A stretch of DNA of 64,000 nt. Source: Escherichia phage vB_EcoM_REC. The stretch lies in the sequence record OM386667.1, one strand, 5' to 3'. Positions within the stretch are counted from its first letter, which is position 1. The number at the start of each line of letters is the position of its first letter. Positions 1 through 64,000 of the stretch are shown here, piece after piece. Made by a program: the position numbers and the translations under genes. The notes under the pieces are model-generated. The model ran no database searches and was not told the origin of the DNA. It worked only from the letters and a program-made list of their open reading frames with translations.

Positions 1-255
1 TATATTGTTGAAGATTCTTTCCCTAATGTGGAAACTCTAACCCACTTTTATAAAGAATTGGAATCTTTCAATGGTGAAAGATCTACAGCCACTATTAAAG
101 ATGACATTCCCGATGCTGCTGCTTCTTGTTTCAATACTCTGTCAAAAGAGAATACTTTTAAGGCAGTAGCTATCCCTACAACAACAAATGCTCCTACAGG
201 ATACAGTAGAATGAACAGCGGATTTCACCAACCGTATAGTGTCCGTAAAAGATAA
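1..255 (+). CDS. 3' end of an upstream gene (partial, product unknown; position fits a terminase or other head gene)
   Basis: Reading frame 1 is open from the window edge to TAA at 253-255; no motif recognised. Confidence 0.3.
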   Translation, partial: YIVEDSFPNVETLTHFYKELESFNGERSTATIKDDIPDAAASCFNTLSKENTFKAVAIPTTTNAPTGYSRMNSGFHQPYSVRKR

Positions 256-258
256 TTG

Positions 259-287
259 TTGACAAAAGTCACTTTAAAGTGTATTAT
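259..287 (+). promoter_or_regulatory. sigma70-like promoter candidate (TTGACA, 17 nt spacer, TATTAT)
   Basis: -35 TTGACA at 259-264 and -10 TATTAT at 282-287, upstream of portal-like gene. Confidence 0.4.
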
Positions 288-356
288 AACTAGATAGGTG
301 AGGTTGTATATAATACAGCCTTGCCTTAACGATTTTATACCTGACTGGAGGAACAA

Positions 357-1922
357 GTGTCAACAGGAAAAAGAACGTACACTAAAAAGTCAGAATACTG
401 GGACAAAGGTGCTGCAAATAAAGCTGCTCTCTCTCCAACAAAAGAAGCAGAGAAAGAGAAAACGTTACTCCTGTCACCTGAAATAGGAACGATCGGATTA
501 AACTCAATCAAAGCATTTACGAATTTCATGCAGCCTTATGAGACTCGTTTCCCAGAATGTATTCGAACTTTTAAAGAGATGGGTGAAGACCCTGATGTAG
601 CTACTGCTCTTGATGCTACGTATATCTTTGTAGATAGAGCATTCTTTGATTTTAAGATAAAATACAATGTAAGCTCGGCAAAGTCAAGAAAAGCTGCTAA
701 GTTTATCGATTATATGTTACGTAATATGCAAGCCCCTCTACGTCAATATGTTAGATCACTTTTGACATATAAGCAATACGGGTTTGCATTCGCAGAAAAA
801 GTTTATGAGTTGGATGAAGATCCTAAGAGTCCTTACTTTGGGTATTGGCGATTAACTAAGCTGGCTTTTAGACCACAAGATACTCTTCACATGGCTCAAC
901 CTTTTACATATTCGGCAGACGGACGTTCTATCTTGTCTGTTAACCAGAATATCACCAATACAATGTTAGCCCCAGGTAATACAACTTTAGAAACTGGTAT
1001 TAAAGAAATTCCTTTCAGTAAAGTTTTATTTGTTGGTAGCAACATTACAGAGAATAACCCACTAGGAGTTAGTCCGCTTTTAGCTGTATATCGTAGCTGG
1101 CGTGAAAAATCTCTTATTCAGGAATTTGAGGTTATTGGGGTATCTAAAGATTTAGGCGGTATGCCAGTTCTTAAGGTTCCAAGTGACATTCTAAACAGGG
1201 CATCTTTAGATCCTGCTGGGGATGAAGCACAATCTCTTCGAGTTCTCCAAGCCAACATCGCTAACCTGCACTCTGGTGAGCAAGCCTACATGGTATTGCC
1301 TTCAGACGTTTATGAAGGTACAGTGATGCGTCAATACGATCTTGTATTCCAAGGTGTTGATGGCACGGGTAAACAGTTTGACACTCAAGCACTAATCAAA
1401 CAACGCAAACTAGATATTTATAACCGCTTTGGTGCGGGTGTGTTGATTATGGGTGATGGTGATGCAGGAAGTTTTGCGCTTTCTGACAACAAACAAACAC
1501 TATTGTCTCATTTTATTGAGCGAGATGTAGATATTGTTGTAGAAGCTATAAACTCTCAACTAATCCCTCAAACACTACGACTAAACAATATCTTCCTTTC
1601 TGATGAAGATATGCCTAAGTTTGTCAGTGGTGAAATGGGTGATCCTGATATTGAAGTAAATGCTAAAGCTATTCAACAGTTGGTAGCCTCTGGTGCAATA
1701 CCTTTAACCCCAGAAGTTATTAACGAGTTCCTTGAAAAAATTGGTTTTGAATATCGCATCCCTGACGATATTGTTGCCAATAAAGAGAAATTCTTTGAAT
1801 TCATGGATAACTATATGCCTGACAAAACTTCACGATCAGGAGATGGTTTAGCTACAGCAGGGACTGGAACATCTGATACTGTTTCTGCTTTAGATCCTTC
1901 AGCACAAAACCTGTCGAATTAA
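357..1922 (+). CDS. putative portal protein
   Basis: 521 aa ORF with GTG start after GGAGG RBS; first gene of the head module upstream of scaffold, decoration and capsid genes; size typical of portals; no direct motif match. Confidence 0.5.
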   Translation: MSTGKRTYTKKSEYWDKGAANKAALSPTKEAEKEKTLLLSPEIGTIGLNSIKAFTNFMQPYETRFPECIRTFKEMGEDPDVATALDATYIFVDRAFFDFKIKYNVSSAKSRKAAKFIDYMLRNMQAPLRQYVRSLLTYKQYGFAFAEKVYELDEDPKSPYFGYWRLTKLAFRPQDTLHMAQPFTYSADGRSILSVNQNITNTMLAPGNTTLETGIKEIPFSKVLFVGSNITENNPLGVSPLLAVYRSWREKSLIQEFEVIGVSKDLGGMPVLKVPSDILNRASLDPAGDEAQSLRVLQANIANLHSGEQAYMVLPSDVYEGTVMRQYDLVFQGVDGTGKQFDTQALIKQRKLDIYNRFGAGVLIMGDGDAGSFALSDNKQTLLSHFIERDVDIVVEAINSQLIPQTLRLNNIFLSDEDMPKFVSGEMGDPDIEVNAKAIQQLVASGAIPLTPEVINEFLEKIGFEYRIPDDIVANKEKFFEFMDNYMPDKTSRSGDGLATAGTGTSDTVSALDPSAQNLSN

Positions 1923-1950
1923 AAATATTTAATATTTTTTAATTTTTCTA

Positions 1951-1979
1951 TTGACAAAACAACAAATATCCTGTAGACT
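1951..1979 (+). promoter_or_regulatory. sigma70-like promoter candidate (TTGACA, 17 nt spacer, TAGACT) with A/T-rich upstream tract
   Basis: -35 TTGACA 1951-1956, -10 TAGACT 1974-1979, A/T-rich UP-like stretch 1921-1950. Confidence 0.4.
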
Positions 1980-2015
1980 AAGATTTATGGGATATCTGTT
2001 TTTAAGAGGTTTCAA

Positions 2016-2495
2016 ATGGAACTCAATAAAGATACACTGTGGGAACTCTTCAAAACCTTCGCTGGTTTTAAAGAGAATTCTGAATCCCAACAAGATTCTA
2101 TACCATCTCAAAAACCTGAAACTTTAGTCAAACAAAATAAATTTGATGAAGAAAAGATGCAGGTTATTGAGGTCTTGTATTGTCCACCTGAAGAAGACGA
2201 TCTCCACGGAGAGCGCATGTCTGATTTGGAAATCAGGAAGATGGTTGACAACTTCAATGAGAATATTACCAACATTAGTGGTAATCTTGGTCACATGAAG
2301 AACACCGATAAGTTTTCTCCAATTAAAGCTTGGGTAAATGAAGTTGATTGTTACATTGGTGACGAACTCGTTGTGGAAGGAACTCCCCTCGTTAAAATCC
2401 AATTCAACGACCCTGAATTATATCAAGCTCGTAAAGACGGCGTTCTTAAAGGTTTGAGTATAGGCGCAATGGGCGTTAAAGTCAAGAAGGACTAA
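2016..2495 (+). CDS. head morphogenesis protein, possibly prohead protease-like
   Basis: 159 aa ORF between portal-like and scaffold-like genes; C-terminal GLSIG motif weakly resembles the Ser motif of HK97-type prohead proteases. Confidence 0.3.
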   Translation: MELNKDTLWELFKTFAGFKENSESQQDSIPSQKPETLVKQNKFDEEKMQVIEVLYCPPEEDDLHGERMSDLEIRKMVDNFNENITNISGNLGHMKNTDKFSPIKAWVNEVDCYIGDELVVEGTPLVKIQFNDPELYQARKDGVLKGLSIGAMGVKVKKD

Positions 2496-2497
2496 TC

Positions 2498-3613
2498 GTG
2501 GCAAATACATATTTAACTAACGTAGACTTTTCAGGAAAAGCTACGGAAGAGTCACTAGGTGCTCATATTGCTTACACTTTTGATTTTCAAGGTGGAGCGG
2601 CATCTGGTTATAATACCCCCCTTTTATTTAAGTCAGACGGATCTCCAGACATAACTTTTGAAAAGTTAGAAGCTCTCACTAAAATGGGAGAAGATGTTAC
2701 AGAGTTACGTAAAAGCTATATTCAACAAGTGATGGATCGCATTTCTGAAAAAGTGCGTGAAAAATTTGAAGCTGGTTGGGATTGGGTTTACGTTATTGAT
2801 GCTGACTTCGATGCGAACGTTGCAATTTTCTGTTCAGATAACGGTATGTTCTCTGTTGGCTTTAAAGTTGACGGACTGAATGTTGAAGTTGAAGAGGTTG
2901 CTAAACCTGTTGTTCGTGTTACTGATTATCAAGTTGTTGATGGTGATGTAATGATCTCCATTGATTTCTTTGAGGACGTTTTAGACGATGCTTTGAGTAA
3001 TCTCGTTAAGAGTTCCTTGAAACAAAGTCAAGTTAAAGATTATTTAGTGAAAGCTCACGCTAAAGCTAATACAAACTCTGTGGATGCAGAGGCTAACCCC
3101 GCAGGTGATAAATCTGCAAACACAACTGGAATCAATAAAGGAGAAACCCCTTTGGAAAATATCAACAAAGAAGAATTCCTGAAATCTGCTGAATTCCAAG
3201 AACTGATGAAAGCACAGATCGCTGAAGCTGTAGAAAAAGCAGCCGCAGATGCACGTGCAGCCGCAGAACTTGAAGCACAGGAAAAAATCGCTAAGGCAGA
3301 ACAGGAAGCAGAAGAACTTCGTAAAGCTGAACAAGCTCGTATCGAAGAAGAATATACAACTGTTGTTAAATCCTATTCTTTCGTAGAAGAAGACAAAGTT
3401 GAAGCTCTCGTTAAATATCTGGTAGATAATAAAGATATCGCTGAAACTATCGTCAAAGCATTCGAAAAAGCACGTGCAGAAGTGGACGCAGTTAAGAAAG
3501 AATTTGGAGCAGAACGTGGTGTTGATGTGATCAATACTCAACCTGTAGCTAAATCTTCTTCTGAACTGATTAGTCAGAAAGCTGCTGAACTTAAAAAAGC
3601 CCAGAAACAATAA
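2498..3613 (+). CDS. putative capsid scaffolding protein
   Basis: 371 aa; C-terminal half is an Ala/Glu/Lys-rich predicted coiled coil (AEAVEKAAADARAAAELEAQEKIAKAEQEAEELRKAEQ); sits directly upstream of decoration and capsid genes. Confidence 0.55.
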   Translation: MANTYLTNVDFSGKATEESLGAHIAYTFDFQGGAASGYNTPLLFKSDGSPDITFEKLEALTKMGEDVTELRKSYIQQVMDRISEKVREKFEAGWDWVYVIDADFDANVAIFCSDNGMFSVGFKVDGLNVEVEEVAKPVVRVTDYQVVDGDVMISIDFFEDVLDDALSNLVKSSLKQSQVKDYLVKAHAKANTNSVDAEANPAGDKSANTTGINKGETPLENINKEEFLKSAEFQELMKAQIAEAVEKAAADARAAAELEAQEKIAKAEQEAEELRKAEQARIEEEYTTVVKSYSFVEEDKVEALVKYLVDNKDIAETIVKAFEKARAEVDAVKKEFGAERGVDVINTQPVAKSSSELISQKAAELKKAQKQ

Positions 3614-3632
3614 TCTTAGGAGATTAAATTAA

Positions 3633-4031
3633 ATGGCTAAAGGAATTACTTTATCTAACTCTCGCCAGGAATTCGGACACCTGGTTCTGGGTGGAGTGTT
3701 TAGCTCTGACCTTGGACACTGTGTACGTGAAGTTAACCTGGTTAAAACAGCAACCATGAAAATTGGTTCTATCCTGAAAGCTGACAACACTGAAGCTGCT
3801 AAAGCTGAAGCTGCCGATGCTGCTAAAGTTCTGATTTGGACTGATGCTCTGTTCGGTATTGATGATGTAGCAGTAGGTGACACTTTCACCGCAGTTGTTG
3901 GCGTACGTGATCTTACTCTGAACCGCTTTGCAGTATACTACAAAGATGGCTCCCTGGTAGATGACGCTGGCGTAGCAGCACTGGAAACACATGATCTGAA
4001 ACTGACCGAAAAAGTCGTTTTCACTTCTTAA
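3633..4031 (+). CDS. head decoration protein (lambda gpD-like)
   Basis: 132 aa immediately upstream of the major capsid gene, as in lambda D-E; Gly/Ala/Val-rich C-terminal half resembles gpD family. Confidence 0.5.
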   Translation: MAKGITLSNSRQEFGHLVLGGVFSSDLGHCVREVNLVKTATMKIGSILKADNTEAAKAEAADAAKVLIWTDALFGIDDVAVGDTFTAVVGVRDLTLNRFAVYYKDGSLVDDAGVAALETHDLKLTEKVVFTS

Positions 4032-4052
4032 TTTTAATAGGAGATTAATATA

Positions 4053-5054
4053 ATGCCAGCAGTAATTTTAGATCAGGTTGTAGATTTCAGCCCTATGATC
4101 GAACTTCAGGATTCCCCTGATACACTGATTGCCAGCCTGAATCTGTTCAGCGTTGACTATCATTCAACTACCGCTATTGAAATCGGTAAAGAAAAAGCTG
4201 AAGATGCGCTGATCTCCGCTCGTGAGCGTGGTGGTGAGCGTAACTTCCTGACCATGAAAAATCCAGAACTGAAAGCGTTCCGTATTCCGTTCTTCCCTCT
4301 GGATAAAAACATCAAAGCTCAAGATATTCAATCTTTCCGTAGCTTTGCGATGGCAGGAATCAATGACTCTCTGCGCACAGACGCTGAAGTTGTTAACCGC
4401 TATATGTCCCAGATTCTGCGTGACGTAGCAAAAACCAAAGAGAAAATCTTTGCAGAAGCAGTTATGGGTCGTGCCTATAACGGCGTAGGTGGTGCAGCTA
4501 ACTCTGCATACAACTGGTATACCGAGTGGAATGCTACCCAGAAATCTGTTGCTGTAGACTTTGCTTCTACCACTGTTTCTCCAGCAGCCACTATCGAGCA
4601 AGAAGCTCGTGCTTACATCATCGATACTAAACAAGATGGCTCTACCGCTACTCGTATCGTAGCTCTGTGTTCTCGTGAATTTTTCGCATCTCTGGTTAAC
4701 TCTCCATTTGTTCGCCAGGCATATCAGTATTTCCAAGGAACTCCTAACCTTCTGCGTGACCGCCTTAGCGGTAACATGGATGTTCAGGTGTTCGAATGGA
4801 ACGGTGTAACTTACATTGAAGATATCCACGGTAACATCCCTGCTGGTGAAGCATATGTTCTGCCTATGGGTATCGAAGGTATGTTCCAGGCGCACTACGC
4901 TCCTGCGGATACTCCAGAACTGGCTAACACCCAGGCTCGTGAACTGTATACCTTCATGATCAGCCAGCACCGCACCATTCAGCTTCAGTCTGAATTCTCG
5001 CTGCTCGCAGTTAACACCCGTCCAGAACTGGTAGTTAAACTGACTACGGCTTAA
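4053..5054 (+). CDS. major capsid protein (lambda gpE-like)
   Basis: 333 aa; C-terminal region LANTQARELYTF is close to the lambda gpE motif LGNTQARGLRTYG; strong RBS GGAGA; followed by a terminator. Confidence 0.8.
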   Translation: MPAVILDQVVDFSPMIELQDSPDTLIASLNLFSVDYHSTTAIEIGKEKAEDALISARERGGERNFLTMKNPELKAFRIPFFPLDKNIKAQDIQSFRSFAMAGINDSLRTDAEVVNRYMSQILRDVAKTKEKIFAEAVMGRAYNGVGGAANSAYNWYTEWNATQKSVAVDFASTTVSPAATIEQEARAYIIDTKQDGSTATRIVALCSREFFASLVNSPFVRQAYQYFQGTPNLLRDRLSGNMDVQVFEWNGVTYIEDIHGNIPAGEAYVLPMGIEGMFQAHYAPADTPELANTQARELYTFMISQHRTIQLQSEFSLLAVNTRPELVVKLTTA

Positions 5055-5074
5055 CAGAACTCTGTTAATATTAG

Positions 5075-5108
5075 AGGCTCGTCCGTGATGGGCGAGCCTT
5101 TTCTGTTT
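5075..5108 (+). terminator. rho-independent terminator after capsid gene
   Basis: Stem AGGCTCG/CGAGCCT followed by TTTTCTGTTT; a second perfect 8-bp palindrome TTAACAGA-ac-TCTGTTAA at 5051-5068 overlaps the stop codon. Confidence 0.6.
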
Positions 5109-5138
5109 ACAACAAGAGTTTACAATGAGGAGATTGAT

Positions 5139-5483
5139 ATGTCAAACCCAGAATTGAAACGTTACTTTAGTTATCACGAAATGATTCGTGATTTCGAATC
5201 GCTTTCACCACTGATTGATGCTGATAAAACATTAGTATCTGCGCCACCAATGTCTTTCTATCTGAAAGATGGTCGTATTGCATTAGGTGGAAACTTCATT
5301 CACTTCCTCACACGTTTGAGAGAAGAAACAGGTATTCTTGTGCATCCTTTTGCAAGTGAAGAACACATGGGTTACTATCTTGTAAGTTACGAAGATTATG
5401 CACCTGTAAAAATCAAAGAAGAAGTTTTAAAAGTAGAAGCGGTAGACACTCCAGCTAAAAAACGTTCCCTTCGTAAAAAATAA
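5139..5483 (+). CDS. hypothetical head/neck protein
   Basis: ORF 5085-5483 trimmed to the ATG at 5139, which has a GAGGAG RBS and avoids the upstream terminator. Confidence 0.4.
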   Translation: MSNPELKRYFSYHEMIRDFESLSPLIDADKTLVSAPPMSFYLKDGRIALGGNFIHFLTRLREETGILVHPFASEEHMGYYLVSYEDYAPVKIKEEVLKVEAVDTPAKKRSLRKK

Positions 5484-5492
5484 GGTGGGCTT

Positions 5493-6041
5493 ATGCTGAA
5501 TGCGGTAGAGTTGGCACCACTGATCCGAATTCTTGTTTATAACCCTTCTCAAGAAGTATTGCCAGATGCAATGCTGATTCAGATCATCCAGACTTGGATT
5601 GATATTATAGGGAATGAAGATAAGGATAAGTGTGCAGTATTGTGGAACAGCTTGATTTCTGTTTTAGAGTATTTATGGAACAACGATGTTCTTAATAACA
5701 ATACTCAAACAGGAGGGGCTATGTCTCGCAGAGAAAAGATGGGTGAAGTCGAAGTTGAAGTTAAATTTAACAACGGTCAAGTAACTTATAAGTCTCCGTG
5801 GGAAGATATTTATCATAACTATTTAAATGGTCTTATGGTTATTCCTGGGTGCACGGCAGGACGAGGAGCAACCAGTAAAGTTCTTATTGGTGGTGTTGAT
5901 GCTCGTGAGATTGATCGAGTAAACAGCGATCCTAACTCTGTAAATGGTCTTGGTAATGTTGCAAGTGTTGATCGTAATACACGCAACGTTAATTATTTGC
6001 GAAATTATGGACCTGTTTCTTTTTATCGTAGGGACAAATAA
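5493..6041 (+). CDS. hypothetical head-tail joining protein
   Basis: 182 aa ORF in a tightly packed structural operon between capsid and sheath genes. Confidence 0.4.
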   Translation: MLNAVELAPLIRILVYNPSQEVLPDAMLIQIIQTWIDIIGNEDKDKCAVLWNSLISVLEYLWNNDVLNNNTQTGGAMSRREKMGEVEVEVKFNNGQVTYKSPWEDIYHNYLNGLMVIPGCTAGRGATSKVLIGGVDAREIDRVNSDPNSVNGLGNVASVDRNTRNVNYLRNYGPVSFYRRDK

Positions 6042-6529
6042 TGGAAAGTGAGATCTTACCAGGTGATGATACGGATTGGGAAACCATTATCAAAAAGATG
6101 ATGGACCTTGAACAAGTTCAAATCGAAGCTGGTTTTTTAACAAACAAAAGGCATCCTGAATCAGATCTCACTATTCCTGCAATAGCAGCTATTCAACAAT
6201 ATGGTAATGAAACAAATAACATACCTGCTCGCCCTTTTATAACAGATGGCGCTGTTATCTCACAGAACAATATCGCTAAAAAGATGAAGCAGGTGTTTGC
6301 AAATTACTTAATGAATAATGTCGGGTTAGCTGTTTTTGAGCCTATAGCGAGAGCCTCTAGAGAAGGAATAGCTCAAGCGATTGCAATGCAACGTTATCGT
6401 CCTTTATCTCCTGTGACAATTAAGATACGACAAGATAAAGGCAACTATTCTAATCATATCTTAATAGATACGGCACACATGATAAATGCAATCGAAACAA
6501 AAATCACAAAAAGCAAGTCTAAAAAATAA
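6041..6529 (+). CDS. hypothetical head-tail connector/neck protein
   Basis: 162 aa ORF, start overlaps the preceding stop (translational coupling). Confidence 0.4.
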   Translation: MESEILPGDDTDWETIIKKMMDLEQVQIEAGFLTNKRHPESDLTIPAIAAIQQYGNETNNIPARPFITDGAVISQNNIAKKMKQVFANYLMNNVGLAVFEPIARASREGIAQAIAMQRYRPLSPVTIKIRQDKGNYSNHILIDTAHMINAIETKITKSKSKK

Positions 6530-6574
6530 CTTGCATAAACTTTGTTTTTGATGTATACTAAAAAGGAGATACAA

Positions 6575-6991
6575 GTGTTACTAGATCAATTTACTCTCCT
6601 TGATCTAACTGAATACCAAGGTCGTAGACGAGTCTACAAAGAGGCGGTTGGTTCAGTTATTGCTAACTTAGAAAGTAGTGTAGAATATGAACCATTTACT
6701 ATTGAAGCGGCAAGCTTACAACCGATATCTGGTAAAACACTGAATGCACTACCTGAAGGTTACAGATCTAAGGCTCAATATAGTTTCTGGACTAAAACAG
6801 AAATGAAGGGGTTACAACAAGGAACAGAACAGTTATCAGATCAGATATTGATAGATGGTAAATGGTATTCTGTTTATTCCCTTAAAAATTGGACCAGAAC
6901 ATCTTTCTTAGTCCATCATCACTGTGTTGCAATATTAGACGATCAAAACAACTCCTGGTCTTATGGAACAGAAGGAGGAAACTTTGGCTAA
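6575..6991 (+). CDS. hypothetical neck/tail completion protein
   Basis: ORF 6542-6991; the GTG at 6575 is preferred because of the AAGGAG RBS at 6563-6568. Confidence 0.35.
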   Translation: MLLDQFTLLDLTEYQGRRRVYKEAVGSVIANLESSVEYEPFTIEAASLQPISGKTLNALPEGYRSKAQYSFWTKTEMKGLQQGTEQLSDQILIDGKWYSVYSLKNWTRTSFLVHHHCVAILDDQNNSWSYGTEGGNFG

Positions 6992-7622
6992 TATTTACCA
7001 ACAAATAGAAGCATACGAAAATGCCATCTACTTAAATATAGGTGGCTTCCTTCAAGAATTAGTGGGGTTGCCAGTCTATGTTATGGATAAGCCATTCATT
7101 AAACCGGATACTCCTTACCTAGCACTACGTATTATCACTTCCAGCGATTCTGGAGGTTGGTCTTACCGAAGCTCTATTCAAAATGATATGTATTCCTACG
7201 AGATGGATAATACCTACGAGATTGAACTTGTAGCCTATCGTGGAAGACCTACCACTTTGATGAGCTATGTTCTGGCTGCTCTCCGTGGTGCAGAGGAATT
7301 AAAATACAAACATCTCTATTCTAAAGGTCTTGGTTTTTTAGGAGCCTCTAATATAGCTCAAGCCAATACGATTGTAGACGGAGATAAGACTGAATTAAGA
7401 GCGCGTATGGTTATGACGTTCAACACTCGTATGAGTATTGAAGATATTGCTACTACACCAATAGAAGCAATCAACATGCACATCCGTTCATTCAGAGATA
7501 GTTACAATGATCCTATCCCTTTAGATTTAATTCTAAACAGGGTTTATGCAATTACTTTGGTTCCAGGCGAATACTCGTCAGTTAATCAAAATGGATCATT
7601 ATTTAACAACCCTACCGAATAA
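6963..7622 (+). CDS. hypothetical tail terminator/completion protein
   Basis: 219 aa ORF immediately upstream of the sheath gene. Confidence 0.4.
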   Translation: MEQKEETLANIYQQIEAYENAIYLNIGGFLQELVGLPVYVMDKPFIKPDTPYLALRIITSSDSGGWSYRSSIQNDMYSYEMDNTYEIELVAYRGRPTTLMSYVLAALRGAEELKYKHLYSKGLGFLGASNIAQANTIVDGDKTELRARMVMTFNTRMSIEDIATTPIEAINMHIRSFRDSYNDPIPLDLILNRVYAITLVPGEYSSVNQNGSLFNNPTE

Positions 7623-7656
7623 ACTCATTGGAATTAAGTTTCTAACAGGAGCATAA

Positions 7657-9030
7657 ATGGCAACTTTTCGTGAAAAGGTAGCAACCGTAACTTTACTGTA
7701 TGGTGCTACATCAATTCGTGAAACCCAGTTCGATATTCCTCTGATCCTTACAGGTCAGAACGTAACTGGCGAAGCGATTCAATATTACTCTTCTTCCGAT
7801 GCACTTTTGGAAGCAGGTTATGGATTAAATGATCCAGCGTATATTATGGCAGTCAAACTGTTTAACGGTTTGTTCCCACCAGATCAAGTCATGGTTGGTA
7901 AGCGTGAAGTTACAAACTTTACTCTAACTCCAATCGTAGAAGATAGTGCAACTTACACAATTACCATCAAAAATGGTACCAAGAAAAAAGAATTTAAATT
8001 CATTGCTGATGACACTGCAACTGCACAAGAGATTGTAGTTGGTCTGACTGAAATGATCAATGCAGATCTTGTTTATGGCCCACTGTTTACAGTAGCTAAC
8101 AACGGCGCTGCAATGACTTTCACTCCAGTAGAAGGTAAGTTTGGTTCTATTGACAGCACAGGTTTCACTCAAGAAACTGTCTATGCTAATGCTATTACGG
8201 AAGATATTGCTGCTCTGCATGATATTGATAGTAGCTGGTTCTGGACCCTTTCAGATTCCCATGAAACAGAAGATATTCTAGCTTTGGCTGCATGGGTAGA
8301 AGAGAATGATAAAGTTTACTTCTTCTCTAGTTCTGAACCTGGAATTAAAACGAAAGCAGAAGATAACGTTCTGGAACGACTGAATGACCTCGGTTATAAT
8401 AACACTTGCTTTGCATTGTGGATGACCGATGCAGATTCTGTATTCCCAGAAGCAGCAGTTGTTGGTGCTATCTGTTCTCGTCAACCTGGTTTAACTACCC
8501 TTCACGGTAAAACACTGGTAGGCGTAGAGATCGAGAAACTGGATCAGACTTCGGAAAACAATATTGTTCAACAGAACGGTAACATCTATCGTAAAGAGCA
8601 TGGAACTCTGTTCTATCGTGATGGATTGATGGTTAGCGGTTTCTTTGTTGACTATGTTGTTCATGCTTTGTGGTTTAAAGCTCGCACAGAAGAATCACTG
8701 TTTACACTGTTTAAACAACAGTCTATGCTGGGTGGTGGTGTTCGTGCTACTTCAAACGGTCTGGCTTTGATTCGACAAGCTGTTCTGGCTAACCCGATCC
8801 AAGTAGGTATCCTCAACGGTTCCATCGCTAATGAAGTTGTTACTTCTGAAGAGACTGGTTTGCGTGTCGATCTGAAACCTATTGTTTATATTCCTTCTCG
8901 TGCCGATATGACCGATGCGCAAATCAATGCTCGTCTGGTTGATGGGATGAAGATTGAATATGTTTACGCTGGCTTCTTCCATTACGTTAAAGTTCAGGTC
9001 AACGTCCTGACTAACCGTACTGCAAACTAA
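7657..9030 (+). CDS. tail sheath protein
   Basis: 457 aa; position directly upstream of tube, chaperone and tape-measure genes; strong RBS; followed by a terminator. Confidence 0.65.
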   Translation: MATFREKVATVTLLYGATSIRETQFDIPLILTGQNVTGEAIQYYSSSDALLEAGYGLNDPAYIMAVKLFNGLFPPDQVMVGKREVTNFTLTPIVEDSATYTITIKNGTKKKEFKFIADDTATAQEIVVGLTEMINADLVYGPLFTVANNGAAMTFTPVEGKFGSIDSTGFTQETVYANAITEDIAALHDIDSSWFWTLSDSHETEDILALAAWVEENDKVYFFSSSEPGIKTKAEDNVLERLNDLGYNNTCFALWMTDADSVFPEAAVVGAICSRQPGLTTLHGKTLVGVEIEKLDQTSENNIVQQNGNIYRKEHGTLFYRDGLMVSGFFVDYVVHALWFKARTEESLFTLFKQQSMLGGGVRATSNGLALIRQAVLANPIQVGILNGSIANEVVTSEETGLRVDLKPIVYIPSRADMTDAQINARLVDGMKIEYVYAGFFHYVKVQVNVLTNRTAN

Positions 9031-9035
9031 TACGG

Positions 9036-9056
9036 CGGGGGTTAAGCCCCCGTTAT
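9036..9056 (+). terminator. rho-independent terminator after sheath gene
   Basis: Stem CGGGGG/CCCCCG with loop TTAAG, then T-rich tract. Confidence 0.5.
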
Positions 9057-9076
9057 CAAAATAAAGAGGATCTATA

Positions 9077-9556
9077 ATGGATAAAATGCTTACTGGCGTA
9101 ATGGCCTACGACCCATCTCAAGTTATCCTTTCATTAGGTGGTTGGGAACCGTGGGGTTTTGCGGCTGATACTAAAATCGTTATTGCTAAATCTAACGATA
9201 TTATCAACCCTTATTCAGGGACTGATGGGGACGTTTCATTAGCTTTGAGTCGTAACCGTTTGGGAACACTCACAATGTCTTTGCAACGCACATCTCCAGC
9301 TAACGAAGTACTTGCAACATATGCACAAACAATGTATTCTACTCGTCAAGTAGCATTCAGTGTTTACTTGGAAGACCCACGTGGCTATTACATTAGCACG
9401 ATTGGATGGATTCAAAGTCAGCCTGAAGATACTATTGGCGAAATGATTACAGAGAACCAATGGGTTATTGGTCTTAAAGATGCAAGCCTTCTGCGTAATG
9501 AAGTTGGTGTAGGTTTGAGCACCCTTAACTCAATCTCTGCTCTGACAATTCAATAA
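9077..9556 (+). CDS. tail tube protein
   Basis: 159 aa ORF between sheath and chaperone genes; AAGAGGA RBS. Confidence 0.6.
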   Translation: MDKMLTGVMAYDPSQVILSLGGWEPWGFAADTKIVIAKSNDIINPYSGTDGDVSLALSRNRLGTLTMSLQRTSPANEVLATYAQTMYSTRQVAFSVYLEDPRGYYISTIGWIQSQPEDTIGEMITENQWVIGLKDASLLRNEVGVGLSTLNSISALTIQ

Positions 9557-9562
9557 TAAATA

Positions 9563-9583
9563 AAGGGCAGAAATGCCCTTTTT
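9563..9583 (+). terminator. rho-independent terminator after tube gene
   Basis: Stem AAGGGCA/TGCCCTT, loop GAAA, then TTTTT. Confidence 0.7.
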
Positions 9584-9601
9584 ATCATTAGAGAGGAAAA
9601 T

Positions 9602-10084
9602 ATGTCACAAGAACAAGATAACACAATTCAAAAATATGCTCGACCAGAAGAAGTAGTTGAGATTCCGTTAGATGGAAACAGATCTGTTACTTTCCGTATT
9701 ATGAAGTGGAGTCCATCTAAAGTGTTTGACAGGATTCCAGAATTGGGTAGTGTTCTGGTTGTTCCTATGACTATGTATAGCACAGCAACAATGTCCGCAG
9801 ACGAAGACCTTGAGTCACGTATTGCTATGGCACTGATCCAACTTTTTGCAGGTTTGGAAGAAAAGAATTTAACTGTCTTTTTGCGTAAAATTTTAGATGA
9901 GGTTTATACTCAAGACGGTTATAACGTTGCAGAAAATTTTGATGAATTATTTATGGCTCACCCAGAACTAGTGTTAGATCTTACTGCTAAAGTTCTGGAG
10001 GTAAACTACGGCCCTTTTTTCAAACGAGGTTTCGGAAAACTGTTCACACAGCTTCAGGCGATGACGAGTTTAGCAGCAAATTAA
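9602..10084 (+). CDS. tail assembly chaperone (gpG-like, unshifted product)
   Basis: 160 aa ORF between tube and tape measure; contains slippery heptamer T_TTT_TTC near its 3' end. Confidence 0.6.
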   Translation: MSQEQDNTIQKYARPEEVVEIPLDGNRSVTFRIMKWSPSKVFDRIPELGSVLVVPMTMYSTATMSADEDLESRIAMALIQLFAGLEEKNLTVFLRKILDEVYTQDGYNVAENFDELFMAHPELVLDLTAKVLEVNYGPFFKRGFGKLFTQLQAMTSLAAN

Positions 10085-10350
10085 CACCTGCGATTGAACA
10101 TGCTATCGACACAGCAACGAAAACCCTTACTTTGAAGTGGTATGAGGTTATTCTTTGCAAAGTCGTTAAAGATACCTCGGAAACACTGAAAACATTGGAT
10201 AACTACGGTGTAGATTATCTTTTAAAACTATATGAGTATTTAACATACGAAGAGTATGTTGAAGCCATGTATGTTAAAGACACTTCAATAAAGAGAAAAC
10301 ATCAAAACCAGACAAATAAAATGTCAGATTTGTTTAAGAAACTTGTTTAA
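9602..10350 (+). CDS. tail assembly chaperone, frameshift-extended form (gpGT-like)
   Basis: Joins frame of 9602-10020 to the -1 frame 10021-10350; conserved arrangement upstream of tape-measure genes. Confidence 0.5.
10015..10021 (+). other. programmed -1 ribosomal frameshift slippery site (U UUU UUC)
   Basis: Zero-frame codons CCT TTT TTC; the -1 frame is open from 9991 to 10350. Confidence 0.6.
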
Positions 10351-10370
10351 TCCAACACGAGGAACATACT

Positions 10371-12359
10371 TTGTTAGAAATTAACGCCTCCAAAATTAGT
10401 AACGTGGTTACGTTTAAGGTGGACAAGAACAGTCTCAAGGAAGCAAAAGATGCCGTGTTGAGTGTTCAGAAGTTTGCAAATAAAATGCAACCCACTATGA
10501 ACATGACCAAGTTTAGACAACAAATGAAAGAGATTGAGCGTGAACTTAAGAAAGCTCAAACTCAAAGTCAAAAACCTATGCGAGCACCTACTCCCGCTGG
10601 AGCGGGTGCTCCTGTAGGCGGATCTGGCAGACCTAGAACTCCTAAAACCCCGCAAGGAAGAGAAGAAGAAAAAGCTCGTAAAGCTGCTGAACGCGAAGCT
10701 AAAGCAGCAGCACGTAGGGAAGACTTAGGTAATCTTCGTTTGCAGAACTTTAACTATCGAGCAAGAGCATTTAGTAAAGCCAGTCCTGGCGCTATGCAAG
10801 AAGCTAGAGACGTTATGGGTAAAGCTGTAGAGCAATACAAAAAGGGTGAAATAACTCTTCAACGTATGAACCAAGCTCTTGCTCACCAGTTAGATGCTTT
10901 ACGCAGATCGCATCGTGAAAAGAATGCTGAAATAGAAGACGAGGTTCGTGGTCGCCGTCGTATTCGTAGAGAGCTAGAAGCAGAAGCTAAAACCCGTATA
11001 CGTATGCGAAATCGTGAACTTAGAGATATAGAACGCAACCGTAAGCGTGAATTAGCTCAACAAAGACGTGATCGTGATCGTCGATATGGACAATTAAAAG
11101 AAGGTGCGGCAGGTCTTAATCCACGCATGATTGCATCCTCTTTGATCGGTGCTGGGTTATTTGCAGGGGGTTCTGTAGTTGGTAACACTTTGATGAATAC
11201 TAACGAAAGGATTAAACTTGTAAGCCGTGGTGCTGAAAACGTTCAGACAAACGCCAACGCTATTTTGGCAATGACAGCTTGGGGTGAACAGAACGGTGTA
11301 GACTCTGCAAATATTATTAAGTCAATAGATAATATTAAAGACGTTCGTGAACGTCTTGGTAATACAGTTTTAGCCTCAAAATGGAATGAGAAAGAAGGGA
11401 AGTGGAAAGGCGGTGATAATGGCATAAATGACATTATGAACTTGTTTGGATGGAATCCAGAACAGCTTAAACCTTTACAGAACGATCCTTTGGCTTTTAT
11501 TCAGGCTACTGTTAATGAAGGTGAGCGTCGAGGTATGAACTCTGCTCAAATCGGGCGACTTCTTGAAAACCTTGGTGATGACCTTATGCACTACCAACGT
11601 ATGTTTAGTAAAAACGGCGAAGGGTATAATGAAGTATTGAAAATGCTTCAAAGAACAGGTGCAACATTAACTCAAGAACAAATAGATGCTTCTAAAGAGT
11701 TTACTCGTTTTGCTGCAACAGTTCAGCTTGTAGGTCAAGGTATGCAGAACCATTTCTTAGAGGGTTTTGTGAAAGCCTTACCTAAAGATGATTCTTGGTT
11801 GGATAACGTTAAAGTGCTAGATCAGTTTGCCAAAGATTTAGGTGAAGAACTTGGTAAGACAACAGTTCAATTAGGAGGTTTTGCTAAAGAATTGGGAGAT
11901 GGTTTCGGATCTTTTACCAATTGGCTTAAAGAGACATTCCCAGACACCTTCGGAGACAACACAGATCCTAATAAATCTATGGCACAAAAGGCATATGAGG
12001 CAACGCAAAGTGGAGACAGCAATCCTGTAGCAGATTGGTTGTACAATTTAACAGGTATTGATACACAAGATGTTGGTCGTATGTGGAGAGGAGAACAAAC
12101 AAGGACACGTGCTTTTGGATTTGGTAATCCTCTTGAAGATTTACGTGAATCAGCCTATACACCTAACGTAAGTTTGGCTCGTAATCAACCTATTGTTGAG
12201 AATACGGTAGCAATACCAAGTGATCTTATCAAAGTTACGATCAGCCCTTCTTCAGAGTTTGGAAATATTCTTGATGCAAGAATTCAAAATAGCGGAAATA
12301 GCATTTTCCAACGTTTATCTCTTTCAACTCTAAGTGGACAATCTAACACTGGTGGTTAA
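10371..12359 (+). CDS. tail tape measure protein
   Basis: 662 aa, follows the chaperone pair; highly charged N-terminal coiled-coil region (Arg/Glu-rich); TTG start. Confidence 0.65.
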   Translation: MLEINASKISNVVTFKVDKNSLKEAKDAVLSVQKFANKMQPTMNMTKFRQQMKEIERELKKAQTQSQKPMRAPTPAGAGAPVGGSGRPRTPKTPQGREEEKARKAAEREAKAAARREDLGNLRLQNFNYRARAFSKASPGAMQEARDVMGKAVEQYKKGEITLQRMNQALAHQLDALRRSHREKNAEIEDEVRGRRRIRRELEAEAKTRIRMRNRELRDIERNRKRELAQQRRDRDRRYGQLKEGAAGLNPRMIASSLIGAGLFAGGSVVGNTLMNTNERIKLVSRGAENVQTNANAILAMTAWGEQNGVDSANIIKSIDNIKDVRERLGNTVLASKWNEKEGKWKGGDNGINDIMNLFGWNPEQLKPLQNDPLAFIQATVNEGERRGMNSAQIGRLLENLGDDLMHYQRMFSKNGEGYNEVLKMLQRTGATLTQEQIDASKEFTRFAATVQLVGQGMQNHFLEGFVKALPKDDSWLDNVKVLDQFAKDLGEELGKTTVQLGGFAKELGDGFGSFTNWLKETFPDTFGDNTDPNKSMAQKAYEATQSGDSNPVADWLYNLTGIDTQDVGRMWRGEQTRTRAFGFGNPLEDLRESAYTPNVSLARNQPIVENTVAIPSDLIKVTISPSSEFGNILDARIQNSGNSIFQRLSLSTLSGQSNTGG

Positions 12360-12366
12360 TAAAATA

Positions 12367-12388
12367 CCTCGCTTCGGCGGGGTTTTTT
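12367..12388 (+). terminator. rho-independent terminator after tape measure gene
   Basis: Stem CCTCGC/GCGGGG (one G-U pair), loop TTCG, then TTTTTT. Confidence 0.7.
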
Positions 12389-12396
12389 CGTTTCCC

Positions 12397-12426
12397 TTGA
12401 CACAAAGTTTCTATATGTGTTACAAT
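12397..12426 (+). promoter_or_regulatory. sigma70-like promoter candidate (TTGACA, 18 nt spacer, TACAAT)
   Basis: -35 TTGACA 12397-12402, -10 TACAAT 12421-12426, upstream of baseplate operon. Confidence 0.4.
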
Positions 12427-12485
12427 AATCAATATGGGAAGATCTTGCATCTTCCTTTTGGCATTATCATTACTACGAGGTTATC

Positions 12486-13187
12486 ATGGCAGCAATGACT
12501 CCACAACAGTCGGTGAGAGCCGTCTATAAGGCAGAACAGGAAATCAACTCTACCGAGAATAAAAATACCTCGGCATCTACTGTAAAGGGTGATAATGGTT
12601 TCTGCATTTTAGCAAGTGTTTATAATAGTTCAAGTGATCAATACATTCAAAACTTTAAAGCAATTACTTTCGATTCGGTCCCTGAAGTAGGTGTAACTCG
12701 TGAGGCAGATGTTACAAGTTTTCCAGTAGAATCAGGATCGGATGTAAGTGACCACGTTCAAATAAAAAACAACAGATTTAAACTTTCAGGTATAATTACC
12801 GAAACACCAATTCGGCTTATGCGAGATCAATTATACAGTGCAGGTGTAAATGGAGCAAGGATTTCTCAAGCAATAGAATATCTAGATCAAATATTTGAGT
12901 CAAGACAACCAATAGTTCTTTTGACAGAACACAGGACTTTTGAAAATGTTATTCTGAAAGGCTACTCTTATGATTATAAATCTGAATTTGCTATGCAATT
13001 TGATTTAGAGTTCGAACAAATTCGTCTAGTCTCTAAGGCCACTACTAATGCTATTGCTGTAAAAACAGCACCAAATAAGTCAACTGGTGGTGATGTGAAA
13101 GGTCAAGTCGCTTCTAATGGTCCTAAGTCAGATATTACAGTAAGAACTGCTGAAGCTACTAATACCCCAACAAACAACGGAGGTTAA
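12486..13187 (+). CDS. hypothetical tail/baseplate protein
   Basis: 233 aa, first gene after tape measure. Confidence 0.4.
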   Translation: MAAMTPQQSVRAVYKAEQEINSTENKNTSASTVKGDNGFCILASVYNSSSDQYIQNFKAITFDSVPEVGVTREADVTSFPVESGSDVSDHVQIKNNRFKLSGIITETPIRLMRDQLYSAGVNGARISQAIEYLDQIFESRQPIVLLTEHRTFENVILKGYSYDYKSEFAMQFDLEFEQIRLVSKATTNAIAVKTAPNKSTGGDVKGQVASNGPKSDITVRTAEATNTPTNNGG

Positions 13188-13189
13188 TA

Positions 13190-13603
13190 GTGACAACTTA
13201 TTCTAAAACAACAAGGTCTACAAGTAATACTGGCTACAGTGCAGTTTATCTGGAGGACCATTCTACTTATTTTGCATGGTATCTGAAAACTGAAGAGTAC
13301 CCTGATCAAACATATACAGTTACATTGGATGGAGTTGATTATGACATTCGTTTAAGGTGGAACACTAGGGACGAGTCTTGGCAATGTCAGATAGGATTAT
13401 CTGGAGATGATCCAAGTATAAGTTTCAAAGTTACAAATGGTTTAGATCTTCTTAAACCTTATAAATATCTTGAAAGTGTGCCAGATGGTCAATTGTATAT
13501 AGTAGATACAGTTAAGATTAATGGTCGTCCTGGGTATACAACTACAGGTCGAGATAAACGTTTTGTATTGGTTTATATTGATAACAAACCTAATCAGGCG
13601 TAA
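13190..13603 (+). CDS. hypothetical tail/baseplate protein
   Basis: 137 aa, GTG start, compact operon. Confidence 0.4.
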   Translation: MTTYSKTTRSTSNTGYSAVYLEDHSTYFAWYLKTEEYPDQTYTVTLDGVDYDIRLRWNTRDESWQCQIGLSGDDPSISFKVTNGLDLLKPYKYLESVPDGQLYIVDTVKINGRPGYTTTGRDKRFVLVYIDNKPNQA

Positions 13604-13612
13604 GGAGATAAT

Positions 13613-14623
13613 ATGGCAGAAAGAGAGTATACAAAAGCTCCTGCCCCTAATTTAAACAGGGCATACAAATTATTAATTGGTTCTGCCACAAACACAATAC
13701 AGAAGAGAACTAAGAACTCGGCATTTAAATCTACAGTAGATTTGGATACTAAGTTAGGCACAACAGAAAAATCCTCTTCTAATTTGTATTTGTTGCAAGA
13801 CCATCAAATAACCTTCAGCATTAAGAAAGATAATAATAAAGATCCTAACCAAGCAGAGATTGTAGTTTATAATCTATCGGATGATACTGTTAACTATATA
13901 AACCGTGGTATCCGAAATAACTTGGCGGTTGCTCTAGCGGTAGGATACGAAGGTGAAGAGTTGGTTATGATTTTCAAAGGAACTATCCAATGGGTTAGTG
14001 ATACTTTTGACTCGGTAGACAGGAAAACCACTTTACACTGTTTGGATGGCGGTATTAACATTGCAGAAGCAAGAACAAGCCGCAGTTATCCAAAAGGAAC
14101 TAAAATCAAACGTGTTGTGACAGATTTGGTAAAAGATTTAGGAACTACAGAAGGTAATATACACGTAGACAATGATCAAACCTTATCCTCAGCAACAGCT
14201 ATGTGTGGAAACACTTCACATTACCTAGAACATATTTGTAAAAGTATTGATCACAATGTGTCAATACAAGATGGATCTGTTTATGTCACTCCTCGTTCAC
14301 AAATGTCTAGTGCACGTAGCGCCTACATTAGCCCTGAAACTGGTCTGATAGGAAGTCCAGAACCATTCCACAACGATATAAAACCTACTAAAAAAGTTAC
14401 CAAGTCCTCTAAGAAGGCAAAGAAACCTACAGATGGTGTTAAATTCAAATGCCAAATGAATGGTGCAATACTACCAGAAAAAACAATCTGGTTAAAAAGC
14501 CGAGATTATGATGGTCCATTTAAAGTTGTTTCTGTTTCTCACAATGGTGATAAAGAGGGTAAAGAGTGGGTTACTGAAGTGGAGTGTGTATCCGTGTCTG
14601 AAATAATGACTAAGGAGAAATAA
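13613..14623 (+). CDS. putative baseplate hub/tail protein
   Basis: 336 aa, position upstream of gpV-like spike; GGAGA RBS. Confidence 0.4.
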   Translation: MAEREYTKAPAPNLNRAYKLLIGSATNTIQKRTKNSAFKSTVDLDTKLGTTEKSSSNLYLLQDHQITFSIKKDNNKDPNQAEIVVYNLSDDTVNYINRGIRNNLAVALAVGYEGEELVMIFKGTIQWVSDTFDSVDRKTTLHCLDGGINIAEARTSRSYPKGTKIKRVVTDLVKDLGTTEGNIHVDNDQTLSSATAMCGNTSHYLEHICKSIDHNVSIQDGSVYVTPRSQMSSARSAYISPETGLIGSPEPFHNDIKPTKKVTKSSKKAKKPTDGVKFKCQMNGAILPEKTIWLKSRDYDGPFKVVSVSHNGDKEGKEWVTEVECVSVSEIMTKEK

Positions 14624-15357
14624 TGGATGCATTGAATTTTGTCACAGCAATGCGTGGCTTAATGACAGAACAATTAGCAGAAGTCCATACAGCCCTGCCA
14701 GTCCGTGTGACTGGCGTTAATTATGGTGCTAAAACTGTCACTTTAGAATCTATTGTTAAAAACACACGATCTAGTGAAGATGAAATAGATTATCCTACTT
14801 TTGAAGATGTTCCTTTTATGGTTAATGGGGGTGGGACAGGAAGAATCTCATTCCCTATTAAAGCTGGCGATTTAGGAACTGTTATATTTTCTGAAAGAGA
14901 TCCTTCTAATGCACTGCAAACTAGTGGAGAAACCTCTTCATCATCCACTTTTATGCAGCCTTGTGGATTATACCCTATTTGTTTTATTCCCAAAATAGCT
15001 ACAGGAACAGATTCAACAGAAGCCGTAGATTCTGAAAAGGTAGTTATTTCTAATAACAAAAACACGTACGCTTCTTTCGACCCTACAGGTAATATTTCAA
15101 TATGGAATAGTCAAGGGATGAAAATAGATATTACTACCTCCGGTATTACTATTACAGATGGCACAGGGACTTTGGATCTAAAAGGTGGTAATTTAACTTT
15201 CAAAGGCGGCGTGGCAGATATCAATGGTCTTAAAATAGATCAGAACGGTTTGATGACAGATGGTAATGGCATCGGATTCCATACTCACACGCACACGGTT
15301 CGTAACATTCAGAGCGGTAACTCAAGTGCCGAGTCCTTAAAACCAACAGGAGCCTAA
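14623..15357 (+). CDS. baseplate spike/hub protein (gpV-like)
   Basis: 244 aa; N-terminal LPVRVTGVN...FPIKAGDLGTVIFSERDP resembles the OB-fold region of P2 gpV-type proteins. Confidence 0.5.
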   Translation: MDALNFVTAMRGLMTEQLAEVHTALPVRVTGVNYGAKTVTLESIVKNTRSSEDEIDYPTFEDVPFMVNGGGTGRISFPIKAGDLGTVIFSERDPSNALQTSGETSSSSTFMQPCGLYPICFIPKIATGTDSTEAVDSEKVVISNNKNTYASFDPTGNISIWNSQGMKIDITTSGITITDGTGTLDLKGGNLTFKGGVADINGLKIDQNGLMTDGNGIGFHTHTHTVRNIQSGNSSAESLKPTGA

Positions 15358-15358
15358 C

Positions 15359-15985
15359 ATGGGAATCCCTTTTGACTTAAAACTTGGGCCAAACAACGAC
15401 CTCATCATGGATGATGGGGATTTGGTCCTCACTACAACCAGAACAGAAATTGCAGCACAAACTCTTGGGATAACTCTGAACACGTATCGTGGAGAGTGGT
15501 TTTTAAATACTAACTTCGGTGTTCCTTACTTACAAGAGATTATTGGTGTTGCTAGAAAGAAAGATATTGTAGACAGAATATTTTTAGCAGAGATTGCCAA
15601 AAACGTTTACATAGATACAATAAACAGTTATAAATCTGCTTATGACATGGATCAACGTTATTACTCAATGACAGTTATGGTGACAGTTGGAGCAGATACA
15701 GTAACATCCATATTCAATACTCAACCTTCTGAAGAGTTTATTTACCCTGAAGCTGGTGAAGACAATGCAGCGATCATTTGTGAAGCTTACAGTATTGTTG
15801 AGAATTCGAATAGACTTTATCGCTTTATCAACTTTGTTGGTTTGCCACGTGATACCTACTCTACTTGGTGGAATGAATGGTCTACAGAGTCAGCAGGGGA
15901 AAGAATCATGGTTAACGAAAAAGGTGATGCATTAGCTACAAACAATAATTTCGGTATAACAGCTATGACAGGAGTAGAAGAATAA
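15359..15985 (+). CDS. baseplate wedge protein (gpW/gp25-like)
   Basis: N-terminus MGIPFDLKLGPNNDL...DGDL...TL fits the gpW/gp25 family pattern. Confidence 0.55.
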   Translation: MGIPFDLKLGPNNDLIMDDGDLVLTTTRTEIAAQTLGITLNTYRGEWFLNTNFGVPYLQEIIGVARKKDIVDRIFLAEIAKNVYIDTINSYKSAYDMDQRYYSMTVMVTVGADTVTSIFNTQPSEEFIYPEAGEDNAAIICEAYSIVENSNRLYRFINFVGLPRDTYSTWWNEWSTESAGERIMVNEKGDALATNNNFGITAMTGVEE

Positions 15986-16458
15986 TGGCAGATTTAACTA
16001 CGATCAAAGTTTCTGATCTTACACAAACAACCTCTGTGTCTGATACAGATTTCTTTGTAACAGATCAGGCTGGAATAACAAAGAAGACTTCTTTGAAAGT
16101 GCTGTTGAGTGGTGCAGGGGTAACTAGAAACCGTTTAAATGCACGGGGAACAGTAACTAGCACCTTGGCATTAGATATTAGTTCAGCAGAATATTTTTCG
16201 GCAACCTTATCTTCTGCAACGTGCACAATTAGTTTTACTAATATTCCAGTAGCAACGAATGCAGTTTTAAACTTTACTTTAGCTTTGCGTCAAGGAAGTG
16301 GCGCAAATAAAGTCGTATGGCCTTCTTCTGTAAAATGGAGTTTTGGTCGTTCCCCAGTTTTGAGTTATCGTCAAGGTGCAACAGACACTTTTGAGTTTAT
16401 CAGTTATGATAATGGAGCAACTTGGACAGGTAGCTTAGTTTTAGCAGGAGTTATTTAA
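15985..16458 (+). CDS. hypothetical baseplate protein
   Basis: 157 aa, start overlaps upstream stop. Confidence 0.4.
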   Translation: MADLTTIKVSDLTQTTSVSDTDFFVTDQAGITKKTSLKVLLSGAGVTRNRLNARGTVTSTLALDISSAEYFSATLSSATCTISFTNIPVATNAVLNFTLALRQGSGANKVVWPSSVKWSFGRSPVLSYRQGATDTFEFISYDNGATWTGSLVLAGVI

Positions 16459-19334
16459 TGTCAAGAGTTAAGCACAATATTGACAACACGTTTCAGTTGA
16501 TTGAAGGGTTGGTTCAGTTTTTGGAAAGAAATACTGGGCTTACCATAGATCCTACGGTTCAGCATTACATTATCAACCCACAAAACGTATTGGCGAACAA
16601 CAGACACTTTATTAACTGGACAGCGCAGGAAGGGCAACCAAACGGTGACGCTACTACCGAAGGTCAATCTGTGCTTATCACTGGTTTTGCTTATGCATAT
16701 TTGGCTACAGGGGATAAAAAATATCTTGAATCTGCCGAGAAGTATTGGCAAGCCTATATAGATCACTTCTTCGGGGGCCAACCTATTCCTGATCCTCCAG
16801 CTAAATATCGTCCCAACTGGATCATCAATGGTAAAGAACCACGTTTAGCACATTACCCTCTCACAGATGATGGGTATCCTACGCACGGCGGGTTCAAAGG
16901 TAGCATGATGACTTGGATTAACGGAAGGACTGTTATTCCTAAAGGTGCACCGCATTGGGGGGAATACTTAGATAAAGCTTGGTTTGCTTTCAATGGCAAT
17001 CTTGGTTGGAACTCCGTTAACGCAACAGTTTATGCAACTAACCCAGATGGTTCAACTAACTGGAAAGAATATGGAGATCAGTGGGATGTTGAATGGATTA
17101 TAGATCGTCTAGGACGTAAAGTTGATTGGGATGGTAACATCTTATCTACAGGTCACAGCTTTGCAGAATATGGAACAGTGCAACTTAAAAATGCTTCTGT
17201 GAACGGTGACTATAAATTCAACTACGCTACATGCAACCCTGTAGAACACGGTGGATATCTGCTTAAGCGTAATGAGATGTGGCATAACCGTCCTGTAAAC
17301 GTTCCGGTAGAATTAGGTTATCAAGATAATGCTTCCGATGCGGAAACGTGGTGGTGTGATGCAAACTACTTGATGTATCAGATCACAGGAGAGAGAAAAT
17401 ACTGGCTTTGCTGGCAATCTTCTTTATTGCTGTGTCAAGACTACTCAAACATTGATATGTTTGATAAATTCTTCCGTAGATCTACGACAGCAATAATTCC
17501 TTTTACAGATGGTATCTCTTATGATTACTCATACCCATCTACAGCAATACCTAAATACTCTCGTGACGAATTAGGATACACAGTAATTCGACAAGATGTT
17601 GCAGCCCAAACAACTCTAGAACAACAGGCAGTTTGGTTCAGAGTGGATCAGAATTCAAAACTGCGTATTGAGTTTCAAGGTGTAGATGATGCAGGGGAAG
17701 GTATTCTTTTCCGTCCAGAGTTAGAATTAAGCAAGACTAAGAGTGAAACAGACACAGTGACATATCGTTGTGGCTTACCTCTTGGTGCAGCTAATATGAC
17801 TAAGATGGATATACCTTTATCTAGTTTTATGCGCACCGAACCTCCTGGAGGTGGTGTATATATTATTGCTGAACCTAGAATCATTGTTGACTGGGGAAGC
17901 AATACTGTGATACAATATAAATATGCAACTGGTATTGCTGGGACAAATAGTGATCAGATAGTTTCTGCTAATATGGATTCAGATGGTGGTTTTACTGTTG
18001 GGTTTTGGTTAACACCAACTAAAACAGCCAATTTAAAATCTATTACGTATCGTTCATACGCAGATGATTTTAACATCACTATTACGGATTCCGCAGGTTG
18101 GAGATGGTGGGCCATGTTAGAAAAAACAAATTCTACATGGGTTACTAAAGCTTTAAGTCCTGCTGATTTCAAATTAAGTACTTGGCAACCTAATCACGAT
18201 GACACAGAGACAAAACCTTCGTCAATAAACCTGACTGCTATTGATCAGATCAATATTGCATTGGATTCTGAACCTGCAAATGGCTTGACAGGGGCAATCG
18301 ATTTTTATTGCGTTAACGATATCCCATCTTTGTATTCTTCAGCCACTGGTGATGACTACACAATGTATTTCAGGGTTACAGTTTCATCTGAAAATCCTTA
18401 TACAGCAAAACTTGGAGATTGTACAATACTGGACTACAAACTTGACAGTTTGAATTATACTCCAGGAATCATTCCATTTTCTAATATTAGCGATCCTAAC
18501 ACAGCATTATATGACGGTTGGCGCGGTATTCCTTACCCAGGTTATCAATACCCATCCTTATATTGTTTTAAAGGGAGAGATATTGATTGGGTTCGTATGA
18601 ACAACAGTATAGACTTTTTATATGATTCACAAATGTGGTTTTATAATAAGTTTGCCCCTGTGATGCCTGGGCCAATGGCACAAGCTTATGTTTGGGATCG
18701 TTGGGATGCTCATAAATACGGAAACAAGAATGAGTTCACAATGTATCATTGGAACGATAAAGCTTGGGATGGGTATGAAGCACGAGCATTCTTCTGTGCG
18801 TGTCATACAGTATACGAACTTAAACAACGAGGAGCAGAAGTTCCTGAAAAACTTTTAACAGTTTGTAAAAACTGGATCAACTATCTGAAGTGGTTCCAAG
18901 ACAACAACGAAGGAAGAACACCAACAATATTTTATCCCAATGGAGAAGTGGCAGCGCCTGTAGATGACTTTACAAGTCACATGTCTGCGCTCTTTATGGC
19001 AGGATGTGCTATAATGGGGATGGCTGGATATGATTCAGAAATTCCTAACATTAAAATAGTAGCAGACCGCTGTTTTGAACTTATTCAGGAAAATTATATT
19101 GTTCTTGGTCCTAATCATGTTATGAATGGCTGTTGGAGTTCCGCTCCTAGACCAGATAGTGATAACGGAGTCTTCTTTGGCTTCCACGCTGGAGAGTTGT
19201 TACGTGGTTTTGGGTTGTATGCTTTATACAAAAAACTTAATCCCCAAAATGCATTACCTGTTTTGGATTCGAGCAATATTCCTGCACTTACTGTTTTGAC
19301 AATGGCAAACATTAGTGTGGACGTTACCGAGTAA
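16458..19334 (+). CDS. large virion protein with possible alpha/alpha-toroid glycoside hydrolase-like N-terminal domain
   Basis: 958 aa; segment GFAYAYLATGDKKYLESAEKYWQAYIDHF is reminiscent of (alpha/alpha)6 glycosidases; Trp/Tyr-rich. Confidence 0.45.
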   Translation: MSRVKHNIDNTFQLIEGLVQFLERNTGLTIDPTVQHYIINPQNVLANNRHFINWTAQEGQPNGDATTEGQSVLITGFAYAYLATGDKKYLESAEKYWQAYIDHFFGGQPIPDPPAKYRPNWIINGKEPRLAHYPLTDDGYPTHGGFKGSMMTWINGRTVIPKGAPHWGEYLDKAWFAFNGNLGWNSVNATVYATNPDGSTNWKEYGDQWDVEWIIDRLGRKVDWDGNILSTGHSFAEYGTVQLKNASVNGDYKFNYATCNPVEHGGYLLKRNEMWHNRPVNVPVELGYQDNASDAETWWCDANYLMYQITGERKYWLCWQSSLLLCQDYSNIDMFDKFFRRSTTAIIPFTDGISYDYSYPSTAIPKYSRDELGYTVIRQDVAAQTTLEQQAVWFRVDQNSKLRIEFQGVDDAGEGILFRPELELSKTKSETDTVTYRCGLPLGAANMTKMDIPLSSFMRTEPPGGGVYIIAEPRIIVDWGSNTVIQYKYATGIAGTNSDQIVSANMDSDGGFTVGFWLTPTKTANLKSITYRSYADDFNITITDSAGWRWWAMLEKTNSTWVTKALSPADFKLSTWQPNHDDTETKPSSINLTAIDQINIALDSEPANGLTGAIDFYCVNDIPSLYSSATGDDYTMYFRVTVSSENPYTAKLGDCTILDYKLDSLNYTPGIIPFSNISDPNTALYDGWRGIPYPGYQYPSLYCFKGRDIDWVRMNNSIDFLYDSQMWFYNKFAPVMPGPMAQAYVWDRWDAHKYGNKNEFTMYHWNDKAWDGYEARAFFCACHTVYELKQRGAEVPEKLLTVCKNWINYLKWFQDNNEGRTPTIFYPNGEVAAPVDDFTSHMSALFMAGCAIMGMAGYDSEIPNIKIVADRCFELIQENYIVLGPNHVMNGCWSSAPRPDSDNGVFFGFHAGELLRGFGLYALYKKLNPQNALPVLDSSNIPALTVLTMANISVDVTE

Positions 19335-19342
19335 GGGGTAAA

Positions 19343-21496
19343 ATGAAACAAGCTATATTTACTGTCACGCGAGACAAGAGAGTAAATGCGAGTTCATTTA
19401 ACTACACGACTGTTGATGGAACAGCAGTCGCTGGTAGAGATTATATTGCAAAATCGGGAACACTTGTGTTCCCTGATGATGCTGATTCTGCTACCATTGT
19501 GGTTGAAGTATTTGAACGACCAAAGAACTCAATAGATCTTAACTTCTCCCTCCAAGTTTCAGGGATTAGTCAAAATAACATGATGGTTGAAACGACCATC
19601 AACTGTATTATAACTACGATTCAAGAAAATACTACTCCAATAACTTGGACTACAAAAGACGTTAAAATGTTCTCTCCTATGTATTGGACAATAGATTCTC
19701 AAGCAACGGAAAGTTGTTCTATTGTATCTCATGGAGACTCTTTTACTGCAAGATTTGTAAACAGAACAACAGCAGGTTTGGCAGGGGTTATCTGGAGCAC
19801 AGTTGACAAATATGACCATAAAGGTGTTGGGTATTTACCCCACACAGATTTAAGTTCAGAGAAACTTTGGTTTAAAATGGAAGTTAGTCAAAACATGCCA
19901 GGTTTTAAAGAAGAACCTTTGGTGCCAACTTTGACTGTAACTCTCTTGGATAAAAGTGTCCACTATGTTAGTTTAGGATTTTATGCTTCAGATATTTCAG
20001 AAGATGGTAAAACAGCTACAATCAAACTAGATTTTGGTAATATCTTCTCTGGTCCTAATAATGATATTCCTTTGGACATGAGTGCTGTAGATAATATTTT
20101 CTTCTCTTTGATTACAGCAAGGTATGAAGAAATAGAAGAGATTGTACCTATTGATAGTCAAGAGGCTTGGTTTACTTTCACTCTTCTTGAACCTACTTCT
20201 GGTTATAGTATGATGAAAGTCAGTAACCTTGTCCAGCCTGAACATGATATTCGCATGTGCACATCTTATGACGATATGTATAACCTGACTCCAGAGAGAG
20301 TTATTTATAATACATATGCGCTAGGTTATCGTGGAATGATTAACCATTACAACGGAATGTCTCACTATTATGAGTTCTCATGGAACGGAACATCTTGGGC
20401 TTTAAATAGATCTGTCTTCCTGAATCCAGCTACAGAAGCTTGGCTAAATAGTTTCCATTCTATAGCGAACGAGAAGGGTTACACAATAATGAACTCTTTA
20501 AGTTTTGAGTTGATGAGCACAGTTTGTCCTGTAGAATGGGTCCAGCATGATTGGAACGATGCTCTTGCAGCAACAGGGTATGAGCCTCCTAGTTACGTGT
20601 TGTCTCCAACTATTGACGAAGGTATGAAATATTTGCAAAATGTTATTAATAAAATAGCATCTATTTCGCAAGCTAATAATATTCCAGTTGTCATTCAAAT
20701 TGGTGAGCCTTGGTGGTGGTATAATACAGCGAGTAAAATGCCTTGTATATACGATTACACTACTAAACTAGCATTCAACACAGAAACAGGTTTATTTGCA
20801 CAAGATGTAGGAACAATAGATAATTATAAAACAGGAACACCGTTTGACGAATACTATGCATTTTTGTCTCGTAAACTAGGATTAAGAGTTGCAAAGTTTG
20901 CAACAGATACTAGATTAGCCTATCCTGGAGCTAAAGTTACATTATTACCATTTGTGCCATCCATTTTAGGTAACGGTATGATGGAGTTTGTTAACTTCCC
21001 TAAAGATTATTATATCCCAGAAAACTTCGACTTTTATTGTTCAGAGTGTTATGACTGGTTGTTGGAAGGTAAGATGGAAAAATCTTTTGACGCTATCACA
21101 ATACCTAATGAACAATTAGGTTTTAGTTATGATAAGATACATTATCTTGCAGGTTTTGTTCCAGATGCTACTCTTGCACCTTTGTATAGCTTTGATCCTG
21201 AATCAAACTACCGCACGTATCTTTGGAAAATGATTATAGGTAACATAGTGTTGAACGCCAATAAGTTCAATGGACTTACACAATATATATGGGCCTATCC
21301 TCAAATAATGCACGATTCTATCACGGTAGTTAATTCTCAATCCCAAGTTTTCTATATGGGTAACGTGCCTTTGAACGTTTATTTACAGGATATCACTCTT
21401 AAACAGGTAAATGTTGAGATTGCCACCATAAGTGGAATTACATTAGCCACTAAATCTGGAGAAGATTTAGTAACAACACAAAAATTTTATATATAG
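19343..21496 (+). CDS. large virion protein with Calx-beta-like N-terminal domain
   Basis: 717 aa; N-terminus TVDGTAVAGRDYIAKSGTLVF...ATIVVEV resembles a Calx-beta motif. Confidence 0.45.
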   Translation: MKQAIFTVTRDKRVNASSFNYTTVDGTAVAGRDYIAKSGTLVFPDDADSATIVVEVFERPKNSIDLNFSLQVSGISQNNMMVETTINCIITTIQENTTPITWTTKDVKMFSPMYWTIDSQATESCSIVSHGDSFTARFVNRTTAGLAGVIWSTVDKYDHKGVGYLPHTDLSSEKLWFKMEVSQNMPGFKEEPLVPTLTVTLLDKSVHYVSLGFYASDISEDGKTATIKLDFGNIFSGPNNDIPLDMSAVDNIFFSLITARYEEIEEIVPIDSQEAWFTFTLLEPTSGYSMMKVSNLVQPEHDIRMCTSYDDMYNLTPERVIYNTYALGYRGMINHYNGMSHYYEFSWNGTSWALNRSVFLNPATEAWLNSFHSIANEKGYTIMNSLSFELMSTVCPVEWVQHDWNDALAATGYEPPSYVLSPTIDEGMKYLQNVINKIASISQANNIPVVIQIGEPWWWYNTASKMPCIYDYTTKLAFNTETGLFAQDVGTIDNYKTGTPFDEYYAFLSRKLGLRVAKFATDTRLAYPGAKVTLLPFVPSILGNGMMEFVNFPKDYYIPENFDFYCSECYDWLLEGKMEKSFDAITIPNEQLGFSYDKIHYLAGFVPDATLAPLYSFDPESNYRTYLWKMIIGNIVLNANKFNGLTQYIWAYPQIMHDSITVVNSQSQVFYMGNVPLNVYLQDITLKQVNVEIATISGITLATKSGEDLVTTQKFYI

Positions 21497-21504
21497 GAGT
21501 AAAA

Positions 21505-24270
21505 ATGTCAACTACAATTACTAATTTACCCGAAACATCAAAAGTTAATGGTTCTGATTACCTGGTTTTAGACCAACCTGATAAGACTGTTAAAAGCACA
21601 GTTTCCAACTTTCTTACTGACACTGGGGTGGTTTTAGCCACCCAGTTAAAAGATATTTCTGGAGCTACCAAGTACCCAGAACTTCAAATGTCACGCTGGA
21701 GAGATGAAGGTGATCCTAGAGGATGGGGAGCAGTAGGTGACGGAGCAACAGACGATACCAATGCCATAACACAGCTTCTTGCTGCTATGCCTGATGGATG
21801 GATTATTGATGGGCGTAATCTCACTTTCAAGGTTACAACACTACCAGATATAAGCAAGTTTAAAAACGCTGCTTTTGTTTACGAGCGTATTGTTGGACAA
21901 CCCCTTACTTATGTATCTGAAGGTTTCTTCGATGGAAATCTGACAAAGATTACGGATACACCATTTTACAATGCTTGGACGCAAGATAAGACGTTTGTTT
22001 ATGACAATGTTATATATGCACCATTTATGGCTGGCGAACGTCATGGTGTACAAAACCTCCATGTAGCGTGGGTTAAATCAGGAGATGATGGACAAACTTG
22101 GTCTATGCCAGAATGGTTAACTCCAATTCATCCTGATTATAATGCCTCTTCAGCAAACAAAGTTAACTATCATTGTATGAGTATGGGCGTATGTGGTAAT
22201 CGCCTATATGCAGTCATCGAAACCCGTTATTTATCTAACATGCGATTGAAGAAAGCAGAACTTTGGTCACGTCCAATGCCTTATTATAGAAGGCCAACTG
22301 GAGGTATAACAATTAGTTCTGGGTCTACTACGGCGACGATTGTTTTAGAAAAGCATGGTCTTAAAGTTGGAGATGCTGTTAACTTTTCCAATTCAGGTGC
22401 AACTGGTGTATCTGGAAATATGACTGTTGCATCTGTAATTAACAAGGATACATTTACTGTTACATTAGCGAGTGCTGCCACATCTAATATAGATAATACA
22501 GGAACTACTTGGCATTTTGGAACACGTTTCTGGGATAGCCCTTGGGAAATTACAGAATTACCAGATGTTGCCTATTCTACTAATGCAGACTTATGTGTTA
22601 CAGAAACCCATAGTTTTACAGTTATAGATGATGATAATTACACTTTTGCTGTGGGTTATCACAATGGTGATGTTTCCCCAAGAAGATTAGGTATTTTGTA
22701 TTTCAATAATGCTTACTCTGACCCAAGTTCTTTTACTCGTAGAACAATTAGTCAAGAATATGCTGACAATGCAGCAGAACCCTGCATTAAATATTATGAT
22801 GGAATTTTATATTTAACTACTAGGGGTACTTCAACTTCTGCTGCTGGTTCTACATTAGCAATGAGTGCTGACCTTGGAGAAAACTGGAATTACTTAAGAT
22901 TTCCTAACAACGTTCATCATACAAACCTACCATTTGCAAAAGTTGGTAACTACCTTTATATCTTTGGTACAGAACGTTCATTTGGAGAATGGGAAGGAGA
23001 AGAACTAGATAATAGATATAAAGGTACGTATCCTCGAACGTTTATGTGCAAGATTAATGTATCTGCATGGCCTGCATCTTTATCCGATGTTCAATGGTTT
23101 AATATCACCGATCAGATGTATCAAGGGCATATTGTTAATTCTGCATGTGGTGTTGGTTCGGTATGTGTTAAAGATGGTTGGTTATATTATATCTTTGGAG
23201 GCGAAGATTTCTTATCTCCTTGGTCTATTGGGGATAATAGTAAAAAATTATGGTACAAGCACGATGGTCATCCAGCCGATTTATATAGCTATAGACTAAA
23301 GATTACCGAACATGATTTTGTATCACGTGATTTCAAATATGGAGCTACGCCAAACCGTACATTGCCTGTATCTATGGGTACAGATGGGGTAAGGCATGTC
23401 TCAGCCCCTGTAACTTTTGATAATGATGTGCAAGTACACTCTTTAACAGTTACTGGTCTTGAGCATGATGGGACACAACAATCTGCCGTTAGAATAAAAT
23501 TAGATGGTGATTATGGGGTTGTTGCAAAAAATGTCCCAATAAAAAATCCTTCTGAACAGCGACTAATCTTATGTGGAGGAGAAACTCCTTACGTTACTGA
23601 TGGATCGCTATTACAACTATATGGTTCAAACCATACGTATCCAAACAGAGCAGTTTTATATGCCCCAGGAGGAGCATATACCCAAAATAATTTCATGCCA
23701 TATTTAGATGGACAAGTTGCATTAGGTGGTGCATCTAACAGATGGTCAGAAGTGTACGCATCTACAGGAACCATTAATACTTCAGATGGAACATTAAAAA
23801 CTAAACCTACAGAGATTGAAGATATTTTACTGAAAGCGTGGGAAGATATTCATGTAATCTCTTATCAATGGCTGAGTGCTATCGCGGAGAAAGGAGATTC
23901 TGCGCGTATTCATTTTGGTGTTATAGCTCAAGATGTAAGAGATATTCTGATTAATTATGGTTTAATGGATGAAAATAGCACTGATTGTAAGTATGCTTTT
24001 CTGTGTTATGATGAATACCCTGCTATGTACGATAGTGTTGTTACGGGACAAAAAGAAATCCCTTTATTTGATGATGAAGGGAATGTTGTAATTGATGAAG
24101 AAGGTAATCCAGTAACAATCGTAGAAGATGTTGTAGAAACTATCGAAATAATTCCAGCAGGATCGCGATGGGGTATCCGCGCTGACCAAATGTTTTTTAT
24201 TGAGATGGCTTATCAACGTAAAAAGTTAAAAGCTCTTGAAGAAAGACTTGCAACCCTGGAAAGTAAATAA
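21505..24270 (+). CDS. tailspike, sialidase-like, with C-terminal intramolecular chaperone (endosialidase-type)
   Basis: 921 aa; Asp-box motifs SGDDGQTW and SADLGENW; GWGAVGDGATDDTNAI; C-terminal SDGTLKTK...GVIAQDV matches the self-cleaving chaperone domain of endosialidase-type spikes. Confidence 0.7.
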   Translation: MSTTITNLPETSKVNGSDYLVLDQPDKTVKSTVSNFLTDTGVVLATQLKDISGATKYPELQMSRWRDEGDPRGWGAVGDGATDDTNAITQLLAAMPDGWIIDGRNLTFKVTTLPDISKFKNAAFVYERIVGQPLTYVSEGFFDGNLTKITDTPFYNAWTQDKTFVYDNVIYAPFMAGERHGVQNLHVAWVKSGDDGQTWSMPEWLTPIHPDYNASSANKVNYHCMSMGVCGNRLYAVIETRYLSNMRLKKAELWSRPMPYYRRPTGGITISSGSTTATIVLEKHGLKVGDAVNFSNSGATGVSGNMTVASVINKDTFTVTLASAATSNIDNTGTTWHFGTRFWDSPWEITELPDVAYSTNADLCVTETHSFTVIDDDNYTFAVGYHNGDVSPRRLGILYFNNAYSDPSSFTRRTISQEYADNAAEPCIKYYDGILYLTTRGTSTSAAGSTLAMSADLGENWNYLRFPNNVHHTNLPFAKVGNYLYIFGTERSFGEWEGEELDNRYKGTYPRTFMCKINVSAWPASLSDVQWFNITDQMYQGHIVNSACGVGSVCVKDGWLYYIFGGEDFLSPWSIGDNSKKLWYKHDGHPADLYSYRLKITEHDFVSRDFKYGATPNRTLPVSMGTDGVRHVSAPVTFDNDVQVHSLTVTGLEHDGTQQSAVRIKLDGDYGVVAKNVPIKNPSEQRLILCGGETPYVTDGSLLQLYGSNHTYPNRAVLYAPGGAYTQNNFMPYLDGQVALGGASNRWSEVYASTGTINTSDGTLKTKPTEIEDILLKAWEDIHVISYQWLSAIAEKGDSARIHFGVIAQDVRDILINYGLMDENSTDCKYAFLCYDEYPAMYDSVVTGQKEIPLFDDEGNVVIDEEGNPVTIVEDVVETIEIIPAGSRWGIRADQMFFIEMAYQRKKLKALEERLATLESK

Positions 24271-24295
24271 TACCGCTTAGGCGGTATTTCAATCT
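24269..24295 (+). terminator. rho-independent terminator after tailspike gene
   Basis: Stem TACCGC/GCGGTA, loop TTAG, then TTT. Confidence 0.6.
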
Positions 24296-24318
24296 TTATA
24301 TCTCACTTAGAGGTACTC

Positions 24319-24582
24319 ATGGTTAAAGAGAAAAACGGTTTTAAAAAATTTATTCGCGGAATGTTCTGCACTTACCCCGGCAACGGGGTAAGCTCTACGA
24401 AAGTCTGGAACGCTGTAGGCATGTCGGTTATGACAGGCATGTTTATCTTTTTAGGAATAGAAAAAGAAATTCCTGAATGGATGGGTTGGGCTTTTGTTTT
24501 CATGATAACCCCTTCTCGCCTCATGAAAAATCTTATTGATTTACGTTGGGGCAGATCACAATCTACCAAAGAGGATGACTAA
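24319..24582 (+). CDS. small hydrophobic protein
   Basis: 87 aa with two hydrophobic stretches. Confidence 0.4.
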   Translation: MVKEKNGFKKFIRGMFCTYPGNGVSSTKVWNAVGMSVMTGMFIFLGIEKEIPEWMGWAFVFMITPSRLMKNLIDLRWGRSQSTKEDD

Positions 24583-26069
24583 TGGACGAATATGGTTTGA
24601 CAGATGCGGGATTTGTAATCCCGACTTTTGACGATGTTTTAAACAACTACATGACAGCAGTAAAAAACACATTTGGTGCAGATGCAGCCACTTCGGAAGA
24701 TACTGTGATCGGACAACTGTTTAGAATAATTGCATACACAGATTACACATTGTGGGAAGGTATGCAAGGGGTTTATAATACTCAAACACTGGATGGTGCA
24801 GAAGGTATTTATCTTGACGAAATCTTTTCTAAACGTGGTTTCTATCGAGCAGGGGCAGCAGCAAGTACAGGTTATGCATATGTTAAAAGTAATAACAAAG
24901 CAGCTTGGACTTACGAGTTAGGCACAGATATTTACTTCAACTCTGATAGCGATATGAACTACTATGTTAGCACACCAACTATGTTGAATGCTAAGATTGC
25001 AGCTTATCAAATTTCTCGTGCTAATGCCACTGCTACAGGTGTTCCAAATATTACTTTTTATGCACAAAGTGCGATAGATGGAGGACTAAACAGTAAAACA
25101 CTTGCACCTGGTTCTTCTACATTTATAGCCGATCTTGAAACTTTTATCAAGGCAAACTTAACAGAGGCTGATCGTAGTCTTGTATTTTCTGATTCTGGTA
25201 ACTTGTCAATTGGTTTTACTTCTTTAACCAGTGATACTCCAGTGGGACTAGTAACTCCTATCAAATTTTATGCTAGTGTTCCAGTTGGAACCAAATGGAG
25301 TGAAATTCCGGTAGTTGCAGCAGAGAAAGGATACAATCCGGTGGGTGTGGAGTCTATTACAGGGATATCTTCTACCTTTACAGGTTATCTTGATAGTGGT
25401 AACTTCTATTCGTTTTCTCCTGGTCGAGATGTTGAGACAGATGCAGAATTCCGCTCTCGTTTCAATGACAACGTTGACGAAGCTAACGCAGGGACACGAG
25501 CAGCTATTGTGAAAGCTCTGTTACTTACAGATGGTGTTACTAAGGTGAAGATTTATGATAACCCTACGTTACATGATCAAGAACATGCTCCAGCTATGAC
25601 TTTCCAGACTATAGTCTATGGAGGGAGTGCTGAAGAAGTTGCTGAAGTTATTTACAAAACTAAACCAATCAACAGTTTGACACATGGAACAACTAACATA
25701 ACTGTTACAACGGAAGACGGAGGACAAGAAATTATTCGTTTTTCTCCTGGTGCTTCTGCTACGTATTCCGTAAAACTTGTTTATCAAACTGTCAACGGAA
25801 CAACTTTAAGTGGAACAGAAAAACAAAACATTGTAGAAGCTTTACAAAACCTGCAAGCTTACTTTGAATTAGGTTCTTCAGTAACGAACGATCAAATCAA
25901 AGGTGTTATTTATGCAGCACTTGCTTTTGGACGCTTGACTTCTCTTCGTGTTTATGTTAAACTTAATACTGAGGATGACAGTAAATATACAGAGAATAAT
26001 ATAGTTCCTGCTTATAATGTTGTCCCTTCTTTTGACCTTGATAACATTTCTTACGAGTATGGAGTGTAA
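24582..26069 (+). CDS. baseplate protein (gpJ/gp6-like)
   Basis: 495 aa; N-terminus GLTDAGFVIPTFDDV and size fit baseplate J-like proteins. Confidence 0.5.
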   Translation: MDEYGLTDAGFVIPTFDDVLNNYMTAVKNTFGADAATSEDTVIGQLFRIIAYTDYTLWEGMQGVYNTQTLDGAEGIYLDEIFSKRGFYRAGAAASTGYAYVKSNNKAAWTYELGTDIYFNSDSDMNYYVSTPTMLNAKIAAYQISRANATATGVPNITFYAQSAIDGGLNSKTLAPGSSTFIADLETFIKANLTEADRSLVFSDSGNLSIGFTSLTSDTPVGLVTPIKFYASVPVGTKWSEIPVVAAEKGYNPVGVESITGISSTFTGYLDSGNFYSFSPGRDVETDAEFRSRFNDNVDEANAGTRAAIVKALLLTDGVTKVKIYDNPTLHDQEHAPAMTFQTIVYGGSAEEVAEVIYKTKPINSLTHGTTNITVTTEDGGQEIIRFSPGASATYSVKLVYQTVNGTTLSGTEKQNIVEALQNLQAYFELGSSVTNDQIKGVIYAALAFGRLTSLRVYVKLNTEDDSKYTENNIVPAYNVVPSFDLDNISYEYGV

Positions 26070-26071
26070 AA

Positions 26072-26701
26072 ATGGCAGTGAGTGTTGACCATGTAACAAC
26101 TTGGGCCAGTATCAATGAAGATGTTAAAAACCTTCTGATTGAAGATTTTAAATCTTCTCCTAACATTGTCAAGCTCCTCTACATCGTATCCAGTGAAAAG
26201 CAAAAGATAGATCAGGCAATGATCTATCTTGCTAAACACCGCTTGATCTCCACAGCCACAGGCAAATACCTAGATATCTTAGGAGAAGAAATGGGGATCG
26301 AACGTAATGGCTCTGATGATGAAGAGTATAGAACAATATTAAAAATCAGGGCTTACCGCGTAGCCTCATCGGGGACTCGTGGTGACATAATTGATATCTT
26401 CGCCCGTTTCACAGGAACAGAGCGTGAAACGCTTAATACTTACGTAGGTTTGAATAAAACCTTTGATGTGTTTTTCTACAACCTGTGTCTTCAATCTGAT
26501 CAAGCTTTAGAGCAGTTGCTAAGTGTTTTCCCTATTATTAGTAGCTACCGTCTTGGAGCAAAAGCAGGATCAGCTTTTGGTTTTAGTTCTTATTATGCTG
26601 CCAAACCGCCTCATGGTATTGGTGGTTTAGGTTCCCTGTACATGGAATCTACTGGGGATGAAACAGGACGCATGTGTACGCTTCTCAAGCAAATAGATTA
26701 A
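26072..26701 (+). CDS. baseplate/tail protein (gpI-like)
   Basis: 209 aa immediately after J-like gene. Confidence 0.4.
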   Translation: MAVSVDHVTTWASINEDVKNLLIEDFKSSPNIVKLLYIVSSEKQKIDQAMIYLAKHRLISTATGKYLDILGEEMGIERNGSDDEEYRTILKIRAYRVASSGTRGDIIDIFARFTGTERETLNTYVGLNKTFDVFFYNLCLQSDQALEQLLSVFPIISSYRLGAKAGSAFGFSSYYAAKPPHGIGGLGSLYMESTGDETGRMCTLLKQID

Positions 26702-26710
26702 GGAGTTTAA

Positions 26711-27772
26711 ATGGCGAAGCCAATATATTATCCTGACTGGGCTACACAAACTGTAACGCTCCCAGGAACTTTAAACACAAACAAAATTAGACCTAAAGAA
26801 ACCATCCGCACAATTGGTATGGATTATGGTCAAATCATGACTTGCGAAGAAATGAACTGGATTCTTAATAATATCGGTTTATGGATTCGCTATTTGGTGG
26901 ATGACTTTCTTCCAACTTTACCTGATACTTACTTGCCTTTAATTGGAACTAAGATTACAATGGCAGGTGATGCTACTGGTGAGGCTACTTGGAATGGTAA
27001 TAAAGAAGTTACTTTATCTATCCAAGTTCAAGATAATAGTCATAATCACTTGTCGGCAAACATTACAGATGCCACTAGTTCAACAGTAACACCAAACGTG
27101 TTGGTAAAACGTGATGCAGGTGGTGCTATTTACGGTGGTGATATTTATGTTAATGGCACTTCCACAACAGATCCTGCAACACTGTTCTTCAAAAACTTTG
27201 CAGGACAAACGAATGGTGAGATTTCTGCCGAGTATCAAAGCGGAGGTCAGCTTTACATCTATCGTAGAAATCCTAGCACAGGTAGTGTATCGGCAGGTGT
27301 TCGTTTATATGATGCAGGTTATGTTCTAATAGATAATCCAAGATCAAACAGTGGACAAGACACTTCTAACGGAAATGCTTTAGTTCGTTTAGATTATCTG
27401 AACTCTCGTTTGACTTCCCTTCAGAATACATTGCAGACGAATATTAACACTGTTCAAAACAACTTGAATAATGTTAACAACAACCTCTCTTCTCGTATAA
27501 ACAATGTAGAAAGTAATCATCAAAGTCAGATTACAAATAACTACAACTATGCTAACGGAACCTTTGTAAGAGATATTCGTTATACTAGCCAAGGTGTGTA
27601 TTATCCACCAGGGAACGAGGTTTCTTGGACTTATATCTGTTCTTCTGGTTATGTTCTTTCTGGTATTATCGTACAGGAAACAGGACGTAGCTCTGCGGAT
27701 AACATCGGTGGGGTTTACTTCAAACGCCTCCAGCGCAACGTTAACGGAAACTGGTACGATATTGGAGGCTAA
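26711..27772 (+). CDS. tail fiber protein
   Basis: 353 aa; Asn/Gln-rich heptad-like stretch; followed by fiber assembly gene. Confidence 0.5.
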   Translation: MAKPIYYPDWATQTVTLPGTLNTNKIRPKETIRTIGMDYGQIMTCEEMNWILNNIGLWIRYLVDDFLPTLPDTYLPLIGTKITMAGDATGEATWNGNKEVTLSIQVQDNSHNHLSANITDATSSTVTPNVLVKRDAGGAIYGGDIYVNGTSTTDPATLFFKNFAGQTNGEISAEYQSGGQLYIYRRNPSTGSVSAGVRLYDAGYVLIDNPRSNSGQDTSNGNALVRLDYLNSRLTSLQNTLQTNINTVQNNLNNVNNNLSSRINNVESNHQSQITNNYNYANGTFVRDIRYTSQGVYYPPGNEVSWTYICSSGYVLSGIIVQETGRSSADNIGGVYFKRLQRNVNGNWYDIGG

Positions 27773-28318
27773 ATGATATTTACAAACTTTAAAAAATATA
27801 TTCCTGAAGACCCTGAACTAAAAGAATTGGTAGAAGCAGAGAACATTCTTTTTCTTCGTTGCGATCAAGGTTACGATTGGTATGATTTACGTAGCACAGA
27901 ATTCAATAACGATAAAATGAAAGTCGTTTTTGATGATCAAAATCGTATTGTGTTTTGGAATACTGATCCTACACTACTTTGCCCTGAAGATCTTTCTATA
28001 GCACAAGTAGACTTTAACATAGATACTTTTGAGGATATTAGGAACAAGGTTCTGGATTTAGAAACCTTAACTCTTAAGAATAAAGAGTATTCCCGTGAAG
28101 AGTTGATGACACAAGCTAGTGCAAAAATTCGCTCTTTACAAGAAACAGCGGTAGCACTTATAACACCTTTACAGTATGCTAAAGATTTAGAAATGGCTAC
28201 TGAAGACGAATTAGCTTATCTTAAAAATCTTCAAGTTTATGTAGTTAAACTAAATCGTGTTCCGCTTCAAAAAGACTATCCTTACGCTATAGATTGGCCT
28301 ACATTACCGACAGAATAA
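27773..28318 (+). CDS. tail fiber assembly protein (Tfa-like chaperone)
   Basis: 181 aa; C-terminal ...LAYLKNLQVYVVKLNRVPLQKDYPYAIDWPTLP resembles tail-fiber-assembly family endings. Confidence 0.55.
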   Translation: MIFTNFKKYIPEDPELKELVEAENILFLRCDQGYDWYDLRSTEFNNDKMKVVFDDQNRIVFWNTDPTLLCPEDLSIAQVDFNIDTFEDIRNKVLDLETLTLKNKEYSREELMTQASAKIRSLQETAVALITPLQYAKDLEMATEDELAYLKNLQVYVVKLNRVPLQKDYPYAIDWPTLPTE

Positions 28319-28327
28319 GGGATCACT

Positions 28328-28663
28328 ATGGAATTTCAAGAAGCATGGGGACTTGCAAAGGATGCAATAATCCCTTTAATCGGAGTCATCTGGTTCTTTT
28401 TCAAACAAAAAATGGATAAATTCGGCTCTGATCTTGAGGAAATGGAGGAGAAAAGTCGAGAGCTAGAGAAGAAGTTGGTCTTTGTTGAATCAACTTATGC
28501 AACTAAAGCCGAACTTACCCAGATGCTAAATCAAATTAACTCTACATTAATGGCAAATAATAACACTCTTGAGCAAAAAATTGAAAAGATTATGGACCTC
28601 AAGAATGCGACTATCCAAATGATGCTAGATGACATAGTTAAACGTACACAGAATAAGGGGTAA
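28328..28663 (+). CDS. membrane-anchored coiled-coil protein
   Basis: 111 aa; N-terminal hydrophobic helix (IIPLIGVIWFFF) then predicted coiled coil. Confidence 0.4.
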   Translation: MEFQEAWGLAKDAIIPLIGVIWFFFKQKMDKFGSDLEEMEEKSRELEKKLVFVESTYATKAELTQMLNQINSTLMANNNTLEQKIEKIMDLKNATIQMMLDDIVKRTQNKG

Positions 28664-28666
28664 TTA

Positions 28667-31600
28667 ATGGCAACATTCCCAACATATCCAGCAACGTCTC
28701 TCGAACAGGGCGTAGACCTGGTTATTTTCTCATCTAACCAACTCCATGATGTTATTAATGGAAGTGCTACAGAGAGTATTGAAACAGAATCAGGGTTGAT
28801 ACCAACCCTGAGAAAATCCCTTGTTGACAACTTTTTCTTTAAAAGCCCATTGGATTGGGCGCAAGGCACAAACGAAACAGTTTTTAACCAACTACGTTAT
28901 TTTCAGAATGGGGTATTGAGCGGTTATTATTATGCTCCTAATGCTACATTGGTAAACCCAATTCCTATGCAAGGGACTCCAGTAGGAGATAACAACTGGG
29001 TATTGTGGGGACTGAAGACAGAACAACTAGCAACAGAAGTCACCCCTTGGGTATATTCTGGTGCAACTGGTTATGAAACAGTAATCAGTCCTCCCTACAT
29101 CTTTGATAGTGCTATTGTTACAATCAATGGTGTTATTCAGGTTCTGGGAGAAGCTTTCCGCATAGAAGATAGTAAAATCATTTTATCTGAACCTTTGGGA
29201 CATGATCCTGCAACAGGACTGCCAAACAAGCTTTTTGCCTATATTGGTAAAATCGTAGCTTCCGCAGATACAGATCCTAACTTAGAAAACCGTCTTGTCA
29301 GTTTAGAAACAAAAACTGAAGAACTGACAGAAAACATGGATAAAGTACCTTTACAAACTATTGCTCGTAAATACGGTTTGTTGGATGACGAAGTAGCTTA
29401 CGCAACAGCGGGTCAATCATTAACAGGGATTAAAGCTCTGTATGATCCGGTAGCACAATCTTCCTACACATTGCCTCCTAACATCACAGGGACTTTAACA
29501 TCTTTGTCTGTTTCTGGAGTAATGACTTATTCTGGCGGATCTGTAGATCTTTCTGCATTAGCTGTTGAACGTGGACAGTTTGTTCATTTGCCTACAAGCT
29601 TTGGTAATAATGTAACTCTGACAGCTAAAAATCAGACGATTGGGCGTGGCGCTGGTCGCTATCGTTGGGCGGGAAGTTTACCAAAAAGTATTTTAGCTTC
29701 TGATACATTGGAAACAAGTGGTGGATTAGGTCCAAATGCATGGGTTCTAACTAATACAGAAGGACTGTTAACCCCTCGTGGTGGAACATACAACGATTTA
29801 TTCGATGTTGTCCGCTTATCAGAATTTGCTAACAATACAACTACCTATACCACACCAGAAGCAGCTTTCCAGGCGGCACTGTTAGCAGCAAAAGCTTCGA
29901 AAAGTAAGATTCTCGACGCTTACGGTTGTGATATGACTTTCACGACAAGCTCTTTTGATATTCAAGATATCACTTTGCGTGGGGGTGTGTTCCGTGGTCA
30001 ACGCGATTATCGTGTGCAAAATGCTACAGTAGAAGGCACAACTTTCCGTAACTCTCGTGTTATGTATTGGGGTGGTGCTGTGCGCATGTTCGATTGTTTG
30101 TGGGACGGTGCTCCTCGCGCAGGTCAAGTTGGTAGCTTGGTATTCCAAGGAAACCCAATATCAGGTACTTTTGAAATTGATAATTGTACTTTTAAAAACG
30201 GGTTATATGGCATCCTTCAACAAGGAACAGGGGAACCAGTAACACGCGGTGTCTTCCGTAACCTTACCTTCATGGACATGCAAGGTGATGCAATAGAACT
30301 GAACGTCATCAATAAACATTATGATGATGGTTGTGTGATTGAGAATATTTACCTGTCTAATATTGATGGGACTAACGCTCCTATTCCTCTGTCCAACTGG
30401 GGTATCGGTATTGGTGTGGCTGGTAAAGGACCATATGGTTACGGAATTCCTGATGATCAATATTGCAAGAATATTACAATTCGTAACGTTTTTGCAAAAC
30501 GTTGTCGTCAGATTGTCCACGTAGAAGTTGGTCGTAATATTTCTATCGAAAACATTCATGGCGATCCAGATCAAACTGTATCTGTTGGGACAGGTTTGGC
30601 AACTGGCGCAGTTGTAATGTATGGAAGTAAAGATTTTACGATTGATGGTGTTTACGGAGAGCCTAAAACAGACGGTAGCACACTTGCAAGTAATATCCGT
30701 ATGATTTATTTGGAGTGGGGAACTAACGCAGTTCTGGATGAAGAGGGCAATCCGGTAGTTCCGGCACAGGGCAGACCTTCAAACCCATGCTTTAACTATT
30801 CTGTTCGTAACATTCACACCAAAACTGGGCGTGTTTTTGCAGGAGTTTCCGCTGGGCCAGGTTATGAAAACAGAGTCAGCTTTGAGAATATCCATTGTGC
30901 TGCGTTGCAGTTGTTCGGTGTAGCTTCTTGGCTTTCAATGTCTAACATCACCTGTAATATCTTTGATTGTGTTGGTCAACCTGAATCTGGTCCAGGGACA
31001 TTTTATGATGGATTCTTCCGTAGAGAAAAATCTGTTCTTGAGATGGTTAACGTAAACTGTTACCCAGATGGCAAGACTATGGTTACTGGTCGCCCACAGT
31101 GGAGCCGTTGCCGTTACTCTGATATTCATCGTGTCAACTGTAATGTTGAAGCTAATATGTATACCAATATCGCAGGTGGTATTGGAGCTATTGTAGGGAC
31201 AACTGGCAAAGTTTATTACTTAGAGCCTAACCCTAGCCGAAACATTGATGGGATGCATTTCCCAACAGGGAAGGAGTTTGACAAAGGGGATATGATAGTC
31301 AAAGCGGATAATACGTTCTTCCTTGTAACAACAAGTGGGGCATACATTCCAGATATCCCAGCTTTCGGTATTCGAGCTACACAAGCAGGAGATACCTTCC
31401 TGACACAGAACTTGACTCCTAATGGGACAGCAACAAACGCTTCTTGGTTGTATCACTATCCTCTGTCAGCAGGAACACGTATCCGTATTCCTGGTGCTGG
31501 TGTAGGTGGAGCAGATTTGGACACAGTTATTACTCGTGCACCTTATCAAGATAATGATACGTGGACTAACCCAGTTAAAATAGACATTGCAGATCCAATT

Positions 31601-31720
31601 GTAACGCCTACGAGTGCTGGAGTTAGAATCAAAACCATACCTAACGATTCTAGTAATGTTTCTGTAGGTAATACTGCGGTTATTCGCCCAACACCAGTGG
31701 TAGATGTGCCAACAACCTAA
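28667..31720 (+). CDS. tailspike with right-handed beta-helix, putative polysaccharide depolymerase
   Basis: 1017 aa; repeating motifs NxTxxN, NITIRNV, ISIENIHGD typical of pectate-lyase-fold beta-helices. Confidence 0.6.
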   Translation: MATFPTYPATSLEQGVDLVIFSSNQLHDVINGSATESIETESGLIPTLRKSLVDNFFFKSPLDWAQGTNETVFNQLRYFQNGVLSGYYYAPNATLVNPIPMQGTPVGDNNWVLWGLKTEQLATEVTPWVYSGATGYETVISPPYIFDSAIVTINGVIQVLGEAFRIEDSKIILSEPLGHDPATGLPNKLFAYIGKIVASADTDPNLENRLVSLETKTEELTENMDKVPLQTIARKYGLLDDEVAYATAGQSLTGIKALYDPVAQSSYTLPPNITGTLTSLSVSGVMTYSGGSVDLSALAVERGQFVHLPTSFGNNVTLTAKNQTIGRGAGRYRWAGSLPKSILASDTLETSGGLGPNAWVLTNTEGLLTPRGGTYNDLFDVVRLSEFANNTTTYTTPEAAFQAALLAAKASKSKILDAYGCDMTFTTSSFDIQDITLRGGVFRGQRDYRVQNATVEGTTFRNSRVMYWGGAVRMFDCLWDGAPRAGQVGSLVFQGNPISGTFEIDNCTFKNGLYGILQQGTGEPVTRGVFRNLTFMDMQGDAIELNVINKHYDDGCVIENIYLSNIDGTNAPIPLSNWGIGIGVAGKGPYGYGIPDDQYCKNITIRNVFAKRCRQIVHVEVGRNISIENIHGDPDQTVSVGTGLATGAVVMYGSKDFTIDGVYGEPKTDGSTLASNIRMIYLEWGTNAVLDEEGNPVVPAQGRPSNPCFNYSVRNIHTKTGRVFAGVSAGPGYENRVSFENIHCAALQLFGVASWLSMSNITCNIFDCVGQPESGPGTFYDGFFRREKSVLEMVNVNCYPDGKTMVTGRPQWSRCRYSDIHRVNCNVEANMYTNIAGGIGAIVGTTGKVYYLEPNPSRNIDGMHFPTGKEFDKGDMIVKADNTFFLVTTSGAYIPDIPAFGIRATQAGDTFLTQNLTPNGTATNASWLYHYPLSAGTRIRIPGAGVGGADLDTVITRAPYQDNDTWTNPVKIDIADPIVTPTSAGVRIKTIPNDSSNVSVGNTAVIRPTPVVDVPTT

Positions 31721-31728
31721 TGGAAATA

Positions 31729-31754
31729 GAGAGGGGGATTCCCCCTCTTCTTCC
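31729..31754 (+). terminator. rho-independent terminator after depolymerase-like spike gene
   Basis: Stem GAGAGGGGG/CCCCCTCTT, 3-nt loop. Confidence 0.5.
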
Positions 31755-31784
31755 AATAGAATGGTCTAATAATAGGAGAGATAA

Positions 31785-33809
31785 ATGAATTTAACAAGAC
31801 CTAATAGTGCGATAGCCGATCTAGTAGAAGCTACTTATCGAAAACGTCGCAGTTTTGAGGCAGGTTTTACATTACGTAATTCCCGTGAAGTTTTGCTGTT
31901 AGCGGCAGAAGGGAATTATTACCAATGGAAAGGAACTTTTCCTAAAGTAGTTCCAGCAAACTCTACGCCAGCCACCACAGGTGGTATTTCTTCCCTTGCA
32001 TGGCAAAGTGTTGGGACCGCTGATGATATAGCAATTATCAATGCCAAGTTTACGGCAATGCAGCAACAGATTGATGATCTGTCGGAAACAATACCTGAAG
32101 CTGGTAAATCGGCTTATCAGATCGCACTTGATAATGGTTTTGTTGGAACAGAAGCACAATGGCTTGCTTCTTTGAAAGGGGATACTGGTGCTCAACTTAA
32201 TATTAAAGGATCATTAGCAAGCACTAGTGAACTACCATCTACAGGTAACGTAGCAGGTGATGGTTATATTGTAGGAGATGTAATCTACGCTTGGGATGGG
32301 GCTGTTTGGAAACTTATCTCTTCTCTTGGGCCAGAAGGGAAATCAGCTTACGAGGTATGGTTAGCAGATGGTAATACAGGATCTGTTTATGACTTTCTTG
32401 CCTCTATAAAAGGTGATAAAGGAGACGTTGGTCCTACAGGTCCACAGGGTGCACCTGGTGTCAACGCTAATGGTTTTGATTACCGTGGAGATTTGCCTTC
32501 TACAAGTAACTTACCACAACCTAACTCTGAAAACGTAAGCCAAGCTTATTCTATTAATGGTAATCTTTATGTCTCTAATGGGACAGCTTGGGTCAACATG
32601 GGTAATATTGTTGGTCCTCAAGGTCCACAAGGTGAGGCAGGTAAAGACGGTCTAGATGGAACAGATGGAGACGAAGGGAAATCTGCATATCAAAGTTGGC
32701 TGGATGCTGGTAATGAAGGGACAGAAGTAGATTTTATTGCCTCACTTAAAGGTCCAAAAGGAGACAAGGGTGATCAAGGAGAGCGAGGTCCACAAGGTGA
32801 ACTAGGTCCACAAGGATCAGTGGGTGCAACAGGATCAGGTTTAGAGATTATCGGGGTTCTGAACAGCGAAGCTGAACTTCCTCCTACTGGAGAAGTAGGT
32901 GATGCATATAAAATTAATAATGATTTGTATGTTTGGGTTCAAGATGCTACAGAATGGATGAATGTAGGCAGTCTTGGAGGAACATCAATTACAGCTAAAG
33001 GTCATGTTCCGAACAGTGAAGCTCTCCCTGTTTATAATAACTACGGTGATGCCTATTTAACTGAAGACACTAGTAATCTTTACATCTATACCTACGATCA
33101 AGACACCAATTCCGCATCTTTTGTTGACATGGGAAGTATTAAAGGCGACAAAGGTGAAAAAGGGGATAAAGGAGATAAGGGTGATCCTGGAACAAACGGA
33201 ACCAACGGTACTGATGGGACCAACGGTAAGGACGGCGCACAGTGGTTTGTAGCAACAACTAATCCAGTCACAGGAGACGGTGTTATCAATGATTACGCCT
33301 TCAATACTACCACTGGAGCAGTATTTAAGAAAACAGATTCTTCTACGTGGACACTTATAGGAACTCTTCCTAGTATACCAGAAGCCCCTCAAGACGGCTT
33401 GACGTATGGTCGTTCTGATGGAAACTGGATCGAAATATCAGGATCAGATCCTACGGAAGCTATAACACCAACTAGAGTTACAGCAGGTTTCATGGAACTT
33501 GAAACAACTACTGCCAACTCTGGAGCATCTTGGACTCCTTCTGGAACTTCCAATATGTATGTTGTTACAGTAACTGACGCTCTGACAGTTGGAGCATGGC
33601 CTGGTGTCACTGGCTCTACAAAACCTAAAGCGTTTTCAGCAATGATTTATTTGATTCAAGATACAACGGGACACACGGTTACACTAGATGCGTCTTATGG
33701 AGCACTAAATGATACAGAAATAGCAACTACTGCTAACGCAGTAACAATTTTGCAATTAACGTATCCTGGTGTGGGTGATATCGTGGACATGGTTGTTGTA
33801 ACACGATAA
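31785..33809 (+). CDS. tail fiber with collagen-like Gly-X-Y repeats
   Basis: 674 aa; GPTGPQGAPG, GPQGPQGEAGKDGLDGTDGDEG, KGDKGEKGDKGDKGDPGTNGTNGTDGTNGKDG; three copies of GKSAYxxWLxxG...FxASLKG module. Confidence 0.65.
   Translation: MNLTRPNSAIADLVEATYRKRRSFEAGFTLRNSREVLLLAAEGNYYQWKGTFPKVVPANSTPATTGGISSLAWQSVGTADDIAIINAKFTAMQQQIDDLSETIPEAGKSAYQIALDNGFVGTEAQWLASLKGDTGAQLNIKGSLASTSELPSTGNVAGDGYIVGDVIYAWDGAVWKLISSLGPEGKSAYEVWLADGNTGSVYDFLASIKGDKGDVGPTGPQGAPGVNANGFDYRGDLPSTSNLPQPNSENVSQAYSINGNLYVSNGTAWVNMGNIVGPQGPQGEAGKDGLDGTDGDEGKSAYQSWLDAGNEGTEVDFIASLKGPKGDKGDQGERGPQGELGPQGSVGATGSGLEIIGVLNSEAELPPTGEVGDAYKINNDLYVWVQDATEWMNVGSLGGTSITAKGHVPNSEALPVYNNYGDAYLTEDTSNLYIYTYDQDTNSASFVDMGSIKGDKGEKGDKGDKGDPGTNGTNGTDGTNGKDGAQWFVATTNPVTGDGVINDYAFNTTTGAVFKKTDSSTWTLIGTLPSIPEAPQDGLTYGRSDGNWIEISGSDPTEAITPTRVTAGFMELETTTANSGASWTPSGTSNMYVVTVTDALTVGAWPGVTGSTKPKAFSAMIYLIQDTTGHTVTLDASYGALNDTEIATTANAVTILQLTYPGVGDIVDMVVVTR
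32100..33240 (+). repeat. collagen-like triplet repeats interleaved with three KSAY...ASLKG modules (approximate bounds)
   Basis: Read directly from translation of 31785-33809. Confidence 0.6.
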
Positions 33810-33812
33810 CAG

Positions 33813-33837
33813 AAGCCCCGAAAGGGGCTTTCTTTTT
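33813..33837 (+). terminator. rho-independent terminator after collagen-like fiber gene
   Basis: Stem AAGCCCC/GGGGCTT, loop GAAA, then TTCTTTTT. Confidence 0.8.
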
Positions 33838-33850
33838 ATGGAGGGTTTAA

Positions 33851-36523
33851 ATGTTTCCAATTCCAATATTTACTATTATGACCAGCACTGGTGTCGTTCC
33901 TCTGCCAGCAGGTATTGTTAAAAAAGTAATCACTCTAGATTACCCAGATAATGCTGGCAATTCTAATAGCAGTTTAGCAATTTTGCTTAATGATGGTAGA
34001 TTGTTTACTCAAGGCGCAAACCTTTTTGGTGAGATTGCAGATGGAACTCGTAGTGCACGATTCAATAATTTCCACTTAGCTTCTACTGTAGTAGCGGATG
34101 TGTTTACCGCAGATCGTTGTTTTGTTATTAAAACTAACAGTGGGGGATGGCAATATTCAGGATTGACAGCAGGGTTGGTAGGATCTATAGCAGCAGGTGG
34201 TACGGATGCATGTGTAACTACTTGGACCAGCTTTCCATCTGTAATAACAGGGACTATCTCTTTAGCCAATCTTAAAGAGGTTAAGGGAGGATATAACAAC
34301 ACTCTCTGGTTGATGAATAGTGGTGTTCTTTATGGATCAGGTCAAAACACAGTAGGCAGTTTAGGTGCAAGTACTACTAACGAAGTTTCTACTCCTCGTC
34401 AGATAACAAGTGCAGCAGTTGCTTTTGATGCAGGTTACAACCAATGCTCTTATGTCAACAATGTGGGAACCTTGCGTGTTTGTGGGGCTAGTAAAGGTTT
34501 AGCAGGTAATAATAACACAACAACAGCTTTTGTCAATGCCAAGATATCCGCTACTGAAACAGTGTATGTCAAAGATTACATCAATACAGTTTCCCAGACA
34601 ATAGTTGTAGGAGATACCTCCGGTGGCACGGGTACAGTAAACTACTTATATGTTAGATCTAATACAGAAACAACCTACACTAAACTGGACACCTTTGCAG
34701 CAGGTTTCTCAACATGGAAATTTCCACCAAGCCGCCACTCTTTTTTCGTTGGGATCAATAATTCCTTGTGGGCTATTGGTAAGAACTACACTGCAAACTT
34801 AGGTTTGGGGTATGATTCTGCGAGCGGAGATCCACTCCAAGTGGGAAAACCAGTTAAACCTGAAGGAGTGGGTTCCTGGGATATAAACAAGCTCACAAGC
34901 GTTCATACACTGAATATGGATGTTACTAACCAATTAGGTTATCAAGGAACCTTTTTCGTTTATAATGGAGATATGTATTATTCAGGTATTTGGAAAGATG
35001 GGAAAGCCTCGTATCTGTTCAATAGTGGTCTAAACTATAATAAATTCACACCAATAGCAAGCTCCGTGATTACAGGGGATGTTCTGGCAACTGGCTTAAC
35101 TACAGATTCTTTAGGAATTTGTATTGTAGGTGGAACTAAACAGTTGACACATTCTGTTAGCCCAGAAGGAGGTAAACTTTTCAATATTAAATACACTTCT
35201 TCTGCCCCTGCAAACATGACAATATCATCTACTGGTTTAATGACTTTCCATGCAGAAGGTGGTTTTGATGCAGGTATGACAGCCTTAAACGCTGAAGGAA
35301 CAATTTTATCAGATACCTCTGGAGGATATGCTTCAACATTGAGTGTTTACACCCCTAGCTTATCTGCGATGGATGTAGGAACAACACAAACAATGGTAGC
35401 AGAAATAACACCAACAGGAGCAGCAAGCTTACCTGATATGGTTGTTGAGTATACAACTACAGATCCTAATGTTGCTACAGTAGATCCTACAACTGGTGTA
35501 ATAACTGGTGTTGGTGATGGTGGTTGTAGGATTGGTTGCACAGCTACGTATCAAGGTGTTGTTACCGCTTCTGATAGTTCTTATTTAACGGTGAATGCTG
35601 TTGCGGGAAAGGAGTTAGCTCCATCTCCGAGTAGTAGTTTAACGGTTCTAAACGGATATTTCAACCACTCGGCAGATGGGGCAATTACGTTCCCAACTTT
35701 ATCGGGTACTGTTACACCAGCTAACTTTGTAGTTAAGGTGGATGACGTTGTAGTTCCTTCAAGTAAAGTAATATTTAGAAACAAAGCTTTCTCTACAGTG
35801 GATAGTTATCCAGCAGGAGAATATAGACTGGCTATTGAATTTGCAAGTGCTTCAGTAGTTAATAGTGTGGAAGTGTCTATGGAAGCAAACCCAAGTCTTT
35901 TAGAACTTTGGGGCGGTAATAGAATCAGTTATTCTACAAGCCCAGCCTCACAATTCTTAAAAGGTTGTGCTAACTTAAGACGAATAACTTCTGATTGTTT
36001 TAGTAACACATCTTACACCGGAACATCTATAAGCGGTATCTTCTCTGGCTGCACAAGTTTGACAGCTATCCCTGAAGGATTATTCAGTGATGCTTTATTT
36101 CCTTCAATGACAACAATGTCAAGCACGTTTGAAGGTTGTACATCTTTAACATCTATTCCTTCAGATTTATTTAAGAATCTGTCAAAAGTTACAAGATATT
36201 CTTACACCTTTAAAGATTGCACCTCTCTTGCAGAAGTTCCAGCAGGAATGTTTGATAATATTCCAACGAAAGTGACCTCTTTAACAGCTACATTCCAAGG
36301 TTGTTTAGGACTTACAGATTTTAATAAGATCTTTAATGACAACCCAGGGTTAACTGTTTGTGGTAAACGTGGAGCATTATCTTCTTTCTTTAGTGGATGC
36401 ACAAATCTTACAGGAACAGGAACAACATTAACAAATACATTAGGCGGAGTAGCTAATAGTTACCTATTCAGGTATTGCACAAAACTTTCTGATTATAACA
36501 ACATTCCTTCCGGTTATAAATAA
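33851..36523 (+). CDS. tail fiber/adhesin with Ig-like (Big_2-type) domain and C-terminal Cys-containing leucine-rich-like repeats
   Basis: 890 aa; Ig-like segment TPTGAASLPDMVVEYTTTDPNVATVDPTTGVITGVGDGG; repeats F.GCTSLT.IP..LF recur four to five times near the C-terminus. Confidence 0.55.
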   Translation: MFPIPIFTIMTSTGVVPLPAGIVKKVITLDYPDNAGNSNSSLAILLNDGRLFTQGANLFGEIADGTRSARFNNFHLASTVVADVFTADRCFVIKTNSGGWQYSGLTAGLVGSIAAGGTDACVTTWTSFPSVITGTISLANLKEVKGGYNNTLWLMNSGVLYGSGQNTVGSLGASTTNEVSTPRQITSAAVAFDAGYNQCSYVNNVGTLRVCGASKGLAGNNNTTTAFVNAKISATETVYVKDYINTVSQTIVVGDTSGGTGTVNYLYVRSNTETTYTKLDTFAAGFSTWKFPPSRHSFFVGINNSLWAIGKNYTANLGLGYDSASGDPLQVGKPVKPEGVGSWDINKLTSVHTLNMDVTNQLGYQGTFFVYNGDMYYSGIWKDGKASYLFNSGLNYNKFTPIASSVITGDVLATGLTTDSLGICIVGGTKQLTHSVSPEGGKLFNIKYTSSAPANMTISSTGLMTFHAEGGFDAGMTALNAEGTILSDTSGGYASTLSVYTPSLSAMDVGTTQTMVAEITPTGAASLPDMVVEYTTTDPNVATVDPTTGVITGVGDGGCRIGCTATYQGVVTASDSSYLTVNAVAGKELAPSPSSSLTVLNGYFNHSADGAITFPTLSGTVTPANFVVKVDDVVVPSSKVIFRNKAFSTVDSYPAGEYRLAIEFASASVVNSVEVSMEANPSLLELWGGNRISYSTSPASQFLKGCANLRRITSDCFSNTSYTGTSISGIFSGCTSLTAIPEGLFSDALFPSMTTMSSTFEGCTSLTSIPSDLFKNLSKVTRYSYTFKDCTSLAEVPAGMFDNIPTKVTSLTATFQGCLGLTDFNKIFNDNPGLTVCGKRGALSSFFSGCTNLTGTGTTLTNTLGGVANSYLFRYCTKLSDYNNIPSGYK

Positions 36524-36525
36524 GA

Positions 36526-36553
36526 AAAGGAGCCATTTGGCTCCTTTCTTTTA
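36526..36553. terminator. bidirectional rho-independent terminator between convergent late and early modules
   Basis: 9-bp stem AAAGGAGCC/GGCTCCTTT, loop ATTT, flanked by A-run and T-run. Confidence 0.8.
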
Positions 36554-36579
36554 TAAAAACTCTTTATAAATCAATAAGA

Positions 36580-37467
36580 TCAGAACGGAATATCATCATC
36601 GAAGTCCATCGGAGGTTCTTCTTGATTACTTGGAGTTGGTTCTGGTTGTGGTTCAGGCTTTTTAACTTCTTTCTTCTCTTCTTTCTTAGGTTGTTCTGCG
36701 GAACCACGAATGGCAGCAGCAACTTTATCAGACAGAGCCAGAACTTTACGAGCAGAATCAATCAGATCTTCTACAGATACAGTCTTAATGGTATGGTCTT
36801 TACAAGCATTAAGGATAGCGTGACCAACAGATGCCCCAAGATCATAATCATTAATATCAACGCCACGAGATTCAGCAATTTCAGATTTCAGCGTGACAGT
36901 TGCAGATTGAACAACCCCAGCGATATCGAAAGCATCGCCTTTAACACCATTACGAATCAGTTCCAGTGCACCATTTACTGCGTGACCAGTTTCCAGACCT
37001 ACAGTATCACGTTTTTTATAGGACTGTTTAGGAGCAGCATCGTTGGAACCTTTATTGCCAGAAGATTTGTTAGACTTCTGAACACCATCGGTAGACAATA
37101 CTGTAATACGAGATTTTTTAGTATTGTAGTAAGTTTTACCGCCTTTATTATCAACGCGATCAATATCAATACTTACTTCTACACCTTTTTCAATAGTGAT
37201 CCAGTTATCACCTTCTTTGACTTGCAGGTTTTCATAACCTTCTTTCAGTTCAATGTCACCAAGAGAAATCCAAACACCTTTCTCCTCTGGTTTAGCACCT
37301 TTCTCTTTCAGAACAAGAGAAGCTCGGTGAGTTGAAACAATCGTTTTTCCTTCCCAATGAAAAGTTTTAGGTTCAGCGAATTTATCCAGTTTAACGTAGT
37401 CTACGATACCAGTTGCATAAGTTACGGTTTTGCCTTTACGATCAGTTTCAGTATTAATTACGGACAT
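36580..37467 (-). CDS. ssb: single-stranded DNA-binding protein
   Basis: 295 aa; Gly/Ser/Pro-rich linker; C-terminal acidic tail ...PPMDFDDDIPF, identical in its last residues to the canonical bacterial SSB tip. Confidence 0.8.
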   Translation of the reverse strand: MSVINTETDRKGKTVTYATGIVDYVKLDKFAEPKTFHWEGKTIVSTHRASLVLKEKGAKPEEKGVWISLGDIELKEGYENLQVKEGDNWITIEKGVEVSIDIDRVDNKGGKTYYNTKKSRITVLSTDGVQKSNKSSGNKGSNDAAPKQSYKKRDTVGLETGHAVNGALELIRNGVKGDAFDIAGVVQSATVTLKSEIAESRGVDINDYDLGASVGHAILNACKDHTIKTVSVEDLIDSARKVLALSDKVAAAIRGSAEQPKKEEKKEVKKPEPQPEPTPSNQEEPPMDFDDDIPF

Positions 37468-37483
37468 TATTATCTCCTCTATA

Positions 37484-37876
37484 TTACATTAATTTTGCAC
37501 AGAAAGAGCGGAGTCTTTCCATATCATCTTGCTCTAACAGGTATTTACCTTTACCTATTCCAACTCCAATTTCACCGTTAGGGAAATGAACTATTTGCAC
37601 TGGAAAACCTCCGAGTTTAATTGTGGCAGCTTTGCCTTCTTCGTCTATAACGTTTCGGATTGTATCTTGCAGTGAAATGAATTCTTTGTTTGTAACAGTG
37701 GCTTCAATTATTTCAGAGGTTTCAACACGAGCCGTTAGCTTCTTGTCTCCACCTTGAATAATCAAAATTTGAAAATAAAAAGAGTTGTCAAGACCTACAA
37801 CATTTTTCTCAACTAGTGTCAAACTGGTATAATTTCCATAAACAGTTTCAACAGCTATTTTAGAACGTTCAGTCAT
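37484..37876 (-). CDS. hypothetical protein
   Basis: 130 aa, RBS present, replication module. Confidence 0.45.
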   Translation of the reverse strand: MTERSKIAVETVYGNYTSLTLVEKNVVGLDNSFYFQILIIQGGDKKLTARVETSEIIEATVTNKEFISLQDTIRNVIDEEGKAATIKLGGFPVQIVHFPNGEIGVGIGKGKYLLEQDDMERLRSFCAKLM

Positions 37877-37921
37877 TGAATGCTATCCTATCATAAAATG
37901 TTTAATATTGTCAAGCTTTAA

Positions 37922-38515
37922 TTACCAAGGAATATCTTCTTCTTCCAATTTGGTATCTACTTGAGGTGGACGTGGAACCTTAACCTCTTTAACAAAACGA
38001 AGATATGGAAAACGTGTAGCGATTTTAATAACATGTTTGGCATCTTCTCTAACATCTTTGTGCAAGAAGCAGATCCCTGTTTCCAAAGTTGTTTCAAAAT
38101 CTTTAGAGTAATAACAATCCTTTCCATCAAATGCAGCCTGGCAGATGGACAGATCAAACTCATTCAGAAAGGTTGTCATTACATTTGGGTCCATAATCAT
38201 AAGGTTGCAAAGCTGACCGTCACGTTCAAATTCAAAAACGTGTTTAAGACCAGTAACACCCTCGTAGTTATCAGAAGCCTCTTTGTTTCCTAGCTTACGA
38301 ACATTAGTTCCCATTAAAGCAGATGCAATTAGTTCTTGTATTTGCTCTTCTGATCGATGTGCAGGAAGTGACGTATAGAAATCCAGATCACGTCCAGCAA
38401 TATCAAGAATACGCCAATCACGAACAGCACCGCCAGCCAAGACAGAATTAGGATCAGCGATCTTTAAGACAGTAAGAATTTCTTTGGCAATGTTGATTTG
38501 TTTTGATTTAGTCAT
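37922..38515 (-). CDS. nucleotidyltransferase-fold protein (GGAVRD motif) with SSB-like acidic C-terminus
   Basis: 197 aa; LAGGAVRDW...DLD resembles the Pol-beta/CCA-adding nucleotidyltransferase head motif; ends ...LEEEDIPW. Confidence 0.4.
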   Translation of the reverse strand: MTKSKQINIAKEILTVLKIADPNSVLAGGAVRDWRILDIAGRDLDFYTSLPAHRSEEQIQELIASALMGTNVRKLGNKEASDNYEGVTGLKHVFEFERDGQLCNLMIMDPNVMTTFLNEFDLSICQAAFDGKDCYYSKDFETTLETGICFLHKDVREDAKHVIKIATRFPYLRFVKEVKVPRPPQVDTKLEEEDIPW

Positions 38516-38726
38516 TGATACGCTCCACAGTTACTTTAACAATATCGTCCATATTAATCTCATCTCCCAAGACTTCAATAACACCTTCCTCATAAAGTCG
38601 AGCACATTCTTCCCATACTTCTGCTTCCGTCATTCCACCTTCAATCTTATTTGCAAGACCTTTAATAACATCTTCATTTTGTTCATCAATAAGAATTGAA
38701 ACATTAAAGCTCACTAGTTTACGCAT
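38508..38726 (-). CDS. hypothetical protein
   Basis: 72 aa acidic protein with AAGGAG RBS. Confidence 0.4.
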   Translation of the reverse strand: MRKLVSFNVSILIDEQNEDVIKGLANKIEGGMTEAEVWEECARLYEEGVIEVLGDEINMDDIVKVTVERIND

Positions 38727-38736
38727 TGTTTTCTCC

Positions 38737-38904
38737 TTATACCTCTAAACGGAAAGTTTCTTTAGATACAAAATCGTATCCACCTTTTTCAAGCCAGTCA
38801 TTGTAAACCTCATCAGCTTGAGACTCTATCATAAAATACCGAGTGGTAATTTCGTCTCCGACAATACGCACAATTTTATAGCAAATCATGATACCATTTC
38901 CCAT
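38737..38904 (-). CDS. small hypothetical protein (about 55 aa, below ORF-track cutoff)
   Basis: ATG at 38904 preceded by GGAGGAAG RBS; TAA at 38737-38739; translation MGNGIMICYKIVRIVGDEITTRYF... Confidence 0.3.
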   Translation of the reverse strand: MGNGIMICYKIVRIVGDEITTRYFMIESQADEVYNDWLEKGGYDFVSKETFRLEV

Positions 38905-39095
38905 TAATCTTCCTCCAGATCAATTTCATTATAGCAATGTATGCAGTAGCCATCGTTGTGCATATGTTGTTCATAAGACATATCTTTACCACAAGACCAA
39001 CAACGAATATCGCCATCGTCCCATTCACGTTCTTCTTCGCCTTCAAATGCATCTGGTAGGTAAGGCATACCAAGACAATCTAAATCGTAATGCAT
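38904..39095 (-). CDS. small Cys-rich (zinc-ribbon-like) protein
   Basis: ORF 38904-39179 trimmed to the ATG at 39095, which has an AGGAGG RBS; motifs CWSCG...CIHC. Confidence 0.35.
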   Translation of the reverse strand: MHYDLDCLGMPYLPDAFEGEEEREWDDGDIRCWSCGKDMSYEQHMHNDGYCIHCYNEIDLEED

Positions 39096-39108
39096 ATCTC
39101 CTCCTATA

Positions 39109-39126
39109 AAGGGGCAGAAGCCCCTT
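39109..39126 (-). terminator. stem-loop downstream of DNA polymerase gene
   Basis: Stem AAGGGGC/GCCCCTT with 4-nt loop; weak U-tract. Confidence 0.35.
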
Positions 39127-39144
39127 ATAAAACAATATGTTAGA

Positions 39145-42100
39145 TCAATGACAGGATGCCCAGGAATTACCCACGTCATATCCGGCAGTAAGCTGAACGT
39201 TAAGATTGTAAAATTCTCCAGCCTTAGTAACAGCTAAAGCAGCAAGTTCACCTGCCCGACTATAAGCTGTAAACCATCCACCTTTGGGAGATTCATGAAT
39301 GTTAGCCCAAATTTGCCCTGTCTCTTTTTCCTTATTATGCTTCCATTCTTCAACTTTAGCAAGGCATTCTTTATCAATTTTCTTTTGTTCTTCAGGATCG
39401 TCTACTTTCTTCCAACCTAATGATTCAGGTGAAAACCATTTGAATTCTACAAGGTTACGAGAAACTTCAAGCTGGGCTTCATCGTGGTATGCAATCATTT
39501 GTTGCACGAAGTCTTTATTCTTCCAGTCATCTTTAAAGAAGTCAACACTTAGTCCTTCTTCTTCGATCATATCGTCATAAATAACCATTGCACGTTTAGC
39601 ACAGATAACCCCACCACTTTGGAACAGAGAGTTAAGAATCGCGTGAGCAGAACGAGTAGGAACCTTACGACCGTCAATACCCAAAACATACTGTTTACCA
39701 GTCTTAACCCAGAAATCGTTTAAACGTTCTTTAAGACGCGCCAGTGGGAATGCAGCTTCCCAGAAAGCATCGAACACCAGTTGCCCTGTAAACTTATCGC
39801 TACCAATTGTTTTAGCAACCTTGTCGGCTTGTGCACCATAGGTAATACCATACTTAACAGATTTAGCAGGACTACGTTCAAATTTACGTCCAATAGTTTC
39901 AGTGATACGTTTTGCCATCATGGTATGAACATCGTTAGGCTTCTCTAACAAGAGAGCGTTACAGTATTCATGAGGCTCCGGTTCGTAGCGCCAACAGTTT
40001 CCTGTGATGGTAATGCAGTCTTTCTGACGCATGACCCACGTACCAAGTTCTGTTTGTGGACACCAAACATCCTCTACACCCCACTCTTCAATAGTCAAAC
40101 TTTGAACAGGAATGTGAGAGCGGTTAGCCAATGTTACCACTTTTACTTTCTGCTCTTTTGTATTGAAAGCTACAGAGATATTGCCTCCATGCACCAGGTA
40201 CGAGGCAGTTAAAGCTGCTTCAAAAAGTTCACCTGGGTTCTGCGCCCAACGCCAAACAGGTTTTTGTTTATGTTCATGCCAGTAACCATCTGCAATCAAG
40301 AAACCTTCCAAGAAAGCTACACGCTCGGCATGAGACATATTAACTACACGCTCTACCCACGGAACATCCCATTTACCTTGTTGAACAGAAGTTAAACTAT
40401 TTACCTGATCTTGTTCCATGTTAAATGGAGCATTACAAATAATATTATCTCCTGTGCAAAGCTCGGCAGTTGTTCTGACTTTAGGCACATAAGTATTCCC
40501 TTTACTACGGGTATTAACATACCAACGGTGATCTGCTGTTGCACGGTAAGTGTGTGATTTCCCTTTAATCTCAAACGTCTTACTATTTTTATAGAAGACC
40601 TTACCTTTTACTTTAGTCCATTCTTTCAGACCTGTTTCAGCATTGTACCCTAAAATCTCATCCCCTTCCTTCAGGTCGTGATATCCTACCCAACCTTTAC
40701 GAGTCAAAGCTTGAGCATCCATCGGCACACAGTAATGTGATTCAATTTTTGCTTCCAAAGAGTCGAAGTCGTAGCCGATCTGGAAGTATTTAGGAACCTC
40801 TACACCAAACAAGTTACGCATCTCCCATCCAAACAAAGATGTGACACGAGGAATATTAGCTACAGATCTATGTTTCATACGAGAGGTTGCAGCATCACAT
40901 GTAGCGGCTGGTGTAGGAATACGCCCATCCGCCCTTACTGCGGCTAAGAAACCTTTATCGTATTCTTGATCTTCTTCATCTTCTTCCCAATCAGCACCGC
41001 CACCTAAAATAGAGTTCCTACGATGCTTATACGTTAAGTATTCTACAATCTGTGTAGCATAAGGAAATTTCTCACCCAAAGCTTGCAGGTTAGGACAAAT
41101 TTCTTTTTCCTGACCTTTGGTAAAACATGGGTTAGTCAATACTTTAAGACCGCGACCTTTACCTTTTGCTATACGCTCTTGAATCTTCCTTTCCAAAGTT
41201 TCCGGTGTGCACTCCAGATGATCACAACGATCCTGACAAAAATTAGAAGATAGAGTTTGCTCAACGTAAGCTCTAATACCTTTCTGAAGTTCTTCCTCGC
41301 TCTTTTTAATTTTGGTGCCAGATTTAAGCGTCAAGTCTTTATCTTTATATTCAGACGGTACCCAACCTAATCCTACGAGCCAGTTTTTAATATGGGTTGT
41401 ATCGTTCAATGTTGCAGGGATGTTAGGATCACATAGAGGCTCATCTGCTGCAACTGGCAGTTTCCACTCTTTCCCCCACATAACTAACCACCAATCGCCA
41501 TCCCTCTCTTCCAAATGACCATCATGTTTCTTAGCAAAATTGATCATATGGTTAGTTGGCTCTAAGTTCTTTTTAATTTGCAACTTAGGTGGAATAAAAG
41601 CCTTAAGATAACCTTTTGTTGCTGGTTTAGGTGGCAAAATAGGCTCAACGAGTAAACGAAGACGCTCCATTTCTGCATCCAAAAAAGCAAGGTTCTCTTC
41701 TGCTTGCTTCATGTTAAAAGCAAACCCACGGTGTTCCTGGCGTGTAATAATGTCTGCTACACGTTGTTCAAGTTCAAATGGACCTTCCCATTTATCATAA
41801 TCGCCCCATTCTTCCATAAGGTAATTATATACGCTCGTATTGGCTTTGTTGTCATAGATACAGTAATAAAGCATATCCGCAGCAAAAGTCTTAAATCGAT
41901 CTTCTTCTGGAATCTCTTTACGGAAATCTATTTTTACATCACCACCTGCTTTTCGAGAAAGTGCTGCCAAGCTATGTCCTGATTTGCCCTCAATCTTTCG
42001 ATCTGGGTTTAACACTTTACTCAAAATCAAGGAGTCAATAAGTTTTACCTTATTTTTGCCCCACGTATTATATTTAACACTGTAATCTAATCCATAAAAC

Positions 42101-42477
42101 AGTTTTGTAGCCAACCAGTCGTAGTTGATACCGTTGTGAGCCACAGCCATTTCAACCAGATATTCAGGCTTGTCTTTAAAATAACCTTCATGATTAATAA
42201 AATCTGGGAAATCTTTTAGTTGAAAATGTGTGTAATCTTGCGCCACATACTCTTTAAGAACATATGTGTATTTACCATCTGACTCTTCATAAGGACGCCC
42301 ATCAAAGATGTATTTAGGGCCATCGTGGAAAGCTACTATTTCTCCTGTTTCATGGTTCTCTAAGACAATACAGTGCATTTGAAATGTGTCTTTGAGACGA
42401 TAAGGACTAGCTAAATAATCAATAGTGTCATTATTCAACAATCCGTTTGCTTCAATATCCCATGTAAACTTACTCAC
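39145..42477 (-). CDS. family-A DNA polymerase with 3'-5' exonuclease domain, interrupted by an intein-like element
   Basis: 1110 aa; exonuclease motif DIEANGL; motif A-like YDFDSLEAKIESHY; motif B-like KSVKYGITYGAQ; motif C-like HDEAQLEV; about 245 aa insertion after motif A. Confidence 0.85.
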   Translation of the reverse strand: MSKFTWDIEANGLLNNDTIDYLASPYRLKDTFQMHCIVLENHETGEIVAFHDGPKYIFDGRPYEESDGKYTYVLKEYVAQDYTHFQLKDFPDFINHEGYFKDKPEYLVEMAVAHNGINYDWLATKLFYGLDYSVKYNTWGKNKVKLIDSLILSKVLNPDRKIEGKSGHSLAALSRKAGGDVKIDFRKEIPEEDRFKTFAADMLYYCIYDNKANTSVYNYLMEEWGDYDKWEGPFELEQRVADIITRQEHRGFAFNMKQAEENLAFLDAEMERLRLLVEPILPPKPATKGYLKAFIPPKLQIKKNLEPTNHMINFAKKHDGHLEERDGDWWLVMWGKEWKLPVAADEPLCDPNIPATLNDTTHIKNWLVGLGWVPSEYKDKDLTLKSGTKIKKSEEELQKGIRAYVEQTLSSNFCQDRCDHLECTPETLERKIQERIAKGKGRGLKVLTNPCFTKGQEKEICPNLQALGEKFPYATQIVEYLTYKHRRNSILGGGADWEEDEEDQEYDKGFLAAVRADGRIPTPAATCDAATSRMKHRSVANIPRVTSLFGWEMRNLFGVEVPKYFQIGYDFDSLEAKIESHYCVPMDAQALTRKGWVGYHDLKEGDEILGYNAETGLKEWTKVKGKVFYKNSKTFEIKGKSHTYRATADHRWYVNTRSKGNTYVPKVRTTAELCTGDNIICNAPFNMEQDQVNSLTSVQQGKWDVPWVERVVNMSHAERVAFLEGFLIADGYWHEHKQKPVWRWAQNPGELFEAALTASYLVHGGNISVAFNTKEQKVKVVTLANRSHIPVQSLTIEEWGVEDVWCPQTELGTWVMRQKDCITITGNCWRYEPEPHEYCNALLLEKPNDVHTMMAKRITETIGRKFERSPAKSVKYGITYGAQADKVAKTIGSDKFTGQLVFDAFWEAAFPLARLKERLNDFWVKTGKQYVLGIDGRKVPTRSAHAILNSLFQSGGVICAKRAMVIYDDMIEEEGLSVDFFKDDWKNKDFVQQMIAYHDEAQLEVSRNLVEFKWFSPESLGWKKVDDPEEQKKIDKECLAKVEEWKHNKEKETGQIWANIHESPKGGWFTAYSRAGELAALAVTKAGEFYNLNVQLTAGYDVGNSWASCH
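39997..40731 (-). other. intein-like (Hint domain) insertion within DNA polymerase
   Basis: Starts with Cys after ESHY; TxxDH block (TADHRW); LAGLIDADG-like LEGFLIADGYW; ends ...ITITGN followed by Cys (CWRY). Confidence 0.55.
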
Positions 42478-43271
42478 TATTCCTCCTTTCTAATGTTCTC
42501 CAGAACCCACTGAAGTTCTTTTAAACTTAAACTTCTTACTCCCGCAGTTTTACTAGCTTCAGCTTTAAGTAACGGGTAAGCCTCAATGATACGCGTTTTA
42601 AGATCAGAAGTCAAGGCTTTTAAAAAATAGGTAGATGCTTCAGATAAAGAATCTTCTTCTGATAACACTCTACCTGCACTTGCTCCCGCTCTCCTAACAG
42701 CTATATCGTAGTCTTTACTGTTACCTAATACGAATAGTCGATTCTCTCCTAAAACAACGGGAGAACGCTTCTCGTTGCGTTTAATCCATACCTGGAATAC
42801 ACAAGGAACATCCCAAGGTTCTCCATGAAGAATAAAAGATCCTTTTGGACATTCTTCTTCGTAAAGAAGATGCATATGGGGATTTAGTTTGTGTGCAAAA
42901 AAGATTTTTTGAAATGTGCGAGGCAAGATAAAACAAATACCACCTTCGTTATCCAGCATTTCAGCACAATGGTTAAAGAATTTAATGGCAAGACTAGCAT
43001 TTTTTCCAAATGGAGGATTACCGACAAAAGCAGTTACACTACCAACAGACTCAACAGATTGAGCTAAAAAATCTGCCTCAATACAATCTTCAAACTTAGG
43101 GTCAATATCAAAAGAAGTTATGTTTTTAAAACAAGAAGAGAAAGCTCCTTCTCCCGCAGATGGTTCTACGTAGTTAGCTTCCTCTCCAAAAATTTCTTTG
43201 ATCTTATCACATAAGAACCCCGCATAAGCGGGGTTAGTGTAATATTGATCAAGTGTGTTCAACTTGCTCAA
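42477..43271 (-). CDS. putative N6-adenine DNA methyltransferase
   Basis: 264 aa; motifs DQYYTNP, EPSAGEGAF (AdoMet-binding) and GNPPFG (catalytic NPPF). Confidence 0.55.
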   Translation of the reverse strand: MSKLNTLDQYYTNPAYAGFLCDKIKEIFGEEANYVEPSAGEGAFSSCFKNITSFDIDPKFEDCIEADFLAQSVESVGSVTAFVGNPPFGKNASLAIKFFNHCAEMLDNEGGICFILPRTFQKIFFAHKLNPHMHLLYEEECPKGSFILHGEPWDVPCVFQVWIKRNEKRSPVVLGENRLFVLGNSKDYDIAVRRAGASAGRVLSEEDSLSEASTYFLKALTSDLKTRIIEAYPLLKAEASKTAGVRSLSLKELQWVLENIRKEE

Positions 43272-43280
43272 TAGTCCTCC

Positions 43281-43712
43281 TTAGTTGTTAGCGAACTCAA
43301 TAGTGAGGTCAACTTTACCATCATCAGAAATAACCATGTTTTTAGTATTTTTAAAGATGATATCTACTTTACCTTCACTTACACGACAGAATGCAACACC
43401 ATCTGCAACTTTATCGATATAATATTTGTAAGAAAGAATACCCACTTTACTACGACCAGCACCTTTTGTGAAAGAAGGGCTTACATCGAAACGGAAACCT
43501 TTAGAAGAAACAACACGGTAAGAACGTCCAGTTGGGATATGTTCAATAACAGAAACATTGTTCTCAACAACTTTTACAGCAAACTCTTCAGGATGATCCT
43601 CAACAATCATATGTGGGATGGCAAATGCCAACGCTTGTTTGTGTTTAATAACACCAGCACCCAGAGCACCAGCAGCTTTAACTTTTGCATTCAGATCGAT
43701 TGTCATACGCAT
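43281..43712 (-). CDS. hypothetical protein
   Basis: 143 aa, RBS GAGGAG, own promoter candidate upstream. Confidence 0.45.
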   Translation of the reverse strand: MRMTIDLNAKVKAAGALGAGVIKHKQALAFAIPHMIVEDHPEEFAVKVVENNVSVIEHIPTGRSYRVVSSKGFRFDVSPSFTKGAGRSKVGILSYKYYIDKVADGVAFCRVSEGKVDIIFKNTKNMVISDDGKVDLTIEFANN

Positions 43713-43746
43713 TTTTTACTTCTCCTCTTGTTTGGTTGATGAGACA

Positions 43747-43775
43747 AGTATAAGCCTCTGCCGTAAAGTTGTCAA
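43747..43775 (-). promoter_or_regulatory. sigma70-like promoter candidate on minus strand (TTGACA, 17 nt spacer, TATACT)
   Basis: Reverse complement of 43747-43775 reads TTGACA...TATACT. Confidence 0.45.
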
Positions 43776-43791
43776 CAGGTATTTTTAATAA

Positions 43792-43807
43792 AAGGGCCGA
43801 AGCCCTT
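43792..43807 (-). terminator. rho-independent terminator after primase-helicase gene
   Basis: Stem AAGGGC/GCCCTT with loop; minus-strand reading followed by TTATTAAAAA. Confidence 0.5.
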
Positions 43808-45584
43808 AATAGTTGCTATCCGTAGGCAAATTAGCAGGATTGTTGAAATACTGCTCTTTGTCATGCAGAGTTGCAGTTCTAATGTCATAGTAAAACTGCC
43901 CTGCCGGACCAGTTTCCGAGAACTCACGGTTTTTTAGGATAAAGCAATGAGTCGTATTGCGTTCTACAGGGTCTTCAGCGGCTTTATCTCGTTCCAAAGC
44001 CAAGGTAATACCAGCACCTTTAGCCAAGAAACTACTACCCATTGCATCGTCCTCTGTTAAGTGTTCATTGCCACCATTAGCCGATTTCTTAACGTGTGAG
44101 ATGACGATAATAGTTATAGCATACTCTTTCATAATGCGCTTCAACCATGTTGCTAACTCTTCTTGGGCTTGAACATCCATACCAGAAAGCAAATCAGAAT
44201 AAGGGTCGATAACAAGAATTGTTACTCCAAAATAGATGATCATCTCCAAAACTTTTTCTTTGATAGACTCCACATCTGCTCCACGATCATCACATACATA
44301 AAAACGTGGTGATCCATCTTCTCTTTCGTAAAAATCTAGGATTTTTTCTTTATTCTCTTCCAAGATTTGAAATTTCTCTTCCGGTGTTTTCCTGTGTAGA
44401 GGAATATGCAGGAACGAGGACAACAGGTTACGAGAATATTTCTTATAAGTTGCTTCCAAGGACAGGATACCTAGGGTATGTTCTGGGTGCGCAACAATAA
44501 TATGTTTGGTGATCTCGTTCACCATCAAAGTTTTACCGATACTGGTCTTTGCCAGGATGACTGTAATCTCTTCCTCTACTAAACCACCACCCAGCATGTT
44601 TGCAGCTACACGCATAAAAGGAGGCAAGGTAATCATCTTGGATTCCAAGCATTCTAATGCAGCTTCATACAAGACATTAGAAGCATAAACACCTGCTGGG
44701 GTGTATAGACGAGCACTCCAAAAAGCTTTTACGAAATCTTTTGCACGACCTTCTTCCAGATACTGATTGGCATCCTTAAGATCCATCTGCATACGGTAGA
44801 CTTTGTTACGAGGCAGCACCTTAACAATATTTTCAAATGCCTCATTACCTGCTTTATCATTATCCATGCAAACAATAATCTTCTTAAATTTTTCAAAGAA
44901 AGGATATTGTGCCTGAACTTGTTTATACATACTGGTTTCACCAGTTGTGCCACTAACTACTGCTGGAAGTTCATACTTGTTGTCCAAGTTTTCAGATAGC
45001 ATTTGATAAGCTGCCAGAGCATCGTGTTCACCACCTGTAATTACCACAGTATGAGAACGGTCTGCAAAACGAATTTGTCCAAAAAGATCTACATCTTTAC
45101 CTACTTGACCAATAGGTTTACTGAAATCTTTAGGATGAATACGACGCTTAAAACCAACCAATTCTTTACCGATAGTAGTCGGATATAAACAACTTTCTAC
45201 TACCATCTGATCCCCTTCCTGACGGTATTCATAACGAACACCATAGAAAGATGAAACTTTTTCTTTAATGCCTCGATAACCACGTGGGTTGGTTGATGTT
45301 TCTTGAACAATTTTACGATGAATCTGTTTATTAAATTCCGAACCCACAATCTCCTCCTCTTCTTCTAAAACTTCACCATTTTCTCGTAACCATTCTACGC
45401 TAGGAATAGTGTATTCACACGCAAAGCACTTAGCACCTTTATGCTCTCCATTAGAATCTAATCCATAAACCATCAGGTTATTACGAGAGCGATCCTTGCC
45501 ATTTTTCATGCAGCGCGGACAACCTGTATGCCCTTCCTTGCTAAGATCAACATCAAATCCATATTTAGTTATAATGTGCGACAC
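43806..45584 (-). CDS. DNA primase-helicase (T7 gp4-like bifunctional)
   Basis: 592 aa; N-terminal zinc ribbon CPRC...CFAC; TOPRIM-like VVITGGEHDALAAY; helicase Walker A AKTSIGKT and Walker B VIDPYSDLL. Confidence 0.8.
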   Translation of the reverse strand: MSHIITKYGFDVDLSKEGHTGCPRCMKNGKDRSRNNLMVYGLDSNGEHKGAKCFACEYTIPSVEWLRENGEVLEEEEEIVGSEFNKQIHRKIVQETSTNPRGYRGIKEKVSSFYGVRYEYRQEGDQMVVESCLYPTTIGKELVGFKRRIHPKDFSKPIGQVGKDVDLFGQIRFADRSHTVVITGGEHDALAAYQMLSENLDNKYELPAVVSGTTGETSMYKQVQAQYPFFEKFKKIIVCMDNDKAGNEAFENIVKVLPRNKVYRMQMDLKDANQYLEEGRAKDFVKAFWSARLYTPAGVYASNVLYEAALECLESKMITLPPFMRVAANMLGGGLVEEEITVILAKTSIGKTLMVNEITKHIIVAHPEHTLGILSLEATYKKYSRNLLSSFLHIPLHRKTPEEKFQILEENKEKILDFYEREDGSPRFYVCDDRGADVESIKEKVLEMIIYFGVTILVIDPYSDLLSGMDVQAQEELATWLKRIMKEYAITIIVISHVKKSANGGNEHLTEDDAMGSSFLAKGAGITLALERDKAAEDPVERNTTHCFILKNREFSETGPAGQFYYDIRTATLHDKEQYFNNPANLPTDSNY

Positions 45585-45596
45585 TTTGTTCTCCTG

Positions 45597-45875
45597 TTAA
45601 AATGGTTCGTTAGTCTCCATCATATATTCTGCTTCTAGTTCTTCCATATGCTTTCTAAATTGGAAAGCAATTTCTGCTACAGTTACATTTAAATCTTTTT
45701 CAAAAACTTCTGTAGAGCCTTCATAAAAACGAATACCGTCAATTAAAAGCCCTCCGTGGTAATCCCAATCACTTTCACGAGAAAGCGGGTTAGGCTCTTC
45801 ATAATAGTAATCCACCTCCACAACTAAGGCTTTCCCGTTACGAGTGATGTATTCAAAATCAAAAGTGTTAATCAT
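45597..45875 (-). CDS. hypothetical protein
   Basis: 92 aa, start overlaps upstream stop. Confidence 0.4.
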   Translation of the reverse strand: MINTFDFEYITRNGKALVVEVDYYYEEPNPLSRESDWDYHGGLLIDGIRFYEGSTEVFEKDLNVTVAEIAFQFRKHMEELEAEYMMETNEPF

Positions 45876-46819
45876 TATAGCTCCTCAAATAAAAGTCTAC
45901 GACGCTCATTCAACACATCAATGTGATAATGAGTCCTGACATACTTAGCTAATGCTAATCCTTTCTCCATGCAAACATCGGGAGCACTTAATAAGTATTC
46001 CGTAATATCTTTCCACTCGGAAGGTGTTTCAGCAAAGAATAACAAATCTTTAAACTCTTGTGTATGATAATTCTCACGAGGAGAACAGATCAAAGGTAAA
46101 CCCTTAGCACCTGCCTCAAGAATTTTAAGATTGCTTTTTGCATTATTAAACACGTTATCAATCAATGGCGCAAGACTGATTTGATGACCATCGTAAGATT
46201 CCATGTAGTTGGCATATGGTCTTACACCTTCATAAACACAAGTTGGTGCTACATTTTCTCTGATTACAGACCATTCACGACTACTTAAAACTTCAGAATC
46301 CCTACGAAAACCACATATTGTAAGATCTTTACCAAAATCGGGCAAGATAGCCAAATCTTGTTTATGTGTTTCACTTCCAGCCCAGACTAATGGAGTTTTG
46401 GAGTAGCGATCACGGGTCAACACAAATTGACCTTCATCATAAGGAAGTCCATTAGGGATTATGTGCACATTATCATTGTATTGTGAAAGTTCAACTTGCA
46501 AGGCAGGTGTCGTAGTTGTAACAAGATCACTGTGCTCTAAAAACCATTTTAAATGTTCACGAATACCTGATTCAAAAATACCTTCTAACATGTGTCCTTT
46601 TGGAATAACTAAAGAGTCATCCAAATCCATAACCATTTTAAAGCCTAGGTTTTTAAGGGCTAAAAAGCCCTCTTTACCTTTTGTTGGCACTCCGTTAAAA
46701 ACGAAAACGTTGTATTTAGGTTGTGAAGAGAACTGCCTTGAGTAAGGCAGCACTACCCTATGGAAATCGCAGACACTATAATTGATTCCGTTACGATTGT
46801 CAAGAATTATTTGTCCCAT
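45875..46819 (-). CDS. putative glycosyltransferase (GT-B-like), paralog 1
   Basis: 314 aa; C-terminal KILEAGAKGLPLICS motif; clear paralog of the adjacent gene. Confidence 0.4.
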   Translation of the reverse strand: MGQIILDNRNGINYSVCDFHRVVLPYSRQFSSQPKYNVFVFNGVPTKGKEGFLALKNLGFKMVMDLDDSLVIPKGHMLEGIFESGIREHLKWFLEHSDLVTTTTPALQVELSQYNDNVHIIPNGLPYDEGQFVLTRDRYSKTPLVWAGSETHKQDLAILPDFGKDLTICGFRRDSEVLSSREWSVIRENVAPTCVYEGVRPYANYMESYDGHQISLAPLIDNVFNNAKSNLKILEAGAKGLPLICSPRENYHTQEFKDLLFFAETPSEWKDITEYLLSAPDVCMEKGLALAKYVRTHYHIDVLNERRRLLFEEL

Positions 46820-46826
46820 ACTTCAC

Positions 46827-47813
46827 CTACAAACTTTCAATAACCTGGCGTCGCAACTCGTTTGCATCTGCCAGATTATAATGTGTTCGAACATGTTCAG
46901 CCAAGAACAAGCCACGATCTTCCCGATAGTTTGGATTGCGAAGAAGCTTAACAATTTCGTAATGCCATTCTGCTTTATTCTCTGCGTAAGCAACAGCGCG
47001 AGCATCTACAGGGTTAAAATAAGGTAATACCTTAGAACAAACAATCGGAATACCTTTTGCTCCAGCTTCCAGGATTTTGAGATTACTTTTACAATTATTA
47101 AAATCATTGTCTACCAAAGGAGCTATAGCAATAGCATGACTTTCGTAAACACTCATGTAATTATCTAAATCTTTTACAGCAGCTTTATATTTGGCATTTG
47201 GTAAATTTCTGCGAATCTTAATCCACTCTTGTCCCGTGATGCTTTGTGATGCTTCATATCCCGCAATAGTAAGAAGTTCATCATCGAAAGTATTAGAGAC
47301 TAGTCGTAAATCTGGTTCGTGACTAGCACCGCCAGCCCATACAACAGGGGTACCGGATGAACGATCATTTGACAAAGTGAATTGTCCGCTATCAAAAGGA
47401 AGTGCATTTCGGATCACAACGACATTTCTATTTAAGTGACGGATCTTATATGCCAAATATTCTGTAGTCACAATAACCACATCAGCAAGCTTAACCATAG
47501 CTACAATAGCATGAGTGTTTGACTCGTATAGACTTGCTAAATAATGCTCTGGATTAAGTTGGTAAAAATCATCTAAATCTACAACAACCTTAACACCTTG
47601 ACGTTTCAAAGATAAAACGTATTCTGCACCTTTAGAGTGGATACGGTTAAACACAACAATATCTTTCTTAGGTTGAAAATTATTGTTGTTAAATGGCATA
47701 ACAATACGATGATAGTCACAACCGCTATGAGGTTTTGCATCAATTTTTAGTTTAGACCATTTTTTATTTGACATGTGCCAGTGCCTCCTCATAGGAAATT
47801 CGGATTTTCCCAT
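46827..47813 (-). CDS. putative glycosyltransferase (GT-B-like), paralog 2
   Basis: 328 aa; KILEAGAKGIPIVCS; VVWAGGASHEPDL; aligns along its length with 45875-46819. Confidence 0.4.
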   Translation of the reverse strand: MGKSEFPMRRHWHMSNKKWSKLKIDAKPHSGCDYHRIVMPFNNNNFQPKKDIVVFNRIHSKGAEYVLSLKRQGVKVVVDLDDFYQLNPEHYLASLYESNTHAIVAMVKLADVVIVTTEYLAYKIRHLNRNVVVIRNALPFDSGQFTLSNDRSSGTPVVWAGGASHEPDLRLVSNTFDDELLTIAGYEASQSITGQEWIKIRRNLPNAKYKAAVKDLDNYMSVYESHAIAIAPLVDNDFNNCKSNLKILEAGAKGIPIVCSKVLPYFNPVDARAVAYAENKAEWHYEIVKLLRNPNYREDRGLFLAEHVRTHYNLADANELRRQVIESL

Positions 47814-48447
47814 TTTTAATATCCTCTAAAGATGCTTTATATTCTTCCCAGTTAATCCCGATAGCAGCTTCTTTCTCTTCTTTTGTCAGATTAGCAAAAG
47901 GCATAGGGTTGTTTCCAAAAACATCGTCTGGGTGGATATAAGCCATGATACGAAGTGGACAAGGTGTTGCCTGAATACCATGATTCAAACCAGCAGCTTG
48001 CAAACGGTGTCCCCATTCAGCATCTTCAAAACCATAGCCGTGAGTGTAAGGACGGAAATAACCCATCTTCTCAACAACGGCACGAGAATACATTGCAAAT
48101 TGACACATTGCAAGTTCCCAGAGAATAACTTCTCCTTTGCTTCCAACAACTTTATCTTTGAAATACTCCGGCATACCAAAGAAATCCCATCCTCCAGAGA
48201 CAGCTTGATCTACAAAGTATGTTTCCCATCCCTCCATGACTGGGTAGCAATCGTCGTCAAAAATAAACCAATAATCATAACCTTCTTCATAAAACTGGTG
48301 CATAAGTTCATTCCTGGCATAAGCTACACCTTTACGATCTGGATCGTTGAATACTCGAAAATCTGCACGTGGATCTGTTACAAGGTAGTCTTTAAGTGGA
48401 CGGACACCTACAGTGATAACACCCACTCCAATTTTAATATTTTCCAT
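47764..48447 (-). CDS. putative glycosyltransferase (GT-A-like, DxD motif)
   Basis: 227 aa; YWFIFDDDCYP (DxD) and FGMPEYF; Rossmann-like N-terminus. Confidence 0.45.
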   Translation of the reverse strand: MENIKIGVGVITVGVRPLKDYLVTDPRADFRVFNDPDRKGVAYARNELMHQFYEEGYDYWFIFDDDCYPVMEGWETYFVDQAVSGGWDFFGMPEYFKDKVVGSKGEVILWELAMCQFAMYSRAVVEKMGYFRPYTHGYGFEDAEWGHRLQAAGLNHGIQATPCPLRIMAYIHPDDVFGNNPMPFANLTKEEKEAAIGINWEEYKASLEDIKNGKIRISYEEALAHVK

Positions 48448-48455
48448 TTTCTCTC

Positions 48456-49019
48456 CTAAATAGTTTTACTGTGATCATGACAGTGTAATAAATGATGTAT
48501 AGACCGTTGAGGATTTGTTTGACCTAATCTGTAAATGTGAAACAGATACATTCCCCGCATCAATCCTAACCTCTTTCCTTTTTCATGTAAAGTGCGAGAG
48601 AAAATTAAGTCGAATTGGATAGATTTTTCTTCGAAAGGAATTTCATTCCACAATGATTTTCTAAAAAGCAAGAAGAAACCTGCCAGAGGTGTTCCGAAAG
48701 GAACTTCTTCAACACTCACTTTATGATATTCTCTTGCAATCTTAGCATATTCTATATGGTTTAGAATATCTGGATCATCGTTAATTTGGTTAGAGAAAAG
48801 CTGATAACCACTGCCTAACCTGTTACAAGTTGCACCTATTACATCAAAAGGCGGGTTTGACATAACAAGCTCTTCAAGCATAGATGGTTGATCAGGTAGG
48901 AGGAACATTGTATCGGTATCTCTTAAACACACCCAACTATCATCTGGAAGAACGGCAATGGCTTTATTGATAGCCTTGCCGATATTTCCTGTCAGATAGG
49001 GAGTAATATAATAAATCAT
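48456..49019 (-). CDS. putative glycosyltransferase-like protein (GT-A-like)
   Basis: 187 aa; WVCLRDTDTMFL (DxD-like). Confidence 0.35.
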   Translation of the reverse strand: MIYYITPYLTGNIGKAINKAIAVLPDDSWVCLRDTDTMFLLPDQPSMLEELVMSNPPFDVIGATCNRLGSGYQLFSNQINDDPDILNHIEYAKIAREYHKVSVEEVPFGTPLAGFFLLFRKSLWNEIPFEEKSIQFDLIFSRTLHEKGKRLGLMRGMYLFHIYRLGQTNPQRSIHHLLHCHDHSKTI

Positions 49020-49035
49020 TCTCCCCTCCGTTATA

Positions 49036-49227
49036 TTAACTGTCAGCTACAATCCCACGTTTAATCATTTCTTGTTGAATCTGGATCACACGATCTCGTG
49101 CTTCCATATATTCTTTAAAAGATTCTTGGAGATGGTCACGAGCTACATCCCGTAGTTTAATCAGCTTGTCGTTTGTCACTTCTTGAAGAGAGATTTCGCC
49201 AGTTTCATTGGTCCCAAGCGTTTTCAT
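49036..49227 (-). CDS. hypothetical small protein
   Basis: 63 aa ORF. Confidence 0.3.
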   Translation of the reverse strand: MKTLGTNETGEISLQEVTNDKLIKLRDVARDHLQESFKEYMEARDRVIQIQQEMIKRGIVADS

Positions 49228-49483
49228 TTACAACCTCCTTAATAGCTACTGCACAGTTCTTACAAATACATTGACCTTTGTTCTTAGAAATTTCAATGTA
49301 AGGTTCATTTTCGTTTTCTCCGCGTCGTGAGTCGTATATTACTGTATTGAAGCAGACAACGCAAATGTTTTTAATAACGACATATTTTTGCACTTTCTGT
49401 TTAGTGCGAAAATTGACTTCAATGACTTCTCCCATCAATGAATCTCCCCTAAAATGTTGTTTTGAGACATTACTGCGGAGCAT
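49205..49483 (-). CDS. hypothetical Cys-rich small protein
   Basis: CVVCF...CICKNC zinc-ribbon-like; true start may be internal. Confidence 0.3.
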   Translation of the reverse strand: MLRSNVSKQHFRGDSLMGEVIEVNFRTKQKVQKYVVIKNICVVCFNTVIYDSRRGENENEPYIEISKNKGQCICKNCAVAIKEVVNENAWDQ

Positions 49484-49719
49484 TCTACAGCATCATGAGT
49501 CCTTGCAAAACGCTCCCACAACACAGCATCTACTTTAAGAACCATACAAGGATAAATACTGTCGTTGATCATATCAATGCTATATTTATCTACATCCTTT
49601 TCATCTTCCATAAACAAAGTAGCGTATGCTTCCAAATGCTTACGGGTGTAGTATACGTCCTCTTCGGTAAGACCGACAACCAGGTAACTTGCTACAACAA
49701 CAGTATTATCTTCTTGCAT
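49435..49719 (-). CDS. hypothetical protein
   Basis: ORF 49435-49782 trimmed to the ATG at 49719 (RBS AAAGGGGAG), which abuts the upstream stop. Confidence 0.3.
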   Translation of the reverse strand: MQEDNTVVVASYLVVGLTEEDVYYTRKHLEAYATLFMEDEKDVDKYSIDMINDSIYPCMVLKVDAVLWERFARTHDAVECSAVMSQNNILGEIH

Positions 49720-49720
49720 T

Positions 49721-50242
49721 TTAACTCCCCTTTGGTAGATAGAAACCATGCACTTTATCTCGATAAACAAGACGCATATCACGTTCCCAGTGTGTCCTTA
49801 TATTCCGTTTCTTGAAGTATAGAGCACCTTTAGTAACATCTAAAACAGACCGCAATTCAGGAAAATGTTTCTCTAAATAAAGTAAACGCTCCGCTATTGC
49901 TTTTGCTTCCTGCCACTTATCTTTCTCTGTTACGTTAAAAGTTTTCGCATATGAGAATTGTCCTTTCTGGAACAAGACTCCTCTGACTGTGTTAGGGAAG
50001 TAGGTATCATTTCTTCTGTTGATTACCACATTCCCAACGGCATTCATTCCTTTTTTACCCAGACCGCGACCTTCTGCGTAAATTGCACAAGCTAATAGAA
50101 TTTTATCATTATATTGCTTTGTACATTTGTGAACTACTTTAGCGGTTTTTACGTTTGCAGCTTCGGCTTTCGCCACAACAGGTGTAAATGTAAAAGCAGT
50201 TAAGGATAGTAACGCAACTGTTACAAAGTTTTTTATCAGCAA
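49721..50242 (-). CDS. secreted cell-wall hydrolase (SleB-like domain)
   Basis: 173 aa; N-terminal signal peptide (VALLSLTAFTFTPVVAKA); CAIYAEGRG...GMNAVGNVVINRR resembles the SleB-type hydrolase domain; TTG start with AAGGAGG RBS. Confidence 0.6.
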   Translation of the reverse strand: MLIKNFVTVALLSLTAFTFTPVVAKAEAANVKTAKVVHKCTKQYNDKILLACAIYAEGRGLGKKGMNAVGNVVINRRNDTYFPNTVRGVLFQKGQFSYAKTFNVTEKDKWQEAKAIAERLLYLEKHFPELRSVLDVTKGALYFKKRNIRTHWERDMRLVYRDKVHGFYLPKGS

Positions 50243-50274
50243 ATTTTGCCTCCTTTTTAAGTTAACGAATTTCT

Positions 50275-50303
50275 AGTATAACACGATAGAGGCTTTATTG
50301 CAA
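50275..50303 (-). promoter_or_regulatory. sigma70-like promoter candidate on minus strand (TTGCAA, 17 nt spacer, TATACT)
   Basis: Reverse complement reads TTGCAA...TATACT upstream of the hydrolase gene; overlaps a GC hairpin (50304-50323) downstream of TerD. Confidence 0.4.
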
Positions 50304-50341
50304 GAGGGGGATTTCTCCCCCTCAAAATCATTTGTTAATTA

Positions 50342-50944
50342 TTATGGACATTCATACCATTCTTTTTTACCACCGAAGGCCATCACCACATCACAAATAT
50401 CCAGACCAGCTTTACCTACACCATATGCTTTCAGCTTCCATTCCCCATCTTCACGAACCAAGGAAGCCACGTGGCAGATTGTGTTGCCAGCTACTTCAGG
50501 AGCCAGGAAGTCAAAATCCAGAATTTCCACATTGCGCTCGGAGTCGAAGATTTTAAGCATACCTTCAGAAGCATGACCAAAACGTTTCAGACCTGTATCA
50601 TCATCAATGGTCAGAACAAAGGCAATCTCTTGTGCATCAGGAGAGATTTTAGCCAAAGTAATATCAATCTGCTCCATGCTGCCAGTTCCATCACGAACAT
50701 CGTCACCAGCGAAGGTAGAACGTTCAGGATCAAACTTGTTAGCATAGCAAACCAGATGACGTGCAGACAGCATTTCAGGATTACCAGCGGCATTGTGACG
50801 ACAAACCAGTGCACTTACATCCAGATCCAGTTTAGAATCAGATTTCCAAGAGAATTCCAGGCGCAGTTCTTTCAGAGCCGGAGCAACTTTCTTCAGGGAA
50901 ATTTTTTCGCTAGAGCCTTTTTTCAGGGAAATTTTATCAGTCAT
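50342..50944 (-). CDS. terD: TerD-family stress protein
   Basis: 200 aa; N-terminal ISLKKG...ISLKK; DLDVSALV; calcium-binding-like GDDVRDGTGSMEQ; C-terminal EWKLKAYG; overall pattern matches TerD domain. Confidence 0.8.
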   Translation of the reverse strand: MTDKISLKKGSSEKISLKKVAPALKELRLEFSWKSDSKLDLDVSALVCRHNAAGNPEMLSARHLVCYANKFDPERSTFAGDDVRDGTGSMEQIDITLAKISPDAQEIAFVLTIDDDTGLKRFGHASEGMLKIFDSERNVEILDFDFLAPEVAGNTICHVASLVREDGEWKLKAYGVGKAGLDICDVVMAFGGKKEWYECP

Positions 50945-50959
50945 CTTTTGTCTCCTCTA

Positions 50960-51229
50960 TTATTTAAGTGTAATACCAGTTACAGTCAATTCTACTTCCA
51001 AAAGCTTAGATGTGTTTTGGATTGATACTAATTGTGCATGATGGTTTAGTTCTACAGCAGAATAATCATTTTCCCCATCATCTACTTTTAAATAAACAAT
51101 GATTTCACTAAGGTCTAAACCATTTTCGTCAAATGCATTTTCATAGACGAAAGTATCTCCTACATCCAAATCTTTAATGGTAAGGCATCGTTTATTTACT
51201 TTTTGCTCATCAATTTCGAAGTTTAACAC
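50960..51229 (-). CDS. small hypothetical protein, paralog A (DLDVGxTF...ITLK family)
   Basis: GTG start with AGGAGGAAG RBS; paralogous to 52251-52529. Confidence 0.45.
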   Translation of the reverse strand: MLNFEIDEQKVNKRCLTIKDLDVGDTFVYENAFDENGLDLSEIIVYLKVDDGENDYSAVELNHHAQLVSIQNTSKLLEVELTVTGITLK

Positions 51230-51458
51230 TTCTTCCTCCTAATGTTATCTCCGGTTTGTATATACGAAGAATTATAGCATTTTCATTTTCTTTGTCAACC
51301 CATTCTTCATAATCGGGCCATACATGAATCTCCACTCTACTTACAATATCTTCCATTCGCACAGTCCCAATGAAATACTCTTTGAGACTGCGCATAATGA
51401 AAGCTTCTCTCTCGCGCCAATAATTTTCTATGACTTGAGAGGCAAGCTCGTCGATCAT
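51210..51458 (-). CDS. hypothetical protein
   Basis: 82 aa ORF. Confidence 0.35.
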   Translation of the reverse strand: MIDELASQVIENYWREREAFIMRSLKEYFIGTVRMEDIVSRVEIHVWPDYEEWVDKENENAIILRIYKPEITLGGRSVKLRN

Positions 51459-52249
51459 TTTTTAGCACCTACTTTAACAACCCACTCTCCGAACTCTTCA
51501 GATAAGAGTTTGTCATAAAGCTCTGAATCTGTCAAGTCTAAATCTTTAATGCCAATAAAACCAACATTATCATAAGCATTTGCCAGTTCTTTCAGGAACC
51601 CAAACTTCTCATTACCAACGCCAACCATGAACCAATAAATAGGTTTATTCTTATTCTCTTCAATAAGACGACGAACAGCACTAGGATCACCATTCTCACC
51701 ATCCGTCTGGAAGAATACAACACCAGGGGTAACGTCAGCACCTGGTTCAGATACAGCTACAACTTTTTCACGCTCTACAGACACTGTTTCAGTTTTACCA
51801 AGCAGACGATTAAAGAAGCCTTTCTTTGGAGCCTCCTCTTGTACCACTTGTTTAGTGGTAATATATTTGGTAACAGTGCCAAAATACTCACCGTAGATAT
51901 CTGCCATTACAGGGGCGTAATTTGTTCCACCTCCGATACGAACATTACGCATACATTTACCAACATAGTCATCGTAAACGTCTGCTGTTGCTGGAGTAAG
52001 CTCTTGGGAACTCGTATTGAAGGCCCACATATCAATTTGTTGATTATCGTCGAACAGCATACCAAAAGGAAGCAGTTTACCTACAAAATCACTCACTACC
52101 CCACTAGAATATAGACCATGCATACTACCAGAAATATCTAGAGCACATGCTACACGAAGAACAATCTTACCTTCATTCAGGTTCTTATTCTTTTTCAGAG
52201 AGAAAGCAAGGTTTTCTTGACGTTTTTTCAGGCTGATTTTCTCGGACAT
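51455..52249 (-). CDS. vWA-domain protein (TerF/TerY-like) with TerD-like N-terminal ISLKK motif
   Basis: 264 aa; MIDAS-like motif ALDISGSM; N-terminus MSEKISLKK mirrors TerD N-terminus MTDKISLKK. Confidence 0.65.
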   Translation of the reverse strand: MSEKISLKKRQENLAFSLKKNKNLNEGKIVLRVACALDISGSMHGLYSSGVVSDFVGKLLPFGMLFDDNQQIDMWAFNTSSQELTPATADVYDDYVGKCMRNVRIGGGTNYAPVMADIYGEYFGTVTKYITTKQVVQEEAPKKGFFNRLLGKTETVSVEREKVVAVSEPGADVTPGVVFFQTDGENGDPSAVRRLIEENKNKPIYWFMVGVGNEKFGFLKELANAYDNVGFIGIKDLDLTDSELYDKLLSEEFGEWVVKVGAKK

Positions 52250-52250
52250 A

Positions 52251-52529
52251 TTATTTCTCCTTCTTAAGTGTAATATTGGTAACTTCTAAATCTACTTCCA
52301 CCATATTTGTATCTGGTGGGATGCAATGAGTATAGCCTCGTTGTGCTAGTGATCCATTAATACAAATCGCACTGTTTGTGGAATTTTTAATGAACACCAA
52401 GTTACGGTAGGTATCCAACCCTGCGTCTTCATAGGCATCATAATACATGAATGTTGCCCCTACGTCAAGATCTTCGAAAGCAATAGGTAAATCTTGACTT
52501 TTTTCTTCTTGAATATTGAATCTAAACAC
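52251..52529 (-). CDS. small hypothetical protein, paralog B (DLDVGxTF...ITLK family)
   Basis: ORF 52251-52595 trimmed to the GTG at 52529 (GAGGAGG RBS); from there it aligns with paralog A. Confidence 0.45.
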   Translation of the reverse strand: MFRFNIQEEKSQDLPIAFEDLDVGATFMYYDAYEDAGLDTYRNLVFIKNSTNSAICINGSLAQRGYTHCIPPDTNMVEVDLEVTNITLKKEK

Positions 52530-53085
52530 GCATACCTCCTCTACCAATTTTGAAGCCCAAATCGTAAGCTTCCTTAGTGATCTTTTGTAACTCACTTATA
52601 GGAAGTGTTACAAGAGGATCATCTTCTTCAATTTCCATCTTGTCATCTTCTGTTTCAATGAGAGTATTATGCACTTTGTGATAAGGGTTGTCAACACGTT
52701 TAAACTTATTCTTTTCTGTGCTGAAAAAACAATCTGGATCTTCTTCACCATCACCCCAACCTTGGTTAGGATCTCCGTCAGATTGTTCTGTAGGGATTTC
52801 ACCTGTAAAGTACTCTTCCAGCACCATAGCGATACCGTCCCTTGGATTTGAGGAATGCATCAAATCACAAACCTTACTCCAATCCATAGCCCATTCAAAT
52901 CGTTCACGAACACCATTTTCATCCTCCTTTCCAGAGAAAACACAACCATAACTATCATAGTTCCCATACATCTCTTCAATAACAACACCGTCCTTCAAAA
53001 GAAAGAGGTAGCAAGGTGATCCGTCGAAAGAAGTAGAAAGGGCAGCTTTGCCCGATTCTTTGCACAAAAAGCTAAAACAACCCAT
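52522..53085 (-). CDS. hypothetical acidic protein
   Basis: 187 aa ORF. Confidence 0.4.
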   Translation of the reverse strand: MGCFSFLCKESGKAALSTSFDGSPCYLFLLKDGVVIEEMYGNYDSYGCVFSGKEDENGVRERFEWAMDWSKVCDLMHSSNPRDGIAMVLEEYFTGEIPTEQSDGDPNQGWGDGEEDPDCFFSTEKNKFKRVDNPYHKVHNTLIETEDDKMEIEEDDPLVTLPISELQKITKEAYDLGFKIGRGGMRV

Positions 53086-53483
53086 TACAAACCCTCCTTC
53101 AGATTATCAAGAGCTACAGTGGTTTCACAAAATTCTCCATAAGCTTTATGATGTTCCAGAAAAGCTTCGGGTCCACCCCAGTCATTATCTTGTGTATTCC
53201 AGCCATCAATAAAAGCATCTTCAATGATTGTGATCAGTTCCTGTCGAGTCAGCGTAATGGTATCAGGTTTCTGCGTAGTTTCCACACGGAACCCTGGTTC
53301 TTCATAAAAACCTTTAGTTACAATGGACTCTAACTCTTCTGCATCACAGAGGAAGTAGCCACAAAGATAACACCAACCGTCACCATCTTTCATTACTTCA
53401 TAAACTTCACCACTTGCTAACTTAGTGAAAAGAGTAGGGTCTGTTACTGTAAGTTTTAAAAGAATACCTGTTGGATTATACAT
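53085..53483 (-). CDS. hypothetical protein
   Basis: 132 aa ORF, GAGGAGGAAG RBS. Confidence 0.4.
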   Translation of the reverse strand: MYNPTGILLKLTVTDPTLFTKLASGEVYEVMKDGDGWCYLCGYFLCDAEELESIVTKGFYEEPGFRVETTQKPDTITLTRQELITIIEDAFIDGWNTQDNDWGGPEAFLEHHKAYGEFCETTVALDNLKEGL

Positions 53484-53649
53484 CTTCTTCCTCCTCTAAA
53501 ATATGGAACCCGTAATTACAATAATCCTGAAAGGTTTCGTGTGCAAGATCTTCTATATCCTCTTGAGACATATCATCTTCAATTTCGATATCCACAACCT
53601 CATTGCATCCACACCAAGCAGTTTCAATATTCACTCGTAATATTTTCAT
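53476..53649 (-). CDS. small acidic hypothetical protein (57 aa, below ORF-track cutoff)
   Basis: ATG at 53649 overlaps the upstream TAA (TAATG coupling); translation MKILRVNIETAWCGCNEVVDIEIEDD...LEEEEDV. Confidence 0.3.
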   Translation of the reverse strand: MKILRVNIETAWCGCNEVVDIEIEDDMSQEDIEDLAHETFQDYCNYGFHILEEEEDV

Positions 53650-53849
53650 TACTCCTCCTCCTCCTCATTGAAGTCAATATCTGCAAGGAGTTCGAATTTA
53701 CGGAAGTTACGACAACCTTCATAAATATAACAATCACGACAAACTGCTAGAACACTTGGGGGATATATGCCTCCCATCGGTGCGAATCGTTTTTCGTCAT
53801 CATAACGGACACCAATGTCTTCATCAATTATATAGATACGGATTCTCAT
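53649..53849 (-). CDS. small hypothetical protein
   Basis: 66 aa; CRDC...C; ends NEEEEE. Confidence 0.3.
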   Translation of the reverse strand: MRIRIYIIDEDIGVRYDDEKRFAPMGGIYPPSVLAVCRDCYIYEGCRNFRKFELLADIDFNEEEEE

Positions 53850-54958
53850 TTACCAAGCCCTCGTTTCACAGCAGCTACCATCCCGTCTTCCAGAGATTGA
53901 ACTTCATTAATATAATCAACACGAGCAGCACGGGCTTCCGTATTGATGCGGTTAGTTTCTTCCAACATCTTAACCAAGTTTTCCTGATCGTGACGCAGAG
54001 TTTCAATATCCAACACTTGACGGTTAGCCAGTGCTGCTGCTTCGATCTGATTCTGTGTGGCAAGATCGCTACCCAGTTTAATTGCCAGGTTAAATTCATC
54101 AAGAACGTTATTCTGCGTCTCTGCTGCTTTCATTTGACGTAAGCTCTCGATATACATTGAGAAGTTAGCAGAGTAAGCAGGAATAACATTATTTACTATG
54201 TTACGCGCAGATCGCATTAAGCTTGCAGAAACTTTTTGCATACCTTGTACACGCGGTCCCATTTGGACACACAGTAGGCGCAATGCTTTTAAATCTGCAA
54301 TACGAATCTCCAGAAGATCCAAAGTATCTCGGATCACTTGTCGCTGTTCTACTGCATCTTCTGGAAGAGCAGCCAAAGCTTGTTCTTCTTTTTCATAGGT
54401 TGCTGTTAGAAGCTGCATATCTCGGTTCAAACTTGCAGCATATTGTCCAATAGCTTGATGTAGCTTTTCAAGATATACCAAGGAATCTTCTTCTTTGCGA
54501 ATATCCATTTGAAGGTTCTTTACCAACTCTTCAATACGGTTATTAACATTATCAAACTCCCCGAACAGGTCTTCTTTCATACCCATAACTTTTTTAATGA
54601 GTTTAGTAATACCCTTACTTTGTTTAATAGAGTTTGGATCAAGTTGTTTTGCCTGTTTAATCAAAGCTGTGAGTCGTTCACTCATCTGATCGCCTTGATT
54701 ACTACGTTGATGTTTTAACACCTCGGCATTCAAGGAACGCAAGGTTGTTCCTGCCTCTGCCCCAATCTCTTCAATCTCTTGTCGGGTCATAGAAGGCAAA
54801 ACTGGAACTTCTTGCGGTGCCGCTGGTGCATAAACAGGACTGGCATCTAACACGCTTGGAGCGAATACAGATTTACTTGCATCTGTTGTTGCAGCAAATA
54901 CGCTCATTTCAGGCTTCTTCTGACCACCAGTAGCTGCTTTTAAAAATGGACTTGTCAT
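53846..54958 (-). CDS. telA: TelA-like toxic-anion-resistance family protein
   Basis: 370 aa, largely helical; length and composition fit the TelA/KlaA family; sits in a TerD/TerC neighbourhood. Confidence 0.6.
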   Translation of the reverse strand: MTSPFLKAATGGQKKPEMSVFAATTDASKSVFAPSVLDASPVYAPAAPQEVPVLPSMTRQEIEEIGAEAGTTLRSLNAEVLKHQRSNQGDQMSERLTALIKQAKQLDPNSIKQSKGITKLIKKVMGMKEDLFGEFDNVNNRIEELVKNLQMDIRKEEDSLVYLEKLHQAIGQYAASLNRDMQLLTATYEKEEQALAALPEDAVEQRQVIRDTLDLLEIRIADLKALRLLCVQMGPRVQGMQKVSASLMRSARNIVNNVIPAYSANFSMYIESLRQMKAAETQNNVLDEFNLAIKLGSDLATQNQIEAAALANRQVLDIETLRHDQENLVKMLEETNRINTEARAARVDYINEVQSLEDGMVAAVKRGLGK

Positions 54959-55545
54959 TCTTCATTCTCCTCTTCTGCATCTCTTATATATGGTGAAACA
55001 CCGTACTCTTTAGCTACTTTAACCCAATCGTCCCATTTATACAACCATAATTTTCCTTCGGTCCCTTCTTTATCTGATTTCAACCACATATTAGGTTGCT
55101 TACCTGGGTACATGCGATTAGGTTTACGATTATAACCTCTAACACATCTTGTCGCAAACCTATCTACCAGAACAAGAACATATTTATATTCGTGGTTCAA
55201 CGGCTCTTTGGAAGTGGCTTTAGGATTAGCCCCTAATTCTGCTGCCAGTTTTTGCCAATGAGCACCGTGCCTACTAAACTTACCCATACAACCATCAATA
55301 GCATGAGCAATTTCGTGCTTCATTGTATCCACGATCATATCTCTTGTGGAGTTCTTATGCAAGTGCCAATTTACAACAACAATTTTATCTCGGTAGTTGC
55401 ACCAACCGAAAGAGTTATTCACTTTGTTTCTAACACAAGCTTTATATCCTGCTTCACGTAACATGTTGTAGTAAACAGGAAAATCTTCTTTTATTTCCTG
55501 CATCACTTCCCACCACAAGAGTTGCAAGTCTCTCTCGGTATGCAT
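54955..55545 (-). CDS. SprT-like zinc metalloprotease domain protein
   Basis: 196 aa; HEIAHAIDG (HExxH) then SRHGAHWQKLAAELG, typical of SprT-like domain. Confidence 0.6.
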   Translation of the reverse strand: MHTERDLQLLWWEVMQEIKEDFPVYYNMLREAGYKACVRNKVNNSFGWCNYRDKIVVVNWHLHKNSTRDMIVDTMKHEIAHAIDGCMGKFSRHGAHWQKLAAELGANPKATSKEPLNHEYKYVLVLVDRFATRCVRGYNRKPNRMYPGKQPNMWLKSDKEGTEGKLWLYKWDDWVKVAKEYGVSPYIRDAEEENEE

Positions 55546-55548
55546 AAC

Positions 55549-56142
55549 TTACACCTTAAAAGCGAAATGCGTGGTCGTGGCTTCAAAATCAGGGCCAGAT
55601 AAACTTGCACTGAAATCTGAAATATTTGTAATTAAAAAGCTTTTATGCATACCTAACACAGCCACGCTTTCAATATCTTCTACTAACATTTCAATCATGT
55701 TAGAAACATGGCTGAACGTATAGTTTTGTTTTTTGATGGTGTAGAAAGAAAGACTCCCACCTGCTGTATAAGATACCTCTTCAAAATCTTTAATCGTATA
55801 TTGTGTGCCATCAGTAAAGAAAATGGTAGCTTTATTAGTAGCACGTTTCTTGTTTTTTGGTCCTTTTTTACGTTTACTGCGAGTAGGCAAACCGTTTGGG
55901 AACACCATAGCTACAAATTCTTCAGGAGAAACCTCCTTACCGAAATCATAACCGTAAGAAACAGCGTCTATAAACTCGTCGTCTTCATTTTTAAAATAAT
56001 GAAAATAGGGCCAATTTGAGAGATTATCGAGCATCTTATGCTCATCCACAGCAGAGAACGTATCCCTCAAAGCACGTGTGATTTGCAAAGCATTAGGCAA
56101 ACTTTTAACACCTGTAATGGAAGTACGAATAGAAATTGTCAT
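55549..56142 (-). CDS. hypothetical protein
   Basis: 197 aa ORF. Confidence 0.4.
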   Translation of the reverse strand: MTISIRTSITGVKSLPNALQITRALRDTFSAVDEHKMLDNLSNWPYFHYFKNEDDEFIDAVSYGYDFGKEVSPEEFVAMVFPNGLPTRSKRKKGPKNKKRATNKATIFFTDGTQYTIKDFEEVSYTAGGSLSFYTIKKQNYTFSHVSNMIEMLVEDIESVAVLGMHKSFLITNISDFSASLSGPDFEATTTHFAFKV

Positions 56143-56156
56143 TGTTTTTCTCCTTA

Positions 56157-56594
56157 TTAACGTCGCTTGCTACGAGATGAACTCTTTTTACTTAAAGGGC
56201 TATTGTAAGATTTACGAGTTGTATAGCTACTATTTGTTTTAAAAGTTTGTCTCGGCTTTTCATAAGTTTTTATCTCTTGTTTAGGCTTACCATAAAAATT
56301 AGTTTTCGGTTTAGGTGTATTATAATGCTTATTAATAATCGTTCTGTTATCGTTATAATCCCCACTGCTACGATTACTACCGCCACTCATCATATGCCCT
56401 AACAACATACCTGTAGCAAACTCACCAACACCGCTACTACTAGAACCGCCACCATTGTTGATAATAGTTGTATCTCCGTCAGATCCTTGTTGAGCGTATT
56501 GTTGAGGAGGTTGTTGGTATTGTGCAGGATTTGTTTCATCCTCGCAAGCTGTTAAAAAGATACAACCAATTAAAATCAGGGCTAGTTTTTTCAT
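56157..56594 (-). CDS. putative lipoprotein
   Basis: ORF 56157-56669 trimmed to the ATG at 56594 (RBS GAGGAAA); MKKLALILIGCIFLTAC with lipobox LTAC; Gln/Pro/Gly/Ser-rich. Confidence 0.55.
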   Translation of the reverse strand: MKKLALILIGCIFLTACEDETNPAQYQQPPQQYAQQGSDGDTTIINNGGGSSSSGVGEFATGMLLGHMMSGGSNRSSGDYNDNRTIINKHYNTPKPKTNFYGKPKQEIKTYEKPRQTFKTNSSYTTRKSYNSPLSKKSSSRSKRR

Positions 56595-56777
56595 ATTTGC
56601 TTTCCTCGTTTTGGCTATTAATACATCTGTGTTTGAAATCTCCAGAGAAGCAATAAAGTTGCTCTCCATCTCGGTATAAACTCACTTTACTGCCGTTGAT
56701 TACGCTTGTCAATACAAAAATTACAACAAACAACCCTATTGCAAAACAGATATTTTCAAACACAACCAACAAGTATT

Positions 56778-57128
56778 TCATTTTAAAAACACCTCATCAT
56801 CAGTCTCATTATCCCAGAAGAACAAATCCCAACCATTTGGATCATTCCATTTGGCTGCTGGAGAAGTCCATATTTGCTCAATATCAATATTCAAAACTTC
56901 ACCGTTTCGTTTTGAAACAGCTTTAGTTAATTCCCAACGAGATACAGGCTCTACTTCTCCTGAACCACTTCCACAACAAGCTACAACATTAGGAGGCAAA
57001 TTAATTGGATCTTTGGTCACAATCATAACGCTTACCCCAGGGTAAACTTTTGAAAGATAATCTGAAATGTAATCCACATCACCAGATAAATCCCAAACAA
57101 GTTCTTGAATTTCATCAAAATTACTCAT
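56778..57128 (-). CDS. hypothetical protein
   Basis: 116 aa ORF with Trp-rich C-terminus. Confidence 0.4.
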   Translation of the reverse strand: MSNFDEIQELVWDLSGDVDYISDYLSKVYPGVSVMIVTKDPINLPPNVVACCGSGSGEVEPVSRWELTKAVSKRNGEVLNIDIEQIWTSPAAKWNDPNGWDLFFWDNETDDEVFLK

Positions 57129-57146
57129 AAGTCTCTCCTATAAAAT

Positions 57147-57164
57147 AGCCTCCCGAAGGAGGCT
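57147..57164 (-). terminator. stem-loop/terminator downstream of TerC gene
   Basis: Stem AGCCTCC/GGAGGCT, loop CGAA. Confidence 0.45.
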
Positions 57165-57170
57165 CATTTA

Positions 57171-58145
57171 TTAAACAGTAGCTTCTTCTTTTTCAGGGAA
57201 GATAAAGCTTGCAATAACACCAAGAGCTAATGTGCCCAGGACAATATACATACTAATAGTTGGATCAATGTGCGCTGGCAGGAAGCTCATTTTTTCATGT
57301 AACGTTTCTGCAAACGGGTGATACATTAGTTTAACACCTACAAACACCAGAACCACAATAACTGCTTTCTCCAAGTGAACCAGATACTTCAGTGCAACAC
57401 TAAGAACAAAGAACAGAGCACGTAGACCTAAGATTGCACATAACATCGAAGAGAATACAAGCAGAGGTTCTTGTGTTACTGCGATCACTGCCGGAACAGA
57501 ATCTACTGCAAAGATTACATCAACCATTTCCATCACGAATACGCAAACCAAAGCTGGAGTTGCTACACGAACACCATTTTCGATTGTGAAGAACTTCTCC
57601 CCATCCATTTTATTAGATACAGGGAACAGTTTACGAACAATACGGGTAGCCCAGTGTTTAGAGTAATCAACTTCTGCGTCATTATTTCCAGCAAATACCA
57701 TTTTAGCTGCACAGAAAAGGATGACCGCACCGAAGAAGATATTAACATACCAGCCCAAACTTAACAAGTAAGTGCCTACTGCTACAAACACACCTCGGAA
57801 GACAATCGCACCTGCAATACCCCAAAGTAGAATCTTGTGCTGCAAGTGTGTGCTTTTAATACCAAAACTTGCGAATACTGCTACAAATACTACCAAGTTA
57901 TCTACCGACAAAGATTTTTCCAACACATATCCACTTAAAAACAAGTTAGCAAAATCGGCACCATGTTGGAAGTATACAAAACCATAATAAGCTAATGATA
58001 CACCAATCCAAAAGATCGACCAACCAACTGCGGATTTGAATGAAATTTCTTTATTTTCTTTGTGACCAAAGAAATCAATACCAATAGACAATGCTAAAAT
58101 ACCAACTAAAACAACTACATCAATAATTGGGAAACCAAGTTGCAT
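57171..58145 (-). CDS. terC: TerC-family integral membrane protein
   Basis: 324 aa, multiple hydrophobic helices; LEKSLSVDNLVVFVAVF matches the TerC signature. Confidence 0.8.
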   Translation of the reverse strand: MQLGFPIIDVVVLVGILALSIGIDFFGHKENKEISFKSAVGWSIFWIGVSLAYYGFVYFQHGADFANLFLSGYVLEKSLSVDNLVVFVAVFASFGIKSTHLQHKILLWGIAGAIVFRGVFVAVGTYLLSLGWYVNIFFGAVILFCAAKMVFAGNNDAEVDYSKHWATRIVRKLFPVSNKMDGEKFFTIENGVRVATPALVCVFVMEMVDVIFAVDSVPAVIAVTQEPLLVFSSMLCAILGLRALFFVLSVALKYLVHLEKAVIVVLVFVGVKLMYHPFAETLHEKMSFLPAHIDPTISMYIVLGTLALGVIASFIFPEKEEATV

Positions 58146-58224
58146 TCTTTTCTCCTCTCTTTGCGGGGAACTATTCCCCGCTTCATGTGATATATCTTAC
58201 TCTTTTTAAGAACTATGTCAACAC

Positions 58225-58446
58225 TTATTTTGTTGAATGAGAGGAAAAGATTCCTCGTAATACAGCCAGAATAAACGAAACACAAACCACGGTCCAGAAG
58301 GTTACTGGGACAGTGATATCTGCATGACCCATAACTTCAGCAACATAGTTGTAAGCCAGCAACAGTAACCAAGCTGGAATCAAACTAAGCATAAAAGCAA
58401 TAACAAAAAAGCTTACCACTGCAACAATACCTGCAAAAACACCCAT
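58225..58446 (-). CDS. small membrane protein
   Basis: 73 aa, two hydrophobic helices. Confidence 0.4.
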   Translation of the reverse strand: MGVFAGIVAVVSFFVIAFMLSLIPAWLLLLAYNYVAEVMGHADITVPVTFWTVVCVSFILAVLRGIFSSHSTK

Positions 58447-58458
58447 ACTAATCTCCTC

Positions 58459-58932
58459 TTAAAGTTTATAAATAGTCACATCGTGACCTGTTTTTACTAA
58501 AGTTTCTTCAATCATCACTTGGATGATAGCCCAATTACCTCCAGCATATCCAGCGCCAATCATAGGTAAGCCGATCTTACATTTTTGGTCACGGAGAAGC
58601 AAATCGTTAGCCATAGCTATTAGTGCATCGTAAAGTGCATCATAGTCCAACTGACGACCTTTAGCATTGTATCCGTAACGGTATTGCCCGTATAGATTAT
58701 ATACCAAAGGGTCTGATTGTTCGTCTGGCACCCCTAAACTAAAACAACCTAGTTTACTTTGATCACCAGCCGTTGTGTCTAAGTCTGCTGCATATGCGTA
58801 AGGAAATGCTTGTTTGATTTGTGGGGCAATACCTGCCCCCATATTACACATACAGTTGCAACAATGAGCAATAACAGTTACTTCACCTGCTTTAGCGGCA
58901 TCAATAAGATTACCTGTTTTCATTTTAAGCAT
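58459..58932 (-). CDS. macro-domain protein (ADP-ribose binding/processing)
   Basis: ORF 58459-59037 trimmed to the ATG at 58932 (GGAG RBS after PRTase stop); VTVIAHCCNCMCNMGAGIA and GLPMIGAGYAGGNW fit macro-domain motifs. Confidence 0.6.
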   Translation of the reverse strand: MLKMKTGNLIDAAKAGEVTVIAHCCNCMCNMGAGIAPQIKQAFPYAYAADLDTTAGDQSKLGCFSLGVPDEQSDPLVYNLYGQYRYGYNAKGRQLDYDALYDALIAMANDLLLRDQKCKIGLPMIGAGYAGGNWAIIQVMIEETLVKTGHDVTIYKL

Positions 58933-58945
58933 TTTTAGCTCCTTA

Positions 58946-59773
58946 TTACAGAATGTGTTGTTTTGTGTAACGATCCAAGAATTCAAAGTTTTCAGCATAC
59001 TTTGAAATTCGGTTGTAACCTTCTCCCAAGCATCCAAAGAAAAGTTGCTCTACATAGTAATGTGGCAATTGGCTAAGAATGATTTTGAAGTCTTCATGAT
59101 TTTGGCCCATAAGATACTTAATAGGACGAACAAGACACTGTGCATCACGTTCTTCACTAATCATTTTAACAAACGCTTCTGGTGTATTAATGTAGTTAAA
59201 ATTCAGTTTAGCTTCGGTATCTGCTTGATTACCTTCGTATTTTGCAAAATACAAGAAGTAAACATCATTTTTAACTTGATTTTCATCAAGGATCTCAATC
59301 AGTTTGTCTTCATGCGTTCCAGTGATATTTACATCATCAATGAATACAAGCTTCTTATCACCCCAGAATTCTTTGTTGCAGTAGAATGTATCACCATCAA
59401 TAAGTTTCTTACGACTAGCTTTATCCAAGAAACCATAATCGTTGATATAGCTAACTTTACGATGAATAATGTCCAGTTCTGCTGAACGACCTTGATCATA
59501 TTGTGATTGCAACATATTAAAATAATTAATAAAATGATCTGTCATCATTGTTGCAGCATTATGCACATGGTTATAAGGAGAAGGAATGATAACAAATTGT
59601 TCCCCAATATGTTTCATTGCCACTTGAGCAAAAAACTGAAGTGCCAATTCTTTACCCATACGACGCGCAGCTTGGTTACTACCAAATTTCAATTTTGAAT
59701 AATCTTGGATATCAAAAGTAGCAGTTTCCAGGTCATCAAATTTATTTGCAAAAATTTGAGTTTGATTACGCAT
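58946..59773 (-). CDS. phosphoribosyltransferase-like protein
   Basis: 275 aa; KKLVFIDDVNITGTHEDK resembles the PRPP-binding motif of type I PRTases. Confidence 0.6.
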   Translation of the reverse strand: MRNQTQIFANKFDDLETATFDIQDYSKLKFGSNQAARRMGKELALQFFAQVAMKHIGEQFVIIPSPYNHVHNAATMMTDHFINYFNMLQSQYDQGRSAELDIIHRKVSYINDYGFLDKASRKKLIDGDTFYCNKEFWGDKKLVFIDDVNITGTHEDKLIEILDENQVKNDVYFLYFAKYEGNQADTEAKLNFNYINTPEAFVKMISEERDAQCLVRPIKYLMGQNHEDFKIILSQLPHYYVEQLFFGCLGEGYNRISKYAENFEFLDRYTKQHIL

Positions 59774-60422
59774 TTACAATTTCTCCTCTTTTAAGTTTCT
59801 CTAGTAAGTCGTTAGGGTTCTTAATATGACAGAAGTTAAATCCTAAGTCAACACATTTTCCATCATATTCTTCACTATCGCCTACGTGCAACACTTCGTG
59901 CCCTAACAGAGGGATCGGAGAATACGTGAGCGTGCGAGCAAAGAATCGCGGATCTGGTTTACAAAGTAAAGCTTCATCCGAGAAATGGGTGAACTCAAAA
60001 CAATTCCAACTATCAAACTTACAAGCACGACGCAGGATATCCCCTGATATGAAGTTGGTATTGCTCTTAATACTCAAATCATAACGCCCCGAAAGATACA
60101 GCAAGTACATCGGCAGATCCACGGCTACGTGTGGTGGAAACTTAAGGAACCACTGTTCACACTCGAAACGAAGCTTTGCAGACTTCCAAGGCGTTATCCC
60201 AAGTTCAGAACCAAGTCTTTCCCAGGCGTATGCTGCACACTCGGCTTTGCCTTGAAGTGCTGCATTATCCAGTTCCTTTTTGATCTTCTTATAAGCTGCT
60301 CTTGCTTCCACTTCCGTAATATCTCCATATTTTGCGATAGTCCAGGCTCGCATGTCTGCGTAATTGGAGTTTGCTGTGATCAGTGTGTTCCATACATCAA
60401 AAGAGATATGTTTAATAGTCAT
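59766..60422 (-). CDS. HAD-superfamily hydrolase/phosphatase
   Basis: 218 aa; motif I FDVWNTL, KPDP, and LHVGDSEEYD (motif III-like). Confidence 0.6.
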   Translation of the reverse strand: MTIKHISFDVWNTLITANSNYADMRAWTIAKYGDITEVEARAAYKKIKKELDNAALQGKAECAAYAWERLGSELGITPWKSAKLRFECEQWFLKFPPHVAVDLPMYLLYLSGRYDLSIKSNTNFISGDILRRACKFDSWNCFEFTHFSDEALLCKPDPRFFARTLTYSPIPLLGHEVLHVGDSEEYDGKCVDLGFNFCHIKNPNDLLEKLKRGEIVNA

Positions 60423-60423
60423 A

Positions 60424-61029
60424 TTAAGCCCACCATGCGTCTAAGTTAAGATTACTGTCTACCACAACTTGTTCTATGTGGTAGCCTTTTATCTGTATCC
60501 CACTGTTCAAGAGCATATCATACGCTTCATTGAAACGCAACTTATCTTCTGCGGAATATAAGCGAGCATTATAAAATCGGTAATCAATTTCTTCAGCATT
60601 AGAAGAAATACGGAAGAAGTTTGTTTCTACTTCGGGATCACTTGCTGAAGTCTTAATGTGAACTTCTCCATAATTTTCTTTACTTAGATCCATGAAAAGA
60701 ACACAGGCAACATGTTTAAACATTCGTTCCAGTTTGTAACGAACAACATTGAAACCTGCATTCTCAAGTTTTTCTACACACTGCAACATTAAAGTAGTGT
60801 CGAGATCGCTTTGATACTTTGTTAACATACGATCACGTTGAGACTTTGTATCCCGATGTAAATCAATTGTTGTGCATTTGGCACCAATAATCTTAGCTGC
60901 TTTCATCAACTCTTCAGAACTAACGTTAGATAAAGTAAGATGAAAATGGGCTTTCCACACTTTTTTAGCAGGGACACCAAAAGATTTATCCCCACTATTC
61001 GGCATGTTGACTACTACACTATGTTGCAT
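60424..61029 (-). CDS. hypothetical protein (possible enzyme of the same module)
   Basis: 201 aa; HFHLTLS, no confident family assignment. Confidence 0.4.
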   Translation of the reverse strand: MQHSVVVNMPNSGDKSFGVPAKKVWKAHFHLTLSNVSSEELMKAAKIIGAKCTTIDLHRDTKSQRDRMLTKYQSDLDTTLMLQCVEKLENAGFNVVRYKLERMFKHVACVLFMDLSKENYGEVHIKTSASDPEVETNFFRISSNAEEIDYRFYNARLYSAEDKLRFNEAYDMLLNSGIQIKGYHIEQVVVDSNLNLDAWWA

Positions 61030-61044
61030 TACTTATCTCCTCAC

Positions 61045-61236
61045 TTAAAATGGAAGTCTTTGAAGTTCATCTCCTCCGATATCAAGTAATTTAGCAACAT
61101 CTCGATCAGAAAGCAACTCTTTTCTTTGTAAAATATCCACAAGGGTTGCAAGAATGTCCTTAACGTCCCGATCACTGTTCTTCAAAAGTTCTCCTGCCGT
61201 CCCTACTCTATCTCCTACAGCAAAATATGTAACCAT
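61045..61236 (-). CDS. small hypothetical protein
   Basis: ORF 61045-61269 trimmed to the ATG at 61236 (AGGAGG RBS). Confidence 0.3.
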   Translation of the reverse strand: MVTYFAVGDRVGTAGELLKNSDRDVKDILATLVDILQRKELLSDRDVAKLLDIGGDELQRLPF

Positions 61237-61249
61237 GAAACCTCCTAAG

Positions 61250-61720
61250 TTAATCTGATTGCCAACCACTTGCCGTTTTGGTCCATAATCTTTGATTATC
61301 TGACCCTCTGAAAGGTTTTGTAGTTGGATTGTTTATTTCATACTTTCCGTCTACAATAATGTCAACAAGATTTTTAATATACAAAGGCACTTCCTCAAAA
61401 GTATATCCTGTATACACCATTATATCTTTGCTTGACCCATAAACGTCTCTAACCTTTTCTATAAGGTTTTTAACATTGTAAATATTCTGCGGATCTAATG
61501 GCTCTCCTCCTAAAATTGTTAAACCTTTTACAAACGGTCTTGACAAATCTTTTAAAACTTGCTCTACATTTTCGTGAGTAAACGGTTTCCCATAAGAATA
61601 AGACCAGGCTTTTTGGTTAAAACAGCCACGACAACCGTGGCTACAACCACTAACCCAGAGGGAGCACCTAACTCCCTCACCATTAATAAGATCTACAGGT
61701 TCATATCCTGCAAAATTCAA
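61250..61720 (-). CDS. nrdG: anaerobic ribonucleotide reductase activating protein (radical SAM)
   Basis: 156 aa; cluster CSHGCRGC; immediately downstream of nrdD with overlapping stop/start. Confidence 0.8.
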   Translation of the reverse strand: MNFAGYEPVDLINGEGVRCSLWVSGCSHGCRGCFNQKAWSYSYGKPFTHENVEQVLKDLSRPFVKGLTILGGEPLDPQNIYNVKNLIEKVRDVYGSSKDIMVYTGYTFEEVPLYIKNLVDIIVDGKYEINNPTTKPFRGSDNQRLWTKTASGWQSD

Positions 61721-63582
61721 AGATGTTTCTCCCTTTGCAAAACTTCCTGCATTTTACCTTTGTTGTAAGGCCGTGAATTAGGGGCAGAAAGATACCCTGA
61801 TACACGTCTAACTACAGAAATAGTTTCTTCTTCATGGTTGCCACAATCAGGACACTCAAACCCTTTAGCCGTTGCCTTAAATTCTCCATGAAAACCACAC
61901 TTAAAGCATTGATCCACGGGCTGATTAATACCAAAATAGTGAATATGTTCATAAGCGTAGTCTACTAAAGTCTCCAAAGCTTCTAAGTTATTCTTTAAGT
62001 TTGGTGTTTCGACATAACTTATGTTACCACCATTACTAATCTGTGCAAAACCTGCTTCATAATCCCATTTTTCAAAAGGATTTGTTACCAACCATACAGG
62101 TTGATGAAAAGAGTTAGTAAGATAGTCTCTTTCTACCAAACTTGGGTATTTTTCATTTAAAGCTGTTGCAAACTTATAGCACAAAGATTCTGCTGGAGTT
62201 CCATAGAGACTAAACGCCAGCTTAGATCGTTCTTTAAACACAGCACACACATCTTTCATATGTTGCAGAATGCTTTTACCAAGTTCCTTTTTATCTTTTT
62301 CTTCTGGATAAAGGATTTCCAAAGCTTCGGCAAGACCTACATAACCAATACTAATAGAAGCATAACCACCTTCAAACAAAACACCAATTTCATCATTGGC
62401 ATTTAAACGCGCTAAAGCCCCTTCCATGAAAAGAATAGGGTTTTCAGATGCTTTGGTATGTCTGATACGGTTTACACGTAGCATGTGAGCATCGTAGGCT
62501 ATCTCCATATGTTTATTAAGAAGATCGGTGAAAGATTCTCCTTTACTTCTCGCTTCCGCAGCGATCAGAGGTAAGTTGATAGAAACTACTCCAAGGTTGA
62601 ATCGTCCATCGTATTTTTCTCCTTGTTCGGTGGCATAGTACGACAAAAAGGAACGACAACCCATACTCGTAACAGTACCATCTGCTGATCCCGTAACTTC
62701 TTTGTTCAAAGGAACAGAAATAAAATCTGGATAAATACGATCAGCACAACATGCCAAAGCTTGTTGCTTAAGGTCATAGTTAGGATCACTAGGTTTCATG
62801 TTAACACCTTCTTGTAAAAAGAAAATAACTTTAGGGAATACAGGCGTTACATGATCTTTGCCTAGACCGTTACTATGCACTTTAAGATAGTTAGCTGTAA
62901 TCATTCTGCCAAAAACAGAGGTATCCAGACCCATACTGATTGTAATAAAAGGAGATTGTCCATTAACACTCATTAAAGTATTAACCTGATACAAGAGAGT
63001 TTGCATAGCATCGTATACATCTTGTTCGGTCATTTCTAGGGCTTCTTTCCTTGCATAACAACCGTAGCGACGTTTGGTTATCTCCATGTTTTTAAGGAAA
63101 CTAGCTTCAACATAAGGACTAAGACCTTTATCAATGTGCGCACACGTGAAACTAGCTTCAACATAAGGACTAAGACCTTTATCAATGTGCGCACACGTCT
63201 GACCTCCATACTGACTGGAGGCAACAGCTTGGATAATTTGAGTTAGCACTGTGGTAGCTACCCCAATAGATTTTGGTTTTTCTATCTGTGCGGCTCCGAT
63301 CTTAAAACCATTCTCTAACATATCTTGATAATTAACAAGACAACAGTTTGTAAGAGGAGAGAGTAGATAATCCAAGTCGTGAATATGTCCAAAACCTTCT
63401 GTATGCCACTCTGACAAGTTTTTTGGCAGTATCTGTGTCATTGCCATATGTTTGCTTAAAATCCCCGCCAAGAGATCCCTATGCGTGTTAACGAGGTGGG
63501 AAGGTTTGTTTGCATTCTCTCTAGTGTATGTTTCTGAAGTGCGATCTAAAAAAGAAAAAACATCTTGGTACAAATCTTTCAT
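61717..63582 (-). CDS. nrdD: anaerobic ribonucleoside-triphosphate reductase (class III)
   Basis: 621 aa; C-terminal zinc ribbon CFKCGFHGEF...CPDCGNHEE and glycyl-radical-like RVSGYL; contains an in-frame 17-aa tandem duplication. Confidence 0.85.
   Translation of the reverse strand: MKDLYQDVFSFLDRTSETYTRENANKPSHLVNTHRDLLAGILSKHMAMTQILPKNLSEWHTEGFGHIHDLDYLLSPLTNCCLVNYQDMLENGFKIGAAQIEKPKSIGVATTVLTQIIQAVASSQYGGQTCAHIDKGLSPYVEASFTCAHIDKGLSPYVEASFLKNMEITKRRYGCYARKEALEMTEQDVYDAMQTLLYQVNTLMSVNGQSPFITISMGLDTSVFGRMITANYLKVHSNGLGKDHVTPVFPKVIFFLQEGVNMKPSDPNYDLKQQALACCADRIYPDFISVPLNKEVTGSADGTVTSMGCRSFLSYYATEQGEKYDGRFNLGVVSINLPLIAAEARSKGESFTDLLNKHMEIAYDAHMLRVNRIRHTKASENPILFMEGALARLNANDEIGVLFEGGYASISIGYVGLAEALEILYPEEKDKKELGKSILQHMKDVCAVFKERSKLAFSLYGTPAESLCYKFATALNEKYPSLVERDYLTNSFHQPVWLVTNPFEKWDYEAGFAQISNGGNISYVETPNLKNNLEALETLVDYAYEHIHYFGINQPVDQCFKCGFHGEFKATAKGFECPDCGNHEEETISVVRRVSGYLSAPNSRPYNKGKMQEVLQREKHL
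63097..63198. repeat. perfect 51-bp direct tandem duplication inside nrdD
   Basis: 63097-63147 and 63148-63198 are identical; encodes the duplicated peptide HIDKGLSPYVEASF. Confidence 0.9.
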
Positions 63583-63653
63583 TATTAATCCTTATTTTGT
63601 GAGTAGAACTATTATTCTACCTCTTCCAACCGAAAAAAGCTTTGAGGAAAATC

Positions 63654-63680
63654 AAAAAAAGGCGCAAAGTGCGCCTTTAA
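63654..63680 (-). terminator. rho-independent terminator
   Basis: Stem GGCGCA/TGCGCC flanked by A7 and T3; minus-strand reading gives hairpin then TTTTTTTGATTTT. Confidence 0.7.
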
Positions 63681-63683
63681 GTT

Positions 63684-63956
63684 TTATCGTTTGGAGAGGA
63701 ATTGTCTTCCCATGATCTTACCGTTCTTTACAGCGGTCCCATCGTGTCCATTATAATCCCAAGTTCCATCAATATTACGCAAGAAGCTATCACGAACAGT
63801 GTAGGCTTTACCGTTCTCTACTTTACTTTCTTCCACAATGATTGCCATAACAAGCTTATTTTCAATTTCGGTAGTAACCGATTCTTTGATACCCTCTGTA
63901 ACTTCACGGTCATATTGGATATAAACTCGCTCCTCGGTTACTTGCACGTCTACCAC
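63684..63956 (-). CDS. hypothetical protein
   Basis: 90 aa ORF near the window edge. Confidence 0.35.
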   Translation of the reverse strand: MVDVQVTEERVYIQYDREVTEGIKESVTTEIENKLVMAIIVEESKVENGKAYTVRDSFLRNIDGTWDYNGHDGTAVKNGKIMGRQFLSKR

Positions 63957-64000
63957 ATTTTTAAATGTGTAGGTCTGTTGTGTAGTGTAGAGGACACGAA

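Follow-up and report, generated by a model that had tools for sequence, protein, structure and literature searches.

The run of large genes between positions 16458 and 36523 of this DNA raises the question of what they encode together, and of how many of their products can truly be called receptor-binding fibres or spikes. The sequence of the window (the whole stretch of 64,000 nucleotides that was analysed) is that of Escherichia phage ESCO5 (Phapecoctavirus), at 100% identity. The original prediction placed here, in a row, genes for proteins of 958, 717, 921, 353, 1017, 674 and 890 aa, and all seven open reading frames are found where it placed them, on the plus strand. The baseplate J/I-like genes that it saw interspersed among them are likewise present, as a 495-aa Baseplate_J protein and a 209-aa DUF2612/wedge protein lying between the large ORFs, and the fibre assembly chaperone is a 181-aa Caudo_TAP protein (27773-28318). 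The genes are closely spaced and equal the deposited ESCO5 annotation at 100% identity; given this tight packing and this match, the block is not a chance pattern. The features, with their percentage identities to phage phi92, are:

15985..16458, plus strand: small tail-fibre-like protein, 157 aa, 84% to phi92 gp140; phrog_9017 (tail fiber protein)
16458..19334, plus strand: (alpha/alpha)6-barrel glycosidase-like protein, 958 aa, globular with beta-sandwich inserts; ortholog of phi92 gp141 (83%)
19343..21496, plus strand: 717-aa protein with Calx-beta, then NCTSP_N, then a TIM barrel; ortholog of phi92 gp142 (79%)
21505..24270, plus strand: endosialidase tailspike, 921 aa, with an N-terminal anchor of ~57 aa and a C-terminal S74 intramolecular chaperone; 96.7% to phi92 gp143
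24319..24582, plus strand: small hydrophobic protein, 87 aa, with hydrophobic stretches, 84% to phi92 gp144; phrog_1322 (membrane protein)
24582..26069, plus strand: Baseplate_J wedge subunit, 495 aa, PF04865, 80% to phi92 gp145
26072..26701, plus strand: second wedge subunit, 209 aa, DUF2612, phrog_4056 (baseplate protein), 86% to phi92 gp146
26711..27772, plus strand: short tail fibre, 353 aa, phrog_4465; ortholog of phi92 gp147 (fibre III), 75% over the N-terminal part
27773..28318, plus strand: tail-fibre assembly chaperone of the Tfa/GpU type, 181 aa, PF02413 (Caudo_TAP)
28328..28663, plus strand: protein annotated as a "lipoprotein", 111 aa, 76% to phi92 gp149
28667..31720, plus strand: colanidase-type tailspike, 1017 aa, in three parts
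31785..33809, plus strand: collagen-like tail fibre, 674 aa, PF18668 and PF01391, 60% to phi92 gp151
33851..36523, plus strand: adhesin-like tail protein, 890 aa, with propeller, Ig pair, beta-sandwich and LRR-like repeats
36526..36547, both strands: bidirectional terminator-like hairpin

The gene for the 157-aa gp140 ortholog sits immediately 5' of the interval named in the original prediction.

Comparison of the annotation tables shows that the gene order is that of phi92 (Justusliebigvirus) gp140-gp152, with baseplate spike genes on one side of the block and replication genes on the other. A best phi92 match was found by BLASTP for each gene of the block, with most pairs 75-97% identical; divergence is limited to the distal modules and the chaperone (24%), and the gp151 pair stands at 60%. 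In phAPEC8 and other Phapecoctavirus isolates the module is covered over 95-100% at ~97% nucleotide identity, and the 958-, 717-, 1017- and 674-aa genes are shared with ESCO5. The term "multivalent adsorption apparatus" was introduced for phi92 (Schwarzer et al. 2012, J Virol 86:10384; PMC3457257, as its content is relayed in PMC5380687, PMC8594841 and PMC13450770). It is very probable (about 0.9) that the block comprises the baseplate-periphery and receptor-binding genes of ESCO5, a lytic myovirus, for a multivalent adsorption apparatus of the phi92 type (Stephanstirmvirinae).

The hairpin at 36526..36547 ends the late structural operon, at the point where its transcription meets the minus-strand replication genes, and the GC skew switches sign near 36 kb. 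Promoter-like sites in the window are not in excess (27, against 23.9 in shuffled sequence), no tRNA genes were found within the window, and its tandem repeats reflect only the coding repeats of the collagen-like and chaperone genes. Terminator-like hairpins are found 3' of each of the last three genes and could permit differential expression, and no baseplate-attachment domain was recognised by Pfam scans in the 890- and 958-aa proteins, both of which would suit the release of some of the large enzymes at lysis as soluble depolymerases, rather than their attachment to the virion. Such release is improbable, however, as all of the genes lie within a one-strand late baseplate operon with minimal spacing and the 921-, 1017- and 674-aa proteins have N-terminal anchors typical of virion-bound spikes. 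Homologous fibre proteins have been detected by mass spectrometry in rV5 virions (PMC3606486), and EndoN92 is described as located on the particle (PMC5374246).

The 921-aa protein, predicted to be sialidase-like, bears five endosialidase Pfam domains (PF12218, PF12217, PF12195, PF12219 and PF13884), each above its cut-off, and matches PDB 4hiz with E=0 over aa 75-759. Its layout is that of a complete endosialidase, with an N-terminal extension, a beta-propeller with an inserted beta-barrel, a stalk and the S74 chaperone. From its 96.7% identity to the characterised EndoN92 (phi92 gp143), it would be expected to cleave alpha-2,8 / alpha-2,9 polysialic acid; the enzyme was already mentioned in the ESCO5 genome announcement. 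The endosialidase body is found in just 13 phage records, while the conserved ~57-aa anchor is also carried by unrelated bodies in ETEC-TG, ZCKP1 and KMB37; in ETEC-TG and ZCKP1, unrelated spikes of 750 and 745 aa replace the endosialidase. The gp143 slot is, from these comparisons, an exchangeable tailspike position.

The presence of a complete endosialidase nearly identical to a proven one, in a phage whose isolation host was O2:K1 (PMC5374246), could be taken to mean that this enzyme is the essential primary receptor-binding protein and that ESCO5 is K1-capsule-dependent, like K1F or K1E. This is most improbable, and it was rejected as contradicted by the published host range, a broad one, in which ESCO5 infects 32 of the 46 strains tested with no K1 dependence and grows on K1-negative O78 and O88 strains (PMC5374246). 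In addition, near relatives with other spikes in the gp143 slot still infect E. coli.

In phi92, the wedge is a heterotrimer of gp145 and gp146 and bears three sets of six fibres, with fibre II branching off the base of fibre I; in these cryo-EM assignments gp145 is the fibre attachment protein, gp147 is assigned as fibre III, and fibre I is gp143, inferred rather than resolved (PMC13450770). The 353-aa protein of ESCO5, predicted as a fibre, is the ortholog of gp147, and the 75% identity covers aa 1-267 only. Its C-terminal tip (~aa 268-353) differs from that of phi92 and matches the C-terminus of the short tail fibre in PDB 9cuy. The 181-aa chaperone is only 24% identical to phi92 gp148; both tip and chaperone are replaced relative to phi92, and the chaperone varies jointly with the short-fibre tip. 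The 111-aa protein that follows has a hydrophobic N-terminal helix and then a coiled-coil-like region; its translation has no cysteine, and therefore no lipobox is possible.

The 1017-aa protein consists of a gp150-like N-terminal anchor (aa 1-215), a pair of N-domains of the CBA120/G7C type (~227-367) and a beta-helix (~426-1000). That it would be a beta-helix depolymerase-like protein is borne out by the match of aa 426-1000 to the structure of phi92 gp150 (PDB 6e0v, E=2e-78) and by similarity to host WcaM (E=1e-25). BLASTP identity to gp150 is 74% over aa 1-215 and 33% over aa 455-1002. Hydrolysis of colanic acid has been shown for phi92 gp150 only and, since the catalytic domain is 33% identical to that of gp150, the substrate may differ. 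The inserted N-domains match PDB 4qnl, 5w6f and 4oj5. Tail_spike_N (PF18668) is present both here (aa 302-361) and in the 674-aa protein (aa 12-77), and these regions of the two proteins match PDB 5w6f, 4oj5, 5w6h and 4qnl. In the case of the 674-aa protein, Tail_spike_N is followed by a GKSAY repeat in three copies, by four runs of G-X-Y, each 18-33 residues long, and by a C-terminal knob; the C-terminus matches the fibre 9cuy_g in the PDB. With PF01391 at 46.2 bits against a cut-off of 27.2 as well as the G-X-Y runs, the description of this protein as collagen-like stands.

The 958-aa protein has no match in Pfam, NCBIfam or the PDB by sequence, and only the fold search was informative. Its structure model is compact and globular, with a GH-like barrel, and contains the six-hairpin alpha/alpha toroid fold (GH8/GH76/GH88/GH105-like), the sequence identity of these fold matches being only 8-14%. 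Among the matches listed, its homologs are mostly full-length and 42-55% identical, come from very distant phages and share many invariant residues, with invariant Asp and Glu residues in the alignment. The 717-aa protein carries PF03160, PF23844 (59.8 bits) and PF23845 (268 bits), the latter two being the NCTSP_N and TIM-barrel_NCTSP domains, for which the cut-off is 27. It matches chains M and I of PDB 9lc0, which are gp64 (E=5e-30) and gp65 of phage N4, with the gp65 alignment confined to gp65 aa 343-416. A relaxed Pfam scan of the TIM barrel gave no link to PgaB-type deacetylases or GH families, and the label "deacetylase" that some annotations use for this protein could not be verified from its domain matches. 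In the podophage contig P0137, 717-like and 958-like parts form a single polypeptide.

The 890-aa protein was described as Ig-like plus LRR-like. The Ig part holds, as two Big_2 domains (~410-585) that are 67% identical to phi92 gp152, while the repeats are LRR-like only in the BspA/DUF285 sense: LRR_5 (16.9 bits, cut-off 27.7) and DUF285 (14.6, cut-off 25) are both below threshold, and there are seven repeats (~700-890). These show as seven F.xGC.xL motifs with a spacing of 27-31 residues and, in the AF2 model (pLDDT 82.5 overall), as short strands every 27-29 residues with pLDDT ~87-93, which predicts a solenoid; the homologs P0021-P0025 have PF03382 in precomputed Pfam. A beta-sandwich lies between the Ig pair and the repeats. 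The N-terminus, in addition, forms an RCC1-like propeller (~20-380), overlooked in the original prediction. Foldseek matches this seven-bladed propeller to the UVR8, RPGR and HERC2 domains (E ~1e-12, probability 1.00, target TM 0.68), and the RCC1 profile PF00415 scores 24.2 against a cut-off of 21.7, with PF25390 under its high cut-off. Foldseek was run with the whole model, in which the propeller dominated, and the LRR-like C-terminus is called from repeat analysis and weak Pfam scores.

An alternative C-terminal module of this last gene is present in phAPEC8, ZCKP1 and KMB37. The alleles of the gp143 slot and of the last gene assort independently across relatives, and allelic variation clusters at the gp143 slot, at the tip of the short fibre and at the C-terminus of the last gene, rather than in the genes for the 958- and 717-aa proteins. 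Allelic exchange is limited to distal modules, the pattern to be expected if these are parts that bind receptors.

These results bear on the number of fibres and spikes. "At least six large fiber/spike genes" is too many, as hallmarks of fibres or spikes are found in about four products; the label is unsupported for the 958- and 717-aa proteins, because both are globular and enzyme-like, and their strong conservation and globularity are more in keeping with fixed parts, structural or enzymatic, than with determinants of host range. There is an even chance that the true receptor-binding fibres and spikes are just three or four (921, 1017, 674 and 353 aa), that the 958- and 717-aa proteins make up a conserved pair, scaffold or enzyme, which may be the proximal arm that the exchangeable tailspike docks on, and that the 890-aa protein is an accessory adhesin, so that the apparatus is less multivalent than the number of genes would suggest. 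The globular GH-like barrel of the 958-aa model, the conservation of its homologs and the placing of allelic variation outside this gene pair argue for such a count, as do the fusion in the podophage contig, the N4 gp64/gp65 heterodimer and the cryo-EM of phi92, in which the fibre sets number three instead of six or seven. Against it, the BASEL authors propose the N4 gp64-like fibre protein of these phages as a primary-receptor binder that targets ECA (PMC8594841), and a review, in citing Schwarzer 2012, counts at least five receptor-binding proteins and includes gp141 and gp142 in them as glycosidases; sequence conservation is, besides, compatible with the binding of a conserved glycan.

The conserved 958- and 717-aa proteins may also be read as one two-enzyme appendage; proteins of the two kinds occur as a fusion in some podophages and as a heterodimer in N4. 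The appendage would account for the density without assignment in the phi92-type baseplate, either as "fibre II" or as the proximal arm of the L-shaped fibre I, and would take the conserved 57-aa anchor of the exchangeable tailspike. Separately, the RCC1/Ig/BspA-LRR protein would be a non-fibrous adhesin retargeted by C-terminal swap. This more detailed proposal is rather doubtful.

For the block as a phi92-type multivalent adsorption apparatus, a working model can be set out. The branched, multivalent polysaccharide-binding complex that was predicted, on the pattern of broad-host-range myoviruses, corresponds to the published model for phi92, the nearest relative to have been studied, and would apply to ESCO5 by the collinearity and orthology of its block; the BASEL study explicitly included the phAPEC8 cluster in the three-fibre architecture (PMC8594841). 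The multi-fibre architecture is already known, as are the ESCO5 genome and the endosialidase. We infer location in the ESCO5 virion, enzymatic activities, the order of receptor engagement and docking partners from work on phi92, rV5 and the BASEL phages. By homology, the wedge (the 495-aa J-like and 209-aa proteins) would carry several sets of appendages, with six in each. The first would be the exchangeable tailspike, held by its ~57-aa anchor and here an endosialidase that would strip the K1/K92 polysialic acid capsule, the second the colanidase-type beta-helix tailspike, acting against colanic-acid-like exopolysaccharide, and the third the 674-aa collagen-like fibre. The fourth would be the short fibre, which is like Mu GpS and would be folded by a chaperone of its own; this fibre would make the last contact, with the LPS core, and trigger contraction. 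The remaining members would be the 958-aa alpha/alpha-barrel, the 717-aa TIM barrel of the N4 gp64/65 type and the RCC1/Ig/LRR adhesin-like protein. This map of the block is of practical use for phage-therapy engineering, and the analysis names candidate proteins for the fibre density without assignment in the phi92 cryo-EM maps.

Several known systems share parts of this apparatus. With the sheath heterodimer gp64/gp65 of N4, the 717-aa protein shares the NCTSP_N and TIM-barrel module. N4 gp65 has ten domains and binds NfrA, and beyond this module it is not shared; its D9-D10 region, which gates the N4 tail, is without counterpart in the 717-aa protein. The N4 sheath is non-contractile, whereas ESCO5 is a myovirus encoding a contractile sheath, and membership of the N4 non-contractile sheath system was rejected on these two grounds, the contractile sheath and the missing D9-D10 region.

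The N-domain pair in aa 227-367 of the 1017-aa protein is also that of Kuttervirus CBA120 TSP1, TSP3 and TSP4 and of G7C gp63.1, and the 674-aa protein carries one such tailspike N-domain (aa 12-89). The idea of spikes mounted on spikes would be common to CBA120 TSP1-4, G7C gp63.1/gp66 and ESCO5. No docking domains of the TSP2/TSP4 type (XD, or T4 gp10-like) were found in the module proteins by Pfam, PHROGs and PDB sequence searches, which leave room for remote homology, and the wedge and remaining genes of CBA120 are unrelated to those of ESCO5. The CBA120 hub-spike architecture was rejected, as a docking-domain hub was not detected in the module proteins by those sequence searches.

The endosialidase tailspikes of K1F, K1E and K1-5 (GH58) share with the 921-aa protein the catalytic propeller, the beta-barrel, the stalk and the S74 chaperone. 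In ESCO5, by contrast, a different N-terminal anchor holds the spike on the baseplate of a myovirus, other receptor-binding proteins stand beside it, and the phage is not K1-dependent.

ESCO5 also differs in places from phi92 and from the Phapecoctavirus isolates. In phAPEC8 and ZCKP1 the last gene ends in a C-terminal module other than that of ESCO5. The 1017-aa spike is 213 aa longer than phi92 gp150, has the additional pair of CBA120/G7C-type N-domains and is only 33% identical to it in the catalytic domain, and gp152 is an Ig-only protein of 202 aa, to which the 890-aa counterpart in ESCO5 adds the RCC1 propeller and the LRR-like C-terminus. Common to the repertoires of phi92 and ESCO5 are an endosialidase, a colanidase-type spike and a short fibre with its chaperone; in phi92, both the endosialidase and the colanidase activities have been demonstrated.

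From end to end, the block at 16458-36523 matches positions 77985-98050 of Escherichia phage ESCO5 (KX664695.3 / NC_047776.2; Stephanstirmvirinae, Phapecoctavirus) at 100% identity. Identity to phAPEC8 and to dozens of further Phapecoctavirus isolates is approximately 97%. ESCO5, a published lytic myovirus, was isolated with an avian-pathogenic O2:K1 E. coli as host; 32 of the 46 strains tested are lysed, and K1 is not required (PMC5374246). Near-identical modules (89-97% at the nucleotide level) are present in records named for Campylobacter, Klebsiella, Pseudomonas, Acinetobacter, Serratia, and Shigella hosts. This reflects either genuine polyvalence or, for some records, a doubtful host attribution.

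All of the listed ORFs are present on the + strand at the coordinates given and coincide with the deposited annotation, with 0-65 nt between genes. Each gene of the block has its counterpart, in the same order, in gp140-gp152 of the Justusliebigvirus phi92.

Proteins of the block, their phi92 counterparts, and protein identity
157 aa, gp140, 84%
958 aa, gp141, 83%
717 aa, gp142, 79%
921 aa, gp143, 96.7%
87 aa, gp144, 84%
495 aa, gp145, 80%
209 aa, gp146, 86%
353 aa, gp147, 75% (aa 1-267 only)
181 aa, gp148, 24%
111 aa, gp149, 76%
1017 aa, gp150, 74% (aa 1-215) and 33% (aa 455-1002)
674 aa, gp151, 60%
890 aa, gp152, 67% (Ig pair only)

In phi92, cryo-EM (2026) has the gp145/gp146 wedge bearing three sets of six fibres, with gp147 assigned as fibre III and gp143 inferred at the tip of fibre I; fibre II branches off the base of fibre I and has no protein assignment (PMC13450770). 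The BASEL study gives the phAPEC8 cluster the same architecture as phi92, and proposes for it an N4 gp64-like glycan-targeting fibre and a short fibre binding the LPS core, homologous to Mu GpS/GpU (PMC8594841). Together with the collinearity, these bear out the original prediction of a multivalent receptor-binding complex, which is thus supported and already in the literature (PMC13450770, PMC8594841). The underlying observation is confirmed, with three domain descriptions corrected; what remains of value is the module map, and a hypothesis on the 958/717 pair and on the RCC1/Ig/LRR protein of 890 aa.

Most of the predicted domains are as described. In the sialidase-like 921-aa protein, the five endosialidase Pfam domains are all present, the S74 intramolecular chaperone among them, and the protein matches 4hiz, the crystal structure of the phi92 endosialidase (E=0). 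The expected baseplate J/I-like genes and fibre chaperone are Baseplate_J (495 aa), DUF2612/baseplate (209 aa), and Caudo_TAP (181 aa), and the 353-aa fibre belongs to a tail-fibre PHROG, its final ~70 residues matching the tip of the solved short tail fibre 9cuy. The beta-helix depolymerase-like 1017-aa protein aligns over aa 426-1000 with 6e0v, the structure of the phi92 colanidase gp150 (E=2e-78), and also with host WcaM. The collagen-like 674-aa protein carries a Tail_spike_N domain, three GKSAY repeats, four G-X-Y runs, and a C-terminal knob. Modules of these last two (aa 9-114 and aa 558-674, respectively) apparently occur in a single fibre protein in other phages. The 111-aa product (28328-28663) has no cysteines, despite its "lipoprotein" label in RefSeq, shared with phi92 gp149, and a lipobox is therefore impossible; it appears to consist of a membrane helix at the N-terminus with a coiled-coil-like stretch after it.

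By homology, the enzymatic spikes would clear or track along polysialic acid capsule, colanic-acid-like slime, and perhaps other glycans. Additional, reversible contacts would come from the collagen-like fibre and the adhesin-like protein. The LPS core would be the target of the short fibre, which on rearranging would act with the wedge to set off sheath contraction. Directly shown by the analysis are the sequences, folds, orthology, and modular exchange.

At least six large fibre/spike genes had been proposed, yet fibre or spike hallmarks are seen in only about four (921, 1017, 674, and 353 aa). The 958-aa protein, listed among these, is globular and glycosidase-like, not a fibre. Its model is compact (pTM 0.76), and the homologs listed for it in very distant phages and prophages are mostly conserved over their full length at 42-55% identity, with many invariant residues. 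Pfam and PDB sequence searches with it returned no match. The 717-aa protein consists of Calx-beta, NCTSP_N, and then the TIM barrel that it shares with gp64 and gp65, the two sheath proteins of phage N4, which form a heterodimer. In a metagenomic protein of 1557 aa (P0137; 6691-11364 of a Logan SRR10874396 contig), the N-terminal part is 958-like and glycosidase-like and is joined in one chain to a 717-like part of NCTSP/TIM-barrel type (52% identity over 571 residues). This fusion and the gp64/gp65 heterodimer suggest that the 958- and 717-aa proteins work as a single unit, which might be the arm bearing the exchangeable spike, or the phi92 fibre density without an assigned protein. The P0137 gene adjoins an SU10-type head-tail adaptor of an SU10-like podophage, so the 958/717 module is common to myoviruses, N4-like podoviruses, and SU10-like podoviruses.

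Behind each of the last three large genes lies a terminator-like hairpin:
31728-31748, GC-rich, after the 1017-aa gene
33812-33831, GC-rich, after the 674-aa gene
36526-36547, both strands, GC-rich and bidirectional, after the 890-aa gene and closing the block
With these, the distal fibre genes could be expressed at graded levels. At the third, GC skew switches sign and the minus-strand replication genes start. The hairpin total is only modestly above the shuffled expectation (12 vs 7.0).

The exchangeable tailspike, in the slot of phi92 gp143, has a conserved N-terminal anchor of ~57 aa followed by unrelated bodies: an endosialidase in ESCO5, phAPEC8, and phi92, and other spikes in ETEC-TG, ZCKP1, and KMB37. 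The endosialidase body, found in 13 phage records only, is 96.9% identical at the nucleotide level between ESCO5 (window 21700-24270) and phi92 (~6720-9283 of its locus), whereas the flanking proteins are ~80% identical, which indicates, from sequence comparison, a recent transfer of the cassette between Phapecoctavirus and Justusliebigvirus behind the conserved anchor. Alleles of this slot and of the last gene assort independently.

The 890-aa product of that last gene was predicted to be Ig-like plus LRR-like, which is essentially right, but an RCC1-like seven-bladed propeller was missed (AlphaFold2 pLDDT 82.5; Foldseek probability 1.0, TM 0.68 to UVR8, RPGR, and HERC2). The propeller is followed by two Big_2 Ig domains and a predicted C-terminal solenoid in which F.xGC.xL recurs seven times, every 27-31 residues. 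The repeats resemble BspA-type LRR_5/DUF285 at scores under the Pfam cut-offs; DUF285 is in the precomputed Pfam for relatives. Two alternative C-terminal modules occur among relatives, the LRR type in 35 records and a second common to phAPEC8, ZCKP1, and the 939-aa gene of Justusliebigvirus KMB37.

Compared with phi92, the tip of the short fibre and its chaperone have been replaced jointly in ESCO5, and the 1017-aa spike is a three-part chimera: its anchor is of the gp150 type, its beta-helix is divergent, and a tailspike N-domain pair of the kind found in CBA120 TSPs and G7C gp63.1 is inserted between them. At the position of the single 939-aa KMB37 gene (17517-20336 of its locus), phi92 has gp152 (202 aa) and gp153 (18083-19745 of its locus), the latter a weakly supported gene. 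The pair resembles what truncation or disruption of the long-form last gene would leave behind, and the reference phage phi92 may be without one appendage present in its relatives.

Follow-up and report, generated by a model that had tools for sequence, protein, structure and literature searches.

The endosialidase tailspike gene of the phi92-like phage ESCO5 and its predicted self-cleaving chaperone domain

A 921-residue reading frame in the analysed window, a 64,000-nucleotide stretch of Escherichia phage vB_EcoM_REC (OM386667.1), almost certainly codes for the tailspike endosialidase of ESCO5, a phi92-like myovirus; the product is a presumed autocleaved trimer that would strip the K1/K92 capsule from the host. 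The gene is the published endosialidase tailspike gene of ESCO5, the phage as which the window was identified, and is already known and correctly annotated: in megablast it is 100% identical at the DNA level to positions 83032-85797 of KX664695.3, and its product is identical to ESCO5_00098 (AOT23219.1), annotated as endo-N-acetylneuraminidase and described in the 2017 ESCO5 genome announcement. The protein also matches the tail spike family phrog_1171 with an E value of 2e-300, and no sequence evidence against this explanation was found. Bacteriophage endosialidases (endo-N-acetylneuraminidases) are classified by CAZy as GH58. The gene carries little weight as a discovery, as the 97%-identical phi92 protein and that of K1F are already known in function, structure and maturation. 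Its practical value is that the enzyme explains the good adsorption of ESCO5 to K1 avian-pathogenic and extraintestinal E. coli, and it bears on phage therapy and on endosialidases as reagents for polysialic acid (polySia) removal. It further provides a positive control for the original prediction, which, working from raw sequence, picked out both the Asp-boxes and the self-cleaving chaperone and missed the cleavage site by no more than one residue.

The reading frame and all of the motifs quoted in that prediction were found by the ORF list and a motif search exactly where it had located them (Table 1); they include NTSDGTLKTK at aa 758-767, which contains Ser760, GWGAVGDGATDD at aa 73-84, and ARIHFGVIAQDV at aa 800-811. 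The ribosome-binding site overlaps the TAG stop codon (21494-21496) of the upstream gene, and an AGGAG motif is annotated at the same place before the start of phi92 gene 143. The hairpin at the end of the gene is possibly a weak terminator or an RNA-stability element; a scan for terminator-like sites called it on the minus strand only, its plus-strand T-tract falling just under the threshold, and the scan returned 3 sites against 1.9 expected between positions 21000 and 24800. A promoter scan of the same interval was uninformative because the count found (15) equalled that expected (15.0). Small minus-strand ORFs inside the gene, which lie antisense to a coding region under purifying selection and lack support of their own, were dismissed.

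Table 1. Features of the endosialidase tailspike gene and its surroundings (positions in the window)
Feature	Position	Strand	Basis or remark
Endosialidase (endo-N-acetylneuraminidase) tailspike precursor	21505..24270	+	ATG start, 921 aa; ORF list
AGGAG ribosome-binding site	21495..21499	+	5 nt before ATG; sequence read
N-terminal virion-anchor module, aa 1-75 (putative)	21505..21729	+	Outside all crystal structures; attachment function inferred
Endosialidase N-terminal extension domain, aa 76-142	21730..21930	+	PF12218, E 1e-33
Six-bladed beta-propeller catalytic domain, aa 143-600	21931..23304	+	PF12217, E 1e-212
Asp-box 1, SGDDGQTW, aa 192-199	22078..22101	+	Invariant in ESCO5, phi92, K1F and K1E
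Beta-barrel domain inserted in propeller, aa 259-341	22279..22527	+	PF12195, E 4e-38
Asp-box 2, SADLGENW, aa 454-461	22864..22887	+	Aligned with SRDIGQTW of K1F and K1E
Stalk ("tail-spike") domain, aa 603-759	23311..23781	+	PF12219, E 1e-62
Predicted scissile bond, Thr759-Ser760 codons	23779..23784	+	Homology
C-terminal intramolecular chaperone/autoprotease domain (Peptidase S74), aa 760-921	23782..24267	+	PF13884, 47.8 bits (cut-off 22)
8-bp hairpin AATACCGC-TTAG-GCGGTATT	24269..24288	none	Overlaps stop codon of tailspike gene

Pfam searches recovered every domain of an endosialidase, namely the N-terminal extension, the propeller, the inserted beta-barrel, the stalk, and the S74 chaperone, all five far above their cut-offs. 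The propeller profile (cut-off 24 bits) matched with 706 bits over positions 1-366 of 367, the inserted barrel with 129.7 bits over its full length (1-83 of 83), and the triple-beta-helix stalk with 211 bits. Over aa 75-759 the protein shares ~97% of its residues with the crystallized phi92 endosialidase (PDB 4HIZ, 1574 bits), and its N-terminal extension domain is 100% identical to that of phi92. The K1F structures 1V0E and 3GVL matched with E values of ~1e-237, and the K1F structure of stalk and chaperone (3GW6) aligns with aa 663-921, to the last residue, with an E value of 2e-70. The near-identity to one crystal structure and the match to the chaperone structure answer the question of the fold, and the sialidase-type tailspike originally proposed is borne out by its four endosialidase domains and by 4HIZ. 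A generic bacterial BNR sialidase was rejected, as PF13088, at 15 bits, stayed below its cut-off of 31.4; the protein is therefore counted among the phage endosialidases and not among the exosialidases.

The protein contains exactly two matches to the Asp-box pattern S-x-D-x-G-x-x-W, and among 20,000 shuffles of its sequence at least two matches appeared once and at least one match in 173. The two motifs are not incidental, because both align with the Asp-boxes of the K1F and K1E endosialidases. Alignment maps H180, R393, E425, R440, and R491 onto endoNF residues H350, R549, E581, R596, and R647, which have been named as catalytic (PMC12632334), and all five are conserved, as are the second-shell residues Q160, D161, H369, S370, K429, and N545. 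Apart from K410, whose counterpart is Asn in ESCO5 and phi92 alike, all residues to which the K1F scan ascribes a catalytic or critical role are unchanged.

The S74 domain lies at the extreme C-terminus of the protein, directly after the triple-beta-helix stalk, and its Pfam match spans aa 760-819; the whole domain is 96.9% identical to endoN92-CTD of phi92 and 50% identical to that of K1F. The residues of the cleavage mechanism (D735, R746, T759, S760, and K765), the first two of which lie in the stalk domain, are invariant in four endosialidases, and their spacing of 11/13/1/5 is that of D1239, R1250, T1263, S1264, and K1269 in T5 pb1. The prediction of a self-cleaving C-terminal chaperone is thus upheld by the Peptidase_S74 match, the alignment with 3GW6, and the conservation of all five residues. 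Cleavage had been placed after Ser760; the site was right to within one residue, but homology puts the bond before the serine. In 4HIZ, the last residue of the chain is the Thr that aligns with T759, and the GenBank mat_peptide of phi92 ends at codon 756 (Thr), with the CTD starting at Ser757. In T5 pb1, the Thr1263-Ser1264 bond has been described as cut after the trimer has folded, and K1F is said to behave in the same way (T5 pb1 paper). The scissile bond is most likely Thr759-Ser760, and the predicted mature C-terminus is Thr759. With this bond, the released fragment would comprise 162 aa (18.4 kDa) rather than 161 aa (18.3 kDa); both calculated masses agree with the fragment of about 18 kDa that was anticipated.

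Among characterized systems, EndoN92 (phi92 gp143, 4HIZ, CBY99572.1) is the closest. It occupies the same slot between gp142 and gp144 homologs, has the same five-domain architecture, and shares 97% protein identity and 96.8% DNA identity (gene 143), with identical catalytic and cleavage residues. The ESCO5 protein differs from it by 27 substitutions and a three-residue insertion (N213-A214-S215) in a propeller loop, and carries V697 in the stalk in place of T694; ESCO5 is a Phapecoctavirus, whereas phi92 is a Justusliebigvirus. EndoNF (K1F gp17; 1V0E, 3GVL, 3GW6) shares the propeller, barrel, stalk, and chaperone, with all catalytic and cleavage residues conserved. It is 54% identical overall, the propeller reaching 58% and the chaperone 50%. 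In contrast, identity falls to 38% in the stalk, and the N-terminus of the 1064-residue protein is a long, T7-gp17-like part for capsid binding, where ESCO5 has an anchor of ~75 residues; K1F itself is a podovirus that carries one type of spike only. EndoNE (K1E gp47) has the same catalytic core, Asp-boxes, and Ser/Lys dyad, with a 57% identical propeller, but its short N-terminus binds via an adaptor protein, and its chaperone, also the shorter of the two, shares just 21% identity. In the L-shaped tail fibre pb1 of T5 (4UW8), the chaperone is likewise an S74 domain, with identical Asp/Arg/Thr/Ser/Lys spacing. The neck appendage of GA-1 (3GUD) has the same intramolecular chaperone domain, and eukaryotic MYRF is reported to share it as its ICA domain. 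In sequence these domains resemble the ESCO5 chaperone only remotely, 4UW8 matching with a phmmer E value of 2e-7. In T5 pb1, GA-1, and MYRF, unlike in the endosialidases, the S74 domain is joined to unrelated receptor-binding or DNA-binding domains.

Three other explanations were weighed against an active endosialidase of the phi92 type. If the Asp-boxes and the GDGxTDD segment were incidental, the protein could be some other depolymerase, for example a spike of the pectate-lyase fold directed at a non-sialic capsule; a weak match to Pect-lyase_RHGA_epim (PF12708) at aa 74-93 points that way, with 13.5 bits against a cut-off of 27. This reading has a negligible probability and was refuted by the endosialidase-specific Pfam matches (with the E values of Table 1), by the identity to the solved endosialidase 4HIZ, and by the alignment of both Asp-boxes with those of K1F and K1E. 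A pectate-lyase module was also rejected for the segment itself (GWGAVGDGATDD), as PF12708 is below threshold there and most of the segment falls inside the PF12218 domain. It is scarcely more plausible that the spike is catalytically dead and acts as an adhesin that binds polysialic acid, like the engineered inactive endosialidases used as polySia lectins. Nothing specific speaks for such an adhesin, the five active-site residues and the second-shell residues are conserved, and the 97%-identical phi92 enzyme has been reported to be active. Moreover, the codon differences from phi92 comprise 48 synonymous and 27 nonsynonymous changes, an excess of synonymous changes that indicates purifying selection.

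An unlikely, though less remote, explanation is that the protein is a genuine endosialidase whose Phapecoctavirus allele has a substrate profile other than that of endoN92, having lost its alpha-2,9 activity, changed its tolerance of the O-acetylated K1 polymer, or altered its processivity. The 27 substitutions and the NAS insertion mean that linkage preference and processivity could differ from those of endoN92, which is reportedly non-processive with low alpha-2,9 activity. The insertion and most of the substitutions recur in each of the five Phapecoctavirus copies compared, which makes phi92 the outlier. A second polySia-binding site in the K1F stalk is formed by R837, S848, and Q853. The corresponding residues in ESCO5 are R686, V697, and L702, of which only the Arg is kept, and position 697, Val here, is Thr in phi92. 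R837 and Q853 have no occurrences in the K1F DMS preprint (PMC12632334). Against a changed profile stand the 97% overall identity to the phi92 enzyme, the near-complete conservation of the catalytic and critical residues of the K1F scan, and the isolation and propagation of ESCO5 on K1 strains.

The preferred reading, an active endosialidase tailspike, leads to a mechanism in which trimer formation, cleavage, enzyme activity, linkage preference, and position in the virion would all follow the homologs. The 921-aa precursor would be made first, and its 162-aa C-terminal chaperone would drive the chains to trimerize and the triple-beta-helix stalk to fold. When the stalk has reached its correct fold, Arg746 of a neighbouring chain would form an oxyanion site together with Asp735 and Thr759, and Lys765 would activate Ser760, leading to the cutting of the Thr759-Ser760 bond and the release of the 18.4-kDa chaperone. 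The mature 84-kDa subunits would then constitute a mushroom-shaped trimer, in which the six-bladed beta-propeller, through H180, R393, E425, R440, and R491, would hydrolyse alpha-2,8-linked polysialic acid and, by analogy with phi92, probably alpha-2,9 linkages weakly. The phi92 gp143 protein has been described as degrading both alpha-2,8 and alpha-2,9 polysialic acid (PMC13450770); the GenBank note on phi92 gene 143 likewise reports polysialic-acid cleavage, and the mature peptides endoN92* and endoN92-CTD are annotated there on an experimental basis. The first ~54-75 residues would anchor the trimer at the periphery of the baseplate, where it would be one among several distinct spikes and fibres, and stripping of the K1/K92 capsule would allow other fibres to reach their outer-membrane receptor. 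Such stripping would extend the host range to K1 strains, and the enzyme would be dispensable on non-K1 hosts.

This role is consistent with the biology of ESCO5, whose isolation host was an O2:K1 strain and which was also propagated on strains of type K1 (ESCO5 paper). On an O18:K1 strain, it adsorbs ~6-fold faster than ESCO13, a phage without the gene (3.0e-9 vs 4.8e-10 ml/min), and both phages also grow on K1-negative strains (ESCO5 paper). The K1/K92-type E. coli host that had been proposed from the sequence agrees with the isolation strain and with the closest characterized homolog, which comes from phi92, a phage of E. coli K92. The suggestion that polysialic acid is one receptor holds in part. 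Polysialic acid serves as a barrier of the capsule or as a primary site of attachment, dealt with by one spike among several; it is not the sole or obligatory receptor, since growth on K1-negative strains makes the capsule a barrier that the enzyme would remove.

The N-terminal part of the gene is shared far more widely than the rest: in 67 of 80 megablast records the match is confined to the first 5-19% of the gene, in most cases to its first 151-248 nt. What different spikes conserve is a core of aa 1-54, common to those in the same slot of KKE7M and VEcB: the KKE7M spike is 96% identical over these residues and then diverges, and the VEcB spike is 68% identical over aa 1-123. The gene occupies the gene-143 slot of the multivalent adsorption apparatus of the Stephanstirmvirinae (phi92-like phages). 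Gene order is collinear in ESCO5 and phi92, with the endosialidase gene between homologs of gp141/gp142 and the gp144-gp147 baseplate and fibre genes. The upstream gp141 homolog (958 aa) has no known domain, the gp142 homolog (717 aa) has a Calx-beta domain and a "non-contractile tail sheath" TIM barrel, and Baseplate_J, DUF2612, and Caudo_TAP domains are encoded downstream. In the phi92 cryo-EM paper, gp143 was put at the tip of fiber I on the basis of low-resolution density (PMC13450770). There is a small chance that either the Phapecoctavirus allele, with its NAS insertion at 213-215 and V697, differs from phi92 in linkage preference or processivity, or the 54-residue anchor docks on an arm formed by the gp141/gp142 homologs. 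Neither a specificity altered relative to phi92 nor such docking would alter what the gene is; docking, if true, would assign the hitherto unassigned arm of the L-shaped fiber I of the 2026 phi92 cryo-EM study.

A single uninterrupted, ATG-started frame encodes the 921-residue protein, exactly as originally predicted, and a megablast search against phage genomes returned 100% identity over 2766 nt to a gene of Escherichia phage ESCO5 (KX664695.3, 83032-85797) annotated as 'endo-N-acetylneuraminidase'; its product is referred to here as the ESCO5 protein. For ESCO5, public records already cover the gene, its annotation and its likely role, and phi92, K1F and T5 provide an established mechanism; the original reading of the gene is correct, and the finding is already known. 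Full-length copies with 96.8-99.5% identity occur in nepoznato, phAPEC8, MirsaeidiM_Esher1, PNJ1809-36, ASO2A, ECO340P2, MRostami-2023b and phi92. Window positions 9505-36270 differ from the ESCO5 record at 1 base in 26,766, at 32817, outside the endosialidase gene; this difference (T in the window, C in KX664695.3) falls in the gp151-like spike gene.

ESCO5 is a 149-kb myovirus (Stephanstirmvirinae, genus Phapecoctavirus) isolated on E. coli BEN5202 from the caecal content of chicken. Its host strain is O2:K1 (PMC5374246), in agreement with the K1-type E. coli host that had been proposed. The endo-N-acetylneuraminidase gene is common to ESCO5 and phAPEC8 and absent from ESCO13, and adsorption to an O18:K1 strain proceeds at 3.0e-9 ml/min for ESCO5 versus 4.8e-10 ml/min for ESCO13; the ESCO5 protein and phi92 EndoN92 share 96.7% identity (PMC5374246). 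The phi92 ortholog, gene 143, is annotated in its sequence record with two mature-peptide features: endoN92*, described as the mature tailspike and as a depolymerase of alpha-2,8 and alternating alpha-2,8/2,9 polysialic acid, and endoN92-CTD, an intramolecular triple-beta-helix chaperone.

The ESCO5 protein contains five Pfam domains in order, each far above its curated cut-off, and is assigned to phrog_1171 'tail spike protein' (E 2e-300). The phi92 enzyme structure 4HIZ ('Endosialidase') aligns with residues 75-759 without large gaps (1574 bits, ~97% identity), the K1F endosialidase structures 1V0E and 3GVJ/K/L match at E about 1e-237, and 3GW6, comprising the K1F stalk and chaperone, aligns with residues 663-921, including the last residue (E 2e-70). 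Further chaperone matches are 4UW8, from the L-shaped fibre of T5, and 3GUD, from the neck appendage of GA-1. At the sequence level, these structure-database matches settle the endosialidase fold, and both the sialidase-type tailspike and the C-terminal S74 chaperone of the original prediction are borne out. Every defining feature that can be tested from sequence, whether of phage endosialidases or of the S74 intramolecular chaperone, is present in the protein. Neither BNR_2, the generic sialidase model, nor a pectate-lyase-like model touching the GDGxTDD segment reached the Pfam threshold.

All the motifs quoted originally, including GWGAVGDGATDD and ARIHFGVIAQDV, are present in the protein. 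The Asp-box core S-x-D-x-G-x-x-W has exactly two matches in the 921 residues; among 20,000 shuffled versions, at least one core appeared in 173 and two in only 1. In an alignment of the ESCO5 protein with phi92 gp143, K1F gp17 (endoNF) and K1E gp47, identities to the ESCO5 protein are 97%, 54% and 49%, respectively; by domain, K1F gp17 reaches 58% for the propeller, 50% for the chaperone and 38% for the stalk. In a deep mutational scan of the K1F endosialidase, the key catalytic residues named were H350, R549, E581, R596 and R647, and the second-shell positions named as critical were Q330, D331, H527, S528, K585 and N699 (PMC12632334). The catalytic residues are all kept in the ESCO5 protein (H180, R393, E425, R440 and R491), as are the second-shell residues (Q160, D161, H369, S370, K429 and N545); the sole differing position is K1F K410, where ESCO5 and phi92 both carry Asn.

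Features of the endosialidase gene, its product and neighbouring genes
Feature	Position	Strand	Basis or remark
AGGAG ribosome-binding site	21495-21499	+	5 nt before ATG; overlaps upstream gene's TAG
Endosialidase gene	21505-24270	+	ORF list
Anchor, aa 1-54	21505-21666	+	Compared with same-slot spikes, L010:4001-6070 and L009:4001-6250
GWGAVGDGATDD	aa 73-84		Motif search of protein
End_N_terminal	aa 76-142		Pfam E 1e-33
End_beta_propel	aa 143-600		Pfam E 1e-212; profile positions 1-366 of 367
Asp-box 1, SGDDGQTW	aa 192-199		Motif search of protein
N213-A214-S215 insertion	22141-22149		Asn-Ala-Ser
End_beta_barrel, inserted	aa 259-341		Pfam E 4e-38
Asp-box 2, SADLGENW	aa 454-461		Motif search of protein
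End_tail_spike	aa 603-759		Pfam E 1e-62
NTSDGTLKTK, including Ser760	aa 758-767		Motif search of protein
Peptidase_S74 'chaperone of endosialidase'	aa 760-819		Pfam 47.8 bits, cut-off 22
ARIHFGVIAQDV	aa 800-811		Motif search of protein
Hairpin AATACCGC-TTAG-GCGGTATT	24269-24288		Perfect, 8 bp; overlaps endosialidase stop codon
Upstream genes			Tape measure, hub, central spike, gp141 and gp142 homologs
gp141 homolog, 958 aa	16458-19334	+	Annotated 'tail fiber'
gp142 homolog, 717 aa	19343-21496	+	Calx-beta aa 4-82; NCTSP_N aa 107-292
Downstream wedge and fibre genes			Baseplate_J-like wedge protein, DUF2612 protein, gp147-like fibre, tail-fibre assembly protein
Downstream spike genes			Colanic-acid-degrading spike; another spike with Tail_spike_N domain and collagen repeats
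Colanic-acid-degrading spike homolog	28667-31720	+	1017 aa
gp151-like spike	31785-33809	+	N-terminal Tail_spike_N; collagen triple-helix repeat aa 454-485

For chaperone release, a mechanism has been proposed in T5 pb1: R1250 of the neighbouring chain lies between D1239 and T1263, the oxyanion hole forms only with the triple beta-helix folded correctly, and S1264 is activated by K1269 to cut the Thr1263-Ser1264 bond (PMC4690869). These residues correspond to D886, R897, T910, S911 and K916 in endoNF and to D735, R746, T759, S760 and K765 in the ESCO5 protein; the five columns are invariant in the four-protein alignment, with the 11/13/1/5 spacing of T5 pb1. Cleavage had been predicted after Ser760. 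However, in the phi92 GenBank entry the mature peptide has Thr (codon 756) as its last residue and the CTD starts at Ser757, the deposited 4HIZ and 1V0E chains stop at the Thr aligned with T759, the Pfam S74 model begins at residue 760, and the Thr-Ser cut of T5 pb1 is also reported for K1F (PMC4690869), all of which place the cut before the serine. The scissile bond is therefore most likely Thr759-Ser760, with a small doubt left because the Ser of phi29 has been modelled on the mature protein (PMC4690869). Cleavage there would yield an 84-kDa mature chain (residues 1 or 2 to 759) and a 162-residue, 18.4-kDa fragment, so that the fragment of about 18 kDa is retained from the original prediction, whereas the position after the serine is not.

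Relative to phi92 endoN92, the ESCO5 protein has 27 substitutions and a 3-residue insertion, located in a propeller loop directly after the conserved HPDY. The insertion and most substitutions recur in each of the five Phapecoctavirus copies compared (ESCO5, nepoznato, phAPEC8, PNJ1809-36 and ECO340P2), which makes the crystallised phi92 protein the outlier allele, and the Phapecoctavirus allele may differ from endoN92 in specificity. The differing codons, 48 synonymous and 27 nonsynonymous, are consistent with purifying selection on the gene. In the K1F stalk, R837, S848 and Q853 presumably form a second polySia-binding site; the corresponding residues are R686, V697 and L702 in ESCO5 and R683, T694 and L699 in phi92, only the Arg being kept. 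EndoN92 is reportedly non-processive, and the loss of two stalk-site residues would fit this behaviour.

In 67 of the 80 megablast records the match is confined to the initial 5-19% of the gene, mostly the first 151-248 nt. The same-slot gene of KKE7M is 96% identical over residues 1-54, beyond which it encodes an unrelated spike bearing a Tail_spike_N domain; that of VEcB is 68% identical over residues 1-123, differs in its central part and ends with its own S74 chaperone. These short 5' matches and the two spikes point to the first ~54 residues as a conserved anchor, onto which the sequence comparison shows receptor-binding modules to be swapped as cassettes, the usual tailspike pattern.

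The gene sits in a baseplate and fibre block that is a multivalent adsorption apparatus as described for phi92. In a 2026 cryo-EM study of phi92, three fibre types, with six copies each, are carried on the wedge protein gp145; trimeric gp143 was inferred from low-resolution density to be the distal tip of the L-shaped fiber I, and capsule hydrolysis by fiber I was proposed to enable irreversible binding of fiber III (gp147) (PMC13450770). By analogy with these homologs, from which we infer trimerisation, cleavage, activity and virion position, the ESCO5 protein would fold as a trimer assisted by the chaperone, which would then be released by autoproteolysis at Thr759|Ser760; six trimers would be shown on the baseplate via the N-terminal anchor, and polysialic acid would be endo-hydrolysed on K1/K92 hosts. 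The endosialidase is dispensable on unencapsulated hosts, which fits the growth of ESCO5 on K1-negative strains (PMC5374246) and the isolation of nepoznato, with its 99.5%-identical copy, on K-12 MG1655.

The gp141 homolog, a large structural protein encoded immediately before the spike genes, has phrog_2871 'tail protein' as its sole match, and neither Pfam nor PDB sequences gave a match. The gp142 homolog contains a 'non-contractile tail sheath' TIM barrel (residues 299-658, E 1e-79), a label it bears though the phage tail is contractile, and has PDB matches to 9lc0_M 'Gp64' (E 5e-30) and 9lc0_I. This gp142 homolog may account for unassigned fibre density or may be a further glycan-active module. 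Neither homolog is mentioned in the phi92 cryo-EM study, and it might be speculated that the two form the arm of fiber I, which was left without assignment there (PMC13450770). The colanic-acid-degrading spike of ESCO5 is longer than phi92 gp150 (804 aa, 2415 nt), and its Tail_spike_N domain does not start until residue 302, pointing to an additional module at the N-terminus. Because its plus-strand T-tract is weak, the hairpin at the end of the endosialidase gene was called by the scan on the minus strand alone. The GC skew turns from positive to negative near window position ~36000, consistent with plus-strand structural genes giving way to genes on the minus strand.

Follow-up and report, generated by a model that had tools for sequence, protein, structure and literature searches.

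Phages of the genus Phapecoctavirus are under test against avian-pathogenic and multidrug-resistant Escherichia coli. Which of their tail fibres is made by which gene is not clear (PMC8594841). One gene product of the tail module has been given the provisional name TfpM1 and a length of "890 or 891 aa" in a 2025 paper (PMC12695924), and the profile family PHROG 11922, "tail protein", matches the 890-aa protein from end to end (1357 bits). Two further observations from earlier work bear on it. Phages phiWec188 and phiWec190 lose infectivity on a yhaH mutant, and phiWec179, 181 and 186 lose infectivity on an flhD mutant (PMC12548472). The head-spike fibre of RcGTA, which is the prototype of an alternative C-terminal tip found at this locus, binds capsular polysaccharide in vitro (PMC10218006); the string "RCC1" in that paper denotes locus tags (rcc01081 and similar), not a domain.

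Here we analyze this gene in Escherichia phage vB_EcoM_REC (OM386667.1), using a stretch of 64,000 nucleotides that we refer to as the 64-kb window. Beyond the accessible literature we add a dissection of the protein into its domains (a propeller, two Big_2 domains, a β-sandwich and a leucine-rich repeat (LRR) solenoid) and the boundaries of an exchangeable C-terminal cassette.

Genomic context of the 890-aa gene

The gene is the last of the plus-strand tail cluster, downstream of tailspike and fibre genes; upstream of it in this cluster are the genes for a colanidase tailspike and for a collagen-like fibre that carries a Tail_spike_N domain. The preliminary description of this DNA had placed the gene at exactly the position recovered here. 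Local features, from the ORF list, a pattern scan and inspection of the sequence, are as follows.

33812..33831, plus strand: terminator-like hairpin GAAGCCCCGAAAGGGGCTTT followed by a T-run (pattern scan and sequence), separating the collagen-like fibre gene from the 890-aa gene
33840..33845, plus strand: Shine-Dalgarno-like GGAGGG (read from the sequence), 5 nt 5' of the ATG
33851..36523, plus strand: complete coding sequence of 890 aa (ORF list)
36526..36547, both strands: bidirectional intrinsic-terminator-like hairpin (pattern scan and sequence), between the 890-aa gene and the SSB gene
36580-37467, minus strand: SSB gene, convergent with the 890-aa gene

The upstream hairpin may attenuate read-through into the 890-aa gene. 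The product is 100% identical to HOR27_gp226 of phage ESCO5 (YP_009787159.1), which RefSeq labels "tail protein" and GenBank "hypothetical protein"; ESCO5 belongs to Phapecoctavirus, Stephanstirmvirinae. A total of 67 phage records matched the gene, most of them at 95-99% identity, and 33 covered at least 80% of its length. The gene has been catalogued before, and its phage group is known.

A conserved trunk of a predicted propeller and two Ig-like domains

The full-length monomer was modeled with AlphaFold2 from an alignment of 63 sequences (pLDDT 87.2). The model consists of four confident blocks, with low-confidence linkers at residues 398-401 and 585-588, the latter with pLDDT below 50. 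The first two blocks form the trunk.

33851..35041, plus strand: RCC1-like seven-bladed β-propeller, conserved trunk, residues 1-397 (Pfam, AlphaFold2, Foldseek)
35054..35602, plus strand: two tandem Big_2 Ig-like domains, residues 402-584 (about 402-495 and 496-584; Pfam, AlphaFold2)
35576..35602, plus strand: 'SSYLTVNAV', conserved last strand of the second Big_2 domain, residues 576-584, the left junction of the tip exchange

The predicted propeller comprises about 27 strands within residues ~8-380. Pfam RCC1-type repeats lie in the N-terminal 330 residues, where one RCC1 repeat (PF00415) scored above its cutoff (24.2 versus 21.7 bits) and the whole-domain model WD40_RLD (PF25390) scored below its own (E 7.9e-11; 42.3 bits, cutoff 150). 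A Foldseek search with the predicted propeller returned UVR8 (E 6.6e-14, target-normalized TM 0.65-0.69) as well as RCC1, HERC2 and RPGR, and the predicted blades superpose on those of RCC1 and UVR8. Over its first ~195 aa the protein shares 39% identity with the N-terminus of a 1,878-aa protein, which rV5-like phages encode in their last lateral tail fibre gene, and homologues of the 890-aa protein in BASEL phages also carry the annotation of lateral tail fibre. Neither this propeller (residues ~1-397, the largest part of the protein) nor the cassette nature of the tip had been noticed in the preliminary description.

An Ig-like segment ahead of the repeats had been noticed, and it resolves into a pair of domains: Pfam Big_2 (PF02368) matched two stretches with a score of 35.8 bits (cutoff 22.8), and AlphaFold2 places two β-sandwiches across residues 402-584. 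The pair is 65% identical to gp152 of phage phi92. The monomer model contains no trimerizing coiled-coil or (triple) β-helix, only globular beads, and all of the predicted domains belong to fold types that are usually monomeric. This predicted bead-like architecture, lacking a trimerization element, is atypical for a tail fibre.

The tip is a putative divergent leucine-rich repeat solenoid

The two remaining blocks make up the tip.

35615..35866, plus strand: small β-sandwich with no family assigned, residues 589-672 (AlphaFold2), traveling with the LRR in the cassette
35867..36520, plus strand: LRR solenoid of seven Cys-ladder units, residues 673-890, BspA/TpLRR/DUF285 class

The units are anchored by Cys 706, 734, 763, 790, 818, 850 and 876 within a core F-x-[GDY]-C-x-x-L, which gives periods of 28, 29, 27, 28, 32 and 26 aa; the array begins near residue 703 and spans about 188 aa. 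The four to five units originally proposed for the last 150 aa correspond to five Cys-anchored units there, out of seven in the whole array. The full motif F.GCTSLT.IP..LF is present only in the three central units (731, 760 and 787), and the outer units are degenerate. The pattern F..C..L occurs 6 times versus 0.06 expected, and none of 20,000 shuffles reached this count, either for the whole protein or for the C-terminal 201 aa. Identity between units is low (32-56% in DNA, 8-46% in protein), which argues that the repeat is old and diverged rather than recently duplicated. The shuffles and the high divergence among units together rule out a chance or low-complexity repeat, a possibility that had been raised for this array. 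AlphaFold2 models residues 673-890 as a solenoid to which each repeat contributes one short strand, so that the prediction yields both the LRR-like fold and the Ig-like sandwiches that had been anticipated. The features typical of BspA-type LRRs, tandem units (20-30 aa) with a conserved hydrophobic/Cys ladder that build a curved solenoid with a parallel β-sheet, are recognizable in the array and its predicted structure.

Assignment of this solenoid to a family required more than a profile match. Pfam LRR_5 (PF13306) did not match the full protein at E≤1 or the tip alone at E≤0.001; DUF285 (PF03382) matched residues 752-818 with E 0.099 and 12.8 bits, under its cutoff of 25, and the PARCEL repeat TIGR02167 scored 21.9 bits, under its cutoff of 30. 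The tip is outside both Pfam families, LRR_5 and DUF285, as they are defined. A narrow profile of the tip family had a single match among PDB sequences, the designed LRR OR464 (E 0.013). This profile has almost no reach, so the sequence-only link to solved LRRs is weak, and fold and transitive homology carry the argument.

That transitive homology is extensive. Using the tip as query, phmmer yielded 192 matches in a word-indexed search, one of which NCBI lists as a "BspA family leucine-rich repeat surface protein". Among 58 aligned tip homologues, 26 matched LRR_5 (best E 1.7e-26) and 14 matched DUF285. An hhalign comparison of the tip profile with the DUF285 tip of a relative (P0141) gave a probability of 56% and E 1.1e-4 over only 32 columns. 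With the solenoid alone as query, an exhaustive search retrieved 17,508 cluster representatives at E≤1e-3, of which 934 reached E≤1e-30; giant proteins (1,000-7,400 aa) with up to 26 matched stretches are frequent among these relatives, and several of the best carry an Mfa-like fimbrillin domain at the N-terminus, a domain typical of Bacteroidota fimbrial proteins. Because phmmer homology is strong and abundant despite the sub-cutoff scores, we file the tip, on sequence relationships and predicted fold, as a putative diverged member of the BspA/DUF285 LRR class, set apart by a longer unit and by the signature "IPxxLF". The resemblance to BspA-type repeats noted in the preliminary description therefore stands through LRR_5-positive homologues (26/58) and the predicted solenoid, but not through the tip's own scores against LRR_5 and DUF285.

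The tip is an exchangeable cassette

Comparison with relatives located the limits of a unit that is replaced as a whole.

35602..36544, plus strand: exchangeable tip cassette (UP17 DNA comparison and relatives' alleles)

Phage UP17 is 97% identical in DNA through nt 35601 and resumes identity at nt 36545; between these points it has no DNA similarity to the 64-kb window. These limits indicate that the exchanged unit consists of the linker, the sandwich, the LRR, the stop codon and most of the terminator stem, which in structural terms corresponds to residues ~585-890. Relatives keep the strand 'SSYL(T/A)VNAV' and diverge 3' of it. At this junction UP17, ESCO13, phAPEC8 and phiWec179 carry an unrelated cassette. 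Three relatives (P0128-130) are 99-100% identical over the propeller and the first Big_2 domain and then continue into an unrelated tip of ~300 aa that matches the NCBIfam model GTA_spike_fiber (NF048003) with E 2.6e-20; others (P0141-145) carry a classic DUF285/PARCEL tip on the trunk at the same junction, and in P0147-155 the protein ends just past it. At least four natural states of the junction can thus be distinguished: LRR tip, GTA-spike-like tip, classic DUF285 tip and no tip. In the phage collection searched, at ≥90% identity, 35 records have the LRR tip and 39 have the alternative tip, the latter group including phAPEC8, ESCO13 and phiWec179.

The cassette has also moved horizontally. 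In P0122-127 the trunk is only 75-86% identical whereas the tip is 89-98% identical, a contrast indicating that the cassette moves between diverged trunks. The protein thus combines a conserved proximal part with a horizontally exchanged distal part, the pattern expected of receptor-binding proteins.

Other relatives have lost larger pieces. Justusliebigvirus phages are missing the 890-aa gene altogether, which suggests that it is dispensable for that lineage. Phage phi92 keeps only gp152, a 202-aa Big_2 protein, followed by the unrelated gp153; gp153 was ruled out as a detached counterpart of either tip (BLASTP E-values 0.37 or worse). A 127-kb phage contig encodes Big_2 and the tip without the propeller, and P0131 is without the Big_2 pair. 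A 216-aa ORF ahead of a propeller-less homologue in L009 was considered as a split-off N-terminus and rejected, having no similarity to gp226. Judged from these gene sequences, each module of the 890-aa protein is dispensable in some relative.

The mapped natural swap site can serve directly as a design rule when host range is to be engineered, and ESCO5 and ESCO13 form a simple natural pair of alleles with which to study recognition by the protein.

Proposed function and competing interpretations

We consider it fairly probable, and the most likely of the roles weighed here, that the 890-aa protein serves as an accessory receptor-binding or adhesin protein and that the cassette determines its specificity. 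We observed the ORF, repeat, predicted folds, homologies, cassette boundaries and horizontal cassette movement; we infer attachment to the virion, what each domain may do, and the ligand and binding face. The conserved trunk, with its RCC1-like propeller and two Big_2 spacers, would anchor the protein to the virion and extend it outward; the flexible linker would join the trunk to the cassette of β-sandwich and seven-unit Cys-ladder solenoid. By analogy with other LRR adhesins, the tip would bind a ligand on the host surface, probably through the concave face of its β-sheet, and phages would alter the binding target by recombining the whole cassette at the 'SSYL(T/A)VNAV' junction. Binding of capsular polysaccharide by the RcGTA prototype of the alternative tip points to the tip position of the 890-aa protein as a binding position.

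Host-gene requirements run parallel to the alleles. The LRR tip is found in phiWec188 and phiWec190, the alternative tip in phiWec179; phiWec181 and phiWec186 probably also carry the alternative tip, since TfpM1 is reported to be conserved within the phiWec179/181/186 group (PMC12695924). The need for yhaH versus flhD therefore tracks LRR versus alternative tip, but this is a correlation only, and a confounded one, because TfpL also differs between the phage groups. YhaH is an inner-membrane protein, beyond the reach of a tail tip.

Location in the particle bears on two other interpretations. The text of a 2026 cryo-EM study of phi92 does not assign the Big_2 homologue gp152, and the text of an rV5 proteomics paper does not single out a homologue of the 890-aa protein; direct evidence for the protein in the virion was found in neither text. 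Since there is no such assignment, and since the protein is built of typically monomeric beads without a trimerization element, the main rival is a virion decoration or adherence protein with a role like that of T4 Hoc, rather than a binder of the host receptor. The Big_2 and LRR domains would then stick the particle to mucus, matrix or other bacteria and so increase encounters in the gut. The Ig-like Big_2 domains would suit this role, as would the bead-like folds, which are probably monomeric; gp152 of phi92 is annotated with a lambda gpV-like fold, and PHROG 215, 'structural protein with Ig domain', is classed under head and packaging. In oral bacteria, LRR adhesins of BspA type attach to matrix proteins of the host, and both the absence of the gene from Justusliebigvirus and a natural deletion variant lacking the trunk are consistent with a non-essential function. 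The gene is, however, placed among tailspike and tail fibre genes rather than head genes, the N-terminus is common to the rV5-type lateral tail fibre, and allelic exchange against a domain of capsule-binding type is expected of a determinant of host specificity. We regard a decoration role as unlikely.

A more specific idea about the LRR tip, which is speculative and which we hold to be improbable, is that it is a protein-binding rather than a glycan-binding adhesin, drawn from the same pool as the Bacteroidota fimbrial-type LRR proteins, and that it forms part of a monomeric, non-fibrous phage attachment protein directed at a proteinaceous target. If this were true, the tip would give a coliphage a hold on E. 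coli through a surface appendage or an outer-membrane protein, or on mucus, matrix proteins or neighboring bacteria, and it would work alongside tailspikes that degrade glycans.

It is very unlikely that the product is a non-structural late protein, which is never assembled into the particle and is released at lysis or acts on the surface of the infected cell. The silence of the phi92 and rV5 paper texts, which offer neither proteomic nor structural support for incorporation, would fit such a protein, as would separate or low expression caused by the terminator-like hairpin directly upstream; but no signal-peptide-like or enzymatic domain is present among the profile matches, the gene runs in the same direction as the rest of the tail module, of which it is the last member, and its product is homologous to BASEL phage proteins annotated as lateral tail fibres.

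Origin of the tip

That the tip is a host-derived adhesin module, as the preliminary description had suggested, and was acquired recently is scarcely credible: the repeat family does occur overwhelmingly in large bacterial surface-type proteins (17,508 representatives), some with fimbrillin domains, but a blastn search in distant mode against 5,426 complete E. coli genomes gave no match, the best relatives outside Phapecoctavirus are only 33-45% identical and reside in gut-metagenome contigs, some of them phage-like, or in fimbrillin proteins of Bacteroidota type and not in the host's phylum, and the GC content of the 34001-36000 bin (0.406) is within the range of the rest of the 64-kb window. 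On the search of complete E. coli genomes we reject a recent capture from that species, and on these sequence comparisons a host origin appears largely refuted for E. coli. One of the related gut-metagenome contigs is phage-like and carries two DUF285 genes in tandem along with a gene for a BACON-domain protein; another is from a Phocaeicola MAG. Together, the results indicate that the interpretation in the preliminary description is partly supported.

Comparison with known systems

TfpM1, the 'tail protein' of PHROG 11922 in Phapecoctavirus and in 'Wecvirus' (tuntematon, phiWec188/190), is the same gene at the same genomic position, and its homologues are 81-100% identical over the full 890 aa. 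The 891/888-aa allele of ESCO13, phAPEC8, UP17 and phiWec179 occupies the same locus and shares the junction motif and a trunk that is 97-100% identical; its C-terminal ~300 aa are unrelated, a GTA_spike_fiber-type domain replacing the sandwich and the LRR.

Outside these phages, the tip is closest in type to several classes of repeat protein. BspA/TpLRR-type proteins (LRR_5; PDB 6mlx, 4fs7 and 4h09) have a bacterial surface anchor, whereas the tip described here belongs to a phage tail-module protein. The TpLRR period is roughly 23 aa, compared with 26-32 aa in the phage tip, and, read by eye, the TpLRR motif 'L-x-x-I-x-I-P' contrasts with 'L-T-S-I-P-x-x-L-F' in the phage. DUF285/PARCEL proteins, including the tips of P0141-P0145, have in common with the phage tip the pattern F-x-G-C-x-S-L ... 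V-T ... F, although the phage unit exceeds that of P0141 (25 aa) by about 2 residues. The strongest non-phage relatives of the solenoid are Bacteroidota fimbrillin-LRR proteins that combine Mfa_like_1 with DUF285/LRR_5 (P0194, P0200, P0234 and P0278). They are 41-48% identical to the solenoid in matched stretches, with whole-protein E-values of 1e-61 to 1e-80, but have more repeats and a fimbrillin-like N-terminal anchor instead of the phage trunk.

Our literature search found no experimentally characterized phage receptor-binding protein of LRR/BspA type. Such repeats had been called uncommon in phage receptor-binding proteins. BFVD contains proteins of uncultured phages annotated as BspA-family or LRR proteins, and the P2-like Klebsiella phage ST16-OXA48phi5.4 (Peduoviridae) has a 'tail protein I' of 1,008 aa in which Big_2 is followed by LRR_5/DUF285 repeats. 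The latter is 33% identical to the phage tip over 185 aa, but its anchor is the P2 gpI baseplate domain and its arrangement is different. LRR tips on phage proteins are therefore uncommon but not new. The 890-aa protein resembles many modular receptor-binding proteins; its LRR tip is new within that kind and does not make it a new kind.

Variants of the LRR tip protein

The tip cassette of gp226 (890 aa), a β-sandwich plus LRR solenoid, also appears to occur on a different anchor. In the P0001 cluster (11 member sequences), the N-terminal 74 aa of the adjacent collagen-like fibre, comprising its Tail_spike_N anchor, are fused directly to gp226 residues 569-890. The fibre and the chimera are located as follows:

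Window 31785-33809, + strand: tail fibre, 674 aa
L008:7001-8191 (Logan SRR10359460 contig): P0001 chimera, 396 aa, equal to a deletion of window 32007-35554

The deletion spans 3,548 nt and is flanked by an imperfect microhomology of ~25 nt, in which the longest exact run is about 6 nt at most. Because exact identity between the flanks never exceeds this length, an assembly collapse seems an unlikely source of the chimera. P0001 looks like a natural mini-fibre in which another anchor carries the LRR tip.

A second cluster, P0131 (573 aa, 12 member sequences), has lost both Big_2 domains in frame, such that the propeller runs straight into the tip cassette (joint '...VLATS|LTVNAVAGK...'). Its N-terminus is also shorter, with a start that corresponds to M155 of gp226. 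The short 'LT' repeat at the joint suggests that P0131 arose by another microhomology deletion.

A 127-kb phage contig (L009) encodes a Big_2+LRR protein that has no propeller, preceded on its 5' side by a separate reading frame:

L009:3929-4579: 216-aa ORF

Comparison of this ORF with gp226 revealed no similarity; it might encode a different adaptor in the propeller's place.

A neighbouring pair of LRR genes is found in a 30-kb phage-like contig from a gut metagenome (L005, ENA ERZ14651279):

L005:6590-9419: two tandem DUF285/LRR genes, 426 and 472 aa

The pair adjoins genes for a BACON-domain protein and an RNA ligase. Paralogous LRR tips within one phage could provide two specificities.

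Host names of related records

Public records under non-Escherichia names contain tail genes 76-98% identical to those of these coliphages: Campylobacter phage B15/A147/C15, Pseudomonas phage PsgM04F, Klebsiella phage ZCKP1, Dompiswa phage TSP7_1 and an Acinetobacter 'Phapecoctavirus'. Either host ranges are very broad or these host assignments need to be checked.

DNA polymerase I and the replication module

Two further features of the window lie on the opposite strand:

Window 39145-42477, - strand: DNA polymerase I, 1110 aa
Window about 45874-49018, - strand (L001:26024-29168): four consecutive glycosyltransferase-annotated genes

Compared with its 861-aa homologue in L009, the polymerase has about 250 additional aa. 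An internal segment beginning 'CVPMDAQALTRKGW...' resembles an intein or homing insertion; at E<=0.001, Pfam reported DNA_pol_A (residues 845-1009) as the sole family and no intein/Hint family. The glycosyltransferase-annotated genes, which could form a DNA or surface-glycan modification cluster, adjoin primase/helicase and DNA N6-adenine methyltransferase genes of the replication module.

Neighbouring tail genes and their phi92 counterparts

Upstream of the collagen-like fibre lies a further tail gene:

Window 28667-31720, + strand: colanic-acid-degradation tailspike, 1017 aa

Its Tail_spike_N anchor domain is internal (residues 302-361) rather than N-terminal, and its N-terminal ~200 aa have matches among other tail-fibre PHROGs. 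In addition, phi92 gp150 is about 210 aa shorter than the ESCO5 tailspike. These features suggest an extra N-terminal module, onto which other fibres could dock. In the 674-aa fibre, the Tail_spike_N anchor is followed by a number of collagen-like G-x-y stretches (four by Pfam Collagen), alternating with repeated globular units of ~60-70 aa. Phage phi92 encodes a homologue of this fibre, gp151.

Follow-up and report, generated by a model that had tools for sequence, protein, structure and literature searches.

Two proteins encoded by one replication operon of Escherichia phage vB_EcoM_REC end in tails of the same kind: an SSB-like protein that carries the C-terminal tip of E. coli SSB, and a small nucleotidyltransferase (NTase) that ends in ...KLEEEDIPW. 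We put the probability at about 0.5 that the tail of the NTase works as an SSB-Ct-type motif and tethers the enzyme where the SSB tip is also read. This reading is built on the sequences and folds of the two proteins, on how well the NTase tail is conserved and how it recurs across the wider family, and on the operon that both genes share.

Results

A T7-like replication operon encodes two tailed proteins

The window, a 64,000-nucleotide stretch of the phage genome (OM386667.1), is that of a Phapecoctavirus, with 99.3% identity to Escherichia phage ESCO5. The leftward replication operon ends at a bidirectional hairpin (Table 1). The replisome is T7-like, because it combines a gp4-type primase-helicase, for which T7 gp4 was the best PDB match (7e-25), with a family-A polymerase. 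All primase-helicase orthologues examined have an aromatic C-terminal residue, and a 92-aa neighbour likewise keeps an aromatic C-terminus. The NTase gene was found within the polymerase-to-SSB operon in all relatives examined. The original prediction placed an EEEDIPW-type tail two genes away from the SSB gene, and this arrangement was confirmed, with a single gene for a 130-aa protein between the two. In related phages the 130-aa gene is always flanked by the NTase and SSB-like genes, in strict synteny; the protein has no relative in PDB or Pfam and no similarity to the product of the gene upstream of Bas52_0087, an SSB-like protein discussed below. In some close relatives, such as EF1-1, an annotated HNH gene adjoins the polymerase gene, not the SSB-like gene.

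Table 1 Features of the replication operon and of its two tailed products.
Feature	Position	Strand	Remarks
Bidirectional hairpin terminator	36525..36548	.	between SSB-like gene and convergent tail-protein gene
SSB-like protein gene, 295 aa	36580..37467	-	ORF; phrog_4477 / Bas52_0087 family
SSB-like protein, residues 284-295, SSB-Ct tip	36583..36618	-	EPPMDFDDDIPF; alignment to 1eqq/7f2n
SSB-like protein, residues 254-283, disordered K/E/P-rich linker	36619..36708	-	pLDDT below 50-70, without secondary structure
SSB-like protein, residues 156-253, four-helix bundle	36709..37002	-	predicted model
SSB-like protein, residues 1-125, beta-rich OB-like domain	37093..37467	-	
130-aa protein, phrog_16560	37484..37876	-	between NTase and SSB-like genes
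NTase ORF, 197 aa	37922..38515	-	LAGGAVRDW at residues 26-34
NTase residues 176-197, disordered linker and EEEDIPW tail	37925..37990	-	tail itself nt 37925-37945
NTase residues 1-175, stand-alone class-II (CCA/PAP-type) head domain	37991..38515	-	
NTase residues 28-47, motif A	38375..38434	-	GGAVRDWRILDIAGRDLDFY; with G28, G29, D43, D45
Family-A DNA polymerase	39145..42477	-	same operon; 244-aa intein-like insertion, nt 39997-40728
T7 gp4-type primase-helicase	43806..45584	-	C-terminus ...PTDSNY

A divergent SSB-like protein carries the E. coli SSB tip

The protein had been described as a phage SSB with the canonical bacterial tip. The tip is as claimed: the protein ends in ...SNQEEPPMDFDDDIPF and shares its final 12 residues exactly with E. 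coli SSB. The remainder of the description did not hold. The protein is not a canonical SSB, because it had no match to PF00436 in Pfam even at E<=1 and is instead predicted to have a divergent OB fold and a four-helix bundle. The corresponding gene in ESCO5 is annotated as SSB, and the protein matches phrog_4477 at 4e-97 and belongs to a family for which we found 137 homologues. Matches to SSBs in a phmmer search of PDB sequences were confined to the last 26-27 residues, and a Foldseek search of the predicted model against the PDB returned no significant match. The model consists of a predicted divergent OB fold, then a four-helix bundle, then an acidic linker; residues 254-295 are disordered. 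The protein may bind ssDNA. The bundle is the best-conserved part of the family. The Bas52_0087 escape mutation D252V maps to this bundle, and D154 of the protein described here lies just before it (bioRxiv 10.64898/2026.04.29.721553).

The tip was retained in 120/120 SSB-like homologues listed, and no terminal Trp was found among them. In 17 of these 120, one of them 99% identical, an extension of ~15 residues masks the tip. Because IPF is buried in these homologues, they can do without a free tip, unless the extension is cleaved off. The masked variant co-occurs with a 164-aa HNH-like ORF, which is distinct from the polymerase-adjacent HNH gene. These natural variants weaken both the shared-docking reading and the earlier suggestion that the phage protein competes for the host SSB interactome; the precedent of T7, discussed below, supports both. 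We also considered, and rejected, a recent capture of the tip from the host ssb gene: the 39 nt that encode the tip are 90-92% identical to the 3' end of E. coli ssb, roughly the level that residue identity permits, and the match stops there, with none upstream. Copies of the host tip are well known from phage SSBs, and the tip of this family has already been noted for Bas52_0087; the SSB-like part alone is ordinary.

The NTase resembles the head domain of class-II enzymes

The NTase has both motif A (GGxVRD...DxD) and a polymerase-beta-type fold, and the motif A residues G28, G29, D43 and D45 are invariant among 136 sequences. The fold is that of class-II NTases, with CCA-adding enzymes and poly(A) polymerases as the best matches by structure and by sequence. 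In Pfam, the protein scored 15.4 bits against PolyA_pol (PF01743), below the 23-bit gathering cut-off, and just 20 of its 136 relatives reached E<=0.01 against this profile. The protein is probably an active NTase of ~175 residues and of the CCA/poly(A)-polymerase head-domain type, with a distant relationship to Gad2. It belongs to a family of small phage NTases with >1,000 representatives.

The NTase tail is conserved and recurs in separate lineages

Beyond the folded part, the NTase is predicted to be disordered, with pLDDT along the linker and tail falling from 66 to 49. The tail has the features of the SSB-Ct type: it is flexible and acidic and has Ile-Pro before a terminal aromatic residue with a free carboxylate. 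The motif [DE]DDIPW is present in 10/10 NTase orthologues (59-97% identity), on a linker that differs in sequence and length. The terminal residue is Trp throughout these orthologues, with Phe in none. The NTase of Citrobacter phage Tr1 ends in KDIPW, and the sole variant tail, DDSFPW, is that of P0123, whose contig stops short of the SSB-like tail. Because the NTase ends in Trp rather than Phe, and no SSB-like homologue listed ends in Trp, the two tails may have different receptors. In Justusliebigvirus the NTase orthologue has no tail, although synteny is kept and the SSB-like protein there retains its motif. The tail is therefore dispensable for the core function of the enzyme.

Among all ORFs of >=50 aa in the window, these two proteins alone have both an acidic run and IP[FW] at the C-terminus, and the same two alone do so among ORFs of >=40 aa in the 149-kb ESCO5 genome. 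Most members of the wider NTase family have no such tail. However, [ILV]P[FWY] ends were found in 6/150 family representatives, compared to 0.15 expected, an enrichment of ~40-fold (P≈1e-8), and the tail-bearing NTases fall in separate lineages. Terminal Phe occurs in some other lineages, in P0280 and P0229. One tailed relative (DDGIPF) adjoins a T7-like primase-helicase, and another has as its neighbours a ligase-like gene and the gene for a protein with a DDFDDF end; the gene contexts of P0280 and P0238 come from exact-sequence look-ups. No relatives of these two tailed NTases turned up in scans of IMG/VR. The pairing of the two tails is not a matter of chance, because it is unique in the genome, the NTase tail is conserved in orthologues and such tails are enriched in the wider family.

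Discussion

We suggest that two products of the leftward operon carry the same type of docking motif, an acidic run followed by Ile-Pro-aromatic-COOH on a flexible C-terminus. The NTase tail would act as an SSB-Ct-type linear motif, and the enzyme, once tethered, would be enriched at ssDNA and 3' ends where replication or repair takes place. Both tails would then bind a partner, and the same one. The site could lie on the phage polymerase, on the primase-helicase or on host SSB-interacting proteins, in the form of a hydrophobic pocket or a basic patch. The C-terminal tip of SSB is a hub that recruits >12 bacterial replication and repair proteins, with ExoI/SbcB, RecQ, PriA, chi, RecO, DnaG and others as clients. 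In T7 gp2.5, another aromatic residue can reportedly take the place of the C-terminal Phe. The acidic, Phe-terminated tails of T7 gp2.5 and gp4 are in competition for basic patches on the gp5 polymerase (bioRxiv 10.64898/2026.05.20.726333; PMC12339929). Because the replisome here is T7-like and T7 tails compete for the polymerase, docking of both tails at a shared site is plausible by analogy, and the family-A polymerase is a candidate receptor, like T7 gp5.

It is unlikely that the NTase is instead a Gad2-like anti-defence enzyme with a tail that serves as a decoy for, or an address to, host defence or repair proteins that read or sense SSB. With published Gad2 sequences, we found that the NTase family profile matches residues 16-140 of Gad2, in its N-terminal NTase domain, with an hhalign probability of 94.6% and E 7e-8, and that the motifs AGGA, DxDxYF and FDF[TS][VI]C..AFD are common to both. 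Gad2 inhibits Gabija by a mechanism that is presumably enzymatic (bioRxiv 10.1101/2023.05.01.538930; PMC12904381), and phage SSBs are sensed by many defence systems (PMC12904381; bioRxiv 10.64898/2026.04.29.721553). Precomputed tables contain faint or weak matches to PF26128 (Gad2) among NTase relatives, but a local Pfam scan of these relatives gave no PF26128 match. Moreover, Gad2 is a 400-aa protein of an anti-defence locus in SPbeta-like phages that ends in ...ISAIKSK, without an SSB-like tail, whereas the NTase has no counterpart of Gad2 residues 141-400, a C-terminal part of ~260 residues, and is encoded in the polymerase-to-SSB operon in all relatives rather than in an anti-defence island. 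A 400-aa relative of the NTase, P0200, was considered and is not the SPbeta Gad2. A broader proposal, which we regard as rather unlikely, is that Gad2-related small phage NTases have repeatedly gained an imitation of the SSB tip, enter SSB-tip pockets of host helicases, nucleases and defence proteins (such as ExoI/SbcB, RecQ or SSB sensors) or dock on the phage polymerase, and nucleotidylate 3' DNA ends or the bound protein. If true, phage ssDNA would be protected or immunity disarmed in this way, which would also hint at how Gad2 works.

The tail could also act within its own molecule, as an autoinhibitory segment that folds onto the nucleic-acid surface of the enzyme and has no receptor in common with the SSB-like protein. 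The tails of T7 gp2.5, T4 gp32 and E. coli SSB fold back on their own OB folds, and the NTase tail is acidic and flexible and sits on a variable linker. In keeping with this, T7 gp2.5 regulates its DNA binding through its own tail (PMC10359462). However, negative charge would suffice for self-shielding, which leaves unexplained both the strict terminal Ile-Pro-Trp and the IP[FWY] ends that recur in other lineages, and we consider autoinhibition distinctly unlikely.

It is improbable that the NTase serves phage tRNAs, as a minimal enzyme for tRNA 3'-end (CCA) repair or RNA tailing, and that the likeness of its tail to the SSB tip is meaningless. The best matches of the fold point in this direction, as does the GenBank label of the gene, putative tRNA nucleotidyltransferase / poly(A) polymerase, and ESCO5 has 10 tRNAs, RNA-ligase-like proteins and a phosphoesterase. 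Against it, the folded part stops at ~residue 175, whereas the matched enzymes have 370-520 aa; set beside class-II NTase and poly(A) polymerase heads (PF01743) and the stand-alone 2la3, the 197-aa protein is a head that lacks the neck, body and tail by which class-II enzymes of ~400 aa hold tRNA or RNA. Its sub-threshold PolyA_pol score also sets it apart from PF01743 enzymes, as does a C-terminal tail that appears to be of the docking type. The gene lies in a DNA-replication operon, ~40 kb from the tRNA cluster, and the conservation and recurrence of the tail speak against chance. Finally, the enzyme could be a client of the SSB-like protein rather than a competitor, its tail binding the OB groove or helical domain of that protein; SSB acidic tails do contact their own OB folds and the three genes are strictly syntenic, but the tailless NTase of Justusliebigvirus is syntenic too, and we hold this to be very improbable.

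Tethering of the NTase through an SSB-tip-like tail would represent a new use of the SSB hub, in which a catalytic activity is addressed to it; in the literature searched, we found no phage enzyme reported to have such a tail. Such tethering would, in addition, offer a testable handle on the small phage NTase family and on the mechanism of Gad2.

Compared with E. coli SSB, the SSB-like protein shares the last 12 residues, after a disordered acidic linker, but its body falls outside PF00436 and has the four-helix bundle in addition. The NTase shares with the E. coli SSB-Ct an acidic run, Ile-Pro and a C-terminal aromatic residue; it differs in that this residue is Trp and that the protein is an enzyme. 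A close parallel to the SSB-like protein is Bas52_0087 of the Vequintavirus RudolfGeigy, an SSB-like trigger of DRT10 defence that has the SSB-Ct client SbcB as its genetic partner in triggering (bioRxiv 10.64898/2026.04.29.721553). The two proteins are homologous in the OB domain (35% identity, E 1e-12; BLASTP) and in the helical domain and tail (33% identity, E 8e-16), with an FDDDIPF end, and Bas52_0087 is also encoded downstream of a T7-like primase-helicase and polymerase. However, Bas52_0087 has 408 aa, with a second OB domain inserted, and the annotation of the examined Bas52 region contains no gene for a tailed NTase. As in T7, acidic or aromatic C-terminal tails occur on several products of one T7-type replication module here. 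The T7 proteins with such tails are the SSB and the helicase, and the four-protein T7 replisome has no tailed NTase, whereas the tails described here have the bacterial IPF-type ending rather than that of T7.

A replication operon ending in two tailed proteins

Positions 36000-42500 share 99.3% identity with Escherichia phage ESCO5 (Phapecoctavirus, Stephanstirmvirinae); for many further relatives the figure is 97-98%. The SSB-like protein and the nucleotidyltransferase (NTase) are encoded in the 3'-terminal part of a long operon that runs leftward, and GC skew reverses at ~36 kb. Along transcription the operon has genes for a 92-aa protein, a T7 gp4-type primase-helicase, a 143-aa protein, a methyltransferase and a family-A DNA polymerase, followed by three small proteins, the NTase, a 130-aa protein and the SSB-like protein.

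Coordinates of the operon features and of masked-tip relatives
Feature	Position	Strand	Remarks
Bidirectional hairpin terminator	36525-36548		operon end
SSB-like protein (ORF)	36580-37467	-	295 aa, ends ...SNQEEPPMDFDDDIPF
130-aa protein	37484-37876	-	phrog_16560, labelled function unknown
NTase (ORF)	37922-38515	-	197 aa, LAGGAVRDW at residues 26-34, ends ...KLEEEDIPW
91-aa protein	38904-39179	-	two CxxC pairs (CWSCG...CIHC)
Polymerase insertion	39997-40728	-	244 residues (aa 584-827), in gene 39145-42477
Primase-helicase	43806-45584	-	T7 gp4-type, ends PTDSNY
92-aa protein	45597-45875	-	just upstream of primase-helicase gene
Masked-tip relative of 36580-37467	L012 3001-4399
Masked-tip relative of 36580-37467	L005 6064-7501
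Masked-tip relative of 36580-37467	L006 6026-6973
Masked-tip proteins			P0001, P0013, P0029, P0048, P0052, P0094, P0102 and others

The original prediction was that a phage SSB with a DDDIPF tip and a nearby NTase with a similar tail share a docking pocket; its observation was confirmed and its interpretation is partly supported. The final 12 residues of the SSB-like protein are identical to those of E. coli SSB, and the DNA match to E. coli ssb is limited to those 39 nt (90-92%). Apart from the SSB-like protein and the NTase, no protein pairs an acidic stretch with an IP[FW] C-terminus, either among the window ORFs of at least 50 aa or, from 40 aa up, in the complete ESCO5 genome (rejoined from four pieces). 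A small protein at window 61045-61269 (minus strand; ESCO5 gp185), encoded beside the anaerobic ribonucleotide reductase genes, ends in ...DELQRLPF, a Leu-Pro-Phe end that lacks an acidic run.

In Phapecoctavirus, Justusliebigvirus, Citrobacter phage Tr1 and metagenomic relatives, the NTase and SSB-like genes are invariably separated by the gene for the 130-aa protein; PDB and Pfam searches detected no relative of its product, which could be a partner of either protein. The 91-aa protein, kept between polymerase and NTase genes in relatives including locus L008, has CxxC pairs that suggest a zinc ribbon. The polymerase is 1110 aa long compared to 865 aa in the orthologue at locus L015 (84-93% identical), and the single insertion accounts for this difference in length. 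A Cys at its start and a Cys that follows it after ...TGN mark the insertion as putatively intein-like; a Pfam search at E<=0.001 found no intein domain.

The host tip is carried by an SSB-like body

For the predicted phage SSB, a Pfam search yielded no SSB match. Its PHROG family, phrog_4477 (4e-97), carries the label "unknown function", and SSB-annotated PHROG families match only residues ~250-295. An AlphaFold2 model (75-sequence alignment, mean pLDDT 81) has a beta-rich domain (1-125), a disordered segment (133-149), a four-helix bundle (156-253) and a disordered tail (254-295). Foldseek returned no significant match to this model, and the sensible matches were OB domains. Collectively, these data argue that the protein is SSB-like rather than a canonical SSB. 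No second SSB is listed in the ESCO5 annotation.

The protein is a homologue of Bas52_0087 of Vequintavirus RudolfGeigy, with 35% identity (E 1e-12) over the OB domain and 33% (E 8e-16) over the helical domain and tail together. In a 2026 preprint, genetics singles out Bas52_0087 as what triggers the DRT10 defence system; it is described there as SSB-like, its FDDDIPF C-tip being a possible interface to SbcB (bioRxiv 10.64898/2026.04.29.721553). Because of this homology, the SSB-like half belongs to an already described kind, and an SSB-like protein with a host tip is known biology.

The tip is kept in all 120 homologues listed, of 137 found. However, in 17 of those 120, ~15 residues extend past IPF (for example APIGLQYGRNFLHCF) with a conserved peptide, [AS]P[ILV]GL[QP]Y..., a finding that weighs against shared docking. 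One extended homologue shares 99% identity with the protein of the window, whose own tip is unmasked. In the Phapecoctavirus contig that encodes this homologue, and in phage Tr1, a 164-aa HNH-like ORF is inserted immediately behind the gene and its start overlaps the extension; Justusliebigvirus PHB05 carries the extension and lacks this ORF. The appearance is of a mobile-endonuclease cassette, or the footprint of one, masking the tip. E. coli SSB clients need the free carboxylate of the tip. If that is needed here, masked-tip phages do without an exposed tip or process the protein.

The NTase tail is recurrent and probably selected

The NTase matched phrog_10174 (nucleotidyltransferase, 4e-63); Pfam PolyA_pol scored 15.4 bits, under the 23-bit threshold. 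A word-indexed search found 12 relatives, compared to 1,039 representatives, mostly 175-230 aa, in an exhaustive profile search (E<=0.001). G28, G29, D43 and D45 are invariant in a 136-sequence alignment, and the profile matched CCA-adding enzymes and poly(A) polymerases in the PDB at motif A (E 0.002). The confident AF2 model (pLDDT 88.8, pTM 0.82) is folded up to ~residue 175 and disordered beyond. On this combined evidence, the NTase assignment therefore stands.

Past the fold, the linker varies in sequence and length among ten orthologues (59-97% identity), all but one of which end in [DE]DDIPW; the exception ends in DDSFPW. The NTase of phage Tr1 (35% identity) ends in KDIPW, while that of Justusliebigvirus has no such tail (...NNEEFKI) in an unchanged gene order. 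Among 150 family representatives, six end in [ILV]P[FWY] (DDIPW twice, SNDIPW, DDGIPF, KPIPF and ESIPY), against 0.15 expected from composition (P=1e-8, or 5e-7 with the two Stephanstirmvirinae-like members counted as one). The DDGIPF member is encoded directly upstream of a T7-type primase-helicase. The ...SSNDIPW member follows a KxDG ligase-like gene in a nucleotide-metabolism block of an unrelated phage (L010, metagenomic contig SRR30872278_811; 413-1486 and 5655-7608). Together, the conserved end past a variable linker, its recurrence and its replication-gene neighbors argue that the tail is a selected, recurrent feature tied to replication modules. In the same block as the ...SSNDIPW gene and near it, a 357-aa protein ends in ...EDDSDALDDFDDF (...DDFDDF), an acidic Phe tail in the style of T7 gp2.5.

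Docking and comparison with known systems

The closest working analogy for a tail mechanism is T7. The C-terminal Phe of its SSB, gp2.5, is essential (Ghosh et al. 2009, as cited in PMC12339929), and the acidic tails of gp2.5 and of the primase-helicase, gp4, attach to basic patches on polymerase gp5, for which they compete (bioRxiv 10.64898/2026.05.20.726333; PMC12339929). The best PDB match of the phage primase-helicase is T7 gp4 (E 7e-25), and its end is aromatic in every lineage checked: PTDSNY, AEGAY, PDGSY, PEGTY and PEQTF (window and loci L005, L006, L007, L008 and L015). The acidic FEDDETPF end of the Vequintavirus Bas52 enzyme, with its PF, recalls the Phe-terminated tail of gp4. The 92-aa protein has an invariant C-terminal Phe and a conserved ...ME[TS]NE[PS]F end in 12 homologues, and is a candidate for a third tailed protein in the module. 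From its gene through the SSB-like gene, 4 of 11 products end in an aromatic residue.

The T7 analogy, the gp4-like primase-helicase and these aromatic ends favor docking. By contrast, the NTase tip has Trp where all SSB-like proteins have Phe, which counts against a shared site. Our favored reading, held at a probability of roughly 0.5, is that the NTase tail works as a docking motif of the SSB-Ct type. Through it, a probably active NTase would be tethered where the SSB tip is read as well, with the phage replisome or host SSB clients as candidate sites. Both the NTase substrate and this shared receptor are what we infer.

Unlike real tRNA nucleotidyltransferases, the NTase lacks neck, body and tail domains. 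Precomputed Pfam tables weakly flagged PF26128 (Gad2) in its relatives, and the family profile aligned to Gad2 residues 16-140 (hhalign probability 94.6%, E 7e-8; Gad2 sequences as given with the original preprint). Gad2 itself counteracts Gabija and is predicted to contain an NTase domain (bioRxiv 10.1101/2023.05.01.538930). The literature searched gave no description of a tailed, Gad2-related mini-NTase; it would be a variant of the SSB-tip or T7-tail-type docking motifs, themselves of an already known type.
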